Source: a virus
Lineage: Duplodnaviria; Caudoviricetes
Length of the DNA stretch: 64,000 nt
IMG/VR virus record: IMGVR_UViG_3300017914_000750
Location: 1 to 64,000 of that record
Reading direction: 5' to 3' (one strand)
Numbering within the stretch: position 1 is the stretch's first letter; each line of letters opens with the position of its first letter. Position numbers and translations under genes: made by a program. The notes beneath the pieces are model-generated. The model was not told the DNA's origin. It saw only the letters and a program-made list of their open reading frames with translations, and ran no database searches. Positions 1 to 64,000 of this stretch are shown here, piece by piece.

Positions 1-743
1 CCTTTCTCTTCATTCTTATCTAATTCTTTAGTAACTTTCTTTTCAATCATTTTTAAGATATAAGATAATACTTCTAATCTAGGTGCAACATATTTACCTT
101 CTTTGATTTCTTCACCCATGACTAAACCTGATAATTGTTGAACCAAACTAGTTACTACTGGTGAAGGTAATGTTGCTAGCATTTCTAATTGTTTCTTTGT
201 AAGACCTTTGACTTTCTTTAATTGTTTTTTGATATTGACTGCTTCTTCAATTGACTCTGATTTACCTCTGACCTTTGCAGCCAAGTCTTTATCTGCACCA
301 CCCCATGTTCCTTTTGATTTAGTTACAAAAGAATTAACGCGTGCATGTCCCCATTGAACTGCTGTTGTTCCAGGCCTATGACCTGATTGCCATGCTTTTA
401 CACCTCTTTGGAATACTTGTTTTAGGATACCGAAAGGCATTCCTGTTTTGTCTGCTTTCTTTCTTAGAGATTTATCTGCAGCTGCTTCGTCAATAGTCTC
501 TCCGAACATTTTGTGATACTTTTTAGTGTGTTGTGAAGGTTTTGTATCTGCGTCTGCATCGCCTGGTGCTGGTTCTTTACTACCCTTTGCAAAATGAGCA
601 GCTCTTTTTTCTTTTGTTTTCTTAGACATCTTATCACCGTCTGCATCTGCAGCGTAATATTTCTTAGGTTGAGTTCCTTTCTTGTCCTCAACATCTTTAT
701 CTTGTTGTGTCCTTCTTAACTTTTCTCTTATATCTTCTAACAT
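1..743 (-). CDS. Hypothetical virion-associated protein with DUF5824-like domain (runs off the window start)
   Basis: Hand translation from ATG 743: MLEDIREKLRR...KKADKTGMPFGILKQVFQRGVKAWQSGHRPGTTAVQWGHARVNSF. Late promoter CATAAATA 5 nt upstream. Not in the ORF track because it is truncated. Confidence 0.75.
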   Translation of the reverse strand, partial: MLEDIREKLRRTQQDKDVEDKKGTQPKKYYAADADGDKMSKKTKEKRAAHFAKGSKEPAPGDADADTKPSQHTKKYHKMFGETIDEAAADKSLRKKADKTGMPFGILKQVFQRGVKAWQSGHRPGTTAVQWGHARVNSFVTKSKGTWGGADKDLAAKVRGKSESIEEAVNIKKQLKKVKGLTKKQLEMLATLPSPVVTSLVQQLSGLVMGEEIKEGKYVAPRLEVLSYILKMIEKKVTKELDKNEEK

Positions 744-751
744 AATACTAT

Positions 752-2032
752 TTATGACCTTTTTGCATCTAACTGAGACTGTTTCCATGAAAGTGCTTTC
801 TTATTACTTGGGAATGAACCAGTCCAACCTAATAGTTTTGAATAAAGTTTTTGTGCTTTTGATTCTAATGATTTCAAATCATCGTCATTTCTAACTTCAA
901 CAAAATCTCTACCAAATATACTCTTATAATCTTTTACATTTTTTTGTGCTTTTTCCCAATCACTCTTTACAATTTCGGGTGGAAGTTTTCTACTTCTCAT
1001 TGAATTTCTTTTTTGTGCATTGTCTAAATTTGTATTGACATAAACCATTTTATATTCATAACCTAGATTGTCTAACATTTTTTTATAGTTCTTAATCTTA
1101 CTTGACTTTGCAGAAGTTGTATCAAAGATTAATCCAAGTCTTCCAGCAAGATAGTTATCCATATTCTTACCAGTTATCTTCTTTGCTTTTGCACGGATTG
1201 GGTCAACCTGAGTAAAGTCTGCAGCTCTTAAATCTAATGATAAACCAGCTTTCTTTAAACCAATTTCAAATGCTTTATCAGTGTTTACCATTTTGAGTCC
1301 AAGTGCTTTTAGTGATAACTTATCTACAACTGTAGATTTACCACTTCCTGGCCCACCTGCTAGGAATACTGCTTTGAATACGCCTGGGTCATAAACACCC
1401 TCTGAAATTAAATCTTCTATCATGTAACTAGGTAAGGTTCCTTCATTGATACCCATACCCTTTCTGATATCTTTGTATAGTTTATCTGCAAGTTTTTTAC
1501 CCTTAGAAGGAACACCGTCTTTGAAGTTTTCAAAGTCTCCGTCCTCTGCATACTGTCTCATTTTACTTGCACTCATACCTGATACATCATCTGCATCAGG
1601 GTCTCTTTCTCCAGCTGATACAATATTGATATTCTTAAACTTGTAATATCCGTGTCTTGCTTTGACTCCGTTGTATTTGGTCAATAACATTTCGAACTCT
1701 TTTACTCGGTCTGAACCTACAACCATGTTTACATTTACATATTTCTTTTGGTGTAAGAAGTTTGCAATCTCAAATACAGTTCTGACATTTGCATCAACAA
1801 CGATTTTACCAAAGAACTTTCTAAGGTATTTTACTTTATCTTTGTGGTTTAGTGGGTTCTTTCTTTTGTCGTTTGAATGAGAAGAGAATAATAATACATC
1901 TGTTCCTCTACCAATTTGTAGAAGTTTCTTGACAAGTTTTTCATGTCCTGTAGTAGGTGGATTAAAACGACCAAAAGTGAATGTTGCACTCTTCTCTTTT
2001 TGTTCTGATACGAAATAATTAAATGTTTTCAT
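752..2032 (-). CDS. HIGH-family nucleotidyltransferase (cytidylyltransferase-like) fused to a P-loop kinase
   Basis: FGRFNPPTTGH and SASKMR motifs; C-terminal GGPGSGKS Walker A. Start MKTF overlaps the upstream stop (ATGA). Confidence 0.85.
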   Translation of the reverse strand: MKTFNYFVSEQKEKSATFTFGRFNPPTTGHEKLVKKLLQIGRGTDVLLFSSHSNDKRKNPLNHKDKVKYLRKFFGKIVVDANVRTVFEIANFLHQKKYVNVNMVVGSDRVKEFEMLLTKYNGVKARHGYYKFKNINIVSAGERDPDADDVSGMSASKMRQYAEDGDFENFKDGVPSKGKKLADKLYKDIRKGMGINEGTLPSYMIEDLISEGVYDPGVFKAVFLAGGPGSGKSTVVDKLSLKALGLKMVNTDKAFEIGLKKAGLSLDLRAADFTQVDPIRAKAKKITGKNMDNYLAGRLGLIFDTTSAKSSKIKNYKKMLDNLGYEYKMVYVNTNLDNAQKRNSMRSRKLPPEIVKSDWEKAQKNVKDYKSIFGRDFVEVRNDDDLKSLESKAQKLYSKLLGWTGSFPSNKKALSWKQSQLDAKRS

Positions 2033-3228
2033 TTGTCCCAATTCTTTTGTGCAGTAAAGTTGTTAAATGCAAACTCCATTCTATCTACGAGTTTGACTGC
2101 ACTTCCTGTTTTATCAATTGCAACATAACCTTCGGGGTTTACTACCTCAAAGCCATTTGCAGTTTTCTTAAATGTTCCTATACTCTTTACTCTATTTAGG
2201 ACGGTTATGACCATTTGTTTTGCAACGACCAAGTGTCCCATGAATGCAGTAAGATTCTCTATAAACTTTTTAAGACCTCTTAATTCACTGTATAATTGTT
2301 CACCAATCTCTGTCTTAATTTGTTTTGTTTTTTCCATTTTAACTTTACCAACTACTTTATCTCTCCAGTAGTTTTCAAAGTGTTTCATATATCCTTCATA
2401 GGTTGGTTTAAATTTACCACTCCTAATTAATGCATTACAATATGTTTTATAACTTGCACCAGCTCCTTTAGAACCGATTGCACTTTGTATTTCTTGAAAC
2501 TTTTGTAGGTCTTTTCTTTTGATACCATGAAATGCTTTACCAGTCTTAGATAACTCTTGAGTCAATGCAAGAGTTTCTTTTGCAGTCATAGAACCTTTAC
2601 CACTCACATCTTTATAACTTGCATCGTCTATCCATACATCTTTATTGTGTCCTAACTTCGATATATCTGCACCAAAACTTGCAGATAAATCCTCTATAGT
2701 AGAACCTGAATATGTGGTGTGAAATACAATTCCCATTTTAGAACCAGCAATATGCTTACCTAAATCTGATTCAGTATTTACTGCATATAGAATAGTATTT
2801 GGTTGAAATGTGACGAATGATTTACCGTCAATCTTTTGCATTTTCTTATCGTTGGTATACATTAAATCACCTTGCATGACTGTATTCCAAGATAGTTTAG
2901 ATAGGTATTTGAATGAGGTTAAAAACTTCTCTTGTAGTTGACCTGATAGGTCTGAGTTTTTGATTTCGTGTTCTGAAGTATAGAACTTAGGTTCTTTATT
3001 AAAAAGTGATTTCTTTGCAACAAAGAATTGACCAGTCTCGGGGTGTTTACCACAAAAGATTGCAGGAGCTCCGTCCCATTTTACAGTCATTTTGACACCT
3101 GAAGAAGCATTACCCTTCAACATGTCTCTCAGTCCTTGTAGAAAATTTATTGCACCACGACCACCATCAATACCTTGGTTGATAATTTCGTCTTCTAAAT
3201 GTTCTAAATGTAGATTCTTTGCACCCAT
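2029..3228 (-). CDS. DUF6267-like protein with ATP-dependent ligase-type motifs
   Basis: KNLHLEHLED N-terminus typical of marine T4-like phages; KWDG, QGDLMY, EGYV and VKLV resemble ligase motifs I, III, IV and V. Confidence 0.7.
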   Translation of the reverse strand: MGAKNLHLEHLEDEIINQGIDGGRGAINFLQGLRDMLKGNASSGVKMTVKWDGAPAIFCGKHPETGQFFVAKKSLFNKEPKFYTSEHEIKNSDLSGQLQEKFLTSFKYLSKLSWNTVMQGDLMYTNDKKMQKIDGKSFVTFQPNTILYAVNTESDLGKHIAGSKMGIVFHTTYSGSTIEDLSASFGADISKLGHNKDVWIDDASYKDVSGKGSMTAKETLALTQELSKTGKAFHGIKRKDLQKFQEIQSAIGSKGAGASYKTYCNALIRSGKFKPTYEGYMKHFENYWRDKVVGKVKMEKTKQIKTEIGEQLYSELRGLKKFIENLTAFMGHLVVAKQMVITVLNRVKSIGTFKKTANGFEVVNPEGYVAIDKTGSAVKLVDRMEFAFNNFTAQKNWDK

Positions 3229-3234
3229 AATAGT

Positions 3235-3263
3235 AGTATATCACAATGTTGTTGTGTCGTCTA
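3235..3263 (-). promoter_or_regulatory. Sigma70-type promoter, leaderless transcript
   Basis: TAGACG-17-TATACT with TGn extension; ATG follows 6 nt after the -10 box. Confidence 0.6.
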
Positions 3264-3284
3264 CTATTTATGGTTTTTTAGAGG

Positions 3285-3701
3285 TTATAAAGCTTTAACT
3301 TTGTTTTCCCACTCTTCTTCAGTTTCATTACCAGTAAAACCGTCTGAAATGAGTTGTTGAAGTCTTGCAATCTCAGTGTTGTTTGCAGAAATGATAGCTT
3401 TTTGAGAGTCAACATCAGTTGTTCCTTCTTGTCCAAGAAGGTCTGAACCATTGTCTGACCAATTTTTCCATGCATTGTAATTCTCAAGAGCTCCACCTGT
3501 TGCAGTATCGTCTACACTTGGATTATTACTTCTCCACTCTGCATGATATGCGTCTGCACCACCACCAGTCCAGTTAGACGCGTTTCCGTCATTACCGATT
3601 ACTGAATATGTTGCATTATTACCTTCAACCCAATCTACCATGTTCTGAAGTTTAGTATTTTGTGCTTGTAATTCTGTTACTTGGTCTGCTAAAAGAGGCA
3701 T
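3285..3701 (-). CDS. Hypothetical late protein
   Basis: 138 aa ORF, GGAG RBS, TATAAATA at 3731-3738. Confidence 0.75.
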   Translation of the reverse strand: MPLLADQVTELQAQNTKLQNMVDWVEGNNATYSVIGNDGNASNWTGGGADAYHAEWRSNNPSVDDTATGGALENYNAWKNWSDNGSDLLGQEGTTDVDSQKAIISANNTEIARLQQLISDGFTGNETEEEWENKVKAL

Positions 3702-3733
3702 ATAAATCTCCCGAATTTATGTTATACGGTTAT

Positions 3734-3910
3734 TTATATTTTCGAGAGAGGTGAGGAATGAAGTTTATCCTCTAAAGAATCAATTTTGAGTTGCACGATT
3801 TGTGCTTTTTTATTTTCACCTAGTTTTTTGAGCTGTCTCAATTCCTTCTTTAACTCTATTTTAAGAGTTATAGAATCAATAACTTCATTAGGTTTCAATG
3901 TTTTAGTCAT
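3734..3910 (-). CDS. Small basic hypothetical protein
   Basis: Start moved to MTKTLK; TATAAATA at 3922-3929. Confidence 0.6.
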   Translation of the reverse strand: MTKTLKPNEVIDSITLKIELKKELRQLKKLGENKKAQIVQLKIDSLEDKLHSSPLSKI

Positions 3911-3949
3911 AATAACAATATTATTTATATCACCTTCCAGTATATAATA

Positions 3950-3977
3950 TAAACCCCCTTTCGTCAAGGGGGTTTTT
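3950..3977. terminator. Intrinsic terminator after the tRNAs, overlapping a TTGACG-17-TATACT promoter (3939-3967)
   Basis: AAACCCCCTT/AAGGGGGTTT hairpin flanked by A/T tracts. Confidence 0.7.
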
Positions 3978-3980
3978 AAC

Positions 3981-4056
3981 TGGCGATTCCAAGGGGACTC
4001 GAACCCCTAATACCACCGTGACAGGGTGGCGTGTTAACCAATTACACCATGGAACC
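3981..4056 (-). tRNA. tRNA-Asp(GTC)
   Basis: Cloverleaf: acceptor GGTTCCA/TGGAATC, anticodon arm CCACC-CTGTCAC-GGTGG, TTCGA T-loop, encoded CCA. Confidence 0.95.
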
Positions 4057-4061
4057 GTAAT

Positions 4062-4136
4062 TGGCAGCCCGTAGGAGAATCGAACTCCTGTTGCATGGAT
4101 GAAAACCATGTGTCCTAACCACTAGACGAACGGGCC
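4062..4136 (-). tRNA. tRNA-Glu(TTC)
   Basis: Acceptor GGCCCGT/ACGGGCT, anticodon arm CATGG-TTTTCAT-CCATG, TTCGA T-loop, encoded CCA. Confidence 0.95.
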
Positions 4137-4139
4137 GTG

Positions 4140-4583
4140 TTAAAAGTCTCCTTCTGCAACTTGAACTACAGTGGTTCCTCTTGCTCTCCACATATCAACA
4201 ACTTTATTTCTGTCGTCAAATACAAGGTCAATTACACCACCAAATTTTTCAAACTTATCTGCAAGTTGTGATTTGAATACTTCATCAGGAGTATAGTCTC
4301 CGTTAGGTCTAAGGAAAACTCCTTTATGACCATCTCCAATCCACTTTTTGATTTGTAATTCAGTAATCTCTCTTTCTGACTCATTCCTCGCTGAAAAGAA
4401 TGCAACATCATCACCTTGAGCAATGAACCTTTTTGCAATGTCACAAACCCATTGAACAGGAGTATCAAACCTAGTTTCTGCTCTGAATGAATCCCAGTCG
4501 TTGTTTCCGTTTACAAAATGTCTTCTATGCTCTACATTTGCAATAGTTCCGTCAACATCAAAAATTACAGTTTTTTTGTTCAT
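4140..4583 (-). CDS. HAD-family phosphatase (PseT 3'-phosphatase-like domain)
   Basis: DVDGT motif I, FSAR, FDDR..VVDMWR...QVAEGDF. Confidence 0.85.
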   Translation of the reverse strand: MNKKTVIFDVDGTIANVEHRRHFVNGNNDWDSFRAETRFDTPVQWVCDIAKRFIAQGDDVAFFSARNESEREITELQIKKWIGDGHKGVFLRPNGDYTPDEVFKSQLADKFEKFGGVIDLVFDDRNKVVDMWRARGTTVVQVAEGDF

Positions 4584-4584
4584 T

Positions 4585-4821
4585 TTAGTGAAAAACCCTC
4601 CAGTTTTTACCACCGTCTACAGAGATATGAGTAATTGCCATTTTACCAATTGGATTCATAAATCCATGAGCTGGTAATTTAGAACACATTAAATCCCAAT
4701 CATTACCGTTACCACTAAGTGCAAGGTCATTCAATACAGACGGTATAGGTATATCAAGGACAGCACCGTCATTAATTACACCGTTATATATTGGGAAACC
4801 TTTAATTCTTACCTTTTTCAT
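4585..4821 (-). CDS. Hypothetical early protein
   Basis: Start MKKVRI lies 6 nt after the -10 box of a strong promoter. Confidence 0.65.
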   Translation of the reverse strand: MKKVRIKGFPIYNGVINDGAVLDIPIPSVLNDLALSGNGNDWDLMCSKLPAHGFMNPIGKMAITHISVDGGKNWRVFH

Positions 4822-4827
4822 ACTACT

Positions 4828-4860
4828 AGTATAACAAAAAGCTGGACTCGTTGTCAAGGC
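4828..4860 (-). promoter_or_regulatory. Early promoter, class GCCTTGAC...GCTTT
   Basis: GCC-TTGACA-18-TATACT with TGn; similar copies at 29024, 32137 and 32418. Confidence 0.8.
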
Positions 4861-6237
4861 TTATATTTTGAAATCTGAGTAATCTCTACCTCTATCTGCA
4901 ACTGGAACATCGTCACTAATATATTGTTCACCTTCAACCAATTCAGTCTGTGCTTCTTGTTCACAATCATATAGTTTCATACGACTTCTATCAATACCAA
5001 TCACAAATCTTTTGAAGATTGTAGGGTCATTGTATCGATTCTTCAGCTGTTTAACTACGAGTTGGTCTAGGTCTTCTAGTTCATCACTAGTAATCAATGC
5101 AAACATTAAGTCTGCAGTTGCAGGCAGACCAAAAGATTCTGAAGTATCTTCTAGTCCAATATCTGTAGAACCATATCCACTTCTTGTAGTCTGAGTTGCA
5201 GATACAAGTGGGACATCAAACTCAACTGCAAGACCACGAAGTTCTTCTGCAATACTCTTAACTAGTGTGTATGAGTTTGCACCTTGGCCTGGTCTTACTC
5301 TATGACTTGCACATATGTTTAGATAGTCAATGAATATGATATCGGGTGTGAAGTCTTTCTTGATATCCAGTTCTTGTAATAAGTGTCTGAAATGACCAAC
5401 ATGAGCAGCTGCAGTTGGATATTCTTTAATGATTAGTTTACCTTTAGTTTTGTTTTTGAGTTTATCAACTTTCTTATCAAACTGTTTCTTACTCAAATCG
5501 GGGATTTCTTTCATAGGAACATTCATAATGTTTGCGTCAATCCTCTCTGCAATTCTTTCTTCTGACATTTCAAGTGTAATGTATAATACATTCTTGTTCA
5601 TCATAAGACAACTTGCAGCTTGGTGACACATAAACAATGATTTACCAACACCCGTTCCAGCAAGAACAATGTTCAAAGTTTTGTTAGGTAATCCACCTTT
5701 TGTAATCTTGTTGAAGTATTCTAAATCAAAAGGAATCTTCTCTTCTTCTGTATGATAGAAATCAAATCTATCGTCTGAGTCTTCCAACTGGTCGTGTCCA
5801 ATTTGAGTATCAAAGGACACGGAAAGTGCATCTTTCAAAAGCTCTGGTATTTCACCTGTTGACCTTTGAGATTTCTTGTCGATAACCTCAATAGAATCCA
5901 TGACTGCAATGTAGATTGCTCTATCTTTACACCATGATTCTGTTTCGTCAACTAACCAATCTTGAGGTGTATTATCAACCTCAAATTTTCCAACGATATT
6001 TTTTGCGTCCTTGACGACATTCTCGTTTATACTTGTCGAATTGTCAAGGTTTATGAGAAGTGCTTCTTTCGTTGGTGGTTTTGTATACTTCTGAAAATAT
6101 GCATATACTTCTTCAAATATAGTCTTTTCAGTTGTATCAGTGAAATACTCTGGCTTCAGAAATGGGATACACTTCCGTGTAAACTCTTCATTCTGAATCA
6201 GATTCTTCAGTATTGTCTGTTCTAGTCGCGTTTCCAT
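4861..6237 (-). CDS. gp41: DnaB-like replicative helicase
   Basis: [29 protein letters not shown]. Confidence 0.97.
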
Positions 6238-7240
6238 ACTTAAAATAATCTTTTACTACCTCTTCGAGTCTTTCCATTACTTCATCAGTAAAGTATTTCT
6301 CGGGGTTATTGTTAATAGTTTTACCAAATTCTGTTTTACCGTTTGGTAATTCAATTCTTGTTGAGGACTTCTTGAAGATACCACTTGCAAGTGCAAGGTC
6401 AAGAAGACCATAGTATCTATCAAGTCCAGTATCATAGTGCAATCTTACATCTACGACTCTGTTCTCAACTGTAAGTCTTGATTTTGCATTCTTACAATGA
6501 ATGATATTACCTACAACTTCAGTCCCTTCTTTTTCTTTTTTCTTAGATAGATAAACAATGGAAGAAGCTGCATACTTCAATCCACTACCACCACCCATTT
6601 CTTTCTGAGGGAACATTGAACCAATCACATCATAAGTATGATTAGTTACAATCATAGGGACTCCTGCCCTACCAAGTTTTAGGGTCAACACTCTGAATGC
6701 ACCTTTAACAACTTGAGCTCGAGTCATGTCTCGGGTTTCTTTACCCTCTGCAGTGTCCTCAATCTCTTTTGTAGTTGATAACATTCCAAGAGAATCAAGA
6801 CACATTGCCATTGGTGGTCTCTTATCTTTTGGAGTTTCAAGATACTTATCAAGTATGCTGATTGCCTGTTTACGAAATTCTTGAACGGTTACCACAGGCA
6901 CGATAACAATTCTGTTTGAATCGATTCCTCTATCCTCAATCATTTGTCTACTGATTGCAGATTCAGATTCGAAATAGATTACTGCAGCTTCGGGATTATC
7001 GTCAAGGAATTGTTTACACATTCCAAGTGCAAAGTAGGTTTTACCTGTTGCTGATTCTCCTGCGATTGCAGTGATTTTGTTTTTAGGTAATCCACCATAT
7101 AGTGAACCACTCAATAATGCATTAAAGATATAACTTCCTGTATCAATGAAGGAATCTACATCTCCAGCACTCACACCTTCTGCAACGATATCTGCATATT
7201 CGTTACCTGATGCTTTTACTAAGTCTTTAATAAATGACAT
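6188..7240 (-). CDS. uvsX: RecA-like recombinase
   Basis: [21 protein letters not shown]. Confidence 0.97.
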
Positions 7241-7269
7241 ATACACCTCTCATAATGTTTATACTATTC

Positions 7270-7307
7270 AGTATAATATATAGAGGGTTATTCGTCAATA
7301 GGGTTTT
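7270..7307 (-). promoter_or_regulatory. Sigma70-type promoter with upstream AAAACCC element
   Basis: AAAACCCTA-TTGACG-17-TATACT upstream of uvsX. Confidence 0.75.
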
Positions 7308-7467
7308 GATTTAATTTATGGCAAAGTTCTTTTATGGAATCGTCTGTTCTTACATGTTCTTCCATCATTTTTTTCACCATTGACATTTGAGCTTCTAAAT
7401 GGATTATAAATCCAAAGATTACTGCAATCATAAAGATATAAAACAAATCCATTATTGTTATTATCAT
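7288..7467 (-). CDS. Small membrane protein (59 aa)
   Basis: Hand translation MIITIMDLFYIFMIAVIFGFIIHLEAQM...; ATGA overlap with the upstream gene. Confidence 0.6.
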   Translation of the reverse strand: MIITIMDLFYIFMIAVIFGFIIHLEAQMSMVKKMMEEHVRTDDSIKELCHKLNQNPIDE

Positions 7468-7925
7468 GATACTTTGTCTATTTGCTCTTGGGTAACTGCA
7501 CCACTTTCCATAACTCTCTTTCTATTATCCAAGTGTTGTTGTTCTACTAAATCTTTATTTTCTCCAGTATACGGAACTGCATGTCCGTCTGCAATCATTT
7601 CTTGATTGATATCTACTTTTACTCCGAATACTGGGTGACCGTCAGCGTGGTGTGCATATAAGGTTCCTAAGATTCTCCCAAACTTTCCTTTGTCATGTGA
7701 TACTAGAGTTACAAATTCTGCAGATTCTAATAAACCTTTTAAATGTTTTTTAGAAGCTTTACCAAATAGTTTTTCTACTTTGTCTCTTGTTCGCGACTCT
7801 GGCGTATCGATTCCTACCATTCTAACTCTTTGTTTTTTGTAGACCATACCGAATCCTAAATCGATATCTACATCTACGGTGTCGCCGTCTACGACTTTTG
7901 ATATACTTACTTTATACTCATACAT
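7464..7925 (-). CDS. SNase/thermonuclease-family protein
   Basis: VVDGDTVD, RVRMVGIDTPE, KFGRILG. Confidence 0.9.
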   Translation of the reverse strand: MYEYKVSISKVVDGDTVDVDIDLGFGMVYKKQRVRMVGIDTPESRTRDKVEKLFGKASKKHLKGLLESAEFVTLVSHDKGKFGRILGTLYAHHADGHPVFGVKVDINQEMIADGHAVPYTGENKDLVEQQHLDNRKRVMESGAVTQEQIDKVS

Positions 7926-8340
7926 GTTGATTGTGTTTCCTATGTGCAGATTTCTTTTCCCAGTCTTCGATAGCTCTTCTAATCGAACCTTCTGCAAGAA
8001 CAGAACAATGTAATTTAATTGGAGGCAAATCTAGTATCGCTGCAATATCTTTATCTTTGATTAATTTTGCTTCTTCTATAGTTTTACCTTTTAACATTTC
8101 TACGAATGTTGTTGATGATGCAATTGCAGAACCACAACCATATGTTTTAAATTTTACATCTATGATTCTTTCGTCTAGGTCTAACTTCAATTGAAGTTTC
8201 ATAACATCGCCACATGCTGGAGCTCCTTCCATTCCTGTTGCAACCATAGGGTCGTTGGGGTCGAATCTTCCAACAGCATGTTTTTCGGGGTTATTTAGAA
8301 CTGACTCAAATCGTTCTACTACTTCTTTACTATATGCCAT
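7918..8340 (-). CDS. iscU: Fe-S cluster scaffold IscU
   Basis: GAPACGDVM, FKTYGCGSAIASS, LPPIKLHCS; all three Cys ligands present. Confidence 0.95.
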   Translation of the reverse strand: MAYSKEVVERFESVLNNPEKHAVGRFDPNDPMVATGMEGAPACGDVMKLQLKLDLDERIIDVKFKTYGCGSAIASSTTFVEMLKGKTIEEAKLIKDKDIAAILDLPPIKLHCSVLAEGSIRRAIEDWEKKSAHRKHNQHV

Positions 8341-8349
8341 TACTGTTAT

Positions 8350-10866
8350 TTATCCAAAAAAGGAGTCTAAACTTGCAACTGGTTCTACATTCCAATTGAT
8401 TAAGTTTACGACAACTTTCAATGGTTCAACAAATGCTTTGTCAAACTGCATATCATAGTCTACGAACCTATGGAGGTCAAACTCTCTTGGTAAGACATTC
8501 ATGAATGATATGACATTCTCATTGATAGGATTTGGTGTTGTTAGATAAGTAAAGTGAATCTTCTCTCCGTTCTTTATCTTCTCATACCTCATGTCCACAT
8601 TCTTTTGTGCAAGGTGGTGATTGTATAGAAGAGAACCACGGACATGGATAGGTGTTCCTTTACCATATATGTTTGTTGTATCTTTGTATTGTGCAAGATT
8701 CTTACAACCTCTAGGGAATGCAACCTCTTCGGGTGGTAAGTTACGAAACTCTTTTCGTGCAGTTTCTACGAACTCCCATAAGTCTTGTTCAGTTCCACTC
8801 ATGACAACCTTGAAAGCTTCTGTAAGTTTTGTTCTGACCCATTGTGGTGTAGAAGACTTTGCAGTCTCGATACCCATCATCTTAAGTTTTGGAACTGCAA
8901 GTCTTACACCTTCGTTGTCGTGGACATTTAGAATGTATCTTTTCTTTGCAGTCCAAATACCACGGTCAGCGATTACCTCTCTCCCCATTTCCATTTTGTT
9001 TTGAAATGCATTTGTGTATTCTGCAAGTTCGTCAAATCCGTCTGCAAGAACTTTCTCAAACATACCTTCGGACTTGTTCAAGAAATCAATAATCTTGGTC
9101 TTGTCTGTTTCTTCGGGAAGGACTTTCTGAACTAGTTTGTCCATAGTGATATAGACTGAATCAGTATCCATTGCAATCACAAAGTCTTCGTTCTCTGTTC
9201 CTAGAGTCTTGTTCATGAAGTCATTGATAGTTCTTTCTGACCACTGAATAATCAACTGACCACTGGTAGTGATTGCCTCTGCAAGGTCAATAGAAAAGAA
9301 TGCAAAGTATTGATTTGCCAAAGCACCATAAGCTGAGTTCAGTGCAATCTTACGAACCATTTGATTGTTGTTTGCTCTCTTGATTAGAGTGTCGAGTTGT
9401 CTTCTTCGTTTTGCGTCTTTGCATGATTCTCGTTCAACTTGATACTCAATCATTTTCTTCTTCCATGCTTTCCTTTCGTCATAGAATTTTTCCATGAGTT
9501 CGGGAAGGAATCCTTGTCGTTCTCTAGAGAACTTTGTTCCGTTAGGACATACTGTATTGTTCTGTTGTTTGAGATATGATAGGTCACATTGTTTGTTGAG
9601 TAATCTTTCAATCGATACATCTTCTTTGTATCCTTTGACCATTTTCTCGGGACTGATATTGTATTGCATAATGATATGTGGATACAGTGAGTTCAAGTCA
9701 AAAGAGACAACCCAGTTATGTCCACCGACCAATGGTTCTTTTACATAGGCACCAATGATAGGTTTGTTTTTATCGTTACCAGTCTTGAGTTTTTGTGGTG
9801 GTGTTTGTATGTTCTGTTCTTTTAGGAAGTTGTATATAATAGTTTCCCAATACTTCACCATTCCAAAAGTGTCATTGTAATTACACTTTGCATTGTAGGA
9901 CATTGCTTGAACCAGTTCGATTAGTCCAAGTTTCTCCTCTAGTTCCTCAACCAATACAGCGTCTTGGACATTGTATTCAAGGAACTTAGGATAGTCTTGT
10001 CGGTAAAGGGTATGTAGATTTCCATACTCTGAATAGTCGAGTTTCCCTTTACCGAGTTCGACATGAGCAATATGGTCTAGTTTGTATGATTCTTGATTTA
10101 CGAATGTATGTTTACGATATAGTTCTAGATAGTCAAGAACATTGATACCGTATAGATTGAATACCATTTGTTTCTGATATCCAAAAGAAGTAAACTCTCT
10201 GACATCTGATTGATTCCATGGTGATAGTTTTTTGTGTTCGTCCTCTCCGATAATCTTATCAATACGATTACAAAGATATGTGATATCGAAACTGTTTACA
10301 TTCCAACCAGTAATGATATCAAAAGATTCTATTCTCCAGTATTTGATAAACTTCAAAAGAAGTTCGGGTTCATTCTTACAGTTGTGATATATTATATCAG
10401 TTCTATTATGTTCCCATGGGCCGATACCAAATACTACAGTTTCTTTTCCAAATGGTTTGATTGATATTGCATTGACCTTTTCATTTGCAAGAATAGGTTC
10501 GGGAAATCCGTCTTCACACTCACACTCAATATCAAGAGAAGCAACCTTAATAAGTTTAGGGTCAAACTCTATATCACCTTGAAACTTATCTGCAATGTAA
10601 GTGTAGATATATCTGTCGTATCCATGGATTTCAAATCCTTCGACACCACTGTATCTCTCTCTGAATTTTCTTGCACCACCCATGGAGTTGAGGTTCACTA
10701 CCTCAAGAGGTCTACCGTCTAATGCACGATAAGCTGTTTCTCCTTTCTTGGACGGGATATAATGATTAGGTCGATAGTCGACTGCAAGTTTGATTTGCTT
10801 TCGACCTTTGTAACCTTTTACTAGAATCTTGTCTCTAGTCCGACAAACATTTGTATAGAAATCCAT
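8350..10866 (-). CDS. gp43: Family B DNA polymerase
   Basis: DIE exonuclease motif, SFDLNSLYP, KIALNSAYG, DTDS, KKRY. Confidence 0.98.
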   Translation of the reverse strand: MDFYTNVCRTRDKILVKGYKGRKQIKLAVDYRPNHYIPSKKGETAYRALDGRPLEVVNLNSMGGARKFRERYSGVEGFEIHGYDRYIYTYIADKFQGDIEFDPKLIKVASLDIECECEDGFPEPILANEKVNAISIKPFGKETVVFGIGPWEHNRTDIIYHNCKNEPELLLKFIKYWRIESFDIITGWNVNSFDITYLCNRIDKIIGEDEHKKLSPWNQSDVREFTSFGYQKQMVFNLYGINVLDYLELYRKHTFVNQESYKLDHIAHVELGKGKLDYSEYGNLHTLYRQDYPKFLEYNVQDAVLVEELEEKLGLIELVQAMSYNAKCNYNDTFGMVKYWETIIYNFLKEQNIQTPPQKLKTGNDKNKPIIGAYVKEPLVGGHNWVVSFDLNSLYPHIIMQYNISPEKMVKGYKEDVSIERLLNKQCDLSYLKQQNNTVCPNGTKFSRERQGFLPELMEKFYDERKAWKKKMIEYQVERESCKDAKRRRQLDTLIKRANNNQMVRKIALNSAYGALANQYFAFFSIDLAEAITTSGQLIIQWSERTINDFMNKTLGTENEDFVIAMDTDSVYITMDKLVQKVLPEETDKTKIIDFLNKSEGMFEKVLADGFDELAEYTNAFQNKMEMGREVIADRGIWTAKKRYILNVHDNEGVRLAVPKLKMMGIETAKSSTPQWVRTKLTEAFKVVMSGTEQDLWEFVETARKEFRNLPPEEVAFPRGCKNLAQYKDTTNIYGKGTPIHVRGSLLYNHHLAQKNVDMRYEKIKNGEKIHFTYLTTPNPINENVISFMNVLPREFDLHRFVDYDMQFDKAFVEPLKVVVNLINWNVEPVASLDSFFG

Positions 10867-10872
10867 GTAGTT

Positions 10873-10902
10873 ATTATACTACAAAGTATACTATTCTGTC
10901 AA
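10873..10902 (-). promoter_or_regulatory. Consensus sigma70 promoter of gp43, leaderless transcript
   Basis: TTGACA-18-TATAAT-6-ATG; no SD sequence. Confidence 0.8.
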
Positions 10903-11121
10903 TGTCCTTTGTGGGTAATCGTTCAATAATTCTTCGACTGCTTCGTATTTTTCTTTTGCAGTTGCATACTTCTCGATTTGAGTATCAAGTGCTTGTGCAA
11001 CCTCGGGGTGTTCACCAATACCAGCTGGATTACCTTGATACACTTCTATGTTTGCAAGTGCAATATCCATTTCTCCACGGTATTGTGATTTTAATGCTTT
11101 CAATAATGATTCTCTACTCAT
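10891..11121 (-). CDS. Conserved T4-like hypothetical protein
   Basis: ANIEVY..NPAGIGEHP motif, familiar from marine myoviruses. Confidence 0.75.
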   Translation of the reverse strand: MSRESLLKALKSQYRGEMDIALANIEVYQGNPAGIGEHPEVAQALDTQIEKYATAKEKYEAVEELLNDYPQRTLTE

Positions 11122-11122
11122 A

Positions 11123-11416
11123 CTATTTCTGAATTTGACCTCTTACATTGTTACCAGTTGCAACCTTGTAATTTGTTTCTAGTTGAGGTCTTGGTTTAAA
11201 TATTGTTTGCACTTGAGATTTTTCAATTACAAACTCGTAATCAGCTGCATACGGAATCCATGGTGCAAAGTTTACTTCCATTTTTCCTTGGTCAGCTGTA
11301 GTTAAAATTATTTGAGGTTCTATGATTTCATAGTTCAGATTTTTCAGAACTTTTGTAAACCCCATGATAACTTCACCAGTGTTTAATCTGATACACTTTA
11401 CTTCATAATCAGCCAT
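11123..11416 (-). CDS. Hypothetical protein (Sm-like T4 conserved family)
   Basis: IRLNTGEVIMG...FAPWIPY. Confidence 0.7.
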   Translation of the reverse strand: MADYEVKCIRLNTGEVIMGFTKVLKNLNYEIIEPQIILTTADQGKMEVNFAPWIPYAADYEFVIEKSQVQTIFKPRPQLETNYKVATGNNVRGQIQK

Positions 11417-11420
11417 AGGA

Positions 11421-11867
11421 CTAAACACTTCTAACTATTTCCTGTAGTTCTATACTTCTTCTACCAACTTGTTTGAACCAACGGGAATCTTCCATTTCAA
11501 CTGCCATTCTCTCCCAATCATGGTCTTCAACTGCATTCAACATGTTCTTGAATTTACCCAGTCTAGTTCCACCTAGATTAAAACACATATTAACTAATAC
11601 TTCTTGAATCTCTGAAGGTAATCCGTCAAATACATCTTTACCAACAACATGTTCAGTTTCAACTAAGTGTTTATCAAAGTCAACTGCATAGTATTCGTCT
11701 ACTACTTCTTGACTTACTGGAGTTCCAGCTGGTTGACCGTGTTCGGGGTCATGTGGTTGAATTAGGTGTCCTACACCTAATGTTAAGTATCCTAGTGAGT
11801 CTTCGTAAATTTCAAGGACTTCACCTTCGTGTCTTTTAATCTGCTCTTTTAGTTTCTCTAAGTTCAT
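11421..11867 (-). CDS. Phage lysozyme (GH24-like endolysin)
   Basis: HEG..IYEDSLG..TLGVGH, NMCFNLG, DSRWFKQVGRR. Confidence 0.9.
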   Translation of the reverse strand: MNLEKLKEQIKRHEGEVLEIYEDSLGYLTLGVGHLIQPHDPEHGQPAGTPVSQEVVDEYYAVDFDKHLVETEHVVGKDVFDGLPSEIQEVLVNMCFNLGGTRLGKFKNMLNAVEDHDWERMAVEMEDSRWFKQVGRRSIELQEIVRSV

Positions 11868-12147
11868 TTTCTTTTTCTCTCTCGATTTGTTCTTGCATAA
11901 GTTCAACAAGAATGTCTCCCATAAGGTTGTTCAATTCACTATTATTTAGGAGTTCGTCCATGTTACCACCTTCGGGTAATCTACGGATTGTTCTCTCAAA
12001 ATTTAAATGATTCTTACCTTCGACAAATTCTACTTTACCGTATTGGTATACTAAATCTTTCCATTCACCGTCAATAATTTCTATTGCAGCGTCCTTTTCA
12101 TGAGGATTCTCTACGACTCTATATGTTTCACCGAACAATTTTGCCAT
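11836..12147 (-). CDS. Conserved T4-like hypothetical protein
   Basis: 103 aa; YQYGKV and MGDILVEL motifs. Confidence 0.7.
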   Translation of the reverse strand: MAKLFGETYRVVENPHEKDAAIEIIDGEWKDLVYQYGKVEFVEGKNHLNFERTIRRLPEGGNMDELLNNSELNNLMGDILVELMQEQIEREKENELRETKRAD

Positions 12148-12664
12148 AAATGTAATCCTCTAATTTCATTGATTGTTGTATATCATAGTTCTCATGAATG
12201 ATTAATCTATCCATGAGATTAAAATTCTTTCTGATATTATCAATCTGAGTTCTTCTACCTTGTAACCAAACTTCTGACTGAGTATCTCCTCTAAGTTTGT
12301 GTCTTTCTTTCTCAGTTTCTAAATCAACGGTAAGTATATAGACTTCAGCTTCATGGTTATCTAACAACCATTCAATGTCTTCATTACGAAAGTATCTATC
12401 TCCTTCTATAATAGTATGTTTATAACGAGGACTTATATCGTCTATAAATGTTCTGAATTGTGGTATAGAACCATGAGATAATTTATCTGTTCCACCAAAG
12501 GTTTCTCCTTCGGGATATCTTCCTACAACTAATATGTTATCATGTAATTGACATTTAAATAAAGGCATAGGTTCAATGTCAACTGGGTCGGGTAAACGAC
12601 TAATGAGATTTCGGGTAAGTGTTGACTTACCCGAACATGGTATTCCCCCAATTAGAAATATCAT
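12128..12664 (-). CDS. P-loop kinase of the type found in phage base-hypermodification loci
   Basis: GGIPCSGKST, GRY...FGGTDKLS, IIEGDR. Confidence 0.75.
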   Translation of the reverse strand: MIFLIGGIPCSGKSTLTRNLISRLPDPVDIEPMPLFKCQLHDNILVVGRYPEGETFGGTDKLSHGSIPQFRTFIDDISPRYKHTIIEGDRYFRNEDIEWLLDNHEAEVYILTVDLETEKERHKLRGDTQSEVWLQGRRTQIDNIRKNFNLMDRLIIHENYDIQQSMKLEDYIYGKIVR

Positions 12665-13656
12665 AATACTAAATCTCTCTCCCTAGGTAAACCACCTTGA
12701 TTTGGGTCGGCAGTTGTAATTTGTGGAAGAAAACCTTTGAACACGACTATGTCATGATACTCAGGCTTTAGATGTTTTTTCATCCAAGCTTTTGCTCTGT
12801 TGAAAGCTTTGAGATAATCTTTTCTTTGTTTCCCAATTTTGTCGTGAATTGGATTCTGTATGAAACCTACGATTTCAATTTTTGCACCATAGTTATCATA
12901 AAGATTTACTATGTCATAGATTTTACTACTAAAGTTACCTTCATATCTCACAAAACCACTTCTATCCCAAGCAGGATTAGAAGTATTTTTAACATAACCT
13001 TTAGTTGGTTGTCCTAATTGTTTTGCTTTTTTGTTTGCTTCGGGTGTTGTATATCCTACAACATTTTCTTCTCTAGTATTACTCTGTCTGAATCTCTTCA
13101 ATACAACTTCAACATCTGTATCTGAAAGAGTTCCATCAGCCATATCTCTGATTTCTGCTCTACAAACATCGTCATCTCTCCAATTGATACAATTTTCATT
13201 TTTCATTTCCACTAAACCTTTTTTGTATGTGTCTAGTGTATTTGGAGTTCCCTGTTTTCTATGGTCTTCTCCAGTATTGAATCGTCTTTTCCATTTGATT
13301 TTGTCTTTTGGAGACTCAAATTGTAAGACTTCGTAAAAGTATCTATTGACACCCATTGATAGTAACGCGGAAAGTCTTCCGAAACCCGAAATGAGTTCGA
13401 GTTGTCCGTCACCTCTCTCTTCAACAACCATAGGTTCTTTAGTGTAATCAACTCCAAATTGTTGAAAGTCTCTAACGATTCCATATTGGTTGTCTTCCAA
13501 AGCAATTTGCCTTGGTTGTTTTAGAACACCATTTTCGTCTGTTGTTACCAATTTAGACAACGGGCCGTCCTGTCTCCCGAGATTTTTTTTGATTCCATTA
13601 CCAGTAATGGGAGGGTAAGCTTTTCTGCTTCTCTCTATATCATAATTTAACTGCAT
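12661..13656 (-). CDS. ParB/Srx-like N-terminal domain protein
   Basis: PMVVEE...ELISGFGRLSAL; GGAG RBS. Confidence 0.6.
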   Translation of the reverse strand: MQLNYDIERSRKAYPPITGNGIKKNLGRQDGPLSKLVTTDENGVLKQPRQIALEDNQYGIVRDFQQFGVDYTKEPMVVEERGDGQLELISGFGRLSALLSMGVNRYFYEVLQFESPKDKIKWKRRFNTGEDHRKQGTPNTLDTYKKGLVEMKNENCINWRDDDVCRAEIRDMADGTLSDTDVEVVLKRFRQSNTREENVVGYTTPEANKKAKQLGQPTKGYVKNTSNPAWDRSGFVRYEGNFSSKIYDIVNLYDNYGAKIEIVGFIQNPIHDKIGKQRKDYLKAFNRAKAWMKKHLKPEYHDIVVFKGFLPQITTADPNQGGLPRERDLVL

Positions 13657-13710
13657 AGTTATACTCCTTGTGCAATTTGTCGTATACCTTCATACCCAGT
13701 ATACAACGGT

Positions 13711-14700
13711 TTATAAAAATTCATCGAGCGACCCATGTTTATCTTTATTATGGGGCCCGATTGGATTCTCAGATTTACCTGCGATACCCATTGTTGCAAC
13801 ATGTTCATCACAATATGCAACACATGATAGTCTCACCCCGTTTCCACTGATAGGTGTAACTCCATGTAATTCGTTTGAATCTGCAATGATAACATCACCA
13901 TCGTCAGCGTCTACTGCAATCCCATATCTAGGGAATGTAAGGTATGCACCTTTGTAATCACCGATTCTGAATACGCACATTGTAGTCAAACCAAATTCTA
14001 AATCCTTTCCGTCTACATGAGCAGACATTTTTGCAGTTCCTTCTGTAGAATATCTGTTTGCAGAAAGAGCTGTTATAGGTGCGCCCCCGATATGATACTT
14101 ACTTTCAATATGGTTATCTGCAAAAGTTCTTTGCATTCTCCATACATCGGGGGCAGCTTTCTTTAATGCACTCTCATTTAATGGTGCAATTCTTTTTAGT
14201 ATTTCCCACTTAGGTTGGTTCTTTACTTTTTCCATCCAACCACTGGCACCAATCATTCCAGTAAATCTTCCTCTTTTGTATCCGATTAAAACTGAATGTA
14301 TTGCATTTGCTTCTGCAATACGATTGAACTTACCATTCTTTTTAAGTGGGTAATATGAATTAGGTGTTCTGAGTTTGTAGTGGACTCCTTCAATCAATCC
14401 TTTCTTTTTCATTTCTTCGTGGTCGATTGGCCCAGCTGCATTTGCTCTCATAGTAGATACATCGTCAATTGAAAACAAAGTATCTTTGATTTCTATTTCA
14501 TTTTTGACATGACCTTTTACTATGGCTGCAAGTAAAGGTTTCTCACCAAGACTTGCATGTGGTTTGTAAATCTTAATTATATCTGCGTCAACTCCTTTTG
14601 AAGTTACGACTTCGTCATAGGAATCTTCGGTAAGAAATTTACCGTTCCATTTGTCGAAGGTTTCTTTAAATCCTAAGTCTTTTGTTGCAGTGTATTCCAT
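13711..14700 (-). CDS. TET/JBP-like 2OG-Fe(II) dioxygenase
   Basis: HVD...LTFPRYGIAVD..DGDVIIAD..ELHGVT...RLSCVAY; overlaps the C5-MTase gene. Confidence 0.8.
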   Translation of the reverse strand: MEYTATKDLGFKETFDKWNGKFLTEDSYDEVVTSKGVDADIIKIYKPHASLGEKPLLAAIVKGHVKNEIEIKDTLFSIDDVSTMRANAAGPIDHEEMKKKGLIEGVHYKLRTPNSYYPLKKNGKFNRIAEANAIHSVLIGYKRGRFTGMIGASGWMEKVKNQPKWEILKRIAPLNESALKKAAPDVWRMQRTFADNHIESKYHIGGAPITALSANRYSTEGTAKMSAHVDGKDLEFGLTTMCVFRIGDYKGAYLTFPRYGIAVDADDGDVIIADSNELHGVTPISGNGVRLSCVAYCDEHVATMGIAGKSENPIGPHNKDKHGSLDEFL

Positions 14701-15932
14701 GGTTCTAAAATCTGTTTTTTAATTTCCTCTACAAGATAGTATAAACATAATGGTGCCACCATTAATCCTATTCTTGCACCCTTATCATTATAGTCACCAG
14801 TCATTTTGTAATCGTTAGGAAGAGTCATAAGTCTCACCATTTCTTTAGGAGTATATATTCTCTTCCCACTATAATGAAAATGATTACCACCCATGAACTT
14901 AGGTTGACACCCTTGTTCTGTTAGGGAATGAGCTGGTAAATGACTTGGAACAATTCTTGACATATAATAAGAATGTTTTTCATTCTCGGGTGGGATATTA
15001 CCTAATCTTATATTCTCTTGATACCAAGGTTTTACTATGTGGTCTCCAACAGAAATGTAAGATAGATTATCTCCGTTCACTCCGTCAACACCTTTACATG
15101 GTGTGCAATGTTCTAGTTCGGGGTCGGGGTGTTTTTCAAATCCATGAACCCAATGACCTTTTGAACTATCAATCATTGCTTGTTCTAAGTATTTTGCGTC
15201 TTCTATATTTTCGGGGTCTGTTTGCAAATCGTCAATTGCTTCCCCGATACTTGTTCTTTCATCACTTGGTTGTGGAAATAATCCACTCAAACACATAAAA
15301 GGCATTCCAATTGCATCTAAAACATCGTCTCTAACACCAACCATGAATACTCTTTCTCTCTTTTGAGGAACTCCATGTTCATGTCCTTTCATGATTTTCC
15401 ATGTTACTGAGTAACCAAGTGCTTCAAAATCTCTTACCATTTTGTTTAGGTGGTCTCTTGCATAATCCATTGATAGACCTTTTACATTCTCACATACAAT
15501 AACCTTAGGCATAAGGTCACCAGTGATTCTAATTTGTTCCCATGTTAGGTCTTCAATGTTTTGTTGTTTCATTCCATATGCAATCTTCTCTTGTTCCCAA
15601 CCTTCTCTTTTAGTTCCAGCCATAGAGAATGGTGGACAAGGTGGAGAACCGTCTAAGATATCTAACTCAAACTTTTTAAGTCCAGTAAGTTCCATGATAT
15701 CTTTACCTGTAACTTGTTTGATATCTTTACACTGGTGAACAGTGTTAGGAAAGTTCTCTAGATATGTGTCAACATGAATCTGTTGGAACTCATTCATGTA
15801 TCTGACATCACCACCTGCGAGTTTATATGCACACGATGAACCACCACCGCCTGCAAAAAATGTGATATAGTTGAATTCTTTTTTGGAACTGCGTTCCTGT
15901 AGGTCTTTTAAATTGTATTGAAAGTAAGTCAT
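14673..15932 (-). CDS. DNA (cytosine-5) methyltransferase
   Basis: FAGGGG (I), GSPPC (IV), ENV (VI), PQKRERVF (VIII), RLMTLP (IX), IGLMV (X). Confidence 0.93.
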   Translation of the reverse strand: MTYFQYNLKDLQERSSKKEFNYITFFAGGGGSSCAYKLAGGDVRYMNEFQQIHVDTYLENFPNTVHQCKDIKQVTGKDIMELTGLKKFELDILDGSPPCPPFSMAGTKREGWEQEKIAYGMKQQNIEDLTWEQIRITGDLMPKVIVCENVKGLSMDYARDHLNKMVRDFEALGYSVTWKIMKGHEHGVPQKRERVFMVGVRDDVLDAIGMPFMCLSGLFPQPSDERTSIGEAIDDLQTDPENIEDAKYLEQAMIDSSKGHWVHGFEKHPDPELEHCTPCKGVDGVNGDNLSYISVGDHIVKPWYQENIRLGNIPPENEKHSYYMSRIVPSHLPAHSLTEQGCQPKFMGGNHFHYSGKRIYTPKEMVRLMTLPNDYKMTGDYNDKGARIGLMVAPLCLYYLVEEIKKQILEPWNTLQQKT

Positions 15933-15968
15933 GTCTCTATTATACACTGACAATAGAGACATTGACTA
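15931..15968 (-). promoter_or_regulatory. Leaderless promoter of the MTase inside an 11-bp perfect inverted repeat
   Basis: TAGTCA-18-TATAAT-6-ATG; ATGTCTCTATT (15931-41) / AATAGAGACAT (15952-62). Confidence 0.65.
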
Positions 15969-15984
15969 GAGGGTTTTTGAAGTT

Positions 15985-16506
15985 TTATGCAACGAAGTCA
16001 TCTCCTTCGTTCCACTCACAACCTGTAAGACCACCAGCTTGTAATCCTTTTAAAGTTCTTAGAACTTCATTGTGATTTCTACCAGTGTCTAATGCATTGA
16101 TTGATGCATGTTGGATAGTTCTATCTTTATCAAAGATAAATGTTGCACGATAACAAACACCTTCTTCTTTATTGACGATACCTAATGTATGTGATAATCC
16201 TAGTCCACAATCAGCTGCAAGTGTATGTCTGATATTACCTATCAACTCATTATCTTGTTTCCATGCTAATTTACAGAACTCATTATCTCCACTGATTCCA
16301 ATGACATTTGCATGGTCGACTAAAGTATCGAAACCAGCAATCTCTGTTGGACATATAAAGGTAAAGTCTTTTGGATAAAAGTAAACTACTGACCAGTCAT
16401 GGTTAGATGGTGGATATTTTTCATCTACTTCAACTCTCACAAATTCATTATTTTCATTGATTCCCTGTAGTGAGAAGGCAGGGAATTTGTCACCGACTGA
16501 TAACAT
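15985..16506 (-). CDS. ahpC: 2-Cys peroxiredoxin (AhpC/TSA)
   Basis: FYPKDFTFICPTE, GRN..EVLR, C-terminal GCEW. Confidence 0.93.
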   Translation of the reverse strand: MLSVGDKFPAFSLQGINENNEFVRVEVDEKYPPSNHDWSVVYFYPKDFTFICPTEIAGFDTLVDHANVIGISGDNEFCKLAWKQDNELIGNIRHTLAADCGLGLSHTLGIVNKEEGVCYRATFIFDKDRTIQHASINALDTGRNHNEVLRTLKGLQAGGLTGCEWNEGDDFVA

Positions 16507-16524
16507 AATTTCTCCTCTTATATA

Positions 16525-16575
16525 AGATTAGACCCTCAGTATAACACCAAAGGTCTAATCTGTAAATAGGGTTTT
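16525..16575 (-). promoter_or_regulatory. Promoter of ahpC with a 10-bp inverted repeat
   Basis: AAAACCCTA-TTTACA-17-TATACT; AGATTAGACC/GGTCTAATCT flank the -10 box. Confidence 0.65.
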
Positions 16576-16984
16576 AAGAAATCTTGATAGTGACTGGTTT
16601 ATCCTCTTCGGGAATAACCTTCTCTAACTTAACAGACAAGATACCGTCTTTTAACTCTGCACCTTCGATTATAACATCGTCTGCAAGAGTCCAACTTCTC
16701 TTGAATGCTCTAGAAGCTAATCCTTTATGGACAAAGTCCTTAGAATCTTCTTCTGTTTTACCCTCAATGATAAGTAGATTTTTCTCTTTAGTAATAGAGA
16801 TATCTTTCTTACCAAAACCAGCAACTGCAAGTTCAACGGTGAAATGTTCATCGTCTTCCTTTACAACATTGTAAGGTGGGTAGTTAGTATTAGTGTGGGA
16901 TTGAAGTCTCTCCAAGTCTTCGAAGTATCTATCAAATCCAATTGCGAACGGTCTGAATTGACCAAATATATCTAAATGCGTCAT
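16574..16984 (-). CDS. hsp20: Small heat shock protein Hsp20 (IbpA-like)
   Basis: IGFD, NYPPYN, ELAVAGF, HKGLASRAF, DGIL, IPEE. Confidence 0.96.
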   Translation of the reverse strand: MTHLDIFGQFRPFAIGFDRYFEDLERLQSHTNTNYPPYNVVKEDDEHFTVELAVAGFGKKDISITKEKNLLIIEGKTEEDSKDFVHKGLASRAFKRSWTLADDVIIEGAELKDGILSVKLEKVIPEEDKPVTIKIS

Positions 16985-16990
16985 ATTTTT

Positions 16991-17040
16991 CTCCTAAATT
17001 TAGCAAGTTTAATATATCCTAACCTCTATTGAGCATTAGG
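16991..17040 (-). promoter_or_regulatory. ROSE-like RNA thermometer
   Basis: CUUGCUA can pair with UAGGAG (SD) leaving the G bulged; upstream hairpin CCUAA-UGCUC-AAUA-GAG-GUUAGG. Confidence 0.65.
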
Positions 17041-17043
17041 TGT

Positions 17044-17106
17044 GAGAACCGAGCTCTTTTGAAGATTATTTCTCCGATTGATAATCCGAGCTCTTTTGAA
17101 GTTCTC
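17044..17106 (-). repeat. 16-bp direct repeat nested in inverted repeats (two-fold symmetric hairpin)
   Basis: CCGAGCTCTTTTGAAG at 17049-64 and 17086-101; stems GAGAAC/GTTCTC and GATTAT/ATAATC. Confidence 0.85.
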
Positions 17107-17115
17107 TACTATATT

Positions 17116-17143
17116 ATATAGGGTCTTTTATGATTTAATCAAG
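17116..17143 (-). promoter_or_regulatory. RpoH (sigma32)-like promoter of hsp20
   Basis: CTTGAT-14-CCCTATAT, compared with consensus CTTGAA-N13-17-CCCCATNT. Confidence 0.55.
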
Positions 17144-17151
17144 GGGCTTTT

Positions 17152-17757
17152 TCATTTTTTTTGGCATAATCTATCTGCTCTGTTTATTACATTCATATTA
17201 TTACCAATGACAATTGCCATGAAAGCATTTGTTGACCTAATGGTTGCCTTGTTTAGATTACCATTCTTTTTATCGTATTGAATTGCTGGTGTCAATACTG
17301 CAAACTTAGTAAGTGTCATATCACTGATTGAAGGTTGCCTACCAAACAATGGATTTGCTTCTTCAACACAATTGTATTTTAAACCACGATAAGTTGACCA
17401 TACATCAGCAACTTGTAAGAAGACAAACACTGTCCAGTCTAAATTAGAAGGGTGGTCAATCAGTTCCCAACGGTGTGTATATTCGAACTTTCTCTGATTT
17501 ACCCTTGACGAGTATTCTATCGACTTCCATAAAGCTTCGTGATGGACAGCAGTGATAAGTTCTTTCCGATAACAACAAGTCCACCCCATCATAATTTCGT
17601 GTTTGACCCTCGAGTCGAGCCCCAAGGTTGACGGCATCTCCAATGACGGAATAGTCAAATCTAACTTCTGACCCCATGTTTCCGACAATACATTCTCCTG
17701 TGCTGATACCAATGCCGACATTAATAGGAGGGAGATTGAGAGGAGAAAGTTCTTCAT
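17152..17757 (-). CDS. Predicted exported/membrane protein overlapping the cyclase gene
   Basis: Signal peptide MKNFLLSISLLLMSALVSA-QE; C-terminal D..ST..G....EANP membrane domain. Confidence 0.65.
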   Translation of the reverse strand: MKNFLLSISLLLMSALVSAQENVLSETWGQKLDLTIPSLEMPSTLGLDSRVKHEIMMGWTCCYRKELITAVHHEALWKSIEYSSRVNQRKFEYTHRWELIDHPSNLDWTVFVFLQVADVWSTYRGLKYNCVEEANPLFGRQPSISDMTLTKFAVLTPAIQYDKKNGNLNKATIRSTNAFMAIVIGNNMNVINRADRLCQKK

Positions 17758-19306
17758 TTAATTCTTTAGTTGCTTGTAATACTTCAAGTGCAGATTTAAC
17801 GGCGAGGTCTGCGTGGTCTTCACAATCAAGGGGAGCATTCCAAAATGCCATTATACAGTCGCCCATGTATTTGTCGATTGTTCCTTTATTATTTATTATA
17901 ATCTTGGTTTGGACATCTAAAAATTTGTTTATCAAGTCTACTAATCCTTCGGGGTCGTCTTTGTTCTTATAAGCTTCTGATATAGGAGTGAACCCACATA
18001 TGTCCATGAACATGAAGGTCATTTCCTTTCTTTCTCCACCAAGTCTCAATTTTTCGGGGTTTTTAGCCAGTTCGTCAACCATGTCGGGAGATAAATATTT
18101 TTGGAACTGCTTCTTAATTTGTTCTTTGAGTTGATAGGTCTTATAATATTTGTTGAAGGAAGCATGTCCGAAAACAATTATGGAGGCTATCGATGAGTAG
18201 AAAGTATCGAAAAGAACGAGAGATGAAGACCACCAATAGAGACCCCCACCCACCTGAAATCCAACAATACCTAGACTCACTATCCCCGAGTAAATTGTGG
18301 GAAGTCTGTAAACCACTACCAATATTCCTAGAAGGACTATCAGAAGAAGAACGAGAGATACAAATTCAAGATAGTAGGATTGTTGTATTAGAACTCCTGT
18401 GGAGACGGAGTGGAGGATATTGGCTTGAACTTCATGGGGATACATTACACCCACTGGGGTTGAAACTGGATTATTCAGACCCTCAGCTGTCAGACCCCAA
18501 ACAAGAATCTTACCCTGAATATCTGACTTAGGTAAATCAACTGCAGATATTCTTTGAAACTCATTCCAATATGATATCATAATGTCTGCAGTAGGAGTTG
18601 TTTCAATAGGAGGTTGTCTTCCTATTCTAATCCATTCTATTCCTACTTCGTCTGTAACTTTAGTTTGATAATTCTTTTGGTCAAACATTGCACGAAGAAC
18701 TTCTAGTGCAACGGAAGGATATACAACACCATTTGCAGATATAATCAACGGTGCAGAACGAACTGTTCCGTCAAAGTTTGCAGTTCCATTTACAGCTGGA
18801 GTTGTAACTGTAACACCTGAACCATATGAATTTTGTTCTAGTATCGGTATCGGTGAAGATATTCCTGAGAAGTTCCATATGTGTTCTGATATATCTCCAC
18901 CCCCAAACACGGAAGTCCTGACATATGGTGCTGACCCTGAGTCCTTTTGTATAGTTGGTGCAGCTGAAAGTATACTCAGCCGATTGACTAATCCTTCTGC
19001 AAATGCTTCGTCTCCTGAAAATCTATCGGGTTCTTTGAATAGTTGAGTATATACATGAGTGTTTGAGTAATGAGTATCAAACATGATATCTGCATATATG
19101 TTTCTTGGCCATGGATACTGACCATATTTTTCTAATGACCTTTCGTCTATATCGACAAGAACAATATTATCTACTTGTTCTATTTCTTTTGATTGGTGTA
19201 GAAAATCAAACCATGACCATGTGATATTTTCTACGAGATAGGGATTCCATATTTTAAGTCCGAATAGTAACCCTATAGTTACTAGGACGGTTTTCCACGA
19301 ATACAT
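17456..19306 (-). CDS. CHASE2-domain class III adenylate cyclase
   Basis: IVLVDIDERSL..YGQYPWPR (CHASE2), three TM helices, FMDICGFT, DKYMGDCIMAFW, GDAVNLGARLE. Confidence 0.93.
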   Translation of the reverse strand: MYSWKTVLVTIGLLFGLKIWNPYLVENITWSWFDFLHQSKEIEQVDNIVLVDIDERSLEKYGQYPWPRNIYADIMFDTHYSNTHVYTQLFKEPDRFSGDEAFAEGLVNRLSILSAAPTIQKDSGSAPYVRTSVFGGGDISEHIWNFSGISSPIPILEQNSYGSGVTVTTPAVNGTANFDGTVRSAPLIISANGVVYPSVALEVLRAMFDQKNYQTKVTDEVGIEWIRIGRQPPIETTPTADIMISYWNEFQRISAVDLPKSDIQGKILVWGLTAEGLNNPVSTPVGVMYPHEVQANILHSVSTGVLIQQSYYLEFVSLVLLLIVLLGILVVVYRLPTIYSGIVSLGIVGFQVGGGLYWWSSSLVLFDTFYSSIASIIVFGHASFNKYYKTYQLKEQIKKQFQKYLSPDMVDELAKNPEKLRLGGERKEMTFMFMDICGFTPISEAYKNKDDPEGLVDLINKFLDVQTKIIINNKGTIDKYMGDCIMAFWNAPLDCEDHADLAVKSALEVLQATKELNEELSPLNLPPINVGIGISTGECIVGNMGSEVRFDYSVIGDAVNLGARLEGQTRNYDGVDLLLSERTYHCCPSRSFMEVDRILVKGKSEKVRIYTPLGTD

Positions 19307-20001
19307 TATTGTTGTGTTACATTAACCGTGCAACCACCAACTGTATAACAGTTTTGGGTTAGTGTATATGATTGATTTGTTGAACCTTGTTGTAAAAGAT
19401 TTAAAGTTGTATGTTGTGTTCCTTGTAATCTAATTTGTGCATTATGATTACCGCTTCCTTTTTGCATAACATCTGTAACAGAATCGTCTGAAATTCCATA
19501 GAAGTATACATGACTGTAATGTGTTCCTGTTCCCTCTTGCCAATTCTCATGAGTTACACCGTCAACATGGATATCTAAATTGTGAGTATGGTCTCCACTT
19601 TGATAGATATCTACTTCATTATTATTACCCCATATGTGTCTACCATATGTTGCACCGTCATATTGAACTACTGTTTCAGTATTACCTGAACCGTCAACAT
19701 CACCACCCCATGATTTACCTGAACCCCAATATGAAACCCATGATACAGAATTACCTACTCCGTATTGTGTAATATTAAATTCATTGTTTGCATGGTCAAA
19801 AGAGAAGTTGATTGTATTTCCATATCCTAACTGTTGGAGATTTAATTCTACATTATCTCCTCCATTCAGTTGTTCTACATGGATATGATTATCATCAGTT
19901 GGGCCTGCAAATACTGGTGCAACTATGAGCATAAATGGAGCCCAAGGTGCAACCCAGTATTTGAAAAATGTTTTTTTAAATCCCTTTAAAAAATCAACCA
20001 T
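19306..20001 (-). CDS. Curlin-repeat secreted protein (CsgA/CsgB-like)
   Basis: Signal peptide ending VFA-G; repeated Q.G..N beta-arc units; start moved to MVDFLK. Confidence 0.7.
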   Translation of the reverse strand: MVDFLKGFKKTFFKYWVAPWAPFMLIVAPVFAGPTDDNHIHVEQLNGGDNVELNLQQLGYGNTINFSFDHANNEFNITQYGVGNSVSWVSYWGSGKSWGGDVDGSGNTETVVQYDGATYGRHIWGNNNEVDIYQSGDHTHNLDIHVDGVTHENWQEGTGTHYSHVYFYGISDDSVTDVMQKGSGNHNAQIRLQGTQHTTLNLLQQGSTNQSYTLTQNCYTVGGCTVNVTQQ

Positions 20002-20132
20002 ATTAATAATCCTAAAATAAGACCTTTTGCATATGCAATCCACATTGCGTGGTATTCTGATATTTGAAGTCTTTCTATCCACTTATAAGTCAAATCTTCA
20101 TGCCATGATAAAAATTTGTGTAAGTAGTCCAT
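19986..20132 (-). CDS. Small membrane protein (48 aa)
   Basis: Hand translation MDYLHKFLSWHEDLTYKWIERLQISEYHAMWIAYAKGLILGLLIWLIF; AGGAG RBS; ACTAAATA promoter at 20151-58. Confidence 0.7.
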   Translation of the reverse strand: MDYLHKFLSWHEDLTYKWIERLQISEYHAMWIAYAKGLILGLLIWLIF

Positions 20133-20153
20133 ATTTTCTCCTTAAATAAGTAT

Positions 20154-21305
20154 TTAGTTAGATTGATTAATGAAGATTTGAATAGCTGGGTCTCCATTTC
20201 CAAATTCTATAATACCTTCGTATCCTTCTACTCTTGTATTAATGAAACCTGAATTACCATTTGCAATGATAATTTCTATGATTCCATTTACATCTCTGAA
20301 GAATACTAGATTACCGTCTTCTTCAAATATATTATATTGTGAGTCTTTATTAAATCCAAAGCTTGCACCCTGTAAATTTACTCCCCCACTTGTTGCTTGT
20401 TTATCTTCAAGAGAGGCTGTTGTTCTTGTTAATTCTTCTACGACATCTAAAACATCTACAAGAAAATCAACATCTAAAAAATCTATATCTAATCTTCCAC
20501 CCCTTGCATCATAATCGGGGTCTTCTGCATAGTCGTCATAGTCCTTTTCTAGTTCATTGAACTCTAAAAAGTCTACATCTAATACACCCGAATCATCGTT
20601 CATATCTTCTCTAGCTTGTTCTTCTACGGCCTCCTGAACCTCCTGAGGCGGTGATACAATGAACATATTGTCTATCATAGAGGTTGTTAAGTTATTAATA
20701 ACAACTGAATTTGTAGGTGGTGTTTCTCTTGTAGACACCATTGTTGCTTGATATGCCTGATTTAGTGTTATACTTCCACCTTCATTTGATACAACTATCT
20801 CACCTGAAGGTGTTACTCCGTCTTCATCGGGAAGCAAAATAACCAATGTTCTTCCGAGTTCATCTATGGTTGTTGTAAAATCTGTCCCGTTGATTGCAAT
20901 TTGAGCTGTCGGTGTGCTGATATCTATATTTGCTTTCTTTATTTTATTACCTTTGCCCGAAGCAAAACGGGCGGTTCCTTGAACCATTCTCAAGGACATT
21001 TTTGATAGTGAAGGGTTTGGGTCGTAGTATACTTCGTCTATGTATACTTCAGTGTGTTCTATTAAGTCTAGTTCTTCTGCATCTAAGAACTCTATTTTCA
21101 TTCGACCATTTACGGTCTCTGCAACATCATATAATTCTATTCCATAACCAACAAACTGTTGTGTTGCTTCATTGTTACGAACAATTTGACCAACACCTGT
21201 TGATTCAACTATGTCACCAATGGAGTCAGCATAACTGACTCCACTGAATAACAACAAACTAAGAATCGTTTGACGAATCTTTTTGATTGATTTGAATAAC
21301 AGCAT
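20154..21305 (-). CDS. Periplasmic FecR-domain protein
   Basis: Signal peptide ending SYA-D; D.AET.NG.M.I.FLD, GTARFASG, TPTAQIAINGTDF. Confidence 0.85.
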   Translation of the reverse strand: MLLFKSIKKIRQTILSLLLFSGVSYADSIGDIVESTGVGQIVRNNEATQQFVGYGIELYDVAETVNGRMKIEFLDAEELDLIEHTEVYIDEVYYDPNPSLSKMSLRMVQGTARFASGKGNKIKKANIDISTPTAQIAINGTDFTTTIDELGRTLVILLPDEDGVTPSGEIVVSNEGGSITLNQAYQATMVSTRETPPTNSVVINNLTTSMIDNMFIVSPPQEVQEAVEEQAREDMNDDSGVLDVDFLEFNELEKDYDDYAEDPDYDARGGRLDIDFLDVDFLVDVLDVVEELTRTTASLEDKQATSGGVNLQGASFGFNKDSQYNIFEEDGNLVFFRDVNGIIEIIIANGNSGFINTRVEGYEGIIEFGNGDPAIQIFINQSN

Positions 21306-22002
21306 TATCACTTGTAATATCCAATGTGATGTTTGCATTAGGTGTTGAACAACTATTGCCTGCACCACTTACACATGAACCTGAAATCTGATTAATATCA
21401 ACATCAGCTGAATCACCTTCTAGAGTAAAGTTTAAAGTTTGCTCTCCGTCATTCTGCAATGTATTGATATTATTAGATGAACCTGTAACATCAAAGTTCC
21501 ATGTTAAATCATCGGACTCCCAATCTATATCAAATATATTTGAGCTTCCAATTAAAACTAAATCGGCATTTAGTCTTTCTGCACTTAAACCATAACCTTG
21601 GTCAAGGTCAAACTGGTTACTAGACCCAGTAACATCAAAGTTGATATCTGAGTCATCTGTGCTACCTTGATAACCAATATTCCAATCTATCTTATTTGAA
21701 TCACCAGTAAAATCCAACTTGATTGTTGAATCGTCTGATACTAATGGCCCAAAAAGAATATTAGAGTTACCGTTAAAATCAAAATCTAAATCCAGTCCTG
21801 AACCTGTGATTGTCATTGCAGATAGGGAACCCCCACTTGCATCGTCTCCACCAACTTTGTTACCAAATCCTACTTGGTCAATATAAAGTTTTAGAGTATC
21901 ACCAGTCTGAGTGATTTTAATTTCGTTATCATCAGTGGCTTGTGCGAAAAGAATATTTGTCGACATTAATGCAATTATGCATAAACTAATTATTTTCTTC
22001 AT
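21259..22002 (-). CDS. Curlin-like secreted beta-solenoid protein
   Basis: Signal peptide; ~23-aa repeats with G.SN; acidic; directly follows csgG. Confidence 0.7.
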   Translation of the reverse strand: MKKIISLCIIALMSTNILFAQATDDNEIKITQTGDTLKLYIDQVGFGNKVGGDDASGGSLSAMTITGSGLDLDFDFNGNSNILFGPLVSDDSTIKLDFTGDSNKIDWNIGYQGSTDDSDINFDVTGSSNQFDLDQGYGLSAERLNADLVLIGSSNIFDIDWESDDLTWNFDVTGSSNNINTLQNDGEQTLNFTLEGDSADVDINQISGSCVSGAGNSCSTPNANITLDITSDNAVIQINQKDSSNDS

Positions 22003-22888
22003 TTTCGTTTACCTCTTTTATTTCCCAAAAACCTCTATCGTGTCCTTGGTATATTAATTCCAACACGGCTGCCTCAACAGCAGACCTTGTTGCGTAAGTC
22101 ACTGATTCATTATTACCCACTCCGTCCTCGATTTCTACGAGTTGAGTTCCTTCCTCAATGAAACGGAAGACATCTCCACCCGAACCATATGATAAAATGG
22201 TCTTACGAGTTTGGACATTTAATAAAACTTCTCCAGTAAGAACTGAAACAGCTCTCAAGGAGATTGTGACAGCGTCTTGTCGATACTGTCTACTAAAACC
22301 AATTCCGAGGGTTCGTGCGCCTCGACCCCCAGTCTTGATATTAGAATCATACCCAATGATACCACCTTCGATAATTATTCCAGCGAATAGCAAAGGTTGT
22401 ATCCCTTCATCCGTTTGGTCGGTCTTCTTTGCATAATCTGACCTTGCAGAACGAATGATTTGTCTTTCACGGACTAAATGGTCTATACCGTTTCTTTCAA
22501 CGACACGGAACCATGTCCCACCTCCAGCAGTTTTAAGTGCGTCTATAACCATTTCAGTTGCACCTTGGGTAACTGCAGTAGAGAAACTTGCAATGTTAGT
22601 AACTGATTTTCTTTGTCCTGTTTTGTCTAGTATATTGTAAACTGCAACTATAGGTTTTTCTTCTGCTGGTGGTAAATTTAATAATTCAACATAAGCTGGA
22701 AGTTTTACAACTGTTGGATTTTCTACACAAATATACTTTCTTGATAATTGTTTTTTGACACCTGAATACAAGTCTTTACTAAAACCTTCATTCCAGCGGT
22801 CGCAGTCTTGAGGTGATTCACTCCATTGCGGAAAACTTGCACACCCCGACAATGCAATGACCATTGCCAGTAGACCTACTCTTAACAT
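21986..22888 (-). CDS. csgG: Curli secretion channel CsgG (lipoprotein)
   Basis: Lipobox LSGC; AVY...DKTGQRK, STAVTQG, WFRVVER, ERQIIR, EGGIIGYD, G..NE. Confidence 0.93.
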   Translation of the reverse strand: MLRVGLLAMVIALSGCASFPQWSESPQDCDRWNEGFSKDLYSGVKKQLSRKYICVENPTVVKLPAYVELLNLPPAEEKPIVAVYNILDKTGQRKSVTNIASFSTAVTQGATEMVIDALKTAGGGTWFRVVERNGIDHLVRERQIIRSARSDYAKKTDQTDEGIQPLLFAGIIIEGGIIGYDSNIKTGGRGARTLGIGFSRQYRQDAVTISLRAVSVLTGEVLLNVQTRKTILSYGSGGDVFRFIEEGTQLVEIEDGVGNNESVTYATRSAVEAAVLELIYQGHDRGFWEIKEVNENEENN

Positions 22889-23391
22889 TAAGAACCTCCG
22901 TCACCGCCACCAGTATCGGGGTCTTGACCAAAGTTACCTGTTCCTACTGGAATCTCAACTATGGTTTCAGAACCGTCTTCTGCGACGATTGTTAATCTAA
23001 TAAACTCTGCACCTGATTCATCTGTTATAACTTCCCATGTGATTATGTTTCCTTCTAATGCAAAGGAACCGAATCCTGCTGGATTGTCGTTTGAAAACAT
23101 AGATTCAACTAATTGTTTTGCAAACTGAGCATAGATTCTGCTTTCTAAGTTCCTGATAAATTTAGCAAGGGTGGTGTTTTCTGCTTCTCTTTCTGCAGCT
23201 TTTCTCGCTGCCTCAAGTGCATCTTCGATTGATTTCTTACGCGAGAACTCCTGATTCTCGATTGTAAGATAATGGGCTCCAGTTCCGACTCCACTGAAGC
23301 TTGGATTTTTAAACTTATGAACTATTTCATCTGCATGTGCAGTGAAACTAAAAATTAAAACTAAAAAAGATATTGGTAATACAAATCTCAT
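22888..23391 (-). CDS. csgF: Curli assembly protein CsgF
   Basis: Signal peptide AHA-D; FKNPSFSG; FIRNLESRIYAQ. Confidence 0.85.
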   Translation of the reverse strand: MRFVLPISFLVLIFSFTAHADEIVHKFKNPSFSGVGTGAHYLTIENQEFSRKKSIEDALEAARKAAEREAENTTLAKFIRNLESRIYAQFAKQLVESMFSNDNPAGFGSFALEGNIITWEVITDESGAEFIRLTIVAEDGSETIVEIPVGTGNFGQDPDTGGGDGGS

Positions 23392-23678
23392 TTTTTCTTT
23401 TTCTCCTCTAGAGCTTTCTTTTCCTCAGCGTCTTGTAATATTTCCTGAGTTTCTTTATACTCTAATACTGTATTGACTTTCTGCTGAAGTCTTATCAAAT
23501 CATTATCTAACATTCTGATTTGGTCGAGTAGTTTTATGAGATTGCCGTTTGTTTTACTTAAGGTTGGTTTCAATTCCTCCGTTACAAACTTCCAAACGAA
23601 ATAAATGAAATACCCCATTCCTAGTGCAAGGACTACGGGGAATCCGAACTCTGAAATTAATTGTGCTAATTTGTCCAT
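23388..23678 (-). CDS. Small single-TM coiled-coil protein
   Basis: EFGFPV TM helix; RMLDNDLIRL; paralogous to the adjacent gene. Confidence 0.75.
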   Translation of the reverse strand: MDKLAQLISEFGFPVVLALGMGYFIYFVWKFVTEELKPTLSKTNGNLIKLLDQIRMLDNDLIRLQQKVNTVLEYKETQEILQDAEEKKALEEKKKK

Positions 23679-23971
23679 TAATCTCTTCTTGCATCGACCT
23701 TTCCGTCCTCTAGAAAATTCTCTGCTCTTGCAATCCTATCGATATCGGGCTTGAGTTCCAATGCCGAGGATATTAATAAATCTATCTTAATCATGTCATT
23801 GTTCATTTGTCTAACTCTAGACTCCAATGACCCTATAATATTGTATAGTCCATTCACTTGTCCTACTACTGACTCAAGGATATATCTTAAAGTTAGGAAG
23901 ATAAAGAACGCCATAACTACAGCAGTTCCTATCGGGACTCCTACTTCACTCAAAAACGATAACATATCCAT
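23678..23971 (-). CDS. Small single-TM coiled-coil protein
   Basis: EVGVPI TM helix; RQMNNDMIKI; TATAAATA 5 nt before the ATG. Confidence 0.75.
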   Translation of the reverse strand: MDMLSFLSEVGVPIGTAVVMAFFIFLTLRYILESVVGQVNGLYNIIGSLESRVRQMNNDMIKIDLLISSALELKPDIDRIARAENFLEDGKVDARRD

Positions 23972-24006
23972 ACCATTATTTATACTTTTGAGTTTGTTGT
24001 AGGCCT

Positions 24007-24031
24007 AAAAAAGGGGACTTGAAGTCCCCTT
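24007..24031 (-). terminator. Intrinsic terminator
   Basis: AAGGGGACT-TCA-AGTCCCCTT followed by a T tract. Confidence 0.8.
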
Positions 24032-24046
24032 AGTGTGTATTCAAAA

Positions 24047-24328
24047 TCACTTTCTGAGCTGTGAATGAATGTCGTTTATTACGCTTGCTTTTGAACCACT
24101 CTTTTTGATTTTGAGATTTTTCTTATCTGCAAATTCAACTAATTGGTTCTTAGTAAGTTTTTTCAATTCCGCCTTTGAAGTAATACCGTTATTGTTCTTG
24201 TCTGCAACCACGGGTTTCGAAGGTTTTTTAACTGCAGTCTTTTTGACTACTGGTTTCTTCTTGGAGGTATCTCTCCATAAGAGTCCACCTACTATTGCAA
24301 GGAATAATAATATCGCAATATATTCCAT
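24047..24328 (-). CDS. Membrane-anchored basic protein with a C-terminal HeH/Rho-N-like helical motif
   Basis: N-terminal TM; ELKKLTKNQLVEFA. Confidence 0.7.
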   Translation of the reverse strand: MEYIAILLFLAIVGGLLWRDTSKKKPVVKKTAVKKPSKPVVADKNNNGITSKAELKKLTKNQLVEFADKKNLKIKKSGSKASVINDIHSQLRK

Positions 24329-24363
24329 AATTATTTCCTCAATTATTAATAATATTTAGGTTT

Positions 24364-24537
24364 TTAGTCCTTGGCCTTTCCGACATTAAGTGCAACCCAA
24401 TCAAGAACTTTATAAGCTTTCTTGACTAAGCCGTCGTCCACTGGTGTAGGTGTAAGAGCTGCAACTAATGATGCACCCATTACCAACCAAGGTATCACTT
24501 GAATCCATGCTATAATCCATTGTAGGAATTCTAACAT
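24364..24537 (-). CDS. Small membrane protein (57 aa), possible holin
   Basis: Hand translation MLEFLQWII...ASLVAALTPTPVDD...ALNVGKAKD; AGGAG RBS. Confidence 0.7.
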   Translation of the reverse strand: MLEFLQWIIAWIQVIPWLVMGASLVAALTPTPVDDGLVKKAYKVLDWVALNVGKAKD

Positions 24538-24586
24538 ATTTTCTCCTATCGAATACCCTTTATGATATTCGTAGGTATATTTAGGG

Positions 24587-24991
24587 TTAATTAGACCCTA
24601 TAGAGTATTTAGTGGTTAATTTCCAGTGGTTTTTTTCCTTAAAAGGAATGATTTTAATTTGGGACAAAGGTGCTTTTGGTTCAGAAATTTGTTGCTTATC
24701 AACAACTGAAACTAGATTCCATTGCTCTAATAATGAGACAATTGTATTTCTTCTACCAATATCTGACTCGTCTATGTTGGTTGGTTTACCGTCTAACTTG
24801 AATAGTTCTTTGAAATGGGTAATGTAATACTTACCCCTTTTGTGTAGGATATGACATGACTGGAAGAGTTCTTGTTCCCTTCTAGAGGCAACTCCTATGC
24901 GTGATAAGGTTTCCCTAATCTTTAGGAAGTCGTCTTTTTCGGGAAATGTGACCTCGACTAGGTCTTTAATTATGTCTTCTTGGTTATCCAT
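24587..24991 (-). CDS. regA: Translational repressor RegA
   Basis: DDFLKIRETLSRIG, QSCHILHKRG.YYI.HFKE. Confidence 0.96.
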   Translation of the reverse strand: MDNQEDIIKDLVEVTFPEKDDFLKIRETLSRIGVASRREQELFQSCHILHKRGKYYITHFKELFKLDGKPTNIDESDIGRRNTIVSLLEQWNLVSVVDKQQISEPKAPLSQIKIIPFKEKNHWKLTTKYSIGSN

Positions 24992-25376
24992 TATCCTTAC
25001 CACCAGTTTTCATACTGTTTTTCAATTCTCGAATCTGTTTGTCTGATAAGATTTCTGCATAGTCTTTTGCTTCCTTTGTAGATATCTTATAATAACTCTT
25101 AACAGTATCGATTTTTTTACTAATATATGGCTTCTGCCATTTGGAAAATCTTTGTCTTTTCCTAAGAGTATTTAGGAAAAACATGTATTGAAGACGATTG
25201 TCTACACCATGTCTGACATTCATTTCGTTAGTAAGAAAAACAGCATCTTGGTGATAAGATAATGCTTTATTAATTAAGAATGGTTGATATGCTTTCTCTT
25301 CGACCTCATCAACCATGAGGTCTTTTTTGTCGTAAGAGACCGACTTTACAAAATCAAAAGGATTTCGTTTAGACAT
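24984..25376 (-). CDS. gp62: Clamp loader small subunit
   Basis: Y.PFLIN..LS, NEMN, QY.F; synteny with gp44 and regA. Confidence 0.9.
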   Translation of the reverse strand: MSKRNPFDFVKSVSYDKKDLMVDEVEEKAYQPFLINKALSYHQDAVFLTNEMNVRHGVDNRLQYMFFLNTLRKRQRFSKWQKPYISKKIDTVKSYYKISTKEAKDYAEILSDKQIRELKNSMKTGGKDNG

Positions 25377-25638
25377 GTCTGAGATATTCGTCTAACAGTG
25401 CGTCACCTTTGAGTTCTGTCCCAAAGTAAACTGTATATCCGTCATGTGTTTTTCTTTCAATGAGTCCACTATTATATTGGATATCCATTACAGATTTTCC
25501 GTCTTCAGTGTCTTGAGGACGATTATCATACCACATTGAATTAAGTGAATGTGCATGAATATTTTTAATGTCCTTTGCCCATTTCTCTGCTTTTAATAAG
25601 TCCCTTTGTTTTTGAACTCTGTCATCATATTGTGTCAT
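25369..25638 (-). CDS. Hypothetical protein
   Basis: 89 aa ORF with GAGG RBS. Confidence 0.65.
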   Translation of the reverse strand: MTQYDDRVQKQRDLLKAEKWAKDIKNIHAHSLNSMWYDNRPQDTEDGKSVMDIQYNSGLIERKTHDGYTVYFGTELKGDALLDEYLRHV

Positions 25639-25736
25639 TTTTTACCTCTCTCAAATAACTTGTTTGCTTGTCTTTGAAAAGACTTTTCTACTTGTTTATC
25701 AAACCATTTATAAAACCATTGTCTGAGTTTACCCAT
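25635..25736 (-). CDS. Small hypothetical protein (33 aa)
   Basis: Hand translation MGKLRQWFYKWFDKQVEKSFQRQANKLFERGKK; overlaps both neighbours. Confidence 0.5.
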   Translation of the reverse strand: MGKLRQWFYKWFDKQVEKSFQRQANKLFERGKK

Positions 25737-26673
25737 CTTTGAATTTACACTCCGACATAATCTCAGTCATACATGCAACGAAATTGATTTCTGAATCCAT
25801 TGCAAAAGCTGACTTGTATTGATAGTCTGCAATAAACAAAACTGCAGCTGGTATTGAACTTGGTTCCAATCTAGACTCAAGTGCATTGAACACCTTTCTA
25901 TATAGAGTATTGAAGTCGTTATCAGAATTTTGTCCAACCCATTTTCTCATTCCACCCCAGTTTTTATTTGCCAACATGTCAATCAATGGTGTAAGTTTTT
26001 CTTCTGAAAGTGTAGATAATAATCCACTATCAATTACACCACTTGCACCATATCTTTGAACCTCATTGATACACCTTCTGAAGTCGGGAAAGAATTTGAT
26101 AACTAATTCAACTAGAACCTTTTGGTCATACTTGATACTTTCGTTATCACAAATCTCCATAAGTCTTGCAAGAAATACTGAAGCAAGTCTTTGTTTTTCA
26201 TCGGGTGTCATTGAGAAATCAATAACAGTTGTTCTTGAATGTAGAGGTGGTATGATTCTATTCTTGTAGTTACAAGTAAAAATGAATCTACAGTTACTTG
26301 AGAACTCCTCTATGAAGTTTCTCAAAGCTGGTTGAACTGAGTCTGCAGAAATATAATCTGCCTCGTCCAGTATAACAACCTTGGGTGCATTCGACAATGA
26401 TACAGTCGAAGCAAAGTTTTTGATTTTTGTTCTTAGGGTATCAATCAATCTACCTTCGTCTGACCCATTGATTACAATAAAGTCTGCACCAAGTTCATTA
26501 CATAATGCTTTTGCAATTGTTGTTTTACCAACACCAGCAGAACCACATAACATGAGATTAGGAATCTCACCTTGTTTAACGAACTCTTCGAAAGTTGATT
26601 TGATTGAAGCAGGTAGTATCGTGTCCTCAATTGTTTGAGGACGATACTTTTCTACAAATAGAAATTCATTCAT
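25729..26673 (-). CDS. gp44: Clamp loader large subunit
   Basis: VEKYRP, GSAGVGKTT, LDEAD, SRT. Confidence 0.97.
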   Translation of the reverse strand: MNEFLFVEKYRPQTIEDTILPASIKSTFEEFVKQGEIPNLMLCGSAGVGKTTIAKALCNELGADFIVINGSDEGRLIDTLRTKIKNFASTVSLSNAPKVVILDEADYISADSVQPALRNFIEEFSSNCRFIFTCNYKNRIIPPLHSRTTVIDFSMTPDEKQRLASVFLARLMEICDNESIKYDQKVLVELVIKFFPDFRRCINEVQRYGASGVIDSGLLSTLSEEKLTPLIDMLANKNWGGMRKWVGQNSDNDFNTLYRKVFNALESRLEPSSIPAAVLFIADYQYKSAFAMDSEINFVACMTEIMSECKFKDG

Positions 26674-26787
26674 AAGAGTAAACTCCCCGCCGAGTCTACA
26701 GTGTTATTCACCCTTGAAGATTGATGAGATTGAATAACTCCCGTATGCATTGTAGAGACTGGCACAATACTTACACTAATATATAGG

Positions 26788-27456
26788 TTAGGCATTGTAT
26801 TTTGAATCTGGCTCTAATGCAATAAAATACTCCAAGTCAACATCTTTGTTGTTGAAGTGTGAAATACCTTTACTTGATACAGAAACCTCATAATTTCCGT
26901 CAAGGACTTTCAAGTTTTCAATCTTGAAATTCATTGTATAAGATACTCCATTTCCTTCACCCACGATTCTTGAGAATGTGTTTGAAGTTGTATTCTTCTT
27001 ATCAGTTACTTCTAACTTGATAGTTGTTCCGTCACTCGATAGAATCAAGTCATTAACACCTAGAACACTTGCAGCTTTCTGTAGCTCACTTAGTAGTGTT
27101 GAAGATATATCAATTACAATCTCTGCGTCAGGCATTGTAATCATTTTATCGGGTGCAGTAACCATACCTTCACTTGCATAGAAGTATGCAAGACTTGAGT
27201 TGTTATCTGCAACAGTCAAACTTGAATCACCGAATTGAAAGTCGGGGTCGTCTAGTAAACTAGTTGCACCCAAAAACTCAGGCAAGTTATAGATACTAAA
27301 ATCTTGAGGGAACGATTCATCTACCGTTGCCACTGCAAGAATATTTTTCATTTGGGAAATGGTTTCCAATTTGTTACCACTCTTAACTCTAATCCCCGAG
27401 TTAATAGTTGAGAAATTTTTGAAGATATTCCTCGTATCATTACTAATTTTCATCAC
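26788..27456 (-). CDS. gp45: Sliding clamp
   Basis: KNFSTIN, IY.L.EFL, YFIALE. Confidence 0.95.
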   Translation of the reverse strand: MMKISNDTRNIFKNFSTINSGIRVKSGNKLETISQMKNILAVATVDESFPQDFSIYNLPEFLGATSLLDDPDFQFGDSSLTVADNNSSLAYFYASEGMVTAPDKMITMPDAEIVIDISSTLLSELQKAASVLGVNDLILSSDGTTIKLEVTDKKNTTSNTFSRIVGEGNGVSYTMNFKIENLKVLDGNYEVSVSSKGISHFNNKDVDLEYFIALEPDSKYNA

Positions 27457-27746
27457 TTGTTAGCCTCCTTTACATGCGTATCGTGATTATATAAAGCAAG
27501 GAATCCATAGTGAATGACTTTTAATATGTCTGCACGATTGTATCCGTCCTTCTTACCATACCTTTGGGCATACTTAAGAATGTTACCAATACAGAATCCC
27601 TCTCCGTGACCACCGTCCATGATAAATTCAGTTGCCTGAAACTTATCTTTGGAATAATGTTGGTCGTAAGTCTTGTCTACATATTGAGAAAACTCTTTTA
27701 AAAGAGCTTTCTCATTGTATTTGTAGTCAATCTTTTTATTAAACAT
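27453..27746 (-). CDS. DUF3310-like protein
   Basis: HYS, GFCIGNILKY..RYGKK; own promoter AAAACCCAG-TTGACG-17-TATAAT (27754-27782). Confidence 0.75.
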   Translation of the reverse strand: MFNKKIDYKYNEKALLKEFSQYVDKTYDQHYSKDKFQATEFIMDGGHGEGFCIGNILKYAQRYGKKDGYNRADILKVIHYGFLALYNHDTHVKEANK

Positions 27747-28992
27747 TGTCTTCATTATACTCTGAAGTTTCTGTTTCGTCAACTGGGTTTTCCTCATTGA
27801 GGTCAATCCCAGCATCGATTTTTGAGTAGAGGTCAAGAATAGAGTTTCTTGTCTCTTCGTCAAATCTTGAAATGCACATTTCAATAGACTTGAGTCTATC
27901 TTTGAACATTCTGAAAGCATTCACAATGTGAACCAGTCTTCTAGTAGTAACAACATCATCGATACCACCTTCGTAGTATGTTTTTCTGATTATGTCAGCC
28001 CAGTCGACAAGTTTATCAGTGAACTCGGAATCAACCTCACCAGTCAATCCCATTTCTTTCTCAAGAATTTTCTTCTCAGTTTTCACTGGTGGATATTCTT
28101 GTTGCATTGTGATTGCAAATCTTTCCAACATGGCTTCGTTCATGATTTGAGTTCCAATGAACTTTCCATCTTCGGAACCTTGTCCTTTAGTATTTGCAGT
28201 TGCAAGAATCGTGAACCCAGCTTTTGGAGTCACCCACTCACCAGTTTTCTTGATTAGGTAACCTTTACCTTCAAGAACTGATTGTAAACACATTAACTTG
28301 TTAGAACCCAAGTCAACTTCGTCAAGAAGAAGGACTGACCCTTTTCTCATTGCTTTGACAACAGGGCCTTCTCTGAAGACAATGTTACCATTGACCAAAG
28401 TATGACCACCCATTAGGTCGTCCTCATCAGTCTCAATAGTAATGTTGACTCTGTAAAGTTCTCTCTTCAATTGAGCACAAATTTGTTCAACCATTAAGGT
28501 TTTACCATTACCACTCAAACCAGTAATGAATACTGGGAAGAATATTTTAGACTTGATTATGTTCTTGACATCTTTGAAATGTCCAAAAGGAACATAGTTT
28601 GACATTTTCTCGGGAATGATTTTGACATTGTCGTCAAGAACATTCACGGACTCAGTTGCAGCTGCAACAGGCATGTTATTTGGAACTGCCCTGGCAGGAA
28701 CTGCCACTGGTTGTGGTGCAACTGGAGTCTCACCACCGTGAGAATATCCACCGTTGTATCCACTGATTACAGCTTCAAGGTTGAAGAGAACAGACCCATC
28801 GGGTTGTTTCTCTTTGAAAGGGAACCTAGAGGATTTCACCCAGTAAGGGAGATAACCATTGGTTGCCTCTTTTATCTCACCCCTCGTAAAAGAGGTTTGA
28901 TTAGGATAAGCACCGACCAGTGCATCAATCACTTCGGTCTTATCGGGAGTAAGGGGAAAATCCTTACCATTTACAATTATTGATTTCTTCAT
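27739..28992 (-). CDS. cobS: CobS/MoxR-like AAA+ ATPase
   Basis: GLSGNGKT, LLLDEVD, TANTKG, ERF. Confidence 0.9.
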   Translation of the reverse strand: MKKSIIVNGKDFPLTPDKTEVIDALVGAYPNQTSFTRGEIKEATNGYLPYWVKSSRFPFKEKQPDGSVLFNLEAVISGYNGGYSHGGETPVAPQPVAVPARAVPNNMPVAAATESVNVLDDNVKIIPEKMSNYVPFGHFKDVKNIIKSKIFFPVFITGLSGNGKTLMVEQICAQLKRELYRVNITIETDEDDLMGGHTLVNGNIVFREGPVVKAMRKGSVLLLDEVDLGSNKLMCLQSVLEGKGYLIKKTGEWVTPKAGFTILATANTKGQGSEDGKFIGTQIMNEAMLERFAITMQQEYPPVKTEKKILEKEMGLTGEVDSEFTDKLVDWADIIRKTYYEGGIDDVVTTRRLVHIVNAFRMFKDRLKSIEMCISRFDEETRNSILDLYSKIDAGIDLNEENPVDETETSEYNEDNV

Positions 28993-29021
28993 ACAGTCTC
29001 CTTTTTCATCAATCTATACAT

Positions 29022-29477
29022 CTATGCTATCAAAAAGCTGGGGTCATTGTCAAGGCCAAAAAATAAATTTCTGTCTTTGAACGGGACTTTACACTTTGGA
29101 TAATCCTTTAAAAGGTCTTCACCTTTTACAAATCTCACTTTCACTTTAGGGAAGTCTATAATATCACATGCAATATATGTAATTGTTTTTGCATGGGCAT
29201 GAGCGAGGTCTTCATCTAAACTTCTACCTTTTCCTATCATATTCGAAGGTGCAAAATTTAAACCACCCTTAGTGAAACATTTTTGGTCATACAAATTTCC
29301 TTCAGTGTCAACATGGTCATGTCCTCTTCCGTCCACAAAAGTTAAATGTGGATACCAAACACAAAGTTGTCTCTCAAGAAAATGAGAAGCAAGTCTCCCG
29401 TCTTTTAAGATTTCATGTATGTCCTCTTCATTGAGGTCACCAAAAGATATGTTTTTTATTTCGTAATAATCTGTCAT
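29022..29477 (-). CDS. Hypothetical protein, possible PD-(D/E)xK nuclease fold
   Basis: E...GHD.VD...YDQK pattern; weak. Confidence 0.5.
   Translation of the reverse strand: MTDYYEIKNISFGDLNEEDIHEILKDGRLASHFLERQLCVWYPHLTFVDGRGHDHVDTEGNLYDQKCFTKGGLNFAPSNMIGKGRSLDEDLAHAHAKTITYIACDIIDFPKVKVRFVKGEDLLKDYPKCKVPFKDRNLFFGLDNDPSFLIA
29024..29056 (-). promoter_or_regulatory. Early promoter
   Basis: GCC-TTGACA-ATGACCCCAGCTTTTTGA-TAGCAT; near-identical to the copy at 32137-32169. Confidence 0.75.
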
Positions 29478-29743
29478 TTTATTGGTTCTAATCTTTGTCC
29501 CATTTTCTTGACACATTTGATTTCACCTTTTGCACTTTTCTCAGTTAGGTATTTCTCACCATTGTTTACCCATGTTCTGAATGCAAAACATTCAACCTTT
29601 TCTTCTTTACATTCATTGTATCTCTCACAATTGTGGAAGACACAAGGACTTGGCCCAACTTCCATAACTGCATCTGCAAACTTAGAAAAGTCTTGCTGAA
29701 CTGGAATGTAATAAGCTGGGTCTACTCTTAACGGTTCTCTCAT
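29474..29743 (-). CDS. Small Cys-rich protein
   Basis: PC...NC....EC....VECFAF. Confidence 0.65.
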   Translation of the reverse strand: MREPLRVDPAYYIPVQQDFSKFADAVMEVGPSPCVFHNCERYNECKEEKVECFAFRTWVNNGEKYLTEKSAKGEIKCVKKMGQRLEPIK

Positions 29744-32130
29744 TATGCTATCTCCTTAATAAATTCATTAGTCAAAAATCTAGAAGTCGTTTTAGACTTT
29801 TGGTTCTTTTTGAAAGCTGACATGATTCTTGATTTCTTTGCATCAACCAATTCGTCATCAAGTTCATCACTTCCTTCAACTCCAATCTTTGAAGCAGCTG
29901 CAACAAACAATTTGTTGTATCCGTGAGCTTCAATGACACAACCACCGTTTCTTGCGTCCTTCCAGTTTTGGTCATACCATGTAGTGTTGTAGTATGAGTC
30001 ATCGACAAGTTGGAACAACTGAGTTGCATCTGCTTTCTTACTGCAGATAAAGTATCCAGTGATTGTAGTATTTGTTTCTTTACCTAACCAGTGTAGAAGG
30101 TTCTGAGTAACTTTGAAATCCATACTACCCCAGTCACTACTAGTTTCTTGTAGAGGGTAAACTTTTCTAGAGTAAGGGTCAATCATTTCTCTAATTCTTT
30201 TGACTCTCCAGCCGTCTGAATCACCCAGCTGTTCCTTCTCTGCTTCTCTCTCGTCATTGTCTTTCTTCAAGCACTCAGCACTATGTGAGTATCCATCAGT
30301 GATTACTGTTAGGATTGATTTCTCAATTGAATACTTCTTAATGAAATCTCTCAAGTGAGTTCTCATTCCAACAATACTTGCATCAAGTGGTGTTCCACCC
30401 AAGTTGTATCTGTTTGGAATCACATCACTAGGAACTGAAGTCCAGCCGTCCTCTTTGTAGATTGGGTCTTGACAACCTTTGAACCAGTCGTCATATCTTT
30501 GAACTTTCTTTTCCCAACCTCTTCCCCAAGTGTTTAGGTATTGAGTATAGAAGTGGTTGTAGAAAGCACAAACATTGACTAACATTGCTTTGTAATCTTT
30601 TGAACTCATCTCGTTAGAGAAAATCTCAATCATTTTACTAGTATCAGAATCCCAGTCATAATCGTTTCTAGCTGTGATTCTATCTGAGAACAAGTAAACT
30701 CTATGTGGAATGTTTACTTTTCTGCAGAACATTGTAAGAATGATTGTTTGTTCTAGAATGTCTTGAACCTCATTACAGATTGAACCACTCCAGTCAACAA
30801 GAATGTTGACACCATGATTCTGTCCGTCAGGCATAAGAGTTGTTCTTTTGAAAACATCGTCAACAATCTGATACTTTGCAAGTCTGTTCATATCAAGTTT
30901 ACCAGTCTTACCAGTAAATGCATGGACAGCTCTTTGTGCAGTTTGTCTCATTTCAAATTCTTTTGCCATGTGCATGACAATTGATTTGTTTTTTCTTTCA
31001 AGTTTTCTTGCAGTATGTCTTGCTCTGTTTACAGTAGATACTTTGTAGTCATTGTCATATGAATCTTCTTCAGTATTGTTGTAATACTTGTCCATATCTT
31101 TCATGACATCTTTGTAAGAGTAAACCATGTCTTTGAAGTAACCATTCTTTTTGAACTTCTTAGTTAGGTCAATCTGATACTTAATGAAGTTCTCATCTGA
31201 AATGAATTGTTCTTCATTGTTATGTGCATTGTGTTCAGTGATTGATTCTCTTGCACCGTCTTCGTCATCGAACTGGTCGGGAGTAGCACCACCACCTTTA
31301 CCAGCAACAGAACCAGTAGGTTTGTTATCGTCTGCTTCTTCTTCAGTTTCTTCTTCACCAGTTGACTTAGCTTCCTCTTCACCGTCTTCTTCAGACTCTA
31401 CCTCGGGAAGTGAATCTTCTTCTTGTTCTTCTTCGTTGTCTTCGTAAGACTCACCCCAAGACTCATCTGAATCTTCGAAGTCTTCGTCTTCGTCCTCGTC
31501 TTCTTCTTCGTCACCAACATCAAACATTTGAGGAACTAACTGCTCGTCAACCTCAGTTCTTGTTTCGTTTTCTTTTGACCACTCATAGATTGCAGTTGCA
31601 CATTCTTCAACCTCTTCCCAAGTCTCACACTTCATTGCCCAGTCAAGGAAGAATTGTTCTTCTTTAGTAAGAGTAATAGAAACTCTAGAACCACATTTAG
31701 TAATCAAGTTGATTTTGTCAATCAATGAACATTCTTTAGTAAGGTCTCTACCTTTGACACCAAAGAAATCCATATCCATAAGTTCATTGTATGCAGTGTA
31801 GAAAGATTTTCTAAGGCCTGGATATTTGTTCTTGATAATTCTCTCAATCCTTACATCTTCTACAACATTAAGATATCCTTTTAGAGTTCTGTTTTTAGTC
31901 ACTGCAGAATGCACACCTTCATATGGTGTATGCAATGCATGAGAAACCTCATGACCCATAAACAAGTCATAAAGTTCGGGGGAAATGTCGTCCTTAAGAA
32001 TAGGGCAACATAGTAATCTATTCTTCAAATCGAAGTATGCAGTAGGAACCTTTCTATGAACAACAGTAAGATTCTCTGTTGCCATTAGTTTTGCAAGGTT
32101 GTCTTTTTGGTTTGTTAATCTCTCATTCAT
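29743..32130 (-). CDS. CobT-like protein (HExxH metallopeptidase-like domain, acidic linker, VWA domain)
   Basis: HEVSH, NVVEDVRIE, acidic tract, DWSGS, GGTPL, ITDG. Confidence 0.88.
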   Translation of the reverse strand: MNERLTNQKDNLAKLMATENLTVVHRKVPTAYFDLKNRLLCCPILKDDISPELYDLFMGHEVSHALHTPYEGVHSAVTKNRTLKGYLNVVEDVRIERIIKNKYPGLRKSFYTAYNELMDMDFFGVKGRDLTKECSLIDKINLITKCGSRVSITLTKEEQFFLDWAMKCETWEEVEECATAIYEWSKENETRTEVDEQLVPQMFDVGDEEEDEDEDEDFEDSDESWGESYEDNEEEQEEDSLPEVESEEDGEEEAKSTGEEETEEEADDNKPTGSVAGKGGGATPDQFDDEDGARESITEHNAHNNEEQFISDENFIKYQIDLTKKFKKNGYFKDMVYSYKDVMKDMDKYYNNTEEDSYDNDYKVSTVNRARHTARKLERKNKSIVMHMAKEFEMRQTAQRAVHAFTGKTGKLDMNRLAKYQIVDDVFKRTTLMPDGQNHGVNILVDWSGSICNEVQDILEQTIILTMFCRKVNIPHRVYLFSDRITARNDYDWDSDTSKMIEIFSNEMSSKDYKAMLVNVCAFYNHFYTQYLNTWGRGWEKKVQRYDDWFKGCQDPIYKEDGWTSVPSDVIPNRYNLGGTPLDASIVGMRTHLRDFIKKYSIEKSILTVITDGYSHSAECLKKDNDEREAEKEQLGDSDGWRVKRIREMIDPYSRKVYPLQETSSDWGSMDFKVTQNLLHWLGKETNTTITGYFICSKKADATQLFQLVDDSYYNTTWYDQNWKDARNGGCVIEAHGYNKLFVAAASKIGVEGSDELDDELVDAKKSRIMSAFKKNQKSKTTSRFLTNEFIKEIA

Positions 32131-32136
32131 AAGTAT

Positions 32137-32169
32137 ATGCTAACAGAAAGCTGGGGTCATTGTCAAGGC
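32137..32169 (-). promoter_or_regulatory. Early promoter, leaderless transcript
   Basis: TTGACA-18-TAGCAT-6-ATG. Confidence 0.75.
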
Positions 32170-32173
32170 TTGA

Positions 32174-32389
32174 TTAGCCGTGTATTGACGGGGCTTGTAG
32201 AGCATCGTCAAACATTAATTTAATTAAAACATCAATATGGTCGTCATCGTCTTTAGAATAAACGACTTTTTCTTGACCGTAATCAGAAGCGATTTTATCG
32301 ATTACACCCCATACACCTTTATCGGCATAGAGGTCATATACATCATTTGCAATATTGTCTGCAATGATATCATTTGAAATGTGACTCAT
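32174..32389 (-). CDS. Hypothetical early protein
   Basis: AGGAGG RBS; promoter TTGACT-18-TATGAT at 32418-32447. Confidence 0.7.
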   Translation of the reverse strand: MSHISNDIIADNIANDVYDLYADKGVWGVIDKIASDYGQEKVVYSKDDDDHIDVLIKLMFDDALQAPSIHG

Positions 32390-32450
32390 AATTCCTCCTT
32401 TTTCACAATATAGTATCATCATACTATAAAGCGGGAGGCATAGTCAAGGC

Positions 32451-33251
32451 TTACTTTTTAGTAATTTTTAAGAGGTGTTGTCTCCATTCGTGTTTACTTC
32501 TATGCGTTGCATGATAATTATTACGAATGACATCATAGGTGGGAGTTATCAATTCTTTTTTGACTGAGTATTCGTTGTGGTCTAAATTTTCTATTGGTCG
32601 TTGTGTTGCAGATTTGTTTATATCGTTGGTGAACCAAAATGATAATGTATGTCTTGAACACCTTCTCACTGGAAACACTCCATGTTGGTGATAGATACCT
32701 TGAAATAATAATGCATCTCCTGTTACCCTTTCTCTAAACATAGGATTACCAGCAGATTGCCAACCCATAGGATAATAATCAGTTGGTGGGAAATATGTTT
32801 CTCCACCCCCGTGGTCGTCATTTAGGTATACTATACAAGTCCATTCTCTAGAAGAACCTCTCAATCCTTTTTCAATCTTAACATCGTAATCGGGGTCTTC
32901 GTCTTTTTCTGTATCTGAATAAGTATCGAGGTGTGGTGTTTGAACTCCACCAACAGGCCACTCGTTGATTGCAGACATTTCAGTATAATATACTGTATCT
33001 GTTGCTTTATAAATTTCGGATATGCAATGATTTTCTACTTTTTGAAATAATTTACGAATACTTTCATTTAGGATATTCATTCTACGAATACCCCAGTAGT
33101 CTGACCCGTCTCCTAATCTACGCAGATGCTTGTGACTTTGGTGCCACCGAATCAGTGTCTTGCACTCCTCCTTCGTCAGAACTGGAATCAGTTTGTGATT
33201 CCACACTTTGTTGTTCTTGGAGGTATCTAGCAATTGCCATTCTTCTTTCAT
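32451..33251 (-). CDS. 2OG-Fe(II) oxygenase (prolyl-hydroxylase-like)
   Basis: HLD, YLNDD..GGET.F, HGV, R..LSFW. Confidence 0.85.
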   Translation of the reverse strand: MKEEWQLLDTSKNNKVWNHKLIPVLTKEECKTLIRWHQSHKHLRRLGDGSDYWGIRRMNILNESIRKLFQKVENHCISEIYKATDTVYYTEMSAINEWPVGGVQTPHLDTYSDTEKDEDPDYDVKIEKGLRGSSREWTCIVYLNDDHGGGETYFPPTDYYPMGWQSAGNPMFRERVTGDALLFQGIYHQHGVFPVRRCSRHTLSFWFTNDINKSATQRPIENLDHNEYSVKKELITPTYDVIRNNYHATHRSKHEWRQHLLKITKK

Positions 33252-33753
33252 AATCTAATCTCTTTTTCATTTCTTTTGGTCTAGCTTTTAATGCTCTTTC
33301 AATCTTAAGTCTAGACGCTCTTTGAAGAAATATAATTCCGTTTAGGTGGTCAATCTCATGTTGGACACACCTAGAACCAATACCGTCTAATTGTAATGTC
33401 TTTCTTTCTCCTTCTGCATCAGTGTAATCAAATTCTATCACCTTTGCTCTTTTTATCATTAAGTATATATCGGGAAAAGAAAGGCACCCTTCTTTCATCA
33501 TTTCAGTCTCTTTTGATAGTTTTGTAATCTCGGGATTAAAGAATGCTTTGGTTCCACTATCTGCAGTCTTCATTACAAAAACTCTGTAATCTAATCCTAA
33601 CTGATTTGCAGATAATCCTATACCACCAAACCTATCCATTGCCTCTGCAAGGTTCTTTTCTATTTGTATAGGGTCTTCGGGTGGATTTTCAAAGTCAAAC
33701 TCTGAAGTTGGATTTCTTAATACTTTACTTGCTTCTTCTACTAACTCATACAT
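33118..33753 (-). CDS. def: Peptide deformylase
   Basis: GIGLSANQ, EGCLS, QHEIDHLNG. Confidence 0.96.
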   Translation of the reverse strand: MYELVEEASKVLRNPTSEFDFENPPEDPIQIEKNLAEAMDRFGGIGLSANQLGLDYRVFVMKTADSGTKAFFNPEITKLSKETEMMKEGCLSFPDIYLMIKRAKVIEFDYTDAEGERKTLQLDGIGSRCVQHEIDHLNGIIFLQRASRLKIERALKARPKEMKKRLDYERRMAIARYLQEQQSVESQTDSSSDEGGVQDTDSVAPKSQASA

Positions 33754-35222
33754 TACAAACTCACCTCAACTGGAATATTTTTTACATCTGATATTTCAAC
33801 ACCAAAGAAAGCCATGACTGCTTCAAACATTCTTTTACCCATGTTTACAATCTTACTTAATGCTTTCTTTATATTTTTCATTACATTTTGAATGACCTTT
33901 TGGAATTTCTTCCATGTTTGTTGACCTATAGATTTTGCCCAATTACCTGCTCTCTTAATCATATCAAAGGCACCTTCTTCTAAGAAGTCTTCGGTTAATA
34001 GGGTTTCATATCCGTCTAGTGTTTGTAATTCGTTTAGAACCATGTCTTTCATTGTGTCTATACCATAGTTCTCTTTGAGTCCTATTCTCATTGTAGAGTA
34101 TGCTGGAGAGTCTCCACCACCTTTTTTGAATGCAATGTAAGGGTTTATCTTACTTGCATAGTCTTTGATTATTTTATCATTGATAGAAGTGATAGGTTCT
34201 ACTACAACCTTTTGACTACCAATATCAAATTTACCTAATAAATTTGCAGCTGCTGGGCCTTCACTAAATTTTACATTACCCGTTGAAGCTTCAAGGACAA
34301 CATTCAGTGAGAATAGTTCATTTACTTTTGAATTATTATTTAGGTATGAAGATAAAACTTCTGATAGTTCTCTATTATCTTTATCTTTCTTTTGGAAATC
34401 TAAAATTGCTTCGTCTGATTCACCGTCTTTAACTCTCTTATTAAGAGAAGTAACAGTTTCAGTTGTAATCAACTTATCCATTTTCTCTTCCATTTGAGAT
34501 ATCAAACCCTTTGCAAAGTTTTTGTTTTCACCCATTTTAGAAAGTGCAGCTCTTACCGTTGCAATAGATTCTCCTTTTGCACCCGACATTAATTGTGAAC
34601 CACCAGCTTTCTTAAGTGAAATCTTTTCTTTAAATTTAGAACCAGCAATATCTGTTTTAGGTGTAGTATTACTTGCACCACTATCTTTATAAATTTTTGA
34701 TATTGCATTTGGAATACCACCTTTACCAGTGGATACTAATTCATTCTCTCTTAGTTTCTTATTAAAGTTTTCTGCAATACCTTTTGCAATATCTAGATAT
34801 AATGGAAATGATTCTGCAGTCTTTACAACATCTGAATCTGTTTTTGCACCATTTAATTTGTTGTATTCATATATGATAAGTTCTTCCCATTGAGCTCCAC
34901 TTGGTTTACCACCACCTTCTTTTACATGATTGAAGTATGCAGATTTATATCCTGCTGAACCTTTGACATAGAATGTCTTACCGTTTGACTCTAGATATTT
35001 TTCGTTTGTTCCTTCTTCGTCACCAATGAAAATGAATTTTTTAGTAGGAACTACTGCAGTAAATATATCACCGTGTTTGAATCCTTCTTTATCCATTTCT
35101 TTAATTCCACCTTTATACATAAACTTATGACCAATAACATAGTCGGGTTTAAGTATAGAAGCCTCTGCAAGGTTTAATTTAATATCCTTGGTTGGGTCTT
35201 GGAATTGTGAAAAAGTTTTCAT
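33753..35222 (-). CDS. Late hypothetical protein, likely head-internal, with a nuclease-like motif
   Basis: MKTF N-terminus; PKTDI...ISLKK; late promoter 5 nt before the ATG. Confidence 0.6.
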   Translation of the reverse strand: MKTFSQFQDPTKDIKLNLAEASILKPDYVIGHKFMYKGGIKEMDKEGFKHGDIFTAVVPTKKFIFIGDEEGTNEKYLESNGKTFYVKGSAGYKSAYFNHVKEGGGKPSGAQWEELIIYEYNKLNGAKTDSDVVKTAESFPLYLDIAKGIAENFNKKLRENELVSTGKGGIPNAISKIYKDSGASNTTPKTDIAGSKFKEKISLKKAGGSQLMSGAKGESIATVRAALSKMGENKNFAKGLISQMEEKMDKLITTETVTSLNKRVKDGESDEAILDFQKKDKDNRELSEVLSSYLNNNSKVNELFSLNVVLEASTGNVKFSEGPAAANLLGKFDIGSQKVVVEPITSINDKIIKDYASKINPYIAFKKGGGDSPAYSTMRIGLKENYGIDTMKDMVLNELQTLDGYETLLTEDFLEEGAFDMIKRAGNWAKSIGQQTWKKFQKVIQNVMKNIKKALSKIVNMGKRMFEAVMAFFGVEISDVKNIPVEVSL

Positions 35223-35234
35223 AATACTATTTAT

Positions 35235-36950
35235 CTATTCTGCGATACGACTGAAGTTTTTATATTTTTCAAATCGTATTACATTCTCAAATTTGTCATA
35301 TAAGATATCACCTTTGTGAGATATAACGAATGCATTTGTATTTTCTGTAAGTGTGTTCAACATTTTCATGAACTCGTCTGTTCCAGCAGCGTCCAATGAA
35401 GAATCAAATACTTCGTCTAAAATCAATAGATTAGTGTTCACTGAGTTCTTCATTCTTGCAACTGCTCTCCATGTGAATAGTAGTGCAAGGTCAATTCTCA
35501 TTTTCTCACCTTGAGAGAAGTTCTCATATTTGAATACATCTCTAAATCTAGATTTGATTGTTTCGTCAAACGATTCGTCCAGTTCAAATCCTACATAAAA
35601 TTCTAATTGTGCAAGATACTTATTAATAAGCTTATTCATAATAGGAACATACTGTTTAATAATCTTTTCTTTTACACCTTGGTCTCTTAATAGAAGAGTT
35701 GCAATTTCTAGATAATGACCATGTTCAGATAAGAACTCCTTCTTTCCTTGAAGGATATCTAAATCGTCTTCTGCCTTTGTTACCTCGTCATGTGTATCAG
35801 AATTACCTTCTACTTCTTGTTTAAGGTCTTCAATCTCACCTTGTAGTTTGTTAACATATTTTTGATTAGATACAATTTCAGTTTGTAATAAACCAACCTC
35901 TCTTTGTATCTCGTCTATTTCTGCTTGGACATCGTTGATTCGTTGGATTTCGTCATTGAGTTCTTGGACTTGTTTGTCAAGAGTTGACACCGCCTCCTTG
36001 ATTTCTGAGACCTTATCCTGCTTTTCCTTAATGCATTTCTCTTTGTGTTCACCAGTTAAATCCTGTTTACATGTGGGACAGTTGTCGTGGTTTTCGTAGA
36101 ATTCAATATCTGCAATTGCTTTCTTTCTAGCTGTTGCGAGTGATTTCTCCACTTCAATCGTTTGTTGCAATCTAGTTTCCGTAGTATTTTTATCCGAGAT
36201 ACTGGATTTTTTCTCCACCACATTTTGCGTCTTTTCATCAACTTCTCCTAATAGTTTGGTAATATTACCTTGGGTTTGCTCTATCGTTGATTCGAATTTA
36301 GAGATTTTTTCTTCTCTATTTTCACGGAGTGCATTAAGTTGACTATTCAAACCATTGATTCTTTCTTCAAGAATTGCAATTTCATGTTGATTCTCTTTTG
36401 TATCTAATGCATGATTAGATTTTCTTTTCCTCAACAATTGCATCATAGTTGTAAATATGGTTATATCCAAAAGGTCTTCTACTAACTTTCTTCTATCTTT
36501 TGCTCTTAACTGCATGAAAGGAGTAAAGTTTGCAGAACCTAGGATTGCCACTTGAGTAAAAGAACGATAACTCATTTTGAGTATGTTCGATTCTAAGTGG
36601 TCTTGATAGTCACGGACACTGGCGTCTTGGTTAACCATAATACCATTACACCATAGTTCAAACTTATTAGGTTTGGTTCCACGAACTACTTTGTATTCTT
36701 TTTTACCGATTGTGAAATCTAATTCAACTAGTAAATCTTTTTGATTGATTGAGTTTACGAGAAGGTCTTTCTTTAGATTACGAAAGCCTTTTCCATACAA
36801 TGCATAACATAATGCATCTAATAAAGTAGACTTACCAGCACCATTCTCTCCAAGGATTAATGTTGTTTGGTGGGTGTCTAGTTTTATTGTGGTAAATCTA
36901 TTTCCCGAAGATAACAAATTTTTGTATCTTACTTCTGTAAATTTTATCAT
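35235..36950 (-). CDS. gp46: Rad50/SbcC-like recombination ATPase
   Basis: GENGAGKST, CPTC hook, FSQGEK, LDEVFD. Confidence 0.97.
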   Translation of the reverse strand: MIKFTEVRYKNLLSSGNRFTTIKLDTHQTTLILGENGAGKSTLLDALCYALYGKGFRNLKKDLLVNSINQKDLLVELDFTIGKKEYKVVRGTKPNKFELWCNGIMVNQDASVRDYQDHLESNILKMSYRSFTQVAILGSANFTPFMQLRAKDRRKLVEDLLDITIFTTMMQLLRKRKSNHALDTKENQHEIAILEERINGLNSQLNALRENREEKISKFESTIEQTQGNITKLLGEVDEKTQNVVEKKSSISDKNTTETRLQQTIEVEKSLATARKKAIADIEFYENHDNCPTCKQDLTGEHKEKCIKEKQDKVSEIKEAVSTLDKQVQELNDEIQRINDVQAEIDEIQREVGLLQTEIVSNQKYVNKLQGEIEDLKQEVEGNSDTHDEVTKAEDDLDILQGKKEFLSEHGHYLEIATLLLRDQGVKEKIIKQYVPIMNKLINKYLAQLEFYVGFELDESFDETIKSRFRDVFKYENFSQGEKMRIDLALLFTWRAVARMKNSVNTNLLILDEVFDSSLDAAGTDEFMKMLNTLTENTNAFVISHKGDILYDKFENVIRFEKYKNFSRIAE

Positions 36951-38014
36951 AAAAATGTATGTTCATCTAATGCTTCATTATACAATGAAGTCATTAAATC
37001 TGTAAGGTGCTTTTTCTTTCCTTGAATTTCCATTCCCTCAACATACTTGTTGAGTATTGTTAATGTATCTTCGACATTCTCTACATCAGCGTCGTCCATT
37101 AAATCCATATGTTTATGGTCATCAACTACATTTAAATGCAATGGACTTGCATTATGAATCTTATCTAAGAATGAATCAAACCAATATGGATTGTCTTTAT
37201 TGACTACGATTACTTTTGTAAATTTTCCAGTAACATTACTATAGTCTTTATTACTAATGGTCTCAAAAGTTTCTTTTGTATCGTCATAGAATACTTTTTC
37301 AAATATAGTCAATGGATTTGGAACTGGTAACATTTCTCTAGTTTCTGTATCAAAGATATGGAAGTATTTGTTGTCTCCATAATCTGACCAAGTAAACTGC
37401 ATTTGTGAACCAAGATAAACTATATTTGCAAACTCAGACCTTTGGTGGAAATGACCACTATAAACTTTTTCATATCGTTTTACATAAGAATGGTCTAGTC
37501 CGTGTTGACATGTCATGCCTGGCATCATTAAAGCTCCTTCGAACTCAAAATGACCCATACAGATAGGTGCATTTGCAGAAGTTAAGAACTCAACTGAATC
37601 TGCATAATTTTCTGAATTAATCCATGGAACTAATGCAATGTCGAGGCCGTCGAAATTTTTTACTTCGGGTTCTGTTATTACATTAATTGCTTCGTCACCA
37701 AACAACAACAACTCGGGTGAGTTTACATCATTAGTATTCTTATAGTAAGTATCATGGTTACCTATAATTAAGTCCATGGTCATACCATTCTCTAATAATG
37801 GTTCAATGAAATGCTCTCTATTCAATTTGAGTGAAGAGAAGTTTACATATTTCCTACGGTCAAAGTAATCACCCAAGTGGAGAATATGTGTTATACCATT
37901 CTCTTTTAGATATGGGAAGAATACTTCGTTATAGAATCGTCCTTGGTATTTTGCCATTTCAAGCATATCACCTCGGACACCTGCGTGTGTGTCGTTAAGT
38001 ATTGCTATTTTCAT
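36947..38014 (-). CDS. gp47: Mre11/SbcD-like nuclease
   Basis: DTH.G, LGD.FD, GNHD, GHFH. Confidence 0.96.
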   Translation of the reverse strand: MKIAILNDTHAGVRGDMLEMAKYQGRFYNEVFFPYLKENGITHILHLGDYFDRRKYVNFSSLKLNREHFIEPLLENGMTMDLIIGNHDTYYKNTNDVNSPELLLFGDEAINVITEPEVKNFDGLDIALVPWINSENYADSVEFLTSANAPICMGHFEFEGALMMPGMTCQHGLDHSYVKRYEKVYSGHFHQRSEFANIVYLGSQMQFTWSDYGDNKYFHIFDTETREMLPVPNPLTIFEKVFYDDTKETFETISNKDYSNVTGKFTKVIVVNKDNPYWFDSFLDKIHNASPLHLNVVDDHKHMDLMDDADVENVEDTLTILNKYVEGMEIQGKKKHLTDLMTSLYNEALDEHTFL

Positions 38015-38562
38015 TCAGTAAATTTTTCTAGATTGGTTGCCTTTTTCACCTTTTTAGTTCTTTTTGATTTTCTCGGTTCATATTCAACCCGATTCATATT
38101 CTCTTGCATCCATTCTACATTTGTATTGGTAAGAGTTGGGTCGTGTTCACCGTCTATGGTTGTGTATGCGTCCATTGTAATATTAGCTTCCTCTATAGAC
38201 TTCTGTTTAATGAAGACTTGTTTCTTCTCCTTTTGTATTCTTCTGAGGAATGCATAATAGCATATCTGAGTAATATATGCAAACGCATTGTTTGATTTTT
38301 CTTGATTGAAGTTACCGATATATTGGATACAGTTTTCAATTGCATCACAAATCATTTCGTCTCGGTAAGTATAATTTATAAAGTTAGGACGAGTGGATAG
38401 TCGGGTTGCAATCTTATAGATACACTCACCGATATATTCAGTCATTCTAGGTGGGACTTCTCCCTTTGATTCTGCAAGTTTACACGCTGTGTTAAACTCG
38501 GAGACTGCTGCTGTGAACTCTTTGTTATTTACATAGTGTTCATTTTGTTTTTTCGTAGTCAT
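38011..38562 (-). CDS. gp55: Late-transcription sigma factor
   Basis: HYVNNKEF, RPNFINYTYRDEM, AFAYITQI..AF.RRI.KEK. Confidence 0.96.
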   Translation of the reverse strand: MTTKKQNEHYVNNKEFTAAVSEFNTACKLAESKGEVPPRMTEYIGECIYKIATRLSTRPNFINYTYRDEMICDAIENCIQYIGNFNQEKSNNAFAYITQICYYAFLRRIQKEKKQVFIKQKSIEEANITMDAYTTIDGEHDPTLTNTNVEWMQENMNRVEYEPRKSKRTKKVKKATNLEKFTE

Positions 38563-38568
38563 GTATAC

Positions 38569-38606
38569 ATTATACCTGAAAAACCCTGTATTGTAAGGGG
38601 GTTTTT
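38569..38606 (-). promoter_or_regulatory. Promoter of gp55, leaderless transcript
   Basis: AAAAACCCC-CTTACA-17-TATAAT-6-ATG. Confidence 0.7.
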
Positions 38607-38634
38607 AGTATTTATTTAATTTGATTTTTTTAGC

Positions 38635-38671
38635 AAAACCCTATAGACATATGGGAAATCTATGATAAAAT
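38635..38671 (+). promoter_or_regulatory. Divergent (antisense-direction) promoter
   Basis: AAAACCCTA-TAGACA-16-TAAAAT with TGn; same upstream element as the minus-strand promoters. Confidence 0.5.
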
Positions 38672-38691
38672 GAATATGTTCCCGAGGGGAA

Positions 38692-38811
38692 TTAGCTATT
38701 AAGAGATATTTCTATTCTTCTTTCGATTGCACGGGACATTCTATCCATATCTCCTACCGATATGTAGAACATACATAAGCTTATCATTCCACCCATTATA
38801 TAGTGCTTCAT
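38692..38811 (-). CDS. Small membrane peptide (39 aa)
   Basis: MKHYIMGGMISLCMFYISVGD...; ATGA coupling. Confidence 0.55.
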   Translation of the reverse strand: MKHYIMGGMISLCMFYISVGDMDRMSRAIERRIEISLNS

Positions 38812-38891
38812 ACGAGACTGAATAGGAGGACGATTCCTATCTCCCAAGGTATAAGTATTGCAGCGTAAATGAGATATTTGTTTATATTCAT
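38808..38891 (-). CDS. Small membrane peptide (27 aa)
   Basis: MNINKYLIYAAILIPWEIGIVLLFSLV; ATGA coupling at both ends. Confidence 0.55.
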   Translation of the reverse strand: MNINKYLIYAAILIPWEIGIVLLFSLV

Positions 38892-39157
38892 GAGAAGATA
38901 CTCTGATTGAGGGCCATGACTGCAAACATGAGTCCTAACATAGTAACCTGAACTAATGTGGCAATTGCGACGATATTAAGTTGACGGTCTCCCCATGGTT
39001 TTAATTCTGTTTCATACCATTCTTCAGCTTCTTCGGGGGTTGCGTCTGCTGGTTTGTTTAGATTTAATGACAATTGAGTTTCATATCCTGACATTACATC
39101 TGCAGCGTCATCAACTGCAGAAGGTAAATCTCGTTTCCAAACTGGGTCATATTTCAT
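38888..39157 (-). CDS. Small protein with a C-terminal TM helix
   Basis: MKYDPVWKR...; ATGA coupling. Confidence 0.65.
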   Translation of the reverse strand: MKYDPVWKRDLPSAVDDAADVMSGYETQLSLNLNKPADATPEEAEEWYETELKPWGDRQLNIVAIATLVQVTMLGLMFAVMALNQSIFS

Positions 39158-39258
39158 AAGTATACACTTCCTATCATATATCCACAAAGGAAAAATGCAA
39201 TTGACCAGCCTGGAAATTCTTTACAGAACTCGATTATTCTTTCGAAGTATTCAATCAT
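39154..39258 (-). CDS. Small membrane peptide (34 aa)
   Basis: MIEYFERIIEFCKEFPGWSIAFFLCGYMIGSVYL; ATGA coupling. Confidence 0.55.
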   Translation of the reverse strand: MIEYFERIIEFCKEFPGWSIAFFLCGYMIGSVYL

Positions 39259-39356
39259 ATGGAAGGACTTACCCCCATAATTGAAAGCAAAAAGATAGAA
39301 CAGAGCGTAAATAACTCTAAATGGTCTTTAAGTTGTTCTATCTTTTTTTGTGACAT
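39255..39356 (-). CDS. Small membrane peptide (33 aa)
   Basis: MSQKKIEQLKDHLELFTLCSIFLLSIMGVSPSI. Confidence 0.5.
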   Translation of the reverse strand: MSQKKIEQLKDHLELFTLCSIFLLSIMGVSPSI

Positions 39357-39380
39357 ATCTTTCTATATGCCACAACAATC

Positions 39381-39551
39381 TCAATACCCTGCTGACGCAA
39401 GGAACATGATTCCCAAGGGAAGTAATATCGGAAGAGTCAATAGTGTTAGAAATTCTATTCCTTCGATAGCCTTTGATGTAATCTCCAAGTCTCTAATGTA
39501 TTCGAGTTCAGACACCATGCTCTTCACAGCTCTTAAAACTGTTGTGGTCAT
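39381..39551 (-). CDS. Small membrane protein (56 aa)
   Basis: MTTTVLRAVK...EFLTLLTLPILLPLGIMFLASAGY; AGGA RBS. Confidence 0.6.
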   Translation of the reverse strand: MTTTVLRAVKSMVSELEYIRDLEITSKAIEGIEFLTLLTLPILLPLGIMFLASAGY

Positions 39552-39652
39552 GGTTTTTTTCCTAAATTAATTATAAACACACTGAATAATATGATATAAC
39601 TCAAAATTATTCGTTAGTATATATATGAATTGAAAGTCTAAGAAATATATTT

Positions 39653-40165
39653 CTAATGAATTTTTTTCGGGTCGGTAGGTTTTTGTGCAAAGGTAAATTC
39701 GTCTTCTAATTCCCACCCTTCTTCTTCGAGTCGTTCTAACATTCTTTCTTCTTTTTCAGTGATTGGCCCACCAGTAGATTCCATGAGTTCGTCTATCACT
39801 CTTTGAATGTATTCTCTATGAACTTTATCTCCACTCTTTGATAAAGGTATATTACCACCTTCAACCATGTTAAACCATTTTGAACTTGCTTCGTCATACA
39901 ATCCTACAAATTGATTGTTCATATTATTTCTATGTGCAATCAAATCATAAGGTATAACAACAGTTGGGTCTGAGGACAAGGGAGCGTATGGATAAAAAGT
40001 TGCAAGGGTTGTAGTTTTATCGGGAACAACTTGTAATGAACACATCATAGGTAAGGTTACCTCTACACCTTTGTCGGTGTCTCTAACCATGCCTACGATT
40101 TCTGCGCCAGTTCTAAGTTTTAGAACTTCGTATCTTTGTGGAATAAGGTCTTTAGGTGTTGTCAT
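39653..40165 (-). CDS. Conserved T4-like hypothetical protein (Sm-like N-terminus)
   Basis: VLKLRTGAEIVG; usual position downstream of uvsW. Confidence 0.7.
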   Translation of the reverse strand: MTTPKDLIPQRYEVLKLRTGAEIVGMVRDTDKGVEVTLPMMCSLQVVPDKTTTLATFYPYAPLSSDPTVVIPYDLIAHRNNMNNQFVGLYDEASSKWFNMVEGGNIPLSKSGDKVHREYIQRVIDELMESTGGPITEKEERMLERLEEEGWELEDEFTFAQKPTDPKKIH

Positions 40166-41570
40166 TTAAATCAAATTGTAAAATTTCGTAAGGAAATTTC
40201 TCCTCGTTGTAAATATTTATACGGTCTTTAAGGTGACCAAGTGTATAATTATCACATTGTAGGTCGTCTGCTATATCAAACAAACGCATTGATTCTTTAC
40301 CTTCTACCTTTCTTAAACCTCTTCCTATCGATTGTAGGTTTCTGATTCTTGATTTACTAGGACTTGCAAATACGATATTATCTATTCTTTTTATATTAAC
40401 ACCAGTAGAGAATGTTCCATAAGATGCAAGTATGGTATCGTTCTCTGCCTTCTCTACTATCTCTCTAACAGCTTCTCTGTCTTCCGTGTCTGTTCCACCA
40501 TATACATAGTGTAAGTTTTCACCCAGTCTCTTAAACATTTTCTCATGTAGAAGAACTCCATGTTTTTCGACATATTGGAATAATACGAGTGTATTTCCCG
40601 ATAAACTATACACAAGATTACAGATAAATTCGTTTCTTGCCTCATTAGAAACAAGGTAATCCATTTCTTCTTGGTATGTTAATTTCTTCTGTTTAGTATG
40701 ACGAAGTATGACACATTGTATATCTAATTTTGCAATAGTTCCTTCGTCCATGAGTTGGTATGACGATATTACTTTCTTTACAGGCCCGAATAGACCTTCT
40801 AATTGTAATCTATGACACTCTGACCCGTCTAATGTTCCTGTAGTTCCTATACGAACTGCAGTCTTTCTCATTTTCTCTAGTATACCTTTTAACACATTTG
40901 CTTTAAATAAATGTGCTTCGTCTCCTACTACTACTTCGAAACTTTCCAAGACTTCTTTAGGAGCCTTACTAAATGACTGCCATGTAGTGATTGTGATGTC
41001 CGAATCAAATACAGGCTGACCCGAATAAATCTTACAAATCTTTTCATCATATCCATACTCCTCAAAGTCTTTTGCCATTTGCTCTACCAATGAAGTAGTA
41101 GGGACAATGATAACAGTTTTCTTATTATAATACCTTGTAAGCATATATATAATCAACGACTTTCCACTTGCAGTAGGTGAAAGTAATAGTTGTCTACCAT
41201 ATTGAACTGCAGTTCTGAATGCGTCTAATTGGTAATCTCTTGGTTCAAAAGGAAGTCCTAAATGTTTAATAAAGTCCTCATCGGCTTGTCTTGTTTTTTC
41301 ACCGAGGATATCCCCTATACCTTTTATTTCATACCCTCTCTCCCTACAGAACTCGTCTACATAAGGAAGGAGACCGATATAAATCTTATTTGTTTTTATG
41401 CTGAAGAGTCTGACCTTCCCGTCCCAATACCTATTCTTTACGGAAGGCATAAACTTTGCATTTGGAACGGTGAACGAGAAGAAGTCGAAGAGGTCTCTAG
41501 CTAGACCGTCATCACATTCTACTTTCATGAAGACTTCGTCAATCTTCTTTAGGTTTATTTCAGAGGCCAT
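40152..41570 (-). CDS. uvsW: SF2 helicase UvsW
   Basis: WDGK, PTASGKS, DEAH, QSIGRGLR. Confidence 0.96.
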   Translation of the reverse strand: MASEINLKKIDEVFMKVECDDGLARDLFDFFSFTVPNAKFMPSVKNRYWDGKVRLFSIKTNKIYIGLLPYVDEFCRERGYEIKGIGDILGEKTRQADEDFIKHLGLPFEPRDYQLDAFRTAVQYGRQLLLSPTASGKSLIIYMLTRYYNKKTVIIVPTTSLVEQMAKDFEEYGYDEKICKIYSGQPVFDSDITITTWQSFSKAPKEVLESFEVVVGDEAHLFKANVLKGILEKMRKTAVRIGTTGTLDGSECHRLQLEGLFGPVKKVISSYQLMDEGTIAKLDIQCVILRHTKQKKLTYQEEMDYLVSNEARNEFICNLVYSLSGNTLVLFQYVEKHGVLLHEKMFKRLGENLHYVYGGTDTEDREAVREIVEKAENDTILASYGTFSTGVNIKRIDNIVFASPSKSRIRNLQSIGRGLRKVEGKESMRLFDIADDLQCDNYTLGHLKDRINIYNEEKFPYEILQFDLNDNT

Positions 41571-42247
41571 CCTGTATTCCATACTACCAAGGATTTTCTG
41601 ACTCCTCTTGTTACGGGTGTAACTTGGTGGTGTAACCATGAAGGGAAAACTAATAGTGAACCTAATTCCTTTCCACTAAATGGTGCAGTTTGAACTAACT
41701 TATCATAGGGTAAATTCTTTTGATTGAACTTCAAAGTATCGAATACTTCTGTTGATTCAATCCATTGAAAATGTCCACCTTCATAATCTTCGGGTGGAGA
41801 TAGTTGTATAGAAGCTGATAACTTTCTAGTCATACCACTTGGATATAAATCTGCACTAGAATCTGTATGCCATGTGTAGAAGTCTCCAGTAGGTAATTCG
41901 GGTTGGTGTTCATATATGGTATACTGCCATGTTTCCATAAACTCTAATTCATAATTCCAACCAGCTTGTTGGTTTGCAGACATCATACCGTCTTGAATTT
42001 TTTGTTTTAATTTTGGGTCAAATCTAGGGTCTGAATGGTCTAACCAACGATTGGTTGATTGTCTAATACTATTATCAATTGCACCACCATCGTCTCCACT
42101 TCTTGCTCTTTCACCGTCTGCGTCAAAATCATTATTACCAATTTTTGCTGTAATGATTTCTAAATTTTGTGCATATCCATGTATATAATCTACTTCTTGA
42201 GGTGTCAAGAAATTAGGAATTACATAACAATAAGTTTTATATAACAT
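41555..42247 (-). CDS. 2OG-Fe(II) oxygenase (PKHD/PiuC-like)
   Basis: WHTD, RKLS, YEGG, FPS...HQVTPV..G.RKSLV.W. Confidence 0.88.
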   Translation of the reverse strand: MLYKTYCYVIPNFLTPQEVDYIHGYAQNLEIITAKIGNNDFDADGERARSGDDGGAIDNSIRQSTNRWLDHSDPRFDPKLKQKIQDGMMSANQQAGWNYELEFMETWQYTIYEHQPELPTGDFYTWHTDSSADLYPSGMTRKLSASIQLSPPEDYEGGHFQWIESTEVFDTLKFNQKNLPYDKLVQTAPFSGKELGSLLVFPSWLHHQVTPVTRGVRKSLVVWNTGWPLK

Positions 42248-42690
42248 TAAGAACCCGCCATAAACTTTCTCCAATCAATTGTGTTCTTAATTGTTTGGTG
42301 TCTCCAAGTGATATTAGTCATACACTCTTTGAGAAAGTTAATCTTTATATTTGCATACTCTAAGTTTGCATTTAGTTTCTGTAAATCTGTATCTGCATTG
42401 AAGAATACTTGCATATCATTCTTCATAATTTTAAGACCGTCAAAGGGGTCGTCATTCCACCCTAGTTCTTTGATTCTTGCTTCGTCCATTTTACCATTGA
42501 ACCATAACCATTTATCTTTCAATAATGTATTATATTGAAACTGTATATTCTTTTGTTGGATAATAGCGTCTGTTAAATACTCTGAGTATTTTGCATGGAG
42601 TTTAGGGATTTCTAGGGAAGATTTATCCAGTTCGATATCGTCTATCTCACAATCGGATTTCCATTCAGCTTTCAATTCGTCAATATTCAT
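42247..42690 (-). CDS. uvsY: Recombination mediator UvsY
   Basis: W..D..ID...LD..SL.IPKLHAKY; IKN.IDW.KF..G. Confidence 0.9.
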   Translation of the reverse strand: MNIDELKAEWKSDCEIDDIELDKSSLEIPKLHAKYSEYLTDAIIQQKNIQFQYNTLLKDKWLWFNGKMDEARIKELGWNDDPFDGLKIMKNDMQVFFNADTDLQKLNANLEYANIKINFLKECMTNITWRHQTIKNTIDWRKFMAGS

Positions 42691-42718
42691 AATAATATTA
42701 TATCACAAAAGTGTGATA

Positions 42719-43258
42719 TTAACTAGTGGATTCTATATCGTAATATGTAAATCTAAATTCAACTGTTGCAATAACGGTCTCACCGTCTGCACCTGATTCT
42801 AATTCTATCCCACTCAATGAGATTGGGAATGCGTCATGGAATCTGAAGAATTTATTTGGTATGTTTTTGTTTGTATTAGTAACTAAAGTGATATCTGAAT
42901 ATTGATTCATGTCATTATCTATTGCACTTAGTGTTCCTGTTTCAGTCTTTGCAGATGCAACATAGTTTGCAAAGTCTTTAGGGTCTGATACTGGAACAAT
43001 AGAATCCATCCAATCAAATATCTCTTTAAAGTTTTGTAAATCTTCGTCTACTAGGAAGGATACAGATAAGGTTTCAAATTGTATTTTGTCGCCTGGGAAG
43101 AATGCATCTAAACCAATACCCGCTGCAAGAACTGTCTCCGTGAATGTAAGGCCAGGGATATTTACAGACTTAACAAAAAATTCCACATTTGGAACTTTGT
43201 CAATCAGTAGTCTGAAATTATTCTTACTGAGTAATGATTTGTTTATACTAGTTGTCAA
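42719..43258 (-). CDS. gp3: Tail tube terminator / tail completion protein
   Basis: PNVEFF...NIPG, FLVDEDL.N..EI..W, FP.SLS. Confidence 0.85.
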   Translation of the reverse strand: MTTSINKSLLSKNNFRLLIDKVPNVEFFVKSVNIPGLTFTETVLAAGIGLDAFFPGDKIQFETLSVSFLVDEDLQNFKEIFDWMDSIVPVSDPKDFANYVASAKTETGTLSAIDNDMNQYSDITLVTNTNKNIPNKFFRFHDAFPISLSGIELESGADGETVIATVEFRFTYYDIESTS

Positions 43259-43466
43259 GTTTTATAATCCTCTTTGTTTTGACTGTATCATGATAATCAC
43301 CGTCACGATAGTCTCTGTTTACAGTTTGTTCACATAGATAACCGTCTTGAATGTAAGTAGTGATAATCTTTCTAGACATAACATTCGTGGATTCCTCACC
43401 GTTTGAAAATGCATGATTTACAAATGGCCCTTCTAACATAGTAATATTCTTTCTGTATTCTTCCAT
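43248..43466 (-). CDS. Hypothetical late protein
   Basis: 72 aa; CATAAATA 5 nt before the ATG. Confidence 0.65.
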   Translation of the reverse strand: MEEYRKNITMLEGPFVNHAFSNGEESTNVMSRKIITTYIQDGYLCEQTVNRDYRDGDYHDTVKTKRIIKLDN

Positions 43467-43479
43467 AGTAGTATTTATG

Positions 43480-43695
43480 TTATTTCTCGTTTACAAATTC
43501 ATTAAGTTGTCTTGCAACTGAAATAACTTCTTCCGTAGACACAAACTGGTCACCATAAGGTTTTCTATCGTTTGGGAAGTTATTGTTGTGTTCAACAACT
43601 GCTTCATTGTTACGATAGATATTACCTTCCAGTAATCCTTGTGCTTGATTTAGTAGTTCGGCTCTGATTTCGAACCCTGATTTTCCGTTTGACAT
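43480..43695 (-). CDS. Conserved small T4-like protein
   Basis: MSNGKSGFEIRAELL...A..LNEFV; AGGAG RBS after a CA-rich leader. Confidence 0.75.
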   Translation of the reverse strand: MSNGKSGFEIRAELLNQAQGLLEGNIYRNNEAVVEHNNNFPNDRKPYGDQFVSTEEVISVARQLNEFVNEK

Positions 43696-43796
43696 ATTTT
43701 TCTCCTGTGTGTTTTGCATGTGTGTGTTTAAAGTAGGTCGGGGGTATCTGACATGCCAGACCCCCCTTGCCTTTCGACTATTAGTATATAGGTGTC

Positions 43797-43916
43797 TTAA
43801 GCAACCCACTTAGAACCACGGTATACACCCTTGGTCTGTGGCTTTGACTTAGTGACTTCACCGTTGTGACGAACACCACGATATACTAACTTGAGGTCAG
43901 CTTTCTTTTTAGTCAT
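43797..43916 (-). CDS. DUF4278-like peptide (39 aa, two YRG motifs)
   Basis: Hand translation MTKKKADLKLVYRGVRHNGEVTKSKPQTKGVYRGSKWVA; GGAG RBS. Confidence 0.8.
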   Translation of the reverse strand: MTKKKADLKLVYRGVRHNGEVTKSKPQTKGVYRGSKWVA

Positions 43917-43949
43917 TTCCATTCTCTCCGTTTAAAGGTTGAACAAAAA

Positions 43950-44010
43950 TGCGTTCCTTCGGCCCCATGCCTACTTCCGTTCACTGCTACATTTAGAGTG
44001 AATGAACGAT
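43950..44010 (-). ncRNA. Glutamine riboswitch (glnA / Downstream-peptide class)
   Basis: CGUUCA...UUCACU/AGUGAA stem...CGGAAGUAGG...CCGAAGGAACGC, upstream of a YRG peptide; begins 5 nt after TCTAAATA. Confidence 0.85.
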
Positions 44011-44024
44011 TGTATTATTTAGAC

Positions 44025-44053
44025 AAAAAAAAACCCCTCGAAAGAGGGGTTTT
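44025..44053 (-). terminator. Intrinsic terminator of gp23
   Basis: CCCCTCT-TTC-GAGGGG hairpin followed by T9. Confidence 0.9.
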
Positions 44054-44072
44054 AATTCGAAATTTAATTCGA

Positions 44073-45389
44073 TTACAGAATGTTGCTTACTGCAAATTTT
44101 CTGTAGTATTGGTTAGTTCCAGCACTTGCTAAACCGTCTGAAGGTGTTGAACCTACGAATGGGTTAGAAACCATACCATATCTAGTTTTGAAACCGATTT
44201 TTGGTTGGAAAGTGTTTTCGCCAACTGCTCTCACCATTTGTAGTGGAACATATGGGCAATAGAACATACCTGCGTCATAAGGATTTGAACCTCTGTAACC
44301 AACTGTTAAGTAATCAACACCAGCATATGGGTCGATGTATACTTTAACTCTTCCGTTAAGAACACCAGCAAATGTATTGCCTGTGTCATCAACATTTAAG
44401 TTAGTTGATAAAGCTGGTGCATAATCTAACACTCCAGCCATTGAAAGTGCTGATGCAACATCAGAAGAACAAAGGATAAAGTTACCTTTACCTCGTCTTG
44501 TTTCTTTTGCTATTACATTGCTTTCTCTTTCGATTTGGAACAATAATCCCTTGAATTTTTCTACAGACCATCTACCGTTTGCGTCAACATCTAAGTTAAA
44601 TGTTCCAGCAGAAGCAGTTGCTGATGCACCTGTTTTTGCTTGTAAGTTAACATTTCTTACAACTTCTCTGTTGATTTCTGCAAGGATTTCTGATGATAGA
44701 ATATTTGCAAGTTCTGATTCTGCATCAAGACCGTGGATTGCTTTGAGGTCTTGTGCTAATTCTAATGTATACTCTGCTTTTAGTGCTCTTGACTTCGCAG
44801 TAACAGTTGCCTTTTCAATTGTGAAAGACATTTCGTTGAAATGGTTACCTGAACCACTTCCGTCACCTAAAGCTTCTGCAGCTGCAGTAGACATTCCTGC
44901 TACTGTATCGCCTGCATAAGTCTCTGGGCCTGATGCGTCAAAAGGGTCACCAACTGGGTCTGAGTCTGCAGTGTTATCGATGTCGTCTGAGTTCCCTGCT
45001 GAGAATTTTGAACGAGCTTCGTTGTGTAATGCTTCAGATTGGTTTAATCTGTCAGCATTTGCATCGTCTTGATATCTTGCTTTCATAGCAAAGATAAGAC
45101 CTGTTGGGCCAGTCATTGGTTGAACACCGCAAATGTCGTATGCAACGAGATTTGGCATAGCTCTTCGAACTAGTGATATTAGGATTGGATCCCAGTTACT
45201 AATTCCAGTGCCAGTAGAGTTTAAAGGTGCAGCTTCCTCAAGAGTTGCTCTGTCTTCGTTAAGAGCTTTCTCTTGGTTTTCAAGTATAACTGCTGTGACT
45301 GCCTTCTTGTAGTTGTCCTCGATTTTTGGTAAATCGGAATGTTCTAGAATAGGCTCCCACTTCTCTTGTAAGTTTTCTGATAAAAACAT
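44073..45389 (-). CDS. gp23: Major capsid protein
   Basis: LVRRAMPNL, GVQPMTGPTG, RALKAEY, YCPYVPL, GFKTRYG. Confidence 0.98.
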   Translation of the reverse strand: MFLSENLQEKWEPILEHSDLPKIEDNYKKAVTAVILENQEKALNEDRATLEEAAPLNSTGTGISNWDPILISLVRRAMPNLVAYDICGVQPMTGPTGLIFAMKARYQDDANADRLNQSEALHNEARSKFSAGNSDDIDNTADSDPVGDPFDASGPETYAGDTVAGMSTAAAEALGDGSGSGNHFNEMSFTIEKATVTAKSRALKAEYTLELAQDLKAIHGLDAESELANILSSEILAEINREVVRNVNLQAKTGASATASAGTFNLDVDANGRWSVEKFKGLLFQIERESNVIAKETRRGKGNFILCSSDVASALSMAGVLDYAPALSTNLNVDDTGNTFAGVLNGRVKVYIDPYAGVDYLTVGYRGSNPYDAGMFYCPYVPLQMVRAVGENTFQPKIGFKTRYGMVSNPFVGSTPSDGLASAGTNQYYRKFAVSNIL

Positions 45390-45408
45390 GAGTTTAGTTT
45401 CCTTTAAA

Positions 45409-46785
45409 TTAACCTAATGGTTTTAGTTTAGTTAAAGCCTCTGAATATCTTGCAATTGAAGGGTCTAGGACTTTCTCTTCGTCTGAAGCGAATTCTCCTG
45501 TTCCTTCTTCAACTACAGTTTCTTCTGAGACCGTTTCACCGTCAACTTTGAAGTATGCTTCTTTGATTTCTGCAATTTTCTCTTCGAAATCTGCTTCGTC
45601 TGTGAAGTCTACTCCTTTTGATAATGAAACTAGCTTTTCTCTTTGTGATTCAGTAAGGTCTTCCCCTGCTGATTTCACAACATTTTCTCTCTTCAATGAA
45701 CCAAGTTCCTCATTGATATCGATGTTCTTTTGAACTTCGGCATCGAGTTTTTGTTCCATCTCATCGAGACGATTTGCGAGTTCGTCAACAACATTATACT
45801 TGTCTTCAGGAACTTCAACATAGTGTTCTACGAACAATGTTTTCAATCCTTCGATAAAGTTTTCAGTCATTTCCGACCTCAAACCCCTTTCTATTGCGAG
45901 TTCGTTTTCTTTCGTCCACTCTTCAGCACAGTATGATAGATACTTGTCAACTGCTTCCGATAGGTCACCTTTAACTTTCTCTACTGAGGTTTTTAATTCT
46001 TCTGAATATTGAGACTCTAGTTCTTCTTTAATCTCTTCGACTTTAGATGATACTGCAGCCTTAAAGATTGTTTTTGCTTTCTCTGAGTTCTCTTCTGATA
46101 ATTCTAGTGCTTCTGAAATTTTTGATAGGTCGTCATCTATTTCAATTTCTACTAGTGAAGATTCGAGTTCAGCAGAAGTTTCTTCGTCTACATTCTCTTC
46201 AGATGTTTCTTCGTATTTTGCCATGAGTTTTTTCTTCTTCTCATCGTCTTTTTCATATGAACTATCTAGTTCGGAAACGAATTTTTGAACATCTTCTTGA
46301 GACATAGCCTTAAGAGATTCTACTACTTTTCTAGCAACTTCTGCTTTAGTCAAGGATTCATCGACCTCTTCGTCCTCTTCAGACAATGAAGAAAGCATTT
46401 CTTTGATTGATGCTTTGTCTAGACCTTTCATCTTGTCGACTACTGCCTTGATGTTTTCCATCTTAGAAGTTGTTGCCTCGTCTACTTTAGACTCTTCTTC
46501 ACCTTCTTTTAATTTCTCTCCTTTCTCAGGAGCAGATGCACCTTTCTTCTGAGGGTCACCTTCGTTTGAAGGAGCCTTCTCATTAGATTTAACTGATGCT
46601 ACGGCTTTGTCAACAGGATTTTCTTCTGGCTTGACGACTTCACCTTTACCGCCTTCGATTTTCTCGGCGTCTGATGAACCTTGCTTTACTGCAGATTTGT
46701 CACCCTGTTCTGCACCGTCATGTGGTTGCTTAACTTCGTCAAGCACCTCTTCGGTGTTTTCAACTTGATTTTCTAAATCTGACAT
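45409..46785 (-). CDS. gp22: Prohead core scaffold protein
   Basis: Acidic coiled coil; KTIFKAAV, VDKYL.Y..EEW..EN. Confidence 0.9.
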   Translation of the reverse strand: MSDLENQVENTEEVLDEVKQPHDGAEQGDKSAVKQGSSDAEKIEGGKGEVVKPEENPVDKAVASVKSNEKAPSNEGDPQKKGASAPEKGEKLKEGEEESKVDEATTSKMENIKAVVDKMKGLDKASIKEMLSSLSEEDEEVDESLTKAEVARKVVESLKAMSQEDVQKFVSELDSSYEKDDEKKKKLMAKYEETSEENVDEETSAELESSLVEIEIDDDLSKISEALELSEENSEKAKTIFKAAVSSKVEEIKEELESQYSEELKTSVEKVKGDLSEAVDKYLSYCAEEWTKENELAIERGLRSEMTENFIEGLKTLFVEHYVEVPEDKYNVVDELANRLDEMEQKLDAEVQKNIDINEELGSLKRENVVKSAGEDLTESQREKLVSLSKGVDFTDEADFEEKIAEIKEAYFKVDGETVSEETVVEEGTGEFASDEEKVLDPSIARYSEALTKLKPLG

Positions 46786-46823
46786 AAATTTCTCCTGTTT
46801 ATGATTACTTTTTTATTTATATG

Positions 46824-47477
46824 CTAAAGGCTTTCAACAAACCTTTTCCATAAGTTCAATTTGGTTTCTTCAAGCTTATTCAGTCTTGCAGACTTTAATT
46901 CTTTCTGCATTTGTTCGACTTCTACTGCTTTTAAGATACCGTTTTCCATTACCCATTCAACTCCTTCCATGATTCCTTCTACGAAAGCCTCAGGTGCTGA
47001 AGGGTCTGCGACTATGTCCCCTGCTGTTGCAAGTTGAAAGTCGTCTTTTACATATTGTGCATTTCCTTTAGATTCTAGTGAACCTAGACCTCTAGAAGAA
47101 ACACCCAACTTTGCACCGTCATCAATCAAATTTTTAACAATTTGACCGTTTGGTGTTGATAAAATCTTTGCTCTTCCCACATAGTTGTTTCCATCTTCTT
47201 CTAATTTCGTGATTAAGTGGGATACTTTGTCTAAATTGATTGTAGGCCCTTCGGGGTGTCCTAACTCTCCGAATGCTCTACTTTTTTCTACGAACTCTTT
47301 GTTATACCTTTTTACTTCTTCTTGTATAACTTGTTTAGGGTATATACGACCATTTCTGTTTTTAATTTCAGACTGCATAAAGATACCTTCGATGTAGTAA
47401 TCTTTCTCACCCTTTTCGTTTTGTTCTACTATTACAGGTTCAATCCCGTAGTCATTAAATTCAGAAATTAATTTCAT
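46824..47477 (-). CDS. gp21: Prohead protease
   Basis: NRNGRIY, GELGHP, GVSSRGLGS, DIVADPSAP. Confidence 0.97.
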   Translation of the reverse strand: MKLISEFNDYGIEPVIVEQNEKGEKDYYIEGIFMQSEIKNRNGRIYPKQVIQEEVKRYNKEFVEKSRAFGELGHPEGPTINLDKVSHLITKLEEDGNNYVGRAKILSTPNGQIVKNLIDDGAKLGVSSRGLGSLESKGNAQYVKDDFQLATAGDIVADPSAPEAFVEGIMEGVEWVMENGILKAVEVEQMQKELKSARLNKLEETKLNLWKRFVESL

Positions 47478-47754
47478 TTGTTATTTCCTCTATTGATATA
47501 CCTTCTTCGGACATGTCTTTCAAAATTTGTTTAACATGCTGTATACCAGTTTTCAAAGACTCTTGGTCTTCAAAGGTCTCTTGTATTCCATGTCCGTTCA
47601 AGAATACAGTCAACCCTTCTTCACACTCGGTGTAAACTATATTTATAGTTTCTTCACCAGCTTTAAAGAGTTCCCTCTTTACTTCAGTATGTCCCTCGGG
47701 AATACTGAACTTCGACTCATGAAGTTCCTGAGCTATATCAGAAAAGGTTTTCAC
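47461..47754 (-). CDS. Probable prohead core/internal protein
   Basis: MKTF...LHE N-terminus; gp68 position. Confidence 0.6.
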   Translation of the reverse strand: MKTFSDIAQELHESKFSIPEGHTEVKRELFKAGEETINIVYTECEEGLTVFLNGHGIQETFEDQESLKTGIQHVKQILKDMSEEGISIEEITNEINF

Positions 47755-47930
47755 TTCTCTACTTCACCTTCTGAAGTGTTATTATTCATCCAGTTAACAC
47801 TCTTTTCTACTCTCTTCATGTCAACCACTTCTGCAGCTTTCTGTTTGATACCGTCAAAGATTTCACTCTTTGCTTGTTCTAACTTTCCTGCCTCAATACT
47901 ATCAACTATTTTATCTGATATTTCACTCAT
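47751..47930 (-). CDS. gp67-like prohead core protein (59 aa)
   Basis: Hand translation MSEISDKIVDSIEAGKLEQAKSEIF...; lies immediately after the portal gene. Confidence 0.7.
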   Translation of the reverse strand: MSEISDKIVDSIEAGKLEQAKSEIFDGIKQKAAEVVDMKRVEKSVNWMNNNTSEGEVEK

Positions 47931-47932
47931 TA

Positions 47933-49465
47933 TTAAAATCCTCCAAAGTCGTCATCGTCTCCACCTTCCTCATCACCACCTTCGTCTTGTATCTGTTGGT
48001 CAATGAGTTTGATGTCCTCTTCTGATTGTCTTAGAACATACTTTCTAACATATTCGTTTGAATAGTATTTTCCAACATAATCAGATATTGTTCCAAGAGT
48101 ATCTAATCTTTCTCTTAGAACCTCTGCATCTTTCAACTCTGTAAAGTGGTTGTCCGTTGCAAAGTCATACTGGATAAAGTCTTTCATTTTGTCAAACTCT
48201 TCACCAGTTACGATTTCCTTAAGAACTAATTGTGTCTTAAGAATATCTGTAAAACTTCTTGCAAATTTATTTTGCAATCTATTAGTGAACTTATTAAATT
48301 TAAGTTCGTCTCTAGATATCTCTGAAGCACGACCCATGTTAAATCCATTGTCTGCTTCTAATCTAGTTGCAGGCACATTTAGTGACTGATATAACTTCTT
48401 CTTGAAGTATTCTATATCGTCAATGTCTGCAAGGTTTTGACCGCCTGGGAGTGTGGTAATCTCTGTTCCTCTACCACCCTCTCTTCTAGGTAACCAAAAG
48501 TCCTCAAGCATAGACATGTGTTTTCTATCATCTTTGATTTCACCTGTCTGTGCGTTATAAACAAGTTTATTTCTATACTTGTTCATTACATCTGCAAGAT
48601 ATTGTTCTGCTTTTGCTTTTGGCAAGTTACCAACATCAATATAGAAGATTCTTCTTTCAGGAGCTCTTGAAATCCTATAGATTACAAGTGCATCTTCCAT
48701 CATTGATAACTGGTTTGCAGTCTTCAATGCCTTGTGCAGATATCCGATAACTACATTCTTACTGTAGTCGAGAAGGCCACTAGTAGTGTATGAGACGGCC
48801 TCAGGTGCAATTCTTACGACATTCCCGTCTGTTGCACTAGATTTATCAAATCCTTTGTCATTAAAGACATAGAACTCTTCAATCTTCTCTACTCGTTCTA
48901 TCTTTGTCTTAGGGTCTTTACCCTTTTCGACATTCCTGACCTTCTTAATTTTAAGTGGGTCAATGTTTCTTAGGTCTACTATACCTAACTTTGGTCGTTT
49001 GCTATCAACGACCTTATGGAAGTAAATCCTTCCGTCAACATACCACTTTCTGAAAATTTCATGAGAGTTCTGATTGAACTTCATTATGGATAAGATGTGA
49101 TTGAACTCGTCATGTATCTTATTTTTGATACTATCAGAGAGTTTCACATCTCTGAGGTCGAGTGTCACTATCTTATCTGAAGTATCAGAAGTGATACACT
49201 CATTAACAATATCTTCTATTGCTGAGTCACATTCGGGAACTAATGACACTTCACGGTATCTACGAATGAGTTCTGCCTCATTCTTGATACCACCTTCCAT
49301 ATCAACATAGGCACCGTAAGCACCTCCTGATATGTAACCCGCCTGTTGTTGTATAACGGGTGTGCCATCATCGTCAACAGGAGGCACGAATGACTTAGCA
49401 TTCGGTGTCTCCTTGACTCTCAACTCGTCTTTCTTACGAGTTATTTCAAACCCAAATAGTTCCAT
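47933..49465 (-). CDS. gp20: Portal protein
   Basis: WYVDGR, YRISRAPERRIFYIDVG, EDFWLPRREG. Confidence 0.98.
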   Translation of the reverse strand: MELFGFEITRKKDELRVKETPNAKSFVPPVDDDGTPVIQQQAGYISGGAYGAYVDMEGGIKNEAELIRRYREVSLVPECDSAIEDIVNECITSDTSDKIVTLDLRDVKLSDSIKNKIHDEFNHILSIMKFNQNSHEIFRKWYVDGRIYFHKVVDSKRPKLGIVDLRNIDPLKIKKVRNVEKGKDPKTKIERVEKIEEFYVFNDKGFDKSSATDGNVVRIAPEAVSYTTSGLLDYSKNVVIGYLHKALKTANQLSMMEDALVIYRISRAPERRIFYIDVGNLPKAKAEQYLADVMNKYRNKLVYNAQTGEIKDDRKHMSMLEDFWLPRREGGRGTEITTLPGGQNLADIDDIEYFKKKLYQSLNVPATRLEADNGFNMGRASEISRDELKFNKFTNRLQNKFARSFTDILKTQLVLKEIVTGEEFDKMKDFIQYDFATDNHFTELKDAEVLRERLDTLGTISDYVGKYYSNEYVRKYVLRQSEEDIKLIDQQIQDEGGDEEGGDDDDFGGF

Positions 49466-49509
49466 AATATTATTTAGTCTCCCCTAAAGGAGTCATTTTT
49501 ATTAGGTTA

Positions 49510-50007
49510 TTATACGACTCTTTCCCAGTGCGAATATGTGAAATCAACTGTGAACTCCTCTAATGCATCTACTGTTTCGTAATTTAAGTCGATAGCAGCG
49601 ATATTCTTAGGGAATATGTTGAAGAACTCATATTTAGCAAGGACTGAGTCGTCTTTTCCTAATTGTTCAACACTTGCTCTTGCAAGTAAGTAGTCGTTTG
49701 ACGCCATACCTACACCTGAGTCAAGTTCTTGAATGTCTTGTTGCCAAGCTTCTAGTGCTGACCTAGCAGAAAATTCAGAATCATTAATGATAGTCACTGA
49801 CCAATCTTCGAATGTTCTGTCTCCCGCCAATTTAAGATTGTGTCCTCTAAAAGGAACCAAAATCTCACCTAGGGTAGCAGCTGGAATTTGTGCAGCCTTA
49901 CATAGGAACTCAATCCTATTACCGCTTCTTGGAATGAAGACTCTGAATCGGTTTGGTCTTGGGCCACCACCAATCAGTTGTGCTTTAAATTCATCTATTG
50001 TTGCCAT
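49510..50007 (-). CDS. gp19: Tail tube protein
   Basis: RPNRF, AGDRTFEDW, EEFTVDF.Y. Confidence 0.95.
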   Translation of the reverse strand: MATIDEFKAQLIGGGPRPNRFRVFIPRSGNRIEFLCKAAQIPAATLGEILVPFRGHNLKLAGDRTFEDWSVTIINDSEFSARSALEAWQQDIQELDSGVGMASNDYLLARASVEQLGKDDSVLAKYEFFNIFPKNIAAIDLNYETVDALEEFTVDFTYSHWERVV

Positions 50008-50017
50008 TCTTTACTCC

Positions 50018-51988
50018 TTAAACTGCTCCGTAGATTTCTTCAAACTCAACTCCTGACCTTGCAGCCACGAAGTTAAGAGTGATAAAGTTAATACTTCTAG
50101 CAGGTTTCACAAAGATAGAACATACAAATTCATTTCTATCTATAACAGTATCAGTGTTGTTTGTTTCATCACATAATACTGAGAAGTCTACTAGACCCCT
50201 TCTGTTTTTAACATCTCTTAAGAAAGGTTCTACCGCTGCTCTAAATTGTGCTCTAGTGAATGCATCGTTAAATTCAAAGAGTTGTGATTTAGCTGCAGTT
50301 GCAATTGCTTTCTCTAAGACAATGAATAACCTTCTGACATTGATTCTATCGAATGCTGAAGGTGATGTTAGTGCAGTTTTGTCTCCGAAAAGAACTGTTC
50401 CTTGGCCTGGGAATGTTACTATTGGATTGATTCTTGCACTGTATAAATCATCTCTAGATGATTGCGATGGGTTAAATGCAAGTTTTGTAATCCCTAAGTA
50501 TTGACCTCTTGAGAATCCTGCTGGTGAGAACCATGGGTCTCTCAATAAATCTGACCTTGCCATAAGTCCTGCTGTATGTCCGTTGCCTGGCACCCAACAA
50601 TATCTGTCGTTATATCTGTCATATTGATATACCCAACCTGAATCTAAGACTGCATATGAACTTGAAGTTACATTTGCAAAGTCTTGAATTACTTGACTTG
50701 ATTGAGTAGATTCTGAAGATACATTTACTACTGATACTTTCTTAGGTGAAGCAATAACCATACAATCTTTTCGACTTTCTGCTACTTGGATAATTTGGTT
50801 AACTATAGTGTTGTGGTCTGCCTCGTTTGCATTGTCTGTTCTAGTAGAACCTACAATCAAGAATGAAACATCAACTGTTTCTGCGTCTCCGAATAAGTCC
50901 ACATATGCACCATACTTCTGACCTGCTGTATGTTGAGCTCCATCGGAACCGTTTGCAAGTGAAGAGTTAATTGGTGCAGAAGGTCTTGAGAACGCAGTTG
51001 AAGCTGAATCTAAGTGTGTTGTTACTGAGTTTGCAGCTGCGTGAGTTGAGGTTGAGTGACCTGTCCACCATACCCATTTTGATTGATTATTAATTACTTC
51101 TTTGTAGTAATTAGACCCACCTTGTGAATCTTTTGCGTCTGAAGCACATGAAACAAACCCGTAAGTTTCTAGAACTTCGTGTTGTTTACCTGTAATACTT
51201 CCGTCTTCGTCTACGACTACTACATGAATTTCGTCTGCACTACCTGATACTGCACTCGCAGATACAGATGTGCCTGGAGCTTTATCAAATAGATTATAAA
51301 ACTCCCAATACCTATGAACATTAGCTCCTGAAGATAATGCTTCAACGAGACCTGTTCCTGCTGGTTGGTTTAGTGCTTCGATGGTTATAGTTCCTGTTGC
51401 AGTAGCAGTTACCCTATATTCTTGAGGGTTAGTAGCAAATCTTACGATATCTCTAACTTGGAATCCCGCTTCGGAAGTGACTGATATTACAGTCTGACCG
51501 ACAGCTTCGTTTTCGTCTAAGGTAGTTACAATGTCGTTGAAGTATGCATCTGAACTTGCACATACTGAAACTTTCAATGAATTACCTAGTGCGCCTGGGT
51601 ATTTTGCTGTCCAACTACCTACAGTGCCTGCAGCTCCACCATTTTCAAATCCTGATTGGTAAGCATCTAGGTTTTTGATACTTGCATCAGTATCTCCACC
51701 TGAGTTAGCATTGTATGTTGTTGCACTTGCAACACGAACAACTCTTAGTGATGAACCATATCTAAGAAAAGACTCTGCTGTATAGAAGTCTTCTGCACTA
51801 GCGTTTGTGTTTGCTGGTGACATGAAGTTGTCAACTAAACCTGTTGCGTCTGAAACTGATACTACTTCATCAACAGGGCCCCATCGAAATGAACCTGCGA
51901 ATCCACCAGTTGTGGACGATACTGCAGGCACAACATTTGTCAAGTCTACTTCTTTGACCTGAACGCCTGGTGATACTTGAAATGCCAT
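50018..51988 (-). CDS. gp18: Tail sheath protein
   Basis: SPGV..KE.D, PWFSPAG, FDRINVRRLF, KPARSINFI. Confidence 0.97.
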   Translation of the reverse strand: MAFQVSPGVQVKEVDLTNVVPAVSSTTGGFAGSFRWGPVDEVVSVSDATGLVDNFMSPANTNASAEDFYTAESFLRYGSSLRVVRVASATTYNANSGGDTDASIKNLDAYQSGFENGGAAGTVGSWTAKYPGALGNSLKVSVCASSDAYFNDIVTTLDENEAVGQTVISVTSEAGFQVRDIVRFATNPQEYRVTATATGTITIEALNQPAGTGLVEALSSGANVHRYWEFYNLFDKAPGTSVSASAVSGSADEIHVVVVDEDGSITGKQHEVLETYGFVSCASDAKDSQGGSNYYKEVINNQSKWVWWTGHSTSTHAAANSVTTHLDSASTAFSRPSAPINSSLANGSDGAQHTAGQKYGAYVDLFGDAETVDVSFLIVGSTRTDNANEADHNTIVNQIIQVAESRKDCMVIASPKKVSVVNVSSESTQSSQVIQDFANVTSSSYAVLDSGWVYQYDRYNDRYCWVPGNGHTAGLMARSDLLRDPWFSPAGFSRGQYLGITKLAFNPSQSSRDDLYSARINPIVTFPGQGTVLFGDKTALTSPSAFDRINVRRLFIVLEKAIATAAKSQLFEFNDAFTRAQFRAAVEPFLRDVKNRRGLVDFSVLCDETNNTDTVIDRNEFVCSIFVKPARSINFITLNFVAARSGVEFEEIYGAV

Positions 51989-52053
51989 ACTTTTCTCCTG
52001 TTAATGTAAAAAGTTGTTTACTGTTTTATTTATAACCAAACTAATTCTAACGA

Positions 52054-53658
52054 CTACCATTTTATCTCTACATCATTCTCTTTTGTATACCAACGGTCTC
52101 CATTATCGTCTACAAAGGTTACATCTTCGGGTTTTTCCCCTCCAAACACCCCTGCTGGTAATAAATCCTCTTCTATCATCTTCTGTTGTTCTGCATACAA
52201 TAAGTCTTTGACCTGAGTATCCGTTAAATGGTAGAAGTAATCAGTGGTTATAAACCACGAAAATAATACTAAATTCATGACCATATCGTCATGATATCCC
52301 TTGTCTGCTTCAAAGGAATTACCCTTATTGACAAAGGTCATAAGCTCTGTTATAGTAGGTCTATCAACTACTGATAATCGATTTTCCTCTAATAGTTCTT
52401 TAAGAGTAGAACAACCGATTCTCTTAATCTTACGATTTACAGATATTCCAATATCCTCAGCCTTTAACTGTCCTTGAGTAAACACATTTGGATATTCAAT
52501 ATCATAATGTAATTGAGTTGCAACTATACCACCTTCTGCATTATTTTCAATGATAACTAATGCCTCATTATAAGGTCTTACATATTTATTTATAATATCG
52601 GGAAACAGCATGGGACTTACCATGTCGTCTCGATAGGTTGCAACTTGTTTAAAAGGTTTACTTGTTACATCAAATATAGAGAATGTGGAAAAGTCCATAC
52701 CTCTACCTTTTGCAACATCAACCGTGCAAACATAATTATGTCCTTCAATCGGCTTCTGATATATACTCACACCGTCGCGATTCCACTCGGGGTCTTCGGA
52801 CATCATACCTAACAAGGTATTAGAGTTAATTAGAGTATTACCAGTTCCTAAGAATGAGTTACCATACTCTTGTTCAAACTGTGCTTCTGAGGTGTTTGCA
52901 ATAGTTTGTTCTTTCCATTCCTCGTCTCTGCCTGGCACATCATACCAATTGATTATGAAGTGTTTATATTCTGACTGTTCGTGAACTGCAGATTCGTATA
53001 TCTTATGGAACATATTACCTACACCGTTTGCAGTTGAGGTAATGATAACCTTTGAATCTTTACCCGAGGTAATTACGGGATATGTTGCAGTATAGAATGT
53101 CTCTGCATCGTCTACAAAAGCAAACTCGTCCAAGTATAGTAGATTGATAGACATACCACGAATCGAACTTGAACTTGTTGCAGCTGCAACTACTTTTGAG
53201 TCATTTGCAAACTCAATTGACCCTTTGTTTAAAATCTTTACGCCTGGTTGTAAAAAGAATGGAACAGACTCTAACATGGTTACGACCCTTGCAATCATTT
53301 CTCTTGCAATTGCACCTTTGTTAGCAAGAACTGCAACGGTAACTTCGGGGTGAAATAATAGATACCATAATAAGTATGCACACGAAGTGATTGATTTACC
53401 ACTCTGTCTACTTGCAAGAACTACATTAAATCTATTTGAATTATAGTGTTCTATGAGTTTATCTTGATATCCACGAAGTTTAAATGGAACCATACCTTCG
53501 TCAAGAGATATAATCTGAGTATAAGATTCAATAAAATGCACGGGGTCTTGAGAACACTTCATGTATTCTTTCAATTCCTCTTCAGTATATTGAGTCTCAA
53601 TACCAGCTCTCTTAATAAGAGTGTTACCGAGATATCCTTCGTTTGTTGGTTTAACCAT
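52054..53658 (-). CDS. gp17: Terminase large subunit
   Basis: SRQSGKS, LDEFAF, STANG, HDDMVM. Confidence 0.97.
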   Translation of the reverse strand: MVKPTNEGYLGNTLIKRAGIETQYTEEELKEYMKCSQDPVHFIESYTQIISLDEGMVPFKLRGYQDKLIEHYNSNRFNVVLASRQSGKSITSCAYLLWYLLFHPEVTVAVLANKGAIAREMIARVVTMLESVPFFLQPGVKILNKGSIEFANDSKVVAAATSSSSIRGMSINLLYLDEFAFVDDAETFYTATYPVITSGKDSKVIITSTANGVGNMFHKIYESAVHEQSEYKHFIINWYDVPGRDEEWKEQTIANTSEAQFEQEYGNSFLGTGNTLINSNTLLGMMSEDPEWNRDGVSIYQKPIEGHNYVCTVDVAKGRGMDFSTFSIFDVTSKPFKQVATYRDDMVSPMLFPDIINKYVRPYNEALVIIENNAEGGIVATQLHYDIEYPNVFTQGQLKAEDIGISVNRKIKRIGCSTLKELLEENRLSVVDRPTITELMTFVNKGNSFEADKGYHDDMVMNLVLFSWFITTDYFYHLTDTQVKDLLYAEQQKMIEEDLLPAGVFGGEKPEDVTFVDDNGDRWYTKENDVEIKW

Positions 53659-54619
53659 ACATTCTCGTTGTAAAATCCCAATCGTAAGTCATTCTCCAAT
53701 GAGTAAGACCCATATTGGTAAAATTAAATTTACCGTCAAATCCACATTCCCAACCTAACATTACTTTCTTGTCGGGGTCATGAAATTTTTCTCCACCTAA
53801 TATATCACCTTCATATACTTGTTTCGTTATTTTAAAAGTATCTGTATAATCACACCATAGATTTTGGTTCCTAAAACCAGCTTGTTCCCATGCATGTTGT
53901 AAATCTGAAATCATATCTAGGTATGTGAGACCAGCTTTATCTAAATCACCACCATAATCTACTTTTGTATCTTCACCATACATTTTAGTTTGTTCTAGTT
54001 CGTATAGGTTTACAGTATTAGGATATAGTTTATCCATTACTCCTCTTTCTTTTGCACTTTCAAATAAAGGAACTATACCCTCTCCATAAAAGTTATATGC
54101 AACCATTTCATGAATATAGATATCTGCTTCAGGCCATTCTGCTCTATTGAAACAATCATGAATTATATTCCAATTAGGAAAACGACCTTTTAGATATACA
54201 TTACTCCAAAAGTTTTTATCTATACCTATACATTTTTTTGCACCATGAAAGTCTGCAAGTGCTAAGAGACAACCAGTTCCTACTCCTAAATCACAAACAG
54301 TTTTACCCCTTGCATGTTCTTTAAAGAATTTTGAGTATGCATTATTTCTATCTGCATCTCTTATCATTGCAGTATATCCTGTTCCTCGTTTAGTTAGATT
54401 ACTGACTGCTTCATACCATAGTGGGTGTCCCATATCTATATGAGGAGGCATTTTTATTTCACTATCACTTTGAAACTGTTGTTTGAGTCTGAGAACTTTT
54501 AAATATTTATCCTCACCCATTTCAGTAAAATCAGGCTCAACATATGATATCGAACCCTGTTTCATGTCATGAATTACATATGGTTCGTCATTGTTGTTTT
54601 CTTTAGTCTGTTCCGTCAT
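53651..54619 (-). CDS. Class I SAM-dependent methyltransferase, PRMT-like
   Basis: MIRD..RN.AY, VCDLGVGTG, GAKKCIGID, HEMVAYNFYGEG (double-E-like), THW near the C-terminus. Confidence 0.7.
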   Translation of the reverse strand: MTEQTKENNNDEPYVIHDMKQGSISYVEPDFTEMGEDKYLKVLRLKQQFQSDSEIKMPPHIDMGHPLWYEAVSNLTKRGTGYTAMIRDADRNNAYSKFFKEHARGKTVCDLGVGTGCLLALADFHGAKKCIGIDKNFWSNVYLKGRFPNWNIIHDCFNRAEWPEADIYIHEMVAYNFYGEGIVPLFESAKERGVMDKLYPNTVNLYELEQTKMYGEDTKVDYGGDLDKAGLTYLDMISDLQHAWEQAGFRNQNLWCDYTDTFKITKQVYEGDILGGEKFHDPDKKVMLGWECGFDGKFNFTNMGLTHWRMTYDWDFTTRMYG

Positions 54620-55013
54620 TTCCCTTTGATTTCTTCAAGAACTTTTGCAACTCACTTGTCGAACCGACATATAAATGGTTGTGTTGTGTCTTGATAGAAC
54701 TATCCTCCTTTTCTAAATCCTTTAATTTTTTCTGTATATCAATAAGCTTTTCTGCAGTATCAGATACAGTCTTAATTAACTGTCCAGCAACCTCGTATGC
54801 ACGGGGGTGTTCTGTTTCTTTGGATAGTTCTAATATACCGTCTATTGCATCTTGTCCTCGTTCTACGAGGTTATAGAGGTTCTCACGGGCATATTTGTAA
54901 TCGGTCTCAATGTTCTCTGACCTTTTAGGGACTTTGACAATCTGAGTTTCTTTTTTAATATCAGAATTGATATCAAGAAGATTATCTAATTTTTCGTCTA
55001 TTTCTTTTGTCAT
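54603..55013 (-). CDS. gp16: Terminase small subunit
   Basis: DY.YAR.NL, HPRAYEV, VGSTSELQK. Confidence 0.93.
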   Translation of the reverse strand: MTKEIDEKLDNLLDINSDIKKETQIVKVPKRSENIETDYKYARENLYNLVERGQDAIDGILELSKETEHPRAYEVAGQLIKTVSDTAEKLIDIQKKLKDLEKEDSSIKTQHNHLYVGSTSELQKFLKKSKGNDGTD

Positions 55014-55015
55014 AA

Positions 55016-56068
55016 TTAACCGTCACTGGCTCTATCCTCAGAATATGTTGAGGTTACACCGTCATCATAAAAACTCACTGTTTCTGCAACTACGAAAGTA
55101 TCGTTAGGTTGAACTGAACCAACATACTTCAACTGCGTGTTTGCAGATATTGTTACAGCACTACTTAATGTAATTCCAAGTTTATCACTTGTAATTGCTG
55201 TAATTGTAGGATTCGTTGTTAAGTTAGTTCCAAAAACCTCGTCTCCTACACTTATCTTACTATTTATTGCTGTGGGGAATGTTACTGTTGCACTACCACT
55301 TACTGCATTATTGTTGTCTGTTGCAAACGCAGGTTCATAGTGTTTAACTTCTTTGACCAATCCTGAATTATTAATCTGAGTTGAAGTAAATCCAGGCTGG
55401 ATATCTGTATTAATGTAATCTCTTTCGATAACATTTTTGATAACCTCTCCAGTATAAACTGGGCCGAAGAAGTATATCTTCATAGTAAATTCTAATGTGT
55501 ATTCTATAACTCTTCTTTCTACAAACTCACCTTCATATTGGTCGTCCATTGTAACTGAGTTCAATATGACTGGGACATCTCTTACTTCATTCATACTATC
55601 AACCATTTTCATTGATACTGTATATTCGGGTTGGAAGTAAGGAAGTATTTGTTCTACAATTTGAATTGCGTCAATAGCATTCTTTGACATAATTGATAAT
55701 GTAAAACTTAAATTGTATGGTGCTGGTTGATACTGGAAACCTCTCTTCCCTGTATCTGAAGTTTCTAATTGTGATTTTTGTGTTCTGAGTAATTTATTTT
55801 GTTGTCTTGCTGGGTCATACTCTAGACCTGTAAGTTCGAATGCCATACGAGGTAAAGATATAGAAGTAACATTACCGTCTTTTGCTTTTACATCGTCTTT
55901 TAATCTTAAGAGGAATTTTTGTTTTGGGCCATATGATATAGGAACTAAATTTTTTGCCAATACAGTTCCGTCTGCTTTTATTTTACTTGTATAGATATTA
56001 TTAAATAAGGTTCCAAATACAGAAATTGACCTTTTAATAGTTTCATTGTAAAAGAATGTTCCAAACAT
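55016..56068 (-). CDS. gp15: Tail sheath stabiliser/terminator
   Basis: FGTLFN, PISYGPK, LPRMAFE, EQILPYFQP. Confidence 0.92.
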   Translation of the reverse strand: MFGTFFYNETIKRSISVFGTLFNNIYTSKIKADGTVLAKNLVPISYGPKQKFLLRLKDDVKAKDGNVTSISLPRMAFELTGLEYDPARQQNKLLRTQKSQLETSDTGKRGFQYQPAPYNLSFTLSIMSKNAIDAIQIVEQILPYFQPEYTVSMKMVDSMNEVRDVPVILNSVTMDDQYEGEFVERRVIEYTLEFTMKIYFFGPVYTGEVIKNVIERDYINTDIQPGFTSTQINNSGLVKEVKHYEPAFATDNNNAVSGSATVTFPTAINSKISVGDEVFGTNLTTNPTITAITSDKLGITLSSAVTISANTQLKYVGSVQPNDTFVVAETVSFYDDGVTSTYSEDRASDG

Positions 56069-56925
56069 TATGGTTCACCAAACGGGTTAGTTTCACTAAA
56101 GTCTAAGTAGTTATTATCATTATCTTCAAACTCTTTGTTCTGAGCAGAAGATAGACTTTCGAAAGTCATTACATCAACAATACTATTGATAGGTCTTGCT
56201 GTATTTGATACAGTTCCCGTCAATACATCATTAACAGATAAAGTCTGAGTATTGTTTTTGATTGTAAGTTTATTAGTTGAAGCTTGCCATGTTATTACTT
56301 CACCTACAGTATATTCAGTTCCAGCAATTGTTGCTCTCAAGTCTTCACCAACTGTATAATCACCTGAACCACCCATAGTCATTTCGATTGAGTAACCTTG
56401 GTCTGCTTCTACTAGGTCTGCAGCTGAACCAGTATCGAAATCCTCTCCACTGTATTCGAACAATGATACTCTCATCTTGAATACAAATATTTTTCCTAAC
56501 TGATAGAATGGGTCGGGGTCTGTTACAAATCTAATTTCAAATAAATGACCTGTCATAGGGAAGTAAATTAAATCACCTTCATTAGGTCTGTTTGAAACTA
56601 CGAGATTAGAATCAAGAGAAATAAATCTTTCCCAAGTTCTTAAACTCATTATAAAGGTAGCATCGTCATTGATATCAACACCGAACTTAGTAACTAAATC
56701 GTCCTGACCGTCATATCCTTCTGTATTCTCTAGATACATTTCAACCGAATAGGCGTCACCAAATCTAGCTTGGATATCTTCTCCAAGAATAGTCTCCTCT
56801 TCTACTATTTGTCTAGGTAGATATAAGACATCATGACCATACATTCTAAGTGCTTCAACAACTAAATCCTCGTAGAGGTGTTGTTCAGTCGCTACTGCAT
56901 GGTTAAAGAATACATTTGTTGGCAT
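56068..56925 (-). CDS. gp14: Neck protein
   Basis: E.L..YG..V.YLPR, RPNEGDLIYFP, PFYQLG, FSETNPFG. Confidence 0.93.
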   Translation of the reverse strand: MPTNVFFNHAVATEQHLYEDLVVEALRMYGHDVLYLPRQIVEEETILGEDIQARFGDAYSVEMYLENTEGYDGQDDLVTKFGVDINDDATFIMSLRTWERFISLDSNLVVSNRPNEGDLIYFPMTGHLFEIRFVTDPDPFYQLGKIFVFKMRVSLFEYSGEDFDTGSAADLVEADQGYSIEMTMGGSGDYTVGEDLRATIAGTEYTVGEVITWQASTNKLTIKNNTQTLSVNDVLTGTVSNTARPINSIVDVMTFESLSSAQNKEFEDNDNNYLDFSETNPFGEP

Positions 56926-56929
56926 TCAA

Positions 56930-57745
56930 TTACCCCATTAAGTCCATGACTGGTAATTCATAATTCAGTCTTGACTCTTCTTCTAATTTTGTTATTTCCT
57001 CTTGTGCTTGTGCTTTCATTTCAGAAGCGTCTAGTTGCACTCCGCCTGGCAACTGGAATCCTGAAAACTTAGATAAATTTTCACCCCACTGATATTTCAC
57101 TAGTGCAGTTGCATATCTTTTTAACCACATATCATTATAGATATCTGTAAAATCGTTTGGGTCAATCTTTCTATGACATTCTATAAGTAAGTGTTCTGTA
57201 TCTTGAAAATCTTCTATAGATGCATCGATATACAATCTATTCATATGTTGTTTATATCTGATAGGTGTTTGTCCTACTAATACTTGGTCTAACATACTGA
57301 TATGTTGTTGAACCATTTCATAGTATAAAATGTTTGTAGAAGTTAAATCATACAAATCATTTAATCTTAATTGATATCTTAAATCAAACATATTAAGATT
57401 ATGTCTATCATTGAAAGGGAAGATTTTATTTACTGCAAGAACAAACTCAGGCAGAACTATATAATTCTTCTGTTGTTTGACTTGCATGTCAGCATAATCA
57501 TGAGTTCCAGCCGAAGTTTCCGTGAAGGTTTCGTCTGTTCTCATTGCGTCTATTTGAGTTTGAGTTAACTGGTGCTTCAAATAACAACGAATAGACCCGT
57601 CATAATGGTATTCTTGAAAGTATTGGACTGCCTCGTCTATTCTATCATCAAACTGGTCATCGTCCACATTAATTTCTAGAACTGGAGCTCCAAGTTTTCT
57701 CTTTATGTATTCTTTAAATGTTGCTTTTGAATTTGGTGTTGCCAT
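56930..57745 (-). CDS. gp13: Neck protein
   Basis: LGAPVLEINV, WLK.YATAL.K.QWG.NL.KF, LPGG. Confidence 0.94.
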   Translation of the reverse strand: MATPNSKATFKEYIKRKLGAPVLEINVDDDQFDDRIDEAVQYFQEYHYDGSIRCYLKHQLTQTQIDAMRTDETFTETSAGTHDYADMQVKQQKNYIVLPEFVLAVNKIFPFNDRHNLNMFDLRYQLRLNDLYDLTSTNILYYEMVQQHISMLDQVLVGQTPIRYKQHMNRLYIDASIEDFQDTEHLLIECHRKIDPNDFTDIYNDMWLKRYATALVKYQWGENLSKFSGFQLPGGVQLDASEMKAQAQEEITKLEEESRLNYELPVMDLMG

Positions 57746-57792
57746 AATAGTATAATCCAGTTATTTCCTGCTTTATACTATTTATAACGATT

Positions 57793-58053
57793 CTATTCTT
57801 GGAAATAAGTTTTAGATTGGATTCGGTCTAACTTCTCGTCAATCCTTTGAATAGACCTCATTATTTTGTCGAAATCTGCTTCAATTTGGTCTCTTGTAAC
57901 ATAATCTTTTGCGATTTCTTCTCTTGTTTTATTGACTAAGATATCTAATCTTTTTTGTTCGTTTAATACATTTCTAATTAGAAATCCTAACGGGGCTACG
58001 ATTACCGTGATGATAATGTTCCATAAGATATAAGGTGATACAGTAATTTCCAT
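57793..58053 (-). CDS. Small single-TM coiled-coil protein
   Basis: N-terminal TM; TREE.A..YVT; TATAAATA 5 nt before the ATG. Confidence 0.7.
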   Translation of the reverse strand: MEITVSPYILWNIIITVIVAPLGFLIRNVLNEQKRLDILVNKTREEIAKDYVTRDQIEADFDKIMRSIQRIDEKLDRIQSKTYFQE

Positions 58054-58070
58054 ACTGTTATTTATAAAAA

Positions 58071-58763
58071 CTACTTGACTATGTCGTAATCTTCATTCAA
58101 TGGGAAGTGATTCCAGTCGGGGTCTATATCCATTGCATGGTCATTACTCATGTTTAATTTATGAGAAACAACATTAAAGGATATAGAATATCTATCTTTT
58201 TCTGTTCTATTTGGTTCAACCATATGCATCATAGCACTTGGAAACAATATTAAAGACCCTGTTGTAGGTCTTATTCTATATGTATCCATTTGTCTTACAT
58301 TATTTGGAAAGTCTGATACTACTTTTGGGTCTTTATCGAGTGCAACAAAGTCTCCTTCATCGCCGTCTCCTTTAATATAAAAAGCACCACTATACCAACA
58401 ACCATTATGTAAATGGGGTTTATTCCATGCACCATTATCATTTATATTTGCCCATGAGTTACCTATATCTATTTGAATTTTACCTGTATTGATAGCATGA
58501 AATCCACAAATTTCGTTGTTGTAAATATCTTTTAATACTCTCATTATTTTTGTAAATGCTGGGTGTCTATCACAACCGTCATTTGATTGCCAACCACTAT
58601 ATGCATTTGATATGTTTCTACCAACTGGGTCTTTCTTTCTCATACCGTCTACAGCTTCTCTCAACATATCACAATAATCTTCTGTAATCCTACCACTCTC
58701 AATAAGATTTTCTTCGTATACTATCGTTGGAAATAGTAATCTAATTCCCTTTTTCATCGTCAC
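58071..58763 (-). CDS. Putative 2OG-Fe(II) oxygenase (TIGR02466-like)
   Basis: GWQS, SWANIN, HLH, SG.FY, FPS...HMV.PN, R.SISFN. Confidence 0.85.
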   Translation of the reverse strand: MTMKKGIRLLFPTIVYEENLIESGRITEDYCDMLREAVDGMRKKDPVGRNISNAYSGWQSNDGCDRHPAFTKIMRVLKDIYNNEICGFHAINTGKIQIDIGNSWANINDNGAWNKPHLHNGCWYSGAFYIKGDGDEGDFVALDKDPKVVSDFPNNVRQMDTYRIRPTTGSLILFPSAMMHMVEPNRTEKDRYSISFNVVSHKLNMSNDHAMDIDPDWNHFPLNEDYDIVK

Positions 58764-59676
58764 CGTCCCAATTTAATTCTGTTCTTTTCTTTTGTTCAAC
58801 TTTAAAATCAAACTCCATTTGTTCTTCTTTCTTATGCATAGGACACTCAGGTGGTGGAGTATCTTCTGAGAATAATTTTGCCTTATTAGTTTTTATCTTG
58901 GCATTTCTATAACCACCAATGTTTAATTTTTCTGAAGCTTTCCTCTGTATATATTCACCTGTTGCTGGGTCTATTTTCATATGTCCACCTTCCATTTGCC
59001 ATTTTTGCATTGACCTATCATGTATACCATGTGTTTGATACCATTCATTTGATTCTGCATAGGTATAAGTTGCATGATATTCTTCTCTTTTATATGGGAC
59101 AAATTGACATATAGGTTGTCCAGCTGGTATAATGAAAGAATGATTAACTTTAGGATAAAATATAATTTGTGCATTATCCATATTCATATTAAAGTTATCC
59201 GTATCAATGATACCTTGCCATACTGCAAAATATTGATTTTGAAATAAAAAAGGGTCTATAAAGAATGTGGAATACCCTTCGGGTGTTGTAATGTTCCACC
59301 TTTGACTTATTTTAAATGCGTCTTTGACTGGACAATCTTCACCCATGTATTCAAATATATCTTCAAATTGTGAAGACCCATGTGAAGGTGAACGGATAGG
59401 ACTATTAGGAGAGGTTACGAATATTTCATTTTCTTCGGGAAAATTCCAATCATGACCATTCATAACTGGTATATCTTGAGTTGCAATTATATACCAACCT
59501 AGTTTTAAATAATCGTCCATGGCTGGACATGACCTTAGAGTTTGAACTATTTGACCCCTATGGTGAACTTTTACTTTTGCTTTCTTCCACCATTCGGGGT
59601 GATAGTTCTTTGCAAGAACTGGTCTAAAGTTCTCAAAAGCACTTCCATCGAATGTTCTAAAATCAATTGTAGGCAT
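58741..59676 (-). CDS. Hypothetical protein (DUF6065-like)
   Basis: PEWWK, CPAM.D, W.I.TPEGYS, GIIDTD, G.PICQF.P; family commonly found beside oxygenases. Confidence 0.65.
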   Translation of the reverse strand: MPTIDFRTFDGSAFENFRPVLAKNYHPEWWKKAKVKVHHRGQIVQTLRSCPAMDDYLKLGWYIIATQDIPVMNGHDWNFPEENEIFVTSPNSPIRSPSHGSSQFEDIFEYMGEDCPVKDAFKISQRWNITTPEGYSTFFIDPFLFQNQYFAVWQGIIDTDNFNMNMDNAQIIFYPKVNHSFIIPAGQPICQFVPYKREEYHATYTYAESNEWYQTHGIHDRSMQKWQMEGGHMKIDPATGEYIQRKASEKLNIGGYRNAKIKTNKAKLFSEDTPPPECPMHKKEEQMEFDFKVEQKKRTELNWDGDDEKGN

Positions 59677-60376
59677 ATCTATCCTGTTTATCTAGTAGTC
59701 TAACTTCGTCTCCTCTCAAGACTATAGACCTTCTATCTATGTAGTTTGCATTTGAAGAAGGTGCTTCTGCACCATGTGGTATTCTACCGTCAAACATTAA
59801 TAATCTATTCGGTTTAAATGCAACTCTTCCTATTTCAAACTCATTCATGTGGTCTTCTGTTCCAGTCTCTACATGTTGACTATAAAATCTTAAATCTCCA
59901 CCCCAGTTATCATTCCAAAATGTATTTGTATAATATAGAAAAGATAAATTAAAATCATCATCAAGACTACAATCAGCATGACAGCTTCCATTTTGACCCA
60001 TAGTTTGAGAGTTGGTTCCCATATATTGAAATCGTATCCAATCAAAAGAGAAATCAGTTCTTATTTTCTTATCTATGTAATCCATAAAATATGGATAGTA
60101 AAAGTTTGATTTACATTTTACTTTTTGTCCGTTGTTTGCTCTAAAATATGAAGCACCCCATAATTCATGACTAGGTAATCCACCTCTTTTTCTATTATCT
60201 ACAGTTTGAACACAATTGTTCTTTTGCCAATTTGTTTGATTTCTTAGAAAGGAGTCTGTATGGTGGTGTAATTCAGCTGACAAATAATTGTCAAAGATAT
60301 AAACTTTATTTCCTAGTGGGAGTTCTTCAATATAGAACGGTGAATCACATTCTATTACTTCAATAGAATTAACCAT
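59663..60376 (-). CDS. 2OG-Fe(II) oxygenase
   Basis: HAD, LYY...W...WGG, PNRL..FDG.IPH, R.SIV. Confidence 0.85.
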   Translation of the reverse strand: MVNSIEVIECDSPFYIEELPLGNKVYIFDNYLSAELHHHTDSFLRNQTNWQKNNCVQTVDNRKRGGLPSHELWGASYFRANNGQKVKCKSNFYYPYFMDYIDKKIRTDFSFDWIRFQYMGTNSQTMGQNGSCHADCSLDDDFNLSFLYYTNTFWNDNWGGDLRFYSQHVETGTEDHMNEFEIGRVAFKPNRLLMFDGRIPHGAEAPSSNANYIDRRSIVLRGDEVRLLDKQDRYAYN

Positions 60377-60920
60377 CTTGTATGACTGAAGAAGGTGGAA
60401 GAGTCATTATATAATCTTCTAAATCTCTTAGAGTGTCTTCTCTAGTTACAGATATGTCTCTGTAAATACCGTCTGCAACTGTATATGTTGCATCTGCAAA
60501 CTCTAAGACCCTTCTTGCTTCAGACCTGTATGGGTGTGCTGAACCTTCTCTACCAGCATATATAGCGTCAAGAAAATTTTCAAATCCATATGCTTCACAT
60601 TGAACTTCTATATTTCTTTTTACTGCGTCATGAACTCTATCAATGAATTGATTATTAAGAGTTACACCATGAGGTGGTTCTGAATTTTCAATGTATCTCT
60701 CAATTGCATCTCTATCTGTTTCTGATAAAGGTTGAGTGTCTTGTTCATCAAAAGGTTTGTCTTTATCCCATTCTAAAATTTTTACTTCGATTTGGTCATA
60801 TACCAACACATCAAAGTCAAACCCTAAGTCTGGCTTATCAACATTTTCAAATCTATATTCTAATCCGTTTGGTTTTCTTACTAATAAATTTCCAAACTCA
60901 CAATATACTAATGCATTCAT
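60369..60920 (-). CDS. Hypothetical protein resembling tail-fibre assembly helpers
   Basis: C-terminal AYGFENF..A..A....YRSEA pattern; weak. Confidence 0.5.
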   Translation of the reverse strand: MNALVYCEFGNLLVRKPNGLEYRFENVDKPDLGFDFDVLVYDQIEVKILEWDKDKPFDEQDTQPLSETDRDAIERYIENSEPPHGVTLNNQFIDRVHDAVKRNIEVQCEAYGFENFLDAIYAGREGSAHPYRSEARRVLEFADATYTVADGIYRDISVTREDTLRDLEDYIMTLPPSSVIQDG

Positions 60921-60940
60921 AATATCTCCATTCTAACATA

Positions 60941-62479
60941 TTAGTTGTTTTTTGGCAACCCGTTTTTTACTCTATCGTAGTAACCTAACATATTTATGTT
61001 ACTCGTATCCATGCCTTTAATCCAAGGGCCACCTCTTGTATAATGGATTGCATGTTCTGTTTTTTGAAATTTTGTATCGAATCCTTCTGTTGCAATTTTA
61101 CCATGTGGTATTTTACTTACTTTATCAGTCCATTGAAACTGATGTAGATATTGTCCACTTGCAGTATTAATTAATTCGGGTGTTAGTTTCCTACAATCTT
61201 CATGACCATTATTAAAAATCATCATACTAGACCATAATTTTTTAGGATATGATACATTCTTTTCTCCACCCATTTTAACTTCGTCATGGTGTTCAAAATC
61301 ATATTGAACACATGCTACTGCATTGTCGGGGTCTAAGAAATAGAATAAAGGTAAGGGAGACCTTTGCCATATGTAATCGTTATCAATGAAGAAACTAAAT
61401 CCTTCATAGTTTTCTAAATATGGAATTAAGAATCTACTGTAAGTAAATTCAGTAGACTGTTGTGCATACTCTCTATTATACACTGGAATTTTAGAATAGT
61501 CAAGGCGTTTGACTTCTATTTTATAATCTTCAAAGAACTCTTCTCCTACACCTTTACATTTTGACTTTTCTATGCTATCATGTATTGACTTTTCTGCAAC
61601 TTCATGTATAATATCGTCATGACTTGAATCATAACCAATATAGATATTGATTGGTTTTTTCTTTGTTAGTTTATGCACCTTTCTATTAAAAGCATGAACT
61701 TGTTTTCTAAAGTCTGTTCCCCCATGGTCTATTGGAACATTGATTTCTATTTTTCCTTGGTCTGTCCATATACCACTTATATTTTTTCTTCCCTTTGGAA
61801 CTAATGAAGTCCAAAAATCTAAAAGGTTATCTACATTTAGACTTGGGTGGTTTGAAAAACAGTTTGAATAGTCTGTAACTAAACAAGTCATATCGGGTTC
61901 GTCCATTGCTTGGAATGATTGACACCTCATAGAGCCTGGGTGTATATTAAGTTTACCGTTTTTAGTGTGTCCTTGGATAGGTTGCCAGAGACCTTCTTTT
62001 TGAATATTGTTTATTAACCAGTGTGCTTTTGCAGCGTGATAATAAACTGCAGCCACTTGATTTTCTTGAACTGGGTCTTCGTCTTGACCAGTTATTTGTT
62101 CATAGACACCGTCTTCAATCATATAGTCCATTGAACCACCACCAATAGGGTGATTTTCTCTTAAATCTGCAGTCCAACCTTTATGAACAAAAGTAAAGTA
62201 ATTTAATGAAGGATTTATTAAACCACCCCATTCTTGTAGGTCTCCTTCGTTCATTAATTTTTTGATATGTTTCCATGTAACTAATCTAATAGGTGGTAAT
62301 GTATCCAAAATATGTTGCCATATTTCTTTTCTGTCTTCGATAGGTTTATGAGCTCTTTCACCTTCTGCCCATAATTGGGGAAGAATAAATTGTTCTTTAG
62401 GACGAGTTTCATATGTGAAACTATCGTTAAATAGTTCTTTTGCTCGTTCAAGGGTTTTGATTTCTTCAAATCTGTCCAT
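60941..62479 (-). CDS. Glycosyltransferase (GT-A, GT8-like) fused to an unknown N-terminal domain
   Basis: IYIGYD, STEFTYSRFLIP, DND, WSSMMIFN, HYTRGGPW. Confidence 0.82.
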   Translation of the reverse strand: MDRFEEIKTLERAKELFNDSFTYETRPKEQFILPQLWAEGERAHKPIEDRKEIWQHILDTLPPIRLVTWKHIKKLMNEGDLQEWGGLINPSLNYFTFVHKGWTADLRENHPIGGGSMDYMIEDGVYEQITGQDEDPVQENQVAAVYYHAAKAHWLINNIQKEGLWQPIQGHTKNGKLNIHPGSMRCQSFQAMDEPDMTCLVTDYSNCFSNHPSLNVDNLLDFWTSLVPKGRKNISGIWTDQGKIEINVPIDHGGTDFRKQVHAFNRKVHKLTKKKPINIYIGYDSSHDDIIHEVAEKSIHDSIEKSKCKGVGEEFFEDYKIEVKRLDYSKIPVYNREYAQQSTEFTYSRFLIPYLENYEGFSFFIDNDYIWQRSPLPLFYFLDPDNAVACVQYDFEHHDEVKMGGEKNVSYPKKLWSSMMIFNNGHEDCRKLTPELINTASGQYLHQFQWTDKVSKIPHGKIATEGFDTKFQKTEHAIHYTRGGPWIKGMDTSNINMLGYYDRVKNGLPKNN

Positions 62480-62505
62480 AATATAAAGTATTTAGTTGTT
62501 AAAAA

Positions 62506-63312
62506 TTAACTACCAATCGGAGTTGCAGGCCACTGTTGGTTTACATCTCCATCCCATCTTGCTTCAGGTGTTCTACCCTGTCTTGCATATGTAAATGGTG
62601 ACCTATGGTCGTATGTAAATGGATTTTGACCAGTTCTCTGATAAGTTGAAGGTGACCTATAATCATATGTAAACGGTGTTTGACCCGTTCTCTGATATGT
62701 TGAAGGAGACCTATAATCATATGTGAAAGGTGTCTGACCAGTTCTTTGATAAGTCGAAGGCGACTGATAATCGTAAGTAAATGGTGTTTGACCAGTTCTT
62801 TGATATGTTGAAGGAGACCTATGGTCATATGTAAATGGAACCTGTTGGTCTCTTATATTTGGTTGTTGTGCTGACCTAATGTTAGGTTCTTGAGCATTTG
62901 CAATATAAGGACTAGGTTGTTGTATTGACCTAATATTAGGTTCCTGTGCATTCACTGGATTTCTATAGGTGAATGGTGACCTATGAGAGTAAGTATTAGG
63001 TTGTCTCGCAGGTGCTTGATATGTAAATGGTGACCTATAGTTATAAGTAAACGGGTTCCTTGCTGGTGCTTGATATGTGAAAGGAGACCTGTAATGATAT
63101 GTAAACGGGTTCCTTGCTGGTGCTTGATATGTAAACGGTGACCTATAGTGATAAGTAAACGGGTTCCTTGCTGGTGCCTGATATGTAAATGGCACCCTAT
63201 GATGATAAGTAAATGGGTTCCTAGCATCGTTCTCATATATGAAAGGTTGCCTAAAAGAAAAGGGAACTGGCTGTCTAGCAGAAGAAATAAATGGTGATTG
63301 ATATGTTGGCAT
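62506..63312 (-). CDS. Pro/Tyr/Thr/Gln-rich tandem-repeat protein
   Basis: PFTY repeats; no Lys, Leu or Cys; GAGGAG RBS. Confidence 0.85.
   Translation of the reverse strand: MPTYQSPFISSARQPVPFSFRQPFIYENDARNPFTYHHRVPFTYQAPARNPFTYHYRSPFTYQAPARNPFTYHYRSPFTYQAPARNPFTYNYRSPFTYQAPARQPNTYSHRSPFTYRNPVNAQEPNIRSIQQPSPYIANAQEPNIRSAQQPNIRDQQVPFTYDHRSPSTYQRTGQTPFTYDYQSPSTYQRTGQTPFTYDYRSPSTYQRTGQTPFTYDYRSPSTYQRTGQNPFTYDHRSPFTYARQGRTPEARWDGDVNQQWPATPIGS
62623..62838 (-). repeat. 4 x 54-nt coding tandem repeat (PFTYDxRSPSTYQRTGQT)
   Basis: Visible in the translation; copies differ mostly at synonymous sites. Confidence 0.9.
63001..63216 (-). repeat. 4 x 54-nt coding tandem repeat (PFTYHYRSPFTYQAPARN)
   Basis: Visible in the translation; copies differ mostly at synonymous sites. 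Confidence 0.9.
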
Positions 63313-63326
63313 TCTCCTCTATCCTC

Positions 63327-64000
63327 CTACTTCTGTTGTCTGTTATGAGCAAGTATATCATGTGCAAAATAGTTTTGATTTCCACTTACTTTTGTTAAAT
63401 GGTATACTTTATGTAGACCTTCTAGTTTTTCTATACAGTCGACTGCATGTTTAGGTGTGTTTTGTAAAATACATGATATTGTATCAATGATTTTATCACC
63501 TTCTTCAACTACACCTGAGATTTCTCCACCCCATGCTGTTCCTTCTGCAACTTCTTGTTCCCAATCTTCCATGCTTATAACACACCAACCTTTTCCGTCA
63601 ACTTTGATTGGGTGTCCACCTGTTAGTTTTACACCTCTACCACCGAAAGATATTTCGTATAATTCACATTCTCTTGGAACCATTAGTTCTTCTACTTCAC
63701 CTACCATGATTGTTAAATTCTCATCTGCAGTCATAACCATATCACCAACTTCAACTTTTTGAATTGGCATATATGAACCGTCTTCCATCCAAATCATAGT
63801 ATCTTCTGCGAAGCAACCACCACCTCGACCACCGCCTGGGAAGAAGACTGGTTGTCTTGCTTGGAAGGTGAATGGGTTTTGGAATGCACCAGTATTCGGT
63901 TGCTGAAGGTTTGCAATATAGGTAAATGGTTGCTGAGCACTTCTAATATTCGGTTGTTGAATATTCGCAGGATATGTAAATGGTTGTCTTGCACTTCTAA
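63327..64000 (-). CDS. Repeat protein with a C-terminal Hint (intein-like) domain; 5' end lies outside the window
   Basis: Frame is open to the window end: ...QQPNIRSAQQPFTYIAN...PGGGRGGG-CFAEDT...LTGGHP...NYFAHDILAHN-RQQK; Cys1 codon at 63813-63815. Confidence 0.88.
   Translation of the reverse strand, partial: RSARQPFTYPANIQQPNIRSAQQPFTYIANLQQPNTGAFQNPFTFQARQPVFFPGGGRGGGCFAEDTMIWMEDGSYMPIQKVEVGDMVMTADENLTIMVGEVEELMVPRECELYEISFGGRGVKLTGGHPIKVDGKGWCVISMEDWEQEVAEGTAWGGEISGVVEEGDKIIDTISCILQNTPKHAVDCIEKLEGLHKVYHLTKVSGNQNYFAHDILAHNRQQK

Follow-up and report, generated by a model that had tools for sequence, protein, structure and literature searches.

Classical palindrome avoidance is well known from lytic phages, such as T7 and the GATC-free Staphylococcus phage K. 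GpC-limited post-replicative cytosine hypermodification is known from many viral metagenome contigs, and the footprint described here bears on its role. The phage C5-methyltransferase (C5-MT)/TET pairs act on GpC, and the clade I enzymes act on GpC[C/T/G], not GpCA (PMC8256090). P-LK genes occur in such clusters, and those of clade I/A have HSP, redoxin and P-LK genes as neighbours (Burke et al. 2021, PMC8256090). M.CviPI is a chlorovirus GpC methyltransferase (cited in PMC8256090). SpCmoX from Synechococcus phage S-B43 is a GC-motif cytosine C5-carboxymethyltransferase (PDB 8yf3), whose mark blocks HhaI and whose R350 binds the carboxymethyl group (PMC12783734). Hiraoka et al. 2022 (PMC8919816) reported modified RGCY, CCWGG, GGWCC and CCNGG in marine Myoviridae-like viral MAGs. 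GpC-limited marks have been considered unlikely to protect a whole genome (preprint 10.1101/2023.12.21.572611), and the bacteria that this phage group is known to infect (SAR11, OM43) were reported to be almost without restriction-modification (R-M) systems (PMC7029224; PMC8919816).

Here we analysed a 64,000-nucleotide stretch of DNA from an uncultured marine T4-like phage (the window) and the 93.7-kb contig to which it belongs. A first-pass annotation had noticed by eye that restriction-type sites were avoided unless they overlapped GpC. We found no publication in the literature describing such a footprint.

The predicted modification cassette

The contig carries a C5-cytosine methyltransferase (MTase) and a TET-like gene in the following neighbourhood:

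12128..12664, minus strand: P-loop nucleotide-kinase-like protein, 178 aa (weak AAA_18 and Ploopntkinase3 matches below the cut-offs)
12661..13656, minus strand: 331-aa cassette protein (homologues only in the related genomes G011, G013 and G012)
13711..14700, minus strand: TET/JBP-type 2OG-Fe(II) dioxygenase, 329 aa (PF12851, E 1.6e-12)
14673..15962, minus strand: C5-cytosine DNA methyltransferase, 429 aa, proposed writer of the GC mark (PF00145, E 4e-49)
15985..16506, minus strand: AhpC-type redoxin (PF00578, E 3e-22)
16574..16984, minus strand: HSP20 (PF00011, E 1e-17)

The PF00145 match to the MTase is full length (profile positions 1-324 of 324), and the GSPPC catalytic motif is visible (DGSPPC in the alignment to 8yf3). 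Among solved structures, its nearest homologue is the GC-motif enzyme SpCmoX (8yf3, E 9e-71), but the MTase has RIGLMVAP where 8yf3 has RVGRMVPP, which places a Leu instead of the CmoX Arg at the R350 position. The target-recognition domain aligned to no characterised enzyme, so the sequence of the MTase does not establish its specificity. The TET gene (PF12851 score 47.4 bits versus a cut-off of 34.9) is on the same strand as the MTase gene and overlaps its end, well within a distance of five genes. HSP20 and AhpC lie upstream and the kinase-like gene, recognised by sub-cut-off Pfam matches, lies downstream, which is the clade I/A neighbourhood. The kinase-like protein is a candidate for a later hypermodification step. 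The 331-aa protein had no Pfam or PHROG match, and a ParB domain was not confirmed by Pfam. No CmoA or CmoY was seen in the cassette.

Restriction-type words are purged unless flanked by GC

The footprint covers the whole window and runs past it to the contig end at 93,736:

1..64000, no strand assigned: genome-wide footprint (word counts and codon-shuffle null)

GTAC, ACGT, CCGG and GGWCC were absent from the window and GATC was found once (at 45188), whereas a second-order Markov model expected 174 GTAC, 103 ACGT, 47 CCGG and 190 GATC. All of the CCWGG sites in the window (23/23) were GCCWGG or CCWGGC. The other 29.7 kb of the contig had no GTAC, ACGT, CCGG, GGWCC or GATC, and its 14 further CCWGG were all flanked, giving 37/37 for the contig. 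The first-pass annotation had reported from inspection that CCWGG was always GC-flanked, for which the full counts are stronger than its examples, and that CCGG, GTAC and ACGT were missing. The CCWGG sites that it cited exist, with starts at 562, 1383, 5288, 43092, 51966 and 63835; it had placed each one base early because its positions point at the flanking G.

To keep both protein and codon usage, synonymous codons were shuffled within genes over the whole contig (200 shuffles). Against this codon-preserving null, the contig had 0 GTAC (258.5 ± 12.3 expected), 0 ACGT (172.3 ± 9.6), 1 GATC (268.6 ± 12.6), 0 CCGG (42.7 ± 5.5) and 0 GGWCC (40.6 ± 4.5). Unflanked CCWGG was absent (39.4 expected) while flanked CCWGG reached 37 (11.1 expected). 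This is the codon-aware check that the first-pass annotation had proposed, and none of the levels of non-GC CCWGG, GGWCC or GATC was normal. The exemption was also seen in two words that the annotation did not use. CCAGA was found unflanked 2 times (126.5 expected) and flanked 10 times (10.3 expected), and both "unflanked" copies directly abut GC; CGWCG was found unflanked 2 times (53.3 expected) and flanked 4 times (13.4 expected). For CCGG the exemption was seen in relatives only, and this contig has 0 CCGG although GCCGG would count as shielded.

The depleted words are short and mostly palindromic and fall below a model that keeps protein and codon usage, as in restriction-site avoidance. 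The asymmetric words were depleted in both orientations (CCAGA 2 versus 63 expected and TCTGG 10 versus 73; GGATG 1 versus 33 and CATCC 10 versus 57), which argues for selection at the level of DNA instead of translation. Neither translation nor codon bias is the cause, given the codon-usage-keeping null, the depletion in both orientations and the "forbidden" codon pairs in homologous proteins of Pelagibacter phage Mosig. An assembly or sequencing artefact was ruled out as well, since about 90 metagenome contigs of independent origin share the pattern, as does Melnitz, a cultured phage.

GC-containing sites had been described as common. This holds for AGCT (141), TGCA (548) and GGCC (41) in the window, but GCGC (4) and CGCG (7) are rare. 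Some GC-containing words are also depleted, with GCTA/TAGC at 138 versus 352 expected and GCAGCA at 4 versus 60. The purge of GAATTC and CACAG is confined to this contig and is not shared by G011, whose gp23 is 90% identical.

Codon recoding at forced sites

Every Pro-Gly codon pair contains CCNGG and every Gly-Pro pair contains GGNCC, and neither word can be purged without a protein change. Of the 37 CCWGG sites on the contig, 35 are Pro-Gly codon pairs. GGC makes up 79/2114 Gly codons overall (3.7%) but 26/33 (79%) after Pro, and all 25 Gly codons that precede Pro are GGC or GGG. For Asp before a codon starting with C, GAC was used 204 times and GAT once. These numbers bear out the codon choices proposed earlier for Pro-Gly (rare GGC), Gly-Pro (GGC/GGG, with GGWCC 0 in the window) and Asp-Pro (GAC). 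The sites that show the recoding most directly are:

561..566, minus strand: example of a forced site, Pro-Gly as CCA-GGC (the CCWGG reads GCCTGG on the plus strand); 22 more such sites are within the window
28690..28694, minus strand: only coding CCWGG other than Pro-Gly, GCC-AGG-GCA, Ala-Arg, with GC flanks on both sides
39209..39213, no strand assigned: only intergenic CCWGG, in the G-flanked context AGCCTGG
45188..45191, minus strand: the one GATC on the contig, within gp23 (Asn-Trp-Asp-Pro, with TGG GAT CCA for Trp-Asp-Pro)

The sole GATC is in gp23 (PF07068, E 5e-149), in the Trp-Asp-Pro where it had been noticed before, and the synonymous GAC would make GGACC. G013 has 0 GATC, with Trp-Asn-Pro at the corresponding place of gp23. 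In homologous proteins of Mosig, both Pro-Gly and Gly-Pro are written with GGT/GGA. The recoding is therefore not explicable by translation.

Relatives with and without the footprint

Eleven genomes were compared, namely nine near-full footprint genomes (~1.18 Mb) and the MTase-less Mosig and G002 (a 140-kb contig). In the nine footprint genomes, flanked CCWGG was 395/395, flanked CCGG was 66/66 and GGWCC was 0. For G002 and Mosig taken together, the corresponding flanked fractions were 63/215 and 43/90 and GGWCC was 125; CCWGG, CCGG, CCAGA and CGWCG are at normal levels there and the flank rule is absent. The G-flank exemption thus holds in nine relatives and is absent in two without a cytosine methylase, which supports the GpC shield proposed by the first-pass annotation. 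A further 80 MTase-bearing loci (960 kb) gave flanked CCWGG of 140/143 and flanked CCGG of 47/50. CCAGA was flanked in 96/120 cases where purged versus 84/1783 where not (p 4e-87), and CGWCG in 24/35 versus 5/46 (p 9e-8). Because of shared ancestry, site counts across all of these relatives are not independent events.

By ORF presence/absence in the 11 genomes, the only genes exclusive to footprint genomes were the C5-MTase and TET. The C5-MTase is present in 8/9 footprint genomes and 0/2 non-footprint genomes, and TET has the identical phyletic pattern. The kinase and the 331-aa gene are missing from G016, G015 and G014. In the ninth footprint genome, G001, neither PF00145 nor TET gave a match that passed the family cut-off. 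It was ruled out as a counter-example without a methylase, since synteny mapping showed a different, SPPY-type methylase (PF01555, TSPPYF motif) at the locus of the cassette. This protein, which had no match in a PDB search, is a predicted N4-cytosine methylase. Depletion, flank rule and codon recoding co-occur with a cytosine methylase gene across the relatives.

TGCA enrichment does not mark MTase carriers cleanly, as G002 is intermediate. The footprint is not a general trait of GC-modifying phages, as S-B43, whose enzyme is GC-specific by experiment, avoids neither CCWGG nor GGWCC and shows no shielding (62/71 CCWGG unflanked in 50 kb).

The GC context of the proposed shield

The preference of phage MTase/TET pairs for GpC, which the first-pass annotation had stated, agrees with PMC8256090. 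The exemption fits GC[C/T/G] and not GCA, and the evidence is direct for GCC and weaker for GCG and GCT. GGATG is not rescued by GCATCC, which fits the published GpC[C/T/G]-not-GpCA specificity of clade I C5-MTs. RGCY specificity was ruled out, because the base preceding GCCWGG can be C, G, T or A.

A proposed combination of purge and shield

We consider it highly probable that purging, GpC shielding and codon placement together protect the phage genome, with the modification read from sequence patterns and homology. Two anti-nuclease tactics would be combined, both recorded in the coding sequence. By one of them, about ten short words (GATC, GTAC, ACGT, CCNGG, GGNCC, CGWCG, CCAGA, GGATG, GAATTC and CACAG), which are typical of targets of type II, IIS and III restriction enzymes, have been removed, mostly by synonymous substitution. 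By the other, the C5-MTase (14673-15962) would mark the C of GC, probably in GC[C/T/G], and 5hmC or a further derivative may then be made by the adjacent TET and the product of the kinase-like gene. Any target word that overlaps the mark would be protected from cutting. With Pro-Gly spelled CCW-GGC or xxG-CCW-GGN and Gly-Pro spelled GGC/GGG-CCN, every forced site contains or touches a GC. We infer the chemistry and precise context of the mark, its presence on virion DNA and the host origin of the selecting nucleases.

That flanked sites are tolerated might come from the nucleases themselves, if they intrinsically cut poorly at sites after G or before C and no modification is involved. The flank rule alone gives no reason for the tolerance, and it persists in G001, which lacks the C5-MTase/TET cassette. 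However, four unrelated words (CCWGG, CCGG, CCAGA and CGWCG) obey one flank rule, which is found only in genomes with a cytosine methylase and is absent from Mosig and G002 at normal word levels, and G001 does carry another cytosine-type methylase at the locus. This explanation is therefore extremely improbable. An unlikely but less remote one keeps the shield and changes the agent, so that the purged words would be cut by nucleases of the phage itself or of competing mobile elements instead of host R-M systems. The phage's own nucleases could, for example, degrade host DNA, and the phage would be safe by lacking the sites. R-M systems were reported in only one of >100 SAR11 genomes (PMC7029224), and marine metaepigenomics found few host R-M systems matching viral motifs (PMC8919816). 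Mosig, from a SAR11 strain, still has 0 ACGT and 0 CGCG in 141 kb. Against this, one phage would need some ten separate specificities, and the purge sets shift between close relatives without matching gene gain, as for GAATTC and CACAG versus G011. No ORF tracks the ACGT or GATC purge by presence/absence in the 11 genomes, a comparison of incomplete contigs which a specificity change inside a conserved nuclease would escape. No nuclease domain was found in the clade-specific ORFs, and no genes other than the MTase and TET are restricted to footprint genomes. In Melnitz, the annotated "putative endonuclease" proved to be a homologue of the T4 RNase H/5'-3' exonuclease.

It is possible, though we doubt it, that the mark is real but has a writer other than the C5-MTase, or that TET is unneeded; the TET-like enzyme and its neighbours could act on thymine, and the shield would be plain 5mC (m4C in G001). 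T-dioxygenase activity is known for those ParB-associated 5mYOX enzymes that are linked with P-loop kinases (PMC13229309), and the kinase and 331-aa gene are not constant among the footprint genomes. TET may be dispensable for the footprint, because G001 keeps it with an N4-type methylase and without TET. On the other side, the TET pattern equals the MTase pattern in 8 genomes, the HSP20/redoxin/P-LK neighbourhood matches clade I/A, in which the TETs oxidise Gp5mC (PMC8256090), and Pfam gave no ParB domain in the 331-aa protein.

The footprint is natural-selection evidence that the phage carries the mark on its own DNA, that the mark blocks sequence-specific cutting, and that a mark so sparse works because the genome is otherwise recoded around it, including the codon choice at every Pro-Gly and Gly-Pro. 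The footprint could also serve as a cheap computational motif predictor for uncharacterised phage DNA-modification enzymes. The cultured relative Melnitz makes the enzyme target, the protective effect and the restricting nucleases in supposedly R-M-poor hosts testable.

More broadly, and only tentatively, we suggest that a single short-motif cytosine mark, combined with codon-level GC placement beside unavoidable sites, may serve abundant marine myophages that infect streamlined bacteria as a general defence against nucleases, retunable by recoding, that SAR11/OM43-type hosts or their mobile elements may deploy a rich repertoire of sequence-specific nucleases missed by surveys, and that the footprint may read out the targets of uncharacterised modification enzymes. 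If so, the fast-changing, lineage-specific purge lists would imply nucleases that genome surveys have missed, and the target of an enzyme such as the predicted GC-type N4-cytosine methylase in G001 could be read from sequence alone.

Comparison with known systems

Like the clade I/A clusters, which likewise come from marine T4-like contigs (PMC8256090), the cassette has adjacent and co-oriented C5-MT and TET genes with HSP20, an AhpC redoxin and a P-loop kinase. The C5-MT/TET papers characterised the enzymes in E. coli and, unlike here, report no footprint in phage genomes (PMC8256090). SpCmoX also comes from a T4-like marine phage, but the MTase differs from it by the Leu in place of R350 and by a cassette with no visible CmoA or CmoY. 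M.CviPI resembles the MTase in being a virus-encoded C5-MTase, with the dinucleotide GpC as its specificity; unlike here, it is an enzyme of a eukaryotic algal virus. To our knowledge, no site-recoding footprint has been described for M.CviPI.

The same target words matter in the viral MAGs of Hiraoka et al., where a GC-core motif is the commonest viral mark; unlike those viruses, with a mean of 2.2 site-specific methylases per genome, this lineage seems to use one short-motif enzyme plus recoding (PMC8919816). In contrast to the view that GpC-limited marks would not protect a genome (10.1101/2023.12.21.572611), the genome here appears to be built around the mark. As in classical avoidance, short restriction-type words are lost through synonymous substitutions, and different lineages avoid different sets. 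Unlike classical avoidance, the loss here depends on whether a word overlaps a modification site, has emptied the genome of at least five words simultaneously, and extends to dipeptide frequencies and to one residue of the capsid protein.

Word depletion on the contig

The first-pass annotation had claimed that restriction-type sites are avoided unless they overlap GpC, and its counts were all correct when we recounted the 64-kb window. All 23 CCWGG sites appear as GCCWGG or CCWGGC. GGWCC, CCGG, GTAC and ACGT are absent and GATC occurs once (45188), and the GC-containing AGCT (141), TGCA (548) and GGCC (41) are frequent, as had been stated. The remaining 29.7 kb of the 93,736-bp contig holds no copy of these five purged words and 14 extra CCWGG, 14/14 flanked (preceded by G or followed by C).

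The codon-aware observed/expected check which the annotation had proposed was run on the contig, with synonymous codons shuffled 200 times, gene by gene, over 97 ORFs, so that the proteins and per-gene codon usage were kept. The depletion of GATC, GGWCC and unflanked CCWGG was upheld. Split by flank, unflanked CCWGG was 0 versus 39.4 expected, and flanked CCWGG was 37 versus 11.1. All 4- to 6-mers of the contig were then scanned against this null for more purged words.

Depleted words on the contig (observed; expected under the codon null)
GTAC: 0; 258.5
ACGT: 0; 172.3
GATC: 1; 268.6
CCGG: 0; 42.7
GGWCC: 0; 40.6
CCAGA: 12; 136
CGWCG: 6; 66
GGATG: 11; 90
CACAG: 31; 105
GAATTC: 6; 40

The asymmetric words were depleted in both orientations. 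A preceding G also exempted CCAGA (unflanked 2 versus 126.5 expected; GCCAGA 10 versus 10.3), and both "unflanked" copies directly abut GC. For CGWCG, 2 unflanked copies were found versus 53.3 expected, and 4 flanked versus 13.4.

Codon choice at forced sites

Pro-Gly (CCN-GGN) always contains CCNGG and Gly-Pro (GGN-CCN) always contains GGNCC, so these sites cannot be removed without a protein change. On the contig, 35/37 CCWGG sites are Pro-Gly codon pairs; one other is GCC-AGG-GCA and one is intergenic. The codon choices described in the first-pass annotation held for the whole contig. Pro-Gly is spelled CCW-GGC in 26/33 cases, and otherwise a G-ending codon precedes; GGC makes up 79 of the 2114 Gly codons, about half of them adjoining a Pro codon. 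The Gly of Gly-Pro is GGC or GGG in 25/25, so that the GGNCC contains a GC. Where the next codon starts with C, Asp is written GAC 204 times and GAT once, in Trp-Asp-Pro of gp23 (the GATC at 45188), where GAC would make GGACC.

This forced GATC is present in the contig and in two relative genomes, G011 and G016. A third, G013, has 0 GATC in 146 kb and carries Trp-Asn-Pro at this position, an amino-acid change in the major capsid protein at the one site that could not be avoided. The Pro-Gly dipeptide is at 0.43 of expectation on the contig versus 1.09 in the cultured phage Mosig. The dipeptide deficit and the G013 substitution show that selection extends to protein sequence.

The phage and its predicted modification cassette

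The contig has a CheckV completeness of 52% and a G+C of 36%, and the minus strand carries nearly all genes. Its gp23 (PF07068, E 5e-149) is that of a T4-like myovirus, and the phage belongs to the pelagimyophage/Melnitz group. Among cultured phages it is closest to Pelagibacter phage Mosig (gp23 DNA identity 78%) and Methylophilales phage Melnitz (MTase identity 55%). The window carries two adjacent genes for making a GC mark, with the MTase as the candidate writer:

14673-15962: C5-cytosine methyltransferase (MTase)
13711-14700: TET/JBP dioxygenase

Downstream lie a 331-aa gene (12661-13656), which had no Pfam or PHROG match, and a weakly matched P-loop-kinase-like gene; AhpC redoxin and HSP20 lie upstream. 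Homologues of the 331-aa gene were found only in G011 (91%), G012 (31%) and G013 (24%). The neighbourhood is exactly that of the clade I/A phage clusters, whose MTases act on GpC[C/T/G] and spare GpCA, and whose TETs oxidise Gp5mC (Burke et al. 2021, PMC8256090).

The exemption pattern fits a GC[C/T/G] context. The CCNGG and CCAGA exemptions are all GCC. CGWCG copies are GCG-flanked in 24/35 cases in genomes that purge the word and in 5/46 in the others (p 9e-8). For CACAG on the contig, the GCT-type flank is enriched (p 0.001) and the GCA-type flank is marginal (p 0.02). GCATCC gave no rescue of GGATG (9/44 versus 238/1372). RGCY was rejected as the motif, since any base can precede the G of GCCWGG.

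Relatives with and without the footprint

Eighty IMG/VR loci (960 kb) encode a 56-100% identical MTase. Within them, CCWGG was flanked in 140/143 and CCGG in 47/50, and 15 GGWCC were restricted to three loci. All three unflanked CCWGG lie in L032:1-4000 (IMGVR_UViG_3300000168_000002), a contig start which also holds that locus's two unflanked CCGG and its two GGWCC. Some of the sites in this 4-kb patch fall within a 613-aa ORF of higher G+C. The clustering points to recent recombination with a phage that lacks the footprint, or to a chimeric assembly.

Eleven near-full genomes were compared; as relatives they are not independent samples, and several contigs are incomplete. Nine (this contig, G011, G016, G013, G015, G014, G012, Melnitz and G001) had CCWGG flanked in 395/395, CCGG in 66/66, and 0 GGWCC. 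The two footprint-less genomes, G002 (140 kb) and complete Mosig, had 63/215, 43/90 and 125, respectively. MTase and TET were the only ORFs shared by eight footprint genomes and missing from both footprint-less ones. Profile searches with PF00145, PF12851 and PF01555 gave no match in Mosig or G002; positive controls were Melnitz and cyanophage S-B43 for PF00145 and G001 for PF01555.

G001, with a complete GC-flank footprint and no C5-MTase, was rejected as a counter-example, because synteny mapping found the locus, with the lysozyme gene on one side and AhpC/HSP20 on the other, and another methylase in the cassette position:

G001 (IMGVR_UViG_3300020055_000005) 130389-131834; L228:10386-11834; minus strand: 482-aa N6_N4_Mtase (PF01555) protein with TSPPYF motif, adjoining redoxin

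A TSPPYF motif is characteristic of N4-cytosine methylases. The 482-aa protein was found in G001 alone and is predicted to be a GC-type m4C methylase. With it, a cytosine methylase gene would always be present in footprint genomes and the chemistry would vary. G002 has a cytidylyltransferase-like gene at the same locus (L210:2534-5337, minus strand), together with a gene for a 374-aa DruA-domain (Druantia) protein, and the annotation of Mosig includes a DUF4338 protein. DNA-modification or anti-defence genes seem to be swapped in and out at this locus.

Other words containing GC

TGCA is strongly enriched on the contig (855 versus 555 in the codon null), at 8-11 per kb in footprint genomes versus 4.2 in Mosig. 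GCC/GGC trinucleotides reach 0.43-0.66 of expectation on the contig and in relatives, versus 1.21 in Mosig. These phages may retain their GC steps as unmodified GCA and minimise target sites, but G002 is intermediate. Both strands of the contig are depleted in some GC-containing words (GCTA/TAGC, 138 versus 352; GCAGCA/TGCTGC, 4 versus 60), GCAGCA/TGCTGC is purged in most relatives, Melnitz excepted, and GCGC and CGCG are scarce on the contig. Evidently the mark would not protect every word.

Changing word lists and the cutting agent

For each of GATC, GTAC, ACGT, CCAGA, GGATG, CGWCG, TTCGAA and CTGCAG, some lineages have purged the word and others keep it at normal levels, and GAATTC and CACAG are purged on this contig alone, despite 90% gp23 identity with G011. 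The purged-word lists evolve fast.

By default, the cutting agent is taken to be host restriction enzymes. Nucleases encoded by the phages themselves would have to supply about ten specificities, too many for one phage; moreover, no phage gene follows the ACGT or GATC purge, and the candidates are without a nuclease domain. Against host enzymes, an R-M system was reported in one of >100 SAR11 genomes (PMC7029224), and a marine metaepigenome study found few host systems that match viral motifs (PMC8919816). Mosig (MT647606.1, 141 kb), isolated on the SAR11 strain Pelagibacter HTCC1062, has 0 ACGT, 0 CGCG, 2 CGWCG and 19 GATC. This scarcity is at odds with the near-lack of R-M reported for SAR11.

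A 140-aa ORF (Melnitz 39297-39719, L083; G013 40877-41320; G001 99784-100209) has a weak SprT-like/metallopeptidase match (E 1e-4, below cut-off). It is present in all three ACGT-keeping genomes and in 0/8 ACGT-purged genomes, which may be chance, or the ORF may encode an inhibitor of an ACGT-directed agent.

Comparison with known systems

Avoidance of restriction sites and protective methylation in phages have both long been known. Our literature search found no report of avoidance conditional on overlap with a phage's own modification motif, or of forced sites recoded to touch it. Judged by its genes, the cluster is a predicted member of the published family. The solved structure closest to the contig MTase is SpCmoX of cyanophage S-B43, a cytosine C5-carboxymethyltransferase that needs a GC motif; the mark it makes blocks HhaI (PMC12783734). 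A CmoX assignment was rejected, because Leu occupies the CmoX-defining Arg-350 position; the target-recognition domain gave no alignment in the comparison with solved structures. The marine metaepigenome study found RGCY, CCWGG, GGWCC and CCNGG modified in Myoviridae-like viral MAGs (PMC8919816), so the same words matter to other marine myoviruses, but there they are protected by several site-specific methylases. A preprint considered a GpC-limited mark unlikely to protect the genome (10.1101/2023.12.21.572611). The footprint argues the opposite for the mark that we infer here.

Follow-up and report, generated by a model that had tools for sequence, protein, structure and literature searches.

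The window, a stretch of 64,000 nucleotides from the virus record IMGVR_UViG_3300017914_000750, is part of a 93.7-kb contig (about 52% complete) of a marine, T4-like phage that is Kyanoviridae-related and Melnitz-like. Four consecutive minus-strand genes in its early/replication region encode a DNA cytosine-C5 methyltransferase (MTase), a Tet_JBP dioxygenase (TET), a protein referred to here as ORF3, and a P-loop kinase (Table 1). The MTase and TET genes overlap by 28 nt and the ORF3 stop and kinase start by 4 nt (ATGA), as had been described in an earlier, sequence-only reading of this DNA, whose gene assignments also hold. Of the two genes upstream, the one for Hsp20 precedes the MTase in nearly all related loci, while the redoxin gene is found in a subset of relatives (L045, L047-L049, L051, L097 and L129). 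Downstream, orf103 shares 74 nt with the lysozyme gene, and in loci without the kinase (L167-L171, L153-L156) it comes directly after TET or after glycosyltransferase modules; it is probably a boundary marker lying outside the modification module. Sigma-70-like sites occur upstream of the cassette, and no late promoter was found within it.

Table 1. Position of the cassette genes and adjacent features in the window.
Feature	Coordinates	Strand	Supporting match or feature
Hsp20 small heat-shock protein	16574..16984	-	PF00011, E 1e-17; phrog_432
AhpC/TSA-type peroxiredoxin (redoxin)	15985..16506	-	PF00578, E 3e-22
DNA cytosine-C5 methyltransferase	14673..15962	-	PF00145, E 4e-49; TIGR00675, 141 bits
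TET/JBP-family Fe(II)/2OG 5-methylpyrimidine dioxygenase (5mYOX)	13711..14700	-	PF12851 Tet_JBP
Spacer between TET and ORF3, 54 nt	13657..13710	-	AAGGAG ribosome-binding site (Shine-Dalgarno)
ORF3, 331 aa, ParB/Srx fold, three parts	12661..13656	-	AF2, Foldseek, VIA
P-loop kinase, Ploopntkinase3 type, 178 aa	12128..12664	-	Walker A GIPCSGKS
orf103, acidic, 103 aa	11836..12147	-	phrog_3998

The FxGxG, SPPC, ENV and QxRxR motifs are all present in the MTase. Its true start is probably the conserved ATG at 15932, also chosen in the sequence-only reading, because homologues align from residue 11. The target-recognition region holds a 21-aa insert relative to the Melnitz MTase, an extra insert in this region being a trait of clade I. 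The dioxygenase matches PF12851 at 47.4 bits (cutoff 34.9), a six-frame search agrees, and the catalytic residues H228-x-D230, H279 and R290 are kept.

The HMM searches that the same reading had proposed thus confirmed Tet_JBP and stayed below threshold for the kinase families, with 18.7 bits against Ploopntkinase3 (PF18751; cutoff 27) and an AAA_18 match that is likewise too weak. Homologues at 60-68% identity do carry PF18751, and judged by these comparisons the kinase falls in that family, outside the validated 5-hmU DNA kinase family PF18748, a placement that is new here. The analogy with 5-hmU DNA kinases survives as remote kinship (hhalign with M6 gp54, 93%, E 3e-7), while common family membership does not: the kinase has no match to PF18748, the family of the validated M6 gp54, and pairwise similarity to the 5-hmU DNA kinases is not significant (BLASTP, E 0.46). 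These enzymes of thymidine-hypermodifying phages (M6 gp54, ViI gp67/gp243, SP10 gp186 and PhiW-14 gp37; Lee et al. 2018, 2021) are likewise small P-loop kinases, about 180 aa long, whose genes lie within DNA-hypermodification clusters; their substrate is 5hmU rather than the 5hmC proposed here and, unlike them, the window kinase has no amino-acid:DNA transferase partner in the 93.7-kb contig. By hhalign the window kinase is also related (96.9%) to that of Microbacterium phage Terij, one example of the ParB-5mYOX-kinase cassettes in which Ploopntkinase3-type kinases also occur.

Gene order provides a further clue to the substrate. Among 62 distinct, non-truncated TET loci, TET is followed by this kinase in 51, by glycosyltransferase modules (TAGT PF20691, AGT PF11440 or GT8) in seven, by genes of unknown family in one and by nothing in three; in 18 of the 62, TET and the kinase are directly coupled, with a gap of 0-4 nt. 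The kinase thus shares its position with the 5hmC DNA glycosyltransferases of sibling phages, which supports its action on 5hmC in DNA, an argument that is new here. Against this reading, some Melnitz-like contigs (L102, L103, L105 and L109) have the kinase with neither MTase nor TET within several kb, and fragments lacking TET (L018-L022) show the order MTase-ORF3-kinase, so that a strict dependence on the TET product is not established.

ORF3 has no match in Pfam, PHROG or NCBIfam. The top PDB matches to its AF2 model (pLDDT 87.8) all have the ParB/Srx fold (PadC, Noc, MxParB, and pNOB8 ParB-N with Z 10.3 over 159 residues), followed by Srx (Z 8.8) and SerK (Z 8.0). The N-terminal part, with QPR, GxxR and N127 motifs, is nucleotide-binding-like and is followed by a helical part. 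The C-terminal alpha/beta domain, folded alone, reaches a pLDDT of 94.9, and its best structural match (Z 5.2) leaves it with no recognisable enzyme fold. R49, G91, R94 and N127 are near-invariant in 74 diverse relatives, and in the C-terminal domain R278 is invariant and a GF-PQ motif conserved; ORF3 does not have the Glu that ParB CTPases use in their GERR motif. ORF3 is probably a nucleotide-binding, DNA-associated factor, both activities being predicted solely from fold and motifs. In every case its gene points in the same direction as that of the kinase, and in most the two are translationally coupled. Its family comprises 302 cluster representatives, and members at 40-49% identity also occur in the CmoA/CmoX/CmoY carboxymethylcytosine loci.

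Also new here is that ORF3 sits in a hypervariable slot. The ParB-like gene, one of the four genes in the cassette of the sequence-only reading, is not a constant member: it is gone, with precise junctions, from a contig that is otherwise 98-99% identical (L041) and from about one third of related loci, and a 99% identical TET exists without an adjoining ORF3. The 54-nt spacer, which includes a short inverted repeat with GTATAC, is the 5' part of the segment missing from L041, and SNPs are concentrated in the 200 nt next to either junction (14/41 and 9/30). Elsewhere the slot is filled by unrelated genes, including one that weakly matches an HNH type, while a second kinase paralogue is found in empty-slot loci only. 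Where MTase, TET and kinase are 68-81% identical, ORF3 is 24% identical.

The architecture as a whole had been described before. Burke et al. (PNAS 2021, PMC8256090) showed that C5-MT/TET pairs of this kind form 5mC and then 5hmC at GpC; in E. coli, the MT88/TET88 pair of a clade I/A contig that also carries a kinase gave both bases at GpC[C/T/G]. Their clade I/A loci, from metaviromes, comprise HSP, redoxin, C5-MT, TET and P-loop kinase, with ParB and lysozyme nearby. The window, also of marine origin, shares with them the parallel, overlapping C5-MT/TET genes, the Hsp20 and AhpC-type redoxin upstream, the kinase downstream, the ParB and lysozyme nearby and the MTase target-recognition insert, and by gene order and MTase insert its cassette is of clade I/A architecture. 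The same authors already proposed, as a proposal only, that the P-loop kinase phosphorylates TET-made 5hmC, and the pathway put forward in the sequence-only reading as a candidate novelty was therefore anticipated; the variable slot and the optional nature of the ParB-like gene are not described there. The cultured Methylophilales phage Melnitz (MZ577097), which has most core genes in common with the window phage, carries MTase, TET and kinase in the same order (55%, 56% and 60% identity), with an unrelated 427-aa protein in place of ORF3 and, unlike the window, the clade II/B arrangement with DNA polymerase upstream. The Melnitz paper discusses the methylase alone, the three downstream genes being annotated as hypothetical.

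Two other systems offer partial parallels. In the 5-carboxymethylcytosine system CmoA/CmoX/CmoY, where unexplained ParBc genes were reported (Yang et al., Nat Commun 2025, PMC12783734), CmoX-like enzymes are about 35% identical to the window MTase and have the same motif IV, SPPC. However, an alignment with Melnitz and CmoX-like homologues places a Leu in motif X where CmoX has its Cx-SAM-binding Arg350, and the window has TET and a kinase after the MTase instead of CmoA or an Asn-synthetase-like ligase. The ParB-dependent T-dioxygenases, represented by 5mYOX176/ParB176 (O'Toole et al., PNAS 2026, PMC13229309), likewise combine a ParB-fold protein gene with a TET/JBP dioxygenase and a P-loop kinase, and ORF3 keeps the phosphate-binding Arg/Arg/Asn of the ParB nucleotide-binding domain as that type does. 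In contrast to those systems, a C5-MT adjoins TET in the window, and ORF3 is larger, its middle domain being helical as in pNOB8 ParB-N and followed by the additional C-terminal domain, and shows no similarity in sequence to the Terij ParB, which is of the ParB176 type.

Taken together, we consider it reasonably probable that this is a post-replicative cytosine-modification module of C5-MT/TET clade I/A, in which the kinase probably phosphorylates 5hmC and ORF3 is an optional accessory. The most economical reading, partly supported, is C to 5mC to 5hmC to phosphorylated 5hmC. The MTase would make 5mC, at GpC sites by analogy with tested relatives, and TET would turn it into 5hmC; both steps are predicted from family membership and published assays on relatives, and both proteins match their families above curated cutoffs with catalytic motifs intact. 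The kinase would then most likely phosphorylate the 5-hydroxymethyl group of 5hmC in DNA, giving 5-phosphomethylcytosine as end product or activated intermediate. No demonstration of such a phosphorylation was found in the literature searched, and the commercial 5-HMUDK is inactive on 5hmC (PMC6457204). As to partners, the cassette has no glycosyltransferase or amino-acid:DNA transferase, as already observed in the sequence-only reading, and its suggestion to look elsewhere returned neither a glycosyltransferase nor an aGPT-Pplase/AADT from the rest of the contig, which is about 52% complete. ORF3 probably helps C5-modifying enzymes to work on duplex DNA, in the way that ParB176 assists its T-dioxygenase, although an obligate activator role is unlikely because it is dispensable in near-identical genomes.

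It is unlikely, yet still credible, that the kinase is a nucleotide or small-molecule kinase merely linked to the locus, with 5hmC (or 5mC and 5hmC) as the final base. Pfam weakly places it in the generic nucleotide-kinase folds AAA_18 and AAA_33, with PF18751 below threshold, and the loci that pair it with neither MTase nor TET, or with an MTase alone, fit this view. So do the siblings L167-L171, which have MTase and TET without any tailoring gene and thereby indicate that 5hmC can be an end product. Nevertheless, the occupation of the kinase slot by 5hmC-DNA glycosyltransferases, the translational coupling to TET in 18 loci, the remote but significant kinship with the DNA-acting M6 gp54 and the recurrence of the family in ParB-5mYOX cassettes all point to DNA, and no dCMP hydroxymethylase/thymidylate-synthase family gene, which would call for a nucleotide kinase, was found. 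That the dioxygenase is instead a ParB-dependent thymine dioxygenase, with the kinase acting on 5hmU as in the clade C1 systems of thymidine hypermodification and the MTase independent, seems highly improbable. A ParB-like protein, a 5mYOX and a P-loop kinase are the signature of that subclass (O'Toole 2026), the kinase of the Terij cassette belongs to the same family, and some phage 5mYOXs can oxidise T as well as 5mC; however, that cluster has no immediately adjoining C5-MT, whereas here MTase and TET overlap, and gene order follows clade I/A, in which the members tested produce 5hmC. The near-identical TET without ORF3, the T4-type DNA alpha-glucosyltransferase and TET-associated glycosyltransferases of siblings, and the dissimilarity of ORF3 and the Terij ParB also speak against it.

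We think ORF3 quite unlikely to be a tailoring enzyme, either a Srx/SerK-like phosphotransferase working through a pyrophosphoryl intermediate or a phosphate-displacing transferase, even though its fold includes true phosphotransferases (SerK and Srx being among its matches), both domains hold conserved residues, including R278 and GF-PQ, its divergence relative to its neighbours is the pattern expected of a specificity-determining enzyme, and the second kinase paralogue is confined to empty-slot loci. Its family also occurs in CmoA/CmoX/CmoY loci, which lack a kinase and phosphate chemistry, its C-terminal domain has no enzyme fold that could be recognised, and the CTPase Glu is missing; ORF3 is probably not an enzyme specific to phosphomethyl chemistry. 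We hold it very doubtful that ORF3 is a mobile gene, selfish or otherwise unrelated, for instance homing-type or anti-defence cargo using a recombination hot spot, with no part in base modification. Its presence or absence between near-identical contigs, the SNPs near the junctions, as expected of a recombination/co-conversion tract, and the use of the slot by unrelated genes would suit such an element, whereas no nuclease motif was recognised in ORF3, its orientation relative to the kinase is constant and translational coupling with it is usual, the link to cytosine-C5 transferases holds in two different systems and across the 302 family clusters, and a function has been demonstrated for the ParB-like partners of a related system.

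The interpretation is only partly new, and its kinase step is a candidate one. Should ORF3 be a tailoring enzyme after all, ORF3-positive and ORF3-negative phages would differ in their final base. Because its family also occurs in the CmoA/CmoX/CmoY loci, however, ORF3 is more likely to be an accessory, optional and independent of the particular chemistry, than a constant step of the pathway, a view of this protein that is new here.

The window cassette reproduces, gene for gene, the architecture of the clade I/A modules that Burke et al. (2021; PMC8256090) recovered in a metavirome screen for C5-MT/TET pairs, the target-recognition insert of the methyltransferase (MT) included. Clade I/A loci were described as encoding a heat-shock protein and a redoxin together with one of two enzymes, a P-loop kinase or a glycosyltransferase; ParB and lysozyme genes were noted there too. 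The window holds overlapping MT and TET (Tet_JBP dioxygenase) genes together with Hsp20, redoxin and kinase genes, and glycosyltransferases occupy the kinase's place in sibling phages. In E. coli, clade I/A and II/B pairs produced 5mC and then 5hmC at GpC sites, and pair 88, among those tested, derives from a kinase-bearing contig (PMC8256090). The same study suggested that the kinase might phosphorylate TET-generated 5hmC, with downstream hypothetical proteins then modifying it further. Since the window reproduces this architecture, the hypothesis of the sequence-only reading, a candidate new hypermodification running from C through 5mC and 5hmC to phosphorylated 5hmC, is the published one: its gene assignments stand, while its novelty does not. 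Among searchable papers we found no report of phosphomethylcytosine or of a 5hmC kinase, and none testing the proposal of Burke et al. that the kinase acts on 5hmC.

Family membership and the published assays on relatives give good support to the first two steps, methylation and hydroxylation. Both enzymes keep their catalytic motifs and score above curated cutoffs. Motifs I, IV, VI, VIII, IX and X are recognisable in MT, and alignment places a 21-aa insert in its target-recognition region relative to the MTs of Melnitz, a cultured Methylophilales phage (MZ577097), and of the related locus L018. TET retains the iron ligands H228-V-D230 and H279 and the 2OG-binding arginine R290; the profile search that had been proposed for it bore out its Tet_JBP assignment, and a sequence search against the PDB gave chance-level matches only. 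The consecutive, overlapping arrangement first noticed was confirmed, MT and TET sharing 28 nt on one strand and the kinase overlapping ORF3, the gene for a 331-aa protein with a predicted ParB/Srx fold, by 4 nt. GpC-directed methylation, and oxidation stopping at 5hmC, have been demonstrated for the published relatives and would apply to the window by likeness.

Features of the cassette and its surroundings (window coordinates unless stated)
Feature	Coordinates	Strand	Evidence or remark
C5-MT	14673-15962, probable start 15932	-	PF00145, E 4e-49
TET (Tet_JBP dioxygenase)	13711-14700	-	PF12851, 47.4 bits, above gathering cutoff
ORF3	12661-13656	-	no family match; AF2 pLDDT 87.8
Kinase	12128-12664	-	Walker A motif; Ploopntkinase3 (PF18751), 18.7 bits against a cutoff of 27
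AhpC/TSA redoxin	15985-16506		clade I/A co-occurring gene
Hsp20	16574-16984		clade I/A co-occurring gene
Perfect sigma-70 consensus promoter (TTGACA, 18 nt, TATAAT)	10873-10902	-	just upstream of DNA polymerase gene
NifU-like iron-sulfur scaffold protein	7918-8340	-	PF01592, E 1e-36; adjoins DNA polymerase gene
Stand-alone HAD phosphatase, polynucleotide-kinase-phosphatase type	4140-4613	-	PF25109, E 1e-24; 8 kb downstream of cassette
Further 2OG-Fe(II) oxygenases	58071-60376, 32451-33251, 41555-42274	-	2OG-FeII_Oxy_3, Oxy_5; unrelated to Tet_JBP
470-aa protein, tail-fibre region	G000 63327-64739 (L036:328-1740)	-	weak C-terminal Hint/intein-like domain

The best evidence here for a 5hmC kinase is positional. 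Across 62 distinct, non-truncated TET loci of sibling phages, a sample biased by the use of kinase or ORF3 queries to retrieve part of it, this kinase follows TET in 51, directly coupled to it in 18 of those. Glycosyltransferase modules follow in seven loci, their contents being a TET-associated GT, a T4-type DNA alpha-glucosyltransferase, a GT8 enzyme, or an epimerase with a spermine-synthase-like gene; three loci have no tailoring gene after TET and one has genes of unknown family. Counter to a strict link, the kinase is also found without MT or TET nearby, and on short fragments it lies next to MT without TET.

Two further arrangements were observed among these relatives. In loci L167-L171 of sibling phages (e.g. 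L167:3764-6321), MT and TET are followed directly by orf103, a small gene found at 11836-12147 in the window, and by lysozyme, without kinase or glycosyltransferase; the final base of these phages may be 5hmC. We rejected orf103 as a fourth conserved member of the cassette, as it adjoins the lysozyme gene even where the kinase is absent. In L045-L048 and L051 (e.g. L045:6534-7106), the first kinase is followed by a paralogue of 38-40% identity, and the place between TET and kinase (hereafter the slot) is empty; the arrangement is reminiscent of the paired 5-hmU kinases that phage ViI encodes.

The window kinase itself scores below the PF18751 cutoff, and many of its homologues at 60-68% identity carry this domain above threshold. 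Profile comparison (hhalign) relates it at 96.9% over 169 columns to the PF18751 kinase of Microbacterium phage Terij, which stands after ParB-like and Tet_JBP-like genes in the layout of a ParB-dependent T-dioxygenase. Kinship with the 5-hmU DNA kinases, which the sequence-only reading had drawn upon, proved distant. The window kinase lies outside the validated family PF18748 (HMUDK_HMUD1): neither a scan of the protein nor a search of all six frames of the contig at E 0.1 gave a match, whereas the validated 5-hmU DNA kinase M6 gp54 scores 65 bits against that profile. Pairwise similarity between the two proteins is not significant, and remote homology appears only by profile (93%, E 3e-7); the window kinase is nearer to the Terij enzyme than to M6 gp54. 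Its profile gave chance-level matches only against PDB sequences. Phosphorylation of 5hmC is not among the activities of the commercial 5-HMUDK (PMC6457204), so activity on 5hmC would be new for a kinase. It is reasonable to infer that the window kinase phosphorylates 5hmC, as proposed in the earlier literature.

No partner enzyme that would elaborate the phosphorylated base had been recognised in the cassette at first reading, and the wider search agrees: no glycosyltransferase or amino-acid:DNA transferase (aGPT-Pplase) was found through the 93.7-kb contig, estimated to be about 52% complete, when its ORFs without Melnitz homologues were scanned with Pfam and PHROG. Six-frame searches of the contig for TAGT (PF20691) and for thymidylate-synthase/hydroxymethylase were likewise negative, and a candidate GT-A enzyme at 60941-62479 has no Pfam or PHROG support. 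As about half of the genome is missing from the contig, a partner may be encoded there.

The ParB-like gene had been read as one of four consecutive genes, and by comparison it is not a fixed member of the cassette. L041, a related contig, shares 97.9% identity with the window on one side of the slot and 98.9% on the other, but lacks positions 12667-13732 (junction L041:1909-1924). The missing stretch fits exactly between the stop of TET and the start of the kinase, and TET adjoins the kinase. SNPs separating the two contigs are concentrated in the 200 nt next to each junction, a pattern suggestive of recombination or co-conversion in the recent past. In a kinase-centred survey of 57 loci, 34 carry an ORF3-superfamily gene in the slot, ranging from 91% down to 22% identity to ORF3 and far more divergent than the flanking genes; the slot is empty in about 20, and the others hold unrelated Pfam-less proteins. 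One of these is Melnitz gene 7 (L001:6269-7552; 427 aa), with relatives in L050 and L114, and another slot family, of about 495 aa (L107:2294-3787), is likewise Pfam-less, its C-terminal part weakly matching an HNH-endonuclease PHROG.

ORF3 has no match in Pfam, PHROGs or NCBIfam, and tblastn against phages found none. In its AF2 model, the only structures to match residues 19-194 at a comparable level are of the ParB/Srx fold, with VIA Z-scores of 10.3 for pNOB8 ParB-N, 8.8 for sulfiredoxin, 8.4 for PadC and 8.0 for the serine kinase SerK; Foldseek gave a probability of 1.00 to PadC, Noc, ParB and KorB, and also matched MxParB. At the sequence level ORF3 does not match ParB_N (PF02195), and only two of 74 diverse relatives reach E 1e-4; this domain occurs in 12% of members of its Atlas neighbours. 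Family profiles gave chance-level matches only against PDB sequences, and hhalign found no relation to the Melnitz 427-aa protein or to the Terij ParB. A library of 1.84 billion proteins yielded 302 family cluster representatives at 50% identity, nearly all of 320-420 aa and matching over full length. Among the 74 relatives, R49, G91, R94, N127, G220, R278, G308, F309 and Q312 vary little or not at all. Q47-P48-R49, G91..R94 and N127 correspond to ParB boxes I-III (QPR, GERRxR, Asn) by motif position, not by residue-level structural alignment; G91 lies at a strand-to-helix junction, as in ParB, and the Glu of the GERR motif is absent. The C-terminal 134 residues, folded alone, reach a pLDDT of 94.9 and have no convincing structural neighbour (best Z 5.2, Rag GTPase domains). 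ORF3 is thus a real gene of an uncurated family, and an optional one in the cassette.

The nearest functional model for ORF3 is ParB176, which has been demonstrated to activate its dioxygenase on duplex DNA (O'Toole 2026, PMC13229309), although the architecture of ORF3 differs; the L041 TET, 99% identical, directly adjoins the kinase without ORF3, which argues against an obligate role for ORF3 with the dioxygenase. ORF3-family genes also occur in CmoA/CmoX/CmoY-type loci (L010-L017, L021, L023, L026 and L028; e.g. L015:5393-9103), where the homologues are 40-49% identical, and ParBc genes without explanation have been reported for the 5-carboxymethylcytosine system as well (Yang et al. 2025, PMC12783734). 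In these loci there are genes for a CmoA-like Cx-SAM synthase (TIGR00740, E 2e-35), for a ligase resembling Asn synthetase and for a homologue of MT whose motif X contains an arginine. We considered the window MT as a carboxymethyltransferase of CmoX type and rejected it: CmoX-like homologues read RIGRMVPP, the arginine binding the Cx-SAM carboxylate, whereas the window MT reads RIGLMVAP, and no CmoA-like gene is present among the scanned contig ORFs. Because the ORF3 family is common to two different chemistries, a phosphomethyl-specific enzyme is unlikely; one ParB-like family accompanying two unrelated cytosine chemistries points to a general accessory role.

The window takes in the first 64 kb of the 93.7-kb IMG/VR contig. 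The minus strand carries almost every gene, and the majority have homologues in Melnitz, a Kyanoviridae-type myovirus related to the pelagimyophages. The cassette is part of the replication region, where a curli/CHASE2-cyclase block stands on one side of it and the genes for DNA polymerase, RecA and helicase on the other. Megablast of the cassette against a phage collection found no match. There is no TATAAATA late promoter in the cassette region; sigma-70-like sites lie 5' of Hsp20 and of redoxin. A tie between the HAD phosphatase and a phosphorylated base is conceivable.

On the boldest reading, the Ploopntkinase3 enzyme would be the first DNA 5hmC kinase, the GpC sites of abundant marine pelagimyophage-like viruses would bear 5-phosphomethylcytosine, whether as the finished base or as an activated handle, and the ORF3 family would be a new ParB/Srx-fold class serving as a portable nucleotide-dependent loader or activator across chemically different, post-replicative cytosine-C5 systems (MT/TET/kinase and CmoA/X/Y); we regard this as possible, with the balance tilting somewhat against it. 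By hypermodifying their DNA, phages weaken restriction and CRISPR defences, and the enzymes involved find use in the chemistry of epigenetic sequencing. For the present system, the MT/TET part has already been characterised in relatives. The main value of the window cassette is a sharper biochemical question, with material for its study in naturally occurring, nearly isogenic variants that have or lack the ParB-like gene and in the cultured phage Melnitz, which carries the MT-TET-kinase core. The comparison of loci also yields a sequence rule, a motif X leucine marking methyl-transferring and an arginine carboxymethyl-transferring sister enzymes. A DNA 5hmC-specific kinase, if real, would be an enzyme with a new activity, of use as a reagent, and would place a negatively charged cytosine derivative among the natural bases.

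Follow-up and report, generated by a model that had tools for sequence, protein, structure and literature searches.

The viral record IMGVR_UViG_3300017914_000750, which belongs to a marine T4-like phage, was analysed over positions 1 to 64,000 (hereafter the window), and a cassette of ten minus-strand genes (17152-23971) was found there behind a late promoter motif of the T4 type. All coordinates given below are on the minus strand. Read from 5' to 3', the cassette encodes two small membrane proteins (TM1 and TM2), CsgF, CsgG, a first curlin-like protein, a FecR-fold protein, a tail-anchored protein of 48 residues, a second curlin-like protein, a CHASE2 adenylate cyclase and an overlapping open reading frame; every gene listed in the initial annotation was found in its place. 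The 5' boundary is marked by a terminator-like hairpin followed by a T-run (24011..24031), recognised from the sequence and its stem, which ends the upstream gene. Directly after the hairpin, and 5 nt ahead of the TM1 start codon, lies the motif TATAAATA (23977..23984). Many relatives have a similar hairpin ahead of the motif. Of 99 distinct upstream regions from related loci, at least 53 have an exact TATAAATA in the 120 nt preceding TM1, most often some 5 nt from the start codon. Across the whole window the motif shows no enrichment (10 copies against 6.5 expected), although all ten copies lie on the coding strand. We infer that TATAAATA acts as a late promoter.

The tight coupling proposed for these genes is supported: eight of the nine junctions in the cassette overlap, and the late promoter motif precedes them. 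Moreover, no minus-strand terminator-like sites were found inside the cassette. Taken with the conservation of the motif after the hairpin, this suggests that the cassette may be transcribed late as a single unit, which forms one element of the tentative overall explanation set out below.

TM1 (23678..23971) is a single-pass protein of 97 residues with one hydrophobic segment (residues 10-28) and a coiled-coil tail, and it matches phrog_18771 (E = 4.8e-25). Its paralogue TM2 (23388..23678; 96 residues; phrog_18771, E = 2e-28) shares 1 nt with the stop codon of TM1 and is 31% identical to TM1 (E = 6e-11). TM1 corresponds to the 'HK' of Wittmers et al. (2022; PMC9599517). No kinase domain was found in TM1 with Pfam or NCBIfam, and the label 'histidine kinase' given there to the small membrane proteins is unsupported. 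The N-termini of the paralogues also resemble a holin PHROG weakly, but without significance (E = 0.004).

The CsgF homologue (22888..23391) carries a signal peptide and matches both Pfam CsgF (E = 9.5e-12) and phrog_35372 (E = 8.9e-38). The CsgG outer-membrane lipoprotein channel (21986..22888) has an N-terminal lipobox, LSGC, and is matched by Pfam CsgG (E = 3.5e-54) and, over residues 58-296, by the Escherichia coli CsgG structures (E = 2e-51). The first curlin-like protein (21259..22002) has an export-signal-like N-terminus and about eight repeats of about 22 residues; it scores 22.2 bits against Pfam Curlin_rpt, for which the gathering cut-off is 20.7 bits, and E = 1.2e-4 against NCBIfam CsgA, while its profile matches the CsgA structure at E = 0.025 only. 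The second (19306..20001), with a similar N-terminus and Q/N/G-rich repeats, falls just under the Curlin_rpt cut-off (20.1 bits) and matches NCBIfam CsgA (E = 2.3e-7); its family profile identifies 8enq, a CsgA structure (E = 5e-5), and 8c50, a protein with curlin repeats (E = 5e-4). The export-signal-like N-termini of both proteins argue against a role as virion parts, an outcome that the initial annotation had named as fatal to its interpretation. As that annotation had also remarked, no CsgE is recognisable, there being no match within the cassette.

The absence of CsgE, the usual periplasmic gate, would suit a pore for lysis timing, in which CsgG and CsgF are repurposed as a gated, pinholin- or secretin-like outer-membrane pore and the other genes tune its opening (Buchholz et al., 2022; PMC9004378). 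The late promoter motif, the position of the two small membrane paralogues with their weak holin match at the head of the operon, and the structural argument made in that paper all agree with such a role. However, the CsgG channel lies in the outer membrane and holins target the inner one, the holin match is not significant and the synteny argument of the same paper is indirect. Furthermore, a pore of this kind, which we regard as very unlikely, would have no need of the two curlin-repeat cargo proteins, both of them conserved and exported.

The FecR-fold protein (20154..21305; Pfam FecR, E = 7.6e-8) is exported and consists of a signal peptide, the FecR domain, an acidic linker and a phage-specific C-terminal β-domain. 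Its AlphaFold model (pLDDT 78.7) matches PupR (6ovm, Z 16.1, rmsd 2.6 over 135 residues; 4m0h, Z 13.9). The phage protein thus has the periplasmic FecR-domain fold in common with the FecR/PupR anti-sigma regulators of TonB-dependent cell-surface signalling, but a signal peptide takes the place of the PupR-type cytoplasmic anti-sigma domain and membrane anchor, and the fold match does not extend into the STN part at the C-terminus of PupR. Neither an ECF sigma factor nor a TonB-dependent transducer is encoded in the cassette. These differences give no indication of an iron-citrate role, and the earlier description of FecR as an iron regulator (PMC9599517) is unsupported. The C-terminal domain gave no clear or informative fold match in the PDB, resembled curlin repeats only weakly at the profile level (probability 20%) and was unmatched in all of the bacterial FecR partners examined.

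The class III adenylate cyclase (17456..19306) combines a CHASE2 domain (Pfam, E = 2.7e-30), flanked by hydrophobic segments, with a Guanylate_cyc domain (Pfam, E = 7.4e-19). The catalytic residues, which the initial annotation had called intact, are indeed all present (D435, K479, D483, S553, N560 and R564), and the same six canonical positions are intact in 70 of the 77 full-length homologues from phages; in the cyclases of a Melnitz-like sub-clade, Ser replaces the transition-state Asn. The enzyme is predicted to be active. Two further genes have a restricted distribution. The 48-residue tail-anchored protein (19986..20132), with a hydrophobic C-terminal segment, occurs in a subset of relatives only. 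The terminal reading frame (17152..17757; 201 residues) begins like a signal peptide and ends in a membrane region resembling DUF5658 (E = 3.6e-5; 24.9 bits, under the Pfam cut-off of 25.2), and overlaps the 3' end of the cyclase gene by 302 nt. The overlapping frame stays open only in loci possessing the gene, which is confined to one sub-clade and missing from HTVC008M-like and Melnitz-like loci; it lies outside the core module.

Judged by gene content, the cassette is a complete member of the 'viral T8SS/curli' module of pelagiphages. The linkage of curli genes to FecR and a cyclase is not new and had already appeared in print in 2022: parts of the module had been noticed before by Zaragoza-Solas et al. 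(2020; PMC7029224), and Wittmers et al. (PMC9599517) described the order "HK", CsgF, CsgG, CsgA/B, FecR, second CsgA/B and AC, with no CsgE, in pelagiphage myo- and podoviruses. CHASE2 is unmentioned in the latter paper. The cultured phages HTVC008M (KC465899) and Melnitz (MZ577097) have the same gene order, one or two small membrane proteins and no CsgE, and in common with the other pelagiphage modules the block occupies a variable region that adjoins the genes for replication in a marine T4-like phage; the present block is only 35-45% identical in amino acid sequence to those of the two cultured phages. Extras of this sub-clade relative to the published module are the 48-residue membrane protein and the DUF5658-like gene, which is overprinted upon the 3' end of the cyclase gene. 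IMG/VR loci anchored on CsgG were surveyed, each being counted only where enough downstream flank was available. FecR was present in 58/58 loci with at least 2.5 kb downstream, and FecR and the cyclase together in 31/31 with at least 6.5 kb, which substantiates the co-conservation with csgFG that had been claimed. Gene order is kept down to about 40% identity of the cyclase, including in HTVC008M and Melnitz, and the small TM pair adjoins the block even where this is relocated and inverted (L050, L091, L098 and L102).

Cellular counterparts were sought for both halves of the module. The seven closest alphaproteobacterial CsgG loci (profile matches of E = 1e-64 to 1e-83) all contain csgF and csgG, and six have curlin-like genes within 10 kb. 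Like the phage block these T8SS loci lack CsgE, and the order csgF-csgG-curlin recurs in L261 and L266; they differ in that FecR, the CHASE2 cyclase and the TM pair are all absent within 10 kb. Conversely, among 51 bacterial loci that encode a related CHASE2 protein, a FecR-domain gene is adjacent in 32, confirming that the two form a real bacterial gene pair, and CsgG in none. The neighbouring outer-membrane machine is instead a Slam-like TPR/outer-membrane barrel, in the order barrel, FecR, CHASE2 cyclase (13/51), or a T1SS directly beside the cyclase (7/51). The nearest cellular homologues of the phage cyclase have a class III cyclase output. Similar pairs of an exported FecR-domain protein and an adjacent CHASE2 membrane sensor are known from Sinorhizobium meliloti, where smc02177 adjoins cyaD1 (PMC5498481), and from the Burkholderia 'BiofilmReg' system, where a CHASE2 histidine kinase has a LysM/FecR protein as its partner (PMC5192318); the bacterial FecR partners lack the phage C-terminal domain. 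By homology, then, the module comprises two parts with separate cellular counterparts, an alphaproteobacterial-type curli set and a FecR/CHASE2 pair, and since the latter stands beside other export machines in bacteria and never beside CsgG, the phage block looks like a chimera.

Separate counterparts, and the hypervariable character of the region (PMC7029224), could also mean that two accessory modules merely share an island and a promoter, with no functional coupling. This we consider most improbable: the gene order is invariant, the two halves interleave (curlin, FecR, curlin, cyclase), junctions overlap even in homologues of no more than about 35-40% identity, relocated and inverted blocks retain the TM pair, and the whole block has reportedly been transferred between phage families (PMC9599517). 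Another alternative is that the FecR-like protein substitutes for the missing CsgE as a periplasmic adaptor or gate of CsgG, the cyclase being an optional add-on with an unrelated input. Podoviral modules always keep FecR and only 'frequently' the cyclase (PMC9599517), so that FecR, universal in podo- and myoviral modules alike, may serve the secretion system itself rather than a relay; its phage-specific C-terminal domain is unmatched in the bacterial CHASE2 partners. Nevertheless, FecR and the cyclase occur together in every myoviral locus surveyed, the bacterial FecR domain pairs with CHASE2 (32/51 loci) and never with CsgG, and the closest alphaproteobacterial T8SS loci work without either CsgE or FecR. 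This substitution therefore appears quite unlikely.

The module might otherwise simply produce surface curli-like fibres, serving aggregation ('sibling capture') or protection from superinfection, with FecR and the cyclase regulating secretion from upstream rather than sensing it (Wittmers et al., 2022; Zaragoza-Solas et al., 2020). Two exported curlin-repeat proteins with CsgF and CsgG make up the minimal curli set of the literature, the order csgF-csgG-curlin is likewise found in alphaproteobacteria, and the genes are reported to be expressed in metatranscriptomes (PMC9599517). Against this, clumping was not seen in Melnitz infections (Buchholz et al., PMC9004378), the CHASE2 domain is a periplasm-facing input domain, and on one late transcript any cAMP-driven transcriptional regulation of the T8SS would come late; moreover, searches of this record, HTVC008M, Melnitz and three large related records gave neither a CsgD-like nor a CRP-like factor. 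Fibre production as the whole explanation is accordingly unlikely, although far from negligible.

The cassette looks, rather, like an envelope-spanning sensor, and the trans-envelope relay first proposed from the window is plausible. The coupled cassette, the intact cyclase, the co-conservation and the experimental precedent of S. meliloti, whose CHASE2 cyclases require the outer-membrane protein NsrA to signal (PMC7529298, PMC13001267), all speak for it. At the receiving end of such a relay, this record (52% complete), HTVC008M, Melnitz and the three large related records yielded neither a cNMP-binding domain nor a receptor for cAMP, whereas bacteria such as S. meliloti have the CRP-type receptor Clr. 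Among 61 genomes of the SAR11 family, which hosts HTVC008M and may host this phage, a cNMP-binding domain occurs in two, and a class III cyclase is absent from 58.

These comparisons add to the 2022 description of the module the constant order and co-occurrence of its genes in the viral loci surveyed with sufficient flank, the bacterial FecR-CHASE2 pairing, the lack of support for the two published labels, the absence of cNMP-binding domains from the phage genomes and records searched, and their scarcity, like that of class III cyclases, in SAR11-family genomes. Overall, the best explanation, held tentatively and at somewhat less than an even chance, is a late-expressed T8SS module of two-part origin that relays the state of an export machine to cAMP. 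The Slam-like and T1SS neighbours of bacterial CHASE2 cyclases, together with the NsrA, cyaD1 and Burkholderia precedents, are what point to an export machine as the thing sensed. CsgG and CsgF would form an outer-membrane channel in the infected cell, with the curlin-like proteins as its cargo; the FecR-fold protein, through its phage-specific C-terminal domain, would signal to the CHASE2 domain a condition of the periplasm or outer membrane that is linked to this export machine, and the cyclase would then alter cytoplasmic cAMP synthesis. For the phage, the final output may be lysis timing, a response to superinfection or the control of aggregation.

The cassette comprises ten genes, all carried on the minus strand. 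Two genes for small membrane paralogues, TM1 (23678-23971) and TM2 (23388-23678), stand at its start and are followed by csgF (22888-23391; Pfam E 9.5e-12), csgG (21986-22888; Pfam E 3.5e-54, and E 2e-51 against E. coli CsgG structures), the gene for curlin-like protein 1 (21259-22002; Curlin_rpt over the Pfam cut-off), a gene for a FecR-domain protein (20154-21305; Pfam FecR E 7.6e-8), a gene for a protein of 48 aa whose hydrophobic segment is C-terminal (19986-20132), the gene for curlin-like protein 2 (19306-20001), a gene encoding a CHASE2 and a class III cyclase domain (17456-19306; CHASE2 E 2.7e-30, Guanylate_cyc E 7.4e-19) and a 201-aa DUF5658-like ORF (17152-17757). At eight of the nine junctions the neighbouring genes overlap, by 302 nt at the last and by 1 to 47 nt elsewhere, and the remaining junction is a gap of 21 nt; a terminator scan found no minus-strand terminator-like site inside the cassette. 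N-terminal export-type hydrophobic segments are present among the encoded proteins, including an LSGC lipobox in CsgG. The initial annotation had listed these genes as an operon lacking a recognisable CsgE, and in a gene-by-gene check every item, the missing CsgE included, was borne out at the locus; that observation is therefore correct throughout. The identity of the module is as good as certain.

The module itself is already known, and its finding here is a repeat of a published one. CsgF and CsgG were reported in pelagimyophages by Zaragoza-Solas et al. (2020; PMC7029224) and in the Methylophilales phage Melnitz by Buchholz et al. (2022; PMC9004378), neither of whom mentions the cyclase, FecR or CHASE2. 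Wittmers et al. (2022; PMC9599517) described the same module in HTVC023P-type podoviruses and, on re-analysis, in myoviruses. The genes in their account are one or two for a ‘histidine kinase’, then those for CsgF, CsgG, CsgA/B and FecR, often another CsgA/B, and an adenylate cyclase; CsgE is absent. They reported an alphaproteobacterial origin, world-wide distribution and expression in metatranscriptomes, placed FecR, the histidine kinase and the adenylate cyclase outside bacterial T8SS (curli type VIII secretion) operons, and suggested a regulatory role. Compared with their module, the window has csgF-csgG-curlin, FecR, second curlin and cyclase in the same order, two of the ‘histidine kinase’ genes upstream, and CsgE, CsgC and CsgD are absent. 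In the literature searched, no later paper on it came up. What the present analysis adds is modest and computational: corrected labels, the FecR-CHASE2 pair and its tie to bacterial outer-membrane export machines, and the lack of a recognisable cAMP receptor.

A TATAAATA late-promoter motif (23977-23984, minus strand) lies 5 bases ahead of the first ATG of the cassette, that of TM1, and a terminator-like hairpin on the same strand (24011-24031) closes the preceding gene. At least 53 of 99 distinct related upstream regions have an exact TATAAATA no more than 120 nt ahead of TM1, as a rule 5 nt from its start and directly after a hairpin with a T-run, and CATAAATA variants occupy the same position. 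Given this conserved placement, it is reasonable to infer that the cassette would be expressed late. Enrichment of TATAAATA across the window was also considered and rejected, as the 10 copies present are not a significant excess over the 6.5 expected. The arrangement in most relatives is TATAAATA-N5-ATG at TM1 (23972-23984 in the window), and a motif only ∼ 5 nt from the start codon implies either that the TM1 mRNA is leaderless or nearly so, or that the true start lies further downstream.

The record is 93.7 kb long and is estimated to be 52% complete (IMG/VR); its nearest cultured phages, the Pelagibacter phage HTVC008M and Melnitz, show 35-45% amino-acid identity across the block. A cyclase-anchored search yielded over 550 viral contigs that encode a relative of the cyclase. 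Among the 80 cyclase loci retrieved, all but one of those with enough upstream sequence carry TM1, TM2, CsgF, CsgG, curlin-like protein 1, FecR and the cyclase, the sole exception being locus L050, and curlin-like protein 2 was detected in most. Gene order is constant, save for relocated TM genes in a few loci, and holds down to ∼ 41% cyclase identity, HTVC008M and Melnitz included. A CsgG-anchored search, with a sample of close relatives only (CsgG at least 65% identical), found FecR in 58/58 loci with at least 2.5 kb downstream, and FecR together with the cyclase in 31/31 loci with at least 6.5 kb. The co-conservation of FecR and cyclase with csgFG on which the initial annotation had staked its reading is thus borne out in the CsgG-anchored loci, and the cyclase-anchored loci agree bar L050. 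The module occurs in great abundance in the ocean, the FecR-like protein being represented in at least 6472 protein clusters; within the annotated phage collection, FecR and CsgG were found only in HTVC008M and Melnitz.

The full cassette was also seen on contigs in metagenome-assembled genomes (MAGs) named Sphingobacteriales, Rhodobacterales, Flavobacteriaceae, Bacteroidetes, Legionellales, Pirellulales and Pelagibacter (L083, L084, L086, L089, L090, L091, L099, L102 and L111). All of the cassette-bearing contigs have the phage TM pair, two are syntenic with the window, and T4-type gp23 genes were present in four of the five cassette-bearing MAGs tested. On these three counts the MAG copies look like binned phage DNA; the occurrence of the whole cassette in cellular genomes was rejected, and the copies are probably binning artefacts. 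A PHROG scan of the flanks was uninformative, with radical SAM matches for L089 and none for L091.

Pfam, NCBIfam and PDB matches identify adjacent CsgF and CsgG followed by a curlin-repeat gene. The alignment with E. coli CsgG spans residues 58-296 and takes in the constriction-loop Phe. The family profile of curlin-like protein 2 matches the CsgA structure 8enq (E 5e-5) and the curlin-repeat protein 8c50 (E 5e-4), whereas curlin-like protein 1, with its Pfam repeat above the cut-off, reaches only E 0.025 against the CsgA structure. The CsgG lipoprotein channel and the curlin-repeat subunits are thus common to the phage block and the curli T8SS, but the gammaproteobacterial-type CsgE gate/adaptor is absent from the former, no cassette protein having a Pfam or NCBIfam match to CsgE, CsgC or CsgD. 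CsgE is reported to be missing from alphaproteobacterial loci too (PMC9599517). CsgG and CsgF would form an outer-membrane channel exporting both curlin-like proteins. The block could instead be a fibre factory that has FecR and the cyclase as its regulators, or a pore for lysis timing. A further alternative is that the FecR protein substitutes for CsgE and that the cyclase is optional. A place for FecR within the secretion system is favoured by the podoviral modules, which according to PMC9599517 always have FecR and only ‘frequently’ the cyclase.

The AlphaFold model of the FecR-fold protein (pLDDT 78.7) has four parts: a signal-peptide-like helix (residues 3-20), a β-rich domain (∼ residues 30-200), a poorly ordered acidic linker (∼ 205-300) and a confidently predicted C-terminal β domain (304-380). 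The β-rich domain matches the periplasmic domain of PupR (6ovm; Z 16.1, rmsd 2.6 over 135 residues) and BDI_1681 (4m0h; Z 13.9). The N-terminal part of the model also resembles a ‘cell surface anchoring domain’ (5ix9; Z 6.9, 73/76 residues). The periplasmic FecR domain is shared with the FecR/PupR anti-sigma factors of iron-citrate signalling; however, the cytoplasmic anti-sigma domain and the membrane anchor are absent from the phage protein, in which the FecR fold comes directly after the signal-peptide-like helix, and neither an ECF sigma factor nor a TonB-dependent transducer is found among the cassette genes. Since it has neither anti-sigma domain nor anchor, the protein is not a FecR-type anti-sigma factor, and there is no support for calling it an ‘iron-dependent regulator’. 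It would act in the periplasm as a partner of the CHASE2 domain. The C-terminal domain is not matched by the bacterial homologues, which align only at profile positions ∼ 10-210. Folded alone (pLDDT 85), it gave no informative structural match, the best in the PDB being at Z 3.4 (FHA-like) and at Foldseek E 0.25, and an atlas search returned none that was usable. A repeat spacing of ∼ 22 aa prompted comparison of this domain with the curlin-like proteins, and the likeness was not supported (hhalign against curlin-like protein 2, 20% probability only).

The cyclase, as judged from Pfam and hydropathy, consists of a transmembrane segment, CHASE2, further transmembrane segments and then the class III cyclase domain. 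The window protein carries D435, K479, D483, S553, N560 and R564, and with them the full catalytic set; we take D435 and D483 to be the metal-binding aspartates, K479 the substrate lysine, S553 the second specificity position, and N560 and R564 the transition-state residues. The same set is kept in 70/77 full-length phage homologues, in keeping with the earlier claim of intact catalytic residues. In the Melnitz-like sub-clade, Ser replaces the transition-state Asn. Members of this sub-clade (L002, which is Melnitz itself, L050, L091, L098, L099 and L102) also have Asp at the second specificity position, and the Melnitz cyclase has a C-terminal extension of ∼ 70 aa with Cys. No CsgF or CsgG lies within 5.7 kb upstream in L050.

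The DUF5658-like gene, which shares 302 nt with the 3' end of the cyclase gene, is confined to one sub-clade, and has no ATG between the cyclase stop and its residue 146. Along the final 300 nt of the cyclase gene, the +1 frame has a mean of 0.34 stops at loci with the DUF5658-like gene (41/58 stop-free), against a mean of 6.9 stops at phage loci without it (0/43 stop-free). As the +1 frame is open only where the gene exists, this overprinted frame seems to be held open by selection. The C-terminal extension of the Melnitz cyclase was considered as a relative of the DUF5658-like ORF and rejected, as the two have no similarity.

TM1 and TM2 are 31% identical to each other (E 6e-11), and each, at 96-97 aa, consists of a single N-terminal hydrophobic segment and a coiled-coil tail. 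The label ‘histidine kinase’ given to them in PMC9599517 is rejected: no HisKA/DHp or HATPase_c domain and no other kinase match was found with Pfam and NCBIfam, no His is invariant among 39 aligned homologues, and none of 30 longer relatives has a kinase domain. Their PDB matches are generic coiled coils only, the atlas clusters closest to them consist of viral hypothetical proteins, and YvrJ is a weak lead (score 0.87). In L050, L091, L098 and L102 the pair is inverted and lies downstream of the cyclase, still adjoining it, which argues that the pair belongs to the module.

The two halves of the block have separate cellular origins. Among 401 genomes searched, the closest CsgG proteins are in seven alphaproteobacterial ones (E 1e-64 to 1e-83); csgF-csgG is found at all seven loci and curlin-like genes at six, and neither FecR nor a cyclase nor the TM pair lies within 10 kb of these seven CsgG genes. 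A related CHASE2 protein is encoded at each of 51 genuine bacterial loci, which were picked by similarity to the phage cyclase and are not phylogenetically independent; a FecR-domain gene adjoins it in 32 and CsgG or CsgF in none, counts that give adjacency and not function. The order Slam-like protein, FecR-domain protein, CHASE2 cyclase is seen in 13 of the 51; these loci span five lineages in four phyla, and most come from a single alphaproteobacterial lineage of family rank (Hyphococcus and relatives). The Slam-like protein comprises TPR repeats and an outer-membrane barrel of SlipAM or DUF2860 type (Pfam). At seven further loci a type I secretion system (T1SS; TolC-like OEP, ABC transporter and HlyD) directly adjoins the cyclase, with a large FecR-domain protein nearby in two. 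FecR-domain proteins of 780-2300 aa often stand between or beside the bacterial CHASE2 cyclase and the Slam-like or T1SS genes (loci with such neighbours: L103-L108, L112, L113, L115, L122, L125, L132, L137 and L143; L092-L094, L109, L110, L119 and L129). At the Desulfobulbales-type loci (L133, L135, L136, L138, L139, L140 and L144) two neighbouring ORFs each encode a part of the FecR fold (profile positions ∼ 12-148 and 152-210), and directly downstream of them is the gene of a ∼ 980-aa CHASE2 protein with differing cyclase-motif residues.

Comparable pairings are on record. In Burkholderia a LysM/FecR protein is paired with a CHASE2 kinase (PMC5192318). In S. meliloti the FecR-domain gene smc02177 adjoins cyaD1 (PMC5498481), and signal perception by the CHASE2 cyclases of this species depends on the outer-membrane protein NsrA (PMC7529298, PMC13001267). 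Since each half has its own bacterial counterpart, the phage block appears to have arisen by grafting a FecR-CHASE2 sensor pair that already existed onto an outer-membrane export machine of another kind. Alternatively, two modules may be merely co-located. The initial annotation had proposed that the state of a surface amyloid or pore is relayed through FecR and CHASE2 to cAMP. Gene coupling, co-conservation and the FecR-CHASE2 pairing speak for this interpretation, which is partly supported; the linkage it drew was not new (PMC9599517).

In the proposed relay, the FecR-fold protein would pass the state of export or of the envelope to the CHASE2 cyclase, and the output would be a change in cAMP synthesis. 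This mechanism is tenable, at somewhat under an even chance. That the sensed state is the status of the pore or fibre is speculative, as is an output in lysis timing, superinfection sensing or aggregation. A search confined to cNMP-binding domains found none in this record, HTVC008M, Melnitz or three large related records. In the family to which a Pelagibacter MAG (G001) belongs, 2 of 61 genomes have a cNMP-binding domain and 3 have a class III cyclase, and some of these matches may be binned phage DNA. One cyclase match in this set carries seven in-frame TGA codons. It is in the lack of a recognisable receptor that the relay model is weakest, and there too that it raises its most interesting question: were SAR11 the host, its cells would receive from the phage a second messenger that they have no obvious means of reading.

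The bacterial neighbourhoods suggest that the CHASE2 domain, which is poorly understood, may serve to monitor outer-membrane export. In the broadest form of this idea, which we consider unlikely, pairs of a FecR-domain protein and a CHASE2 cyclase would monitor outer-membrane export machines in general (Slam-like, T1SS and phage T8SS), and the phage graft on a curli pore would report envelope or export status as cAMP, in a host lineage mostly without cAMP signalling, to an as yet unrecognised phage or host receptor through which lysis timing or superinfection behaviour would be set. The module supplies hosts such as SAR11 with a curli secretion system and a cyclic-nucleotide cyclase, both of which are mostly missing from them, and, if the relay is true, the virus would install in them an envelope-to-cytoplasm signalling pathway.
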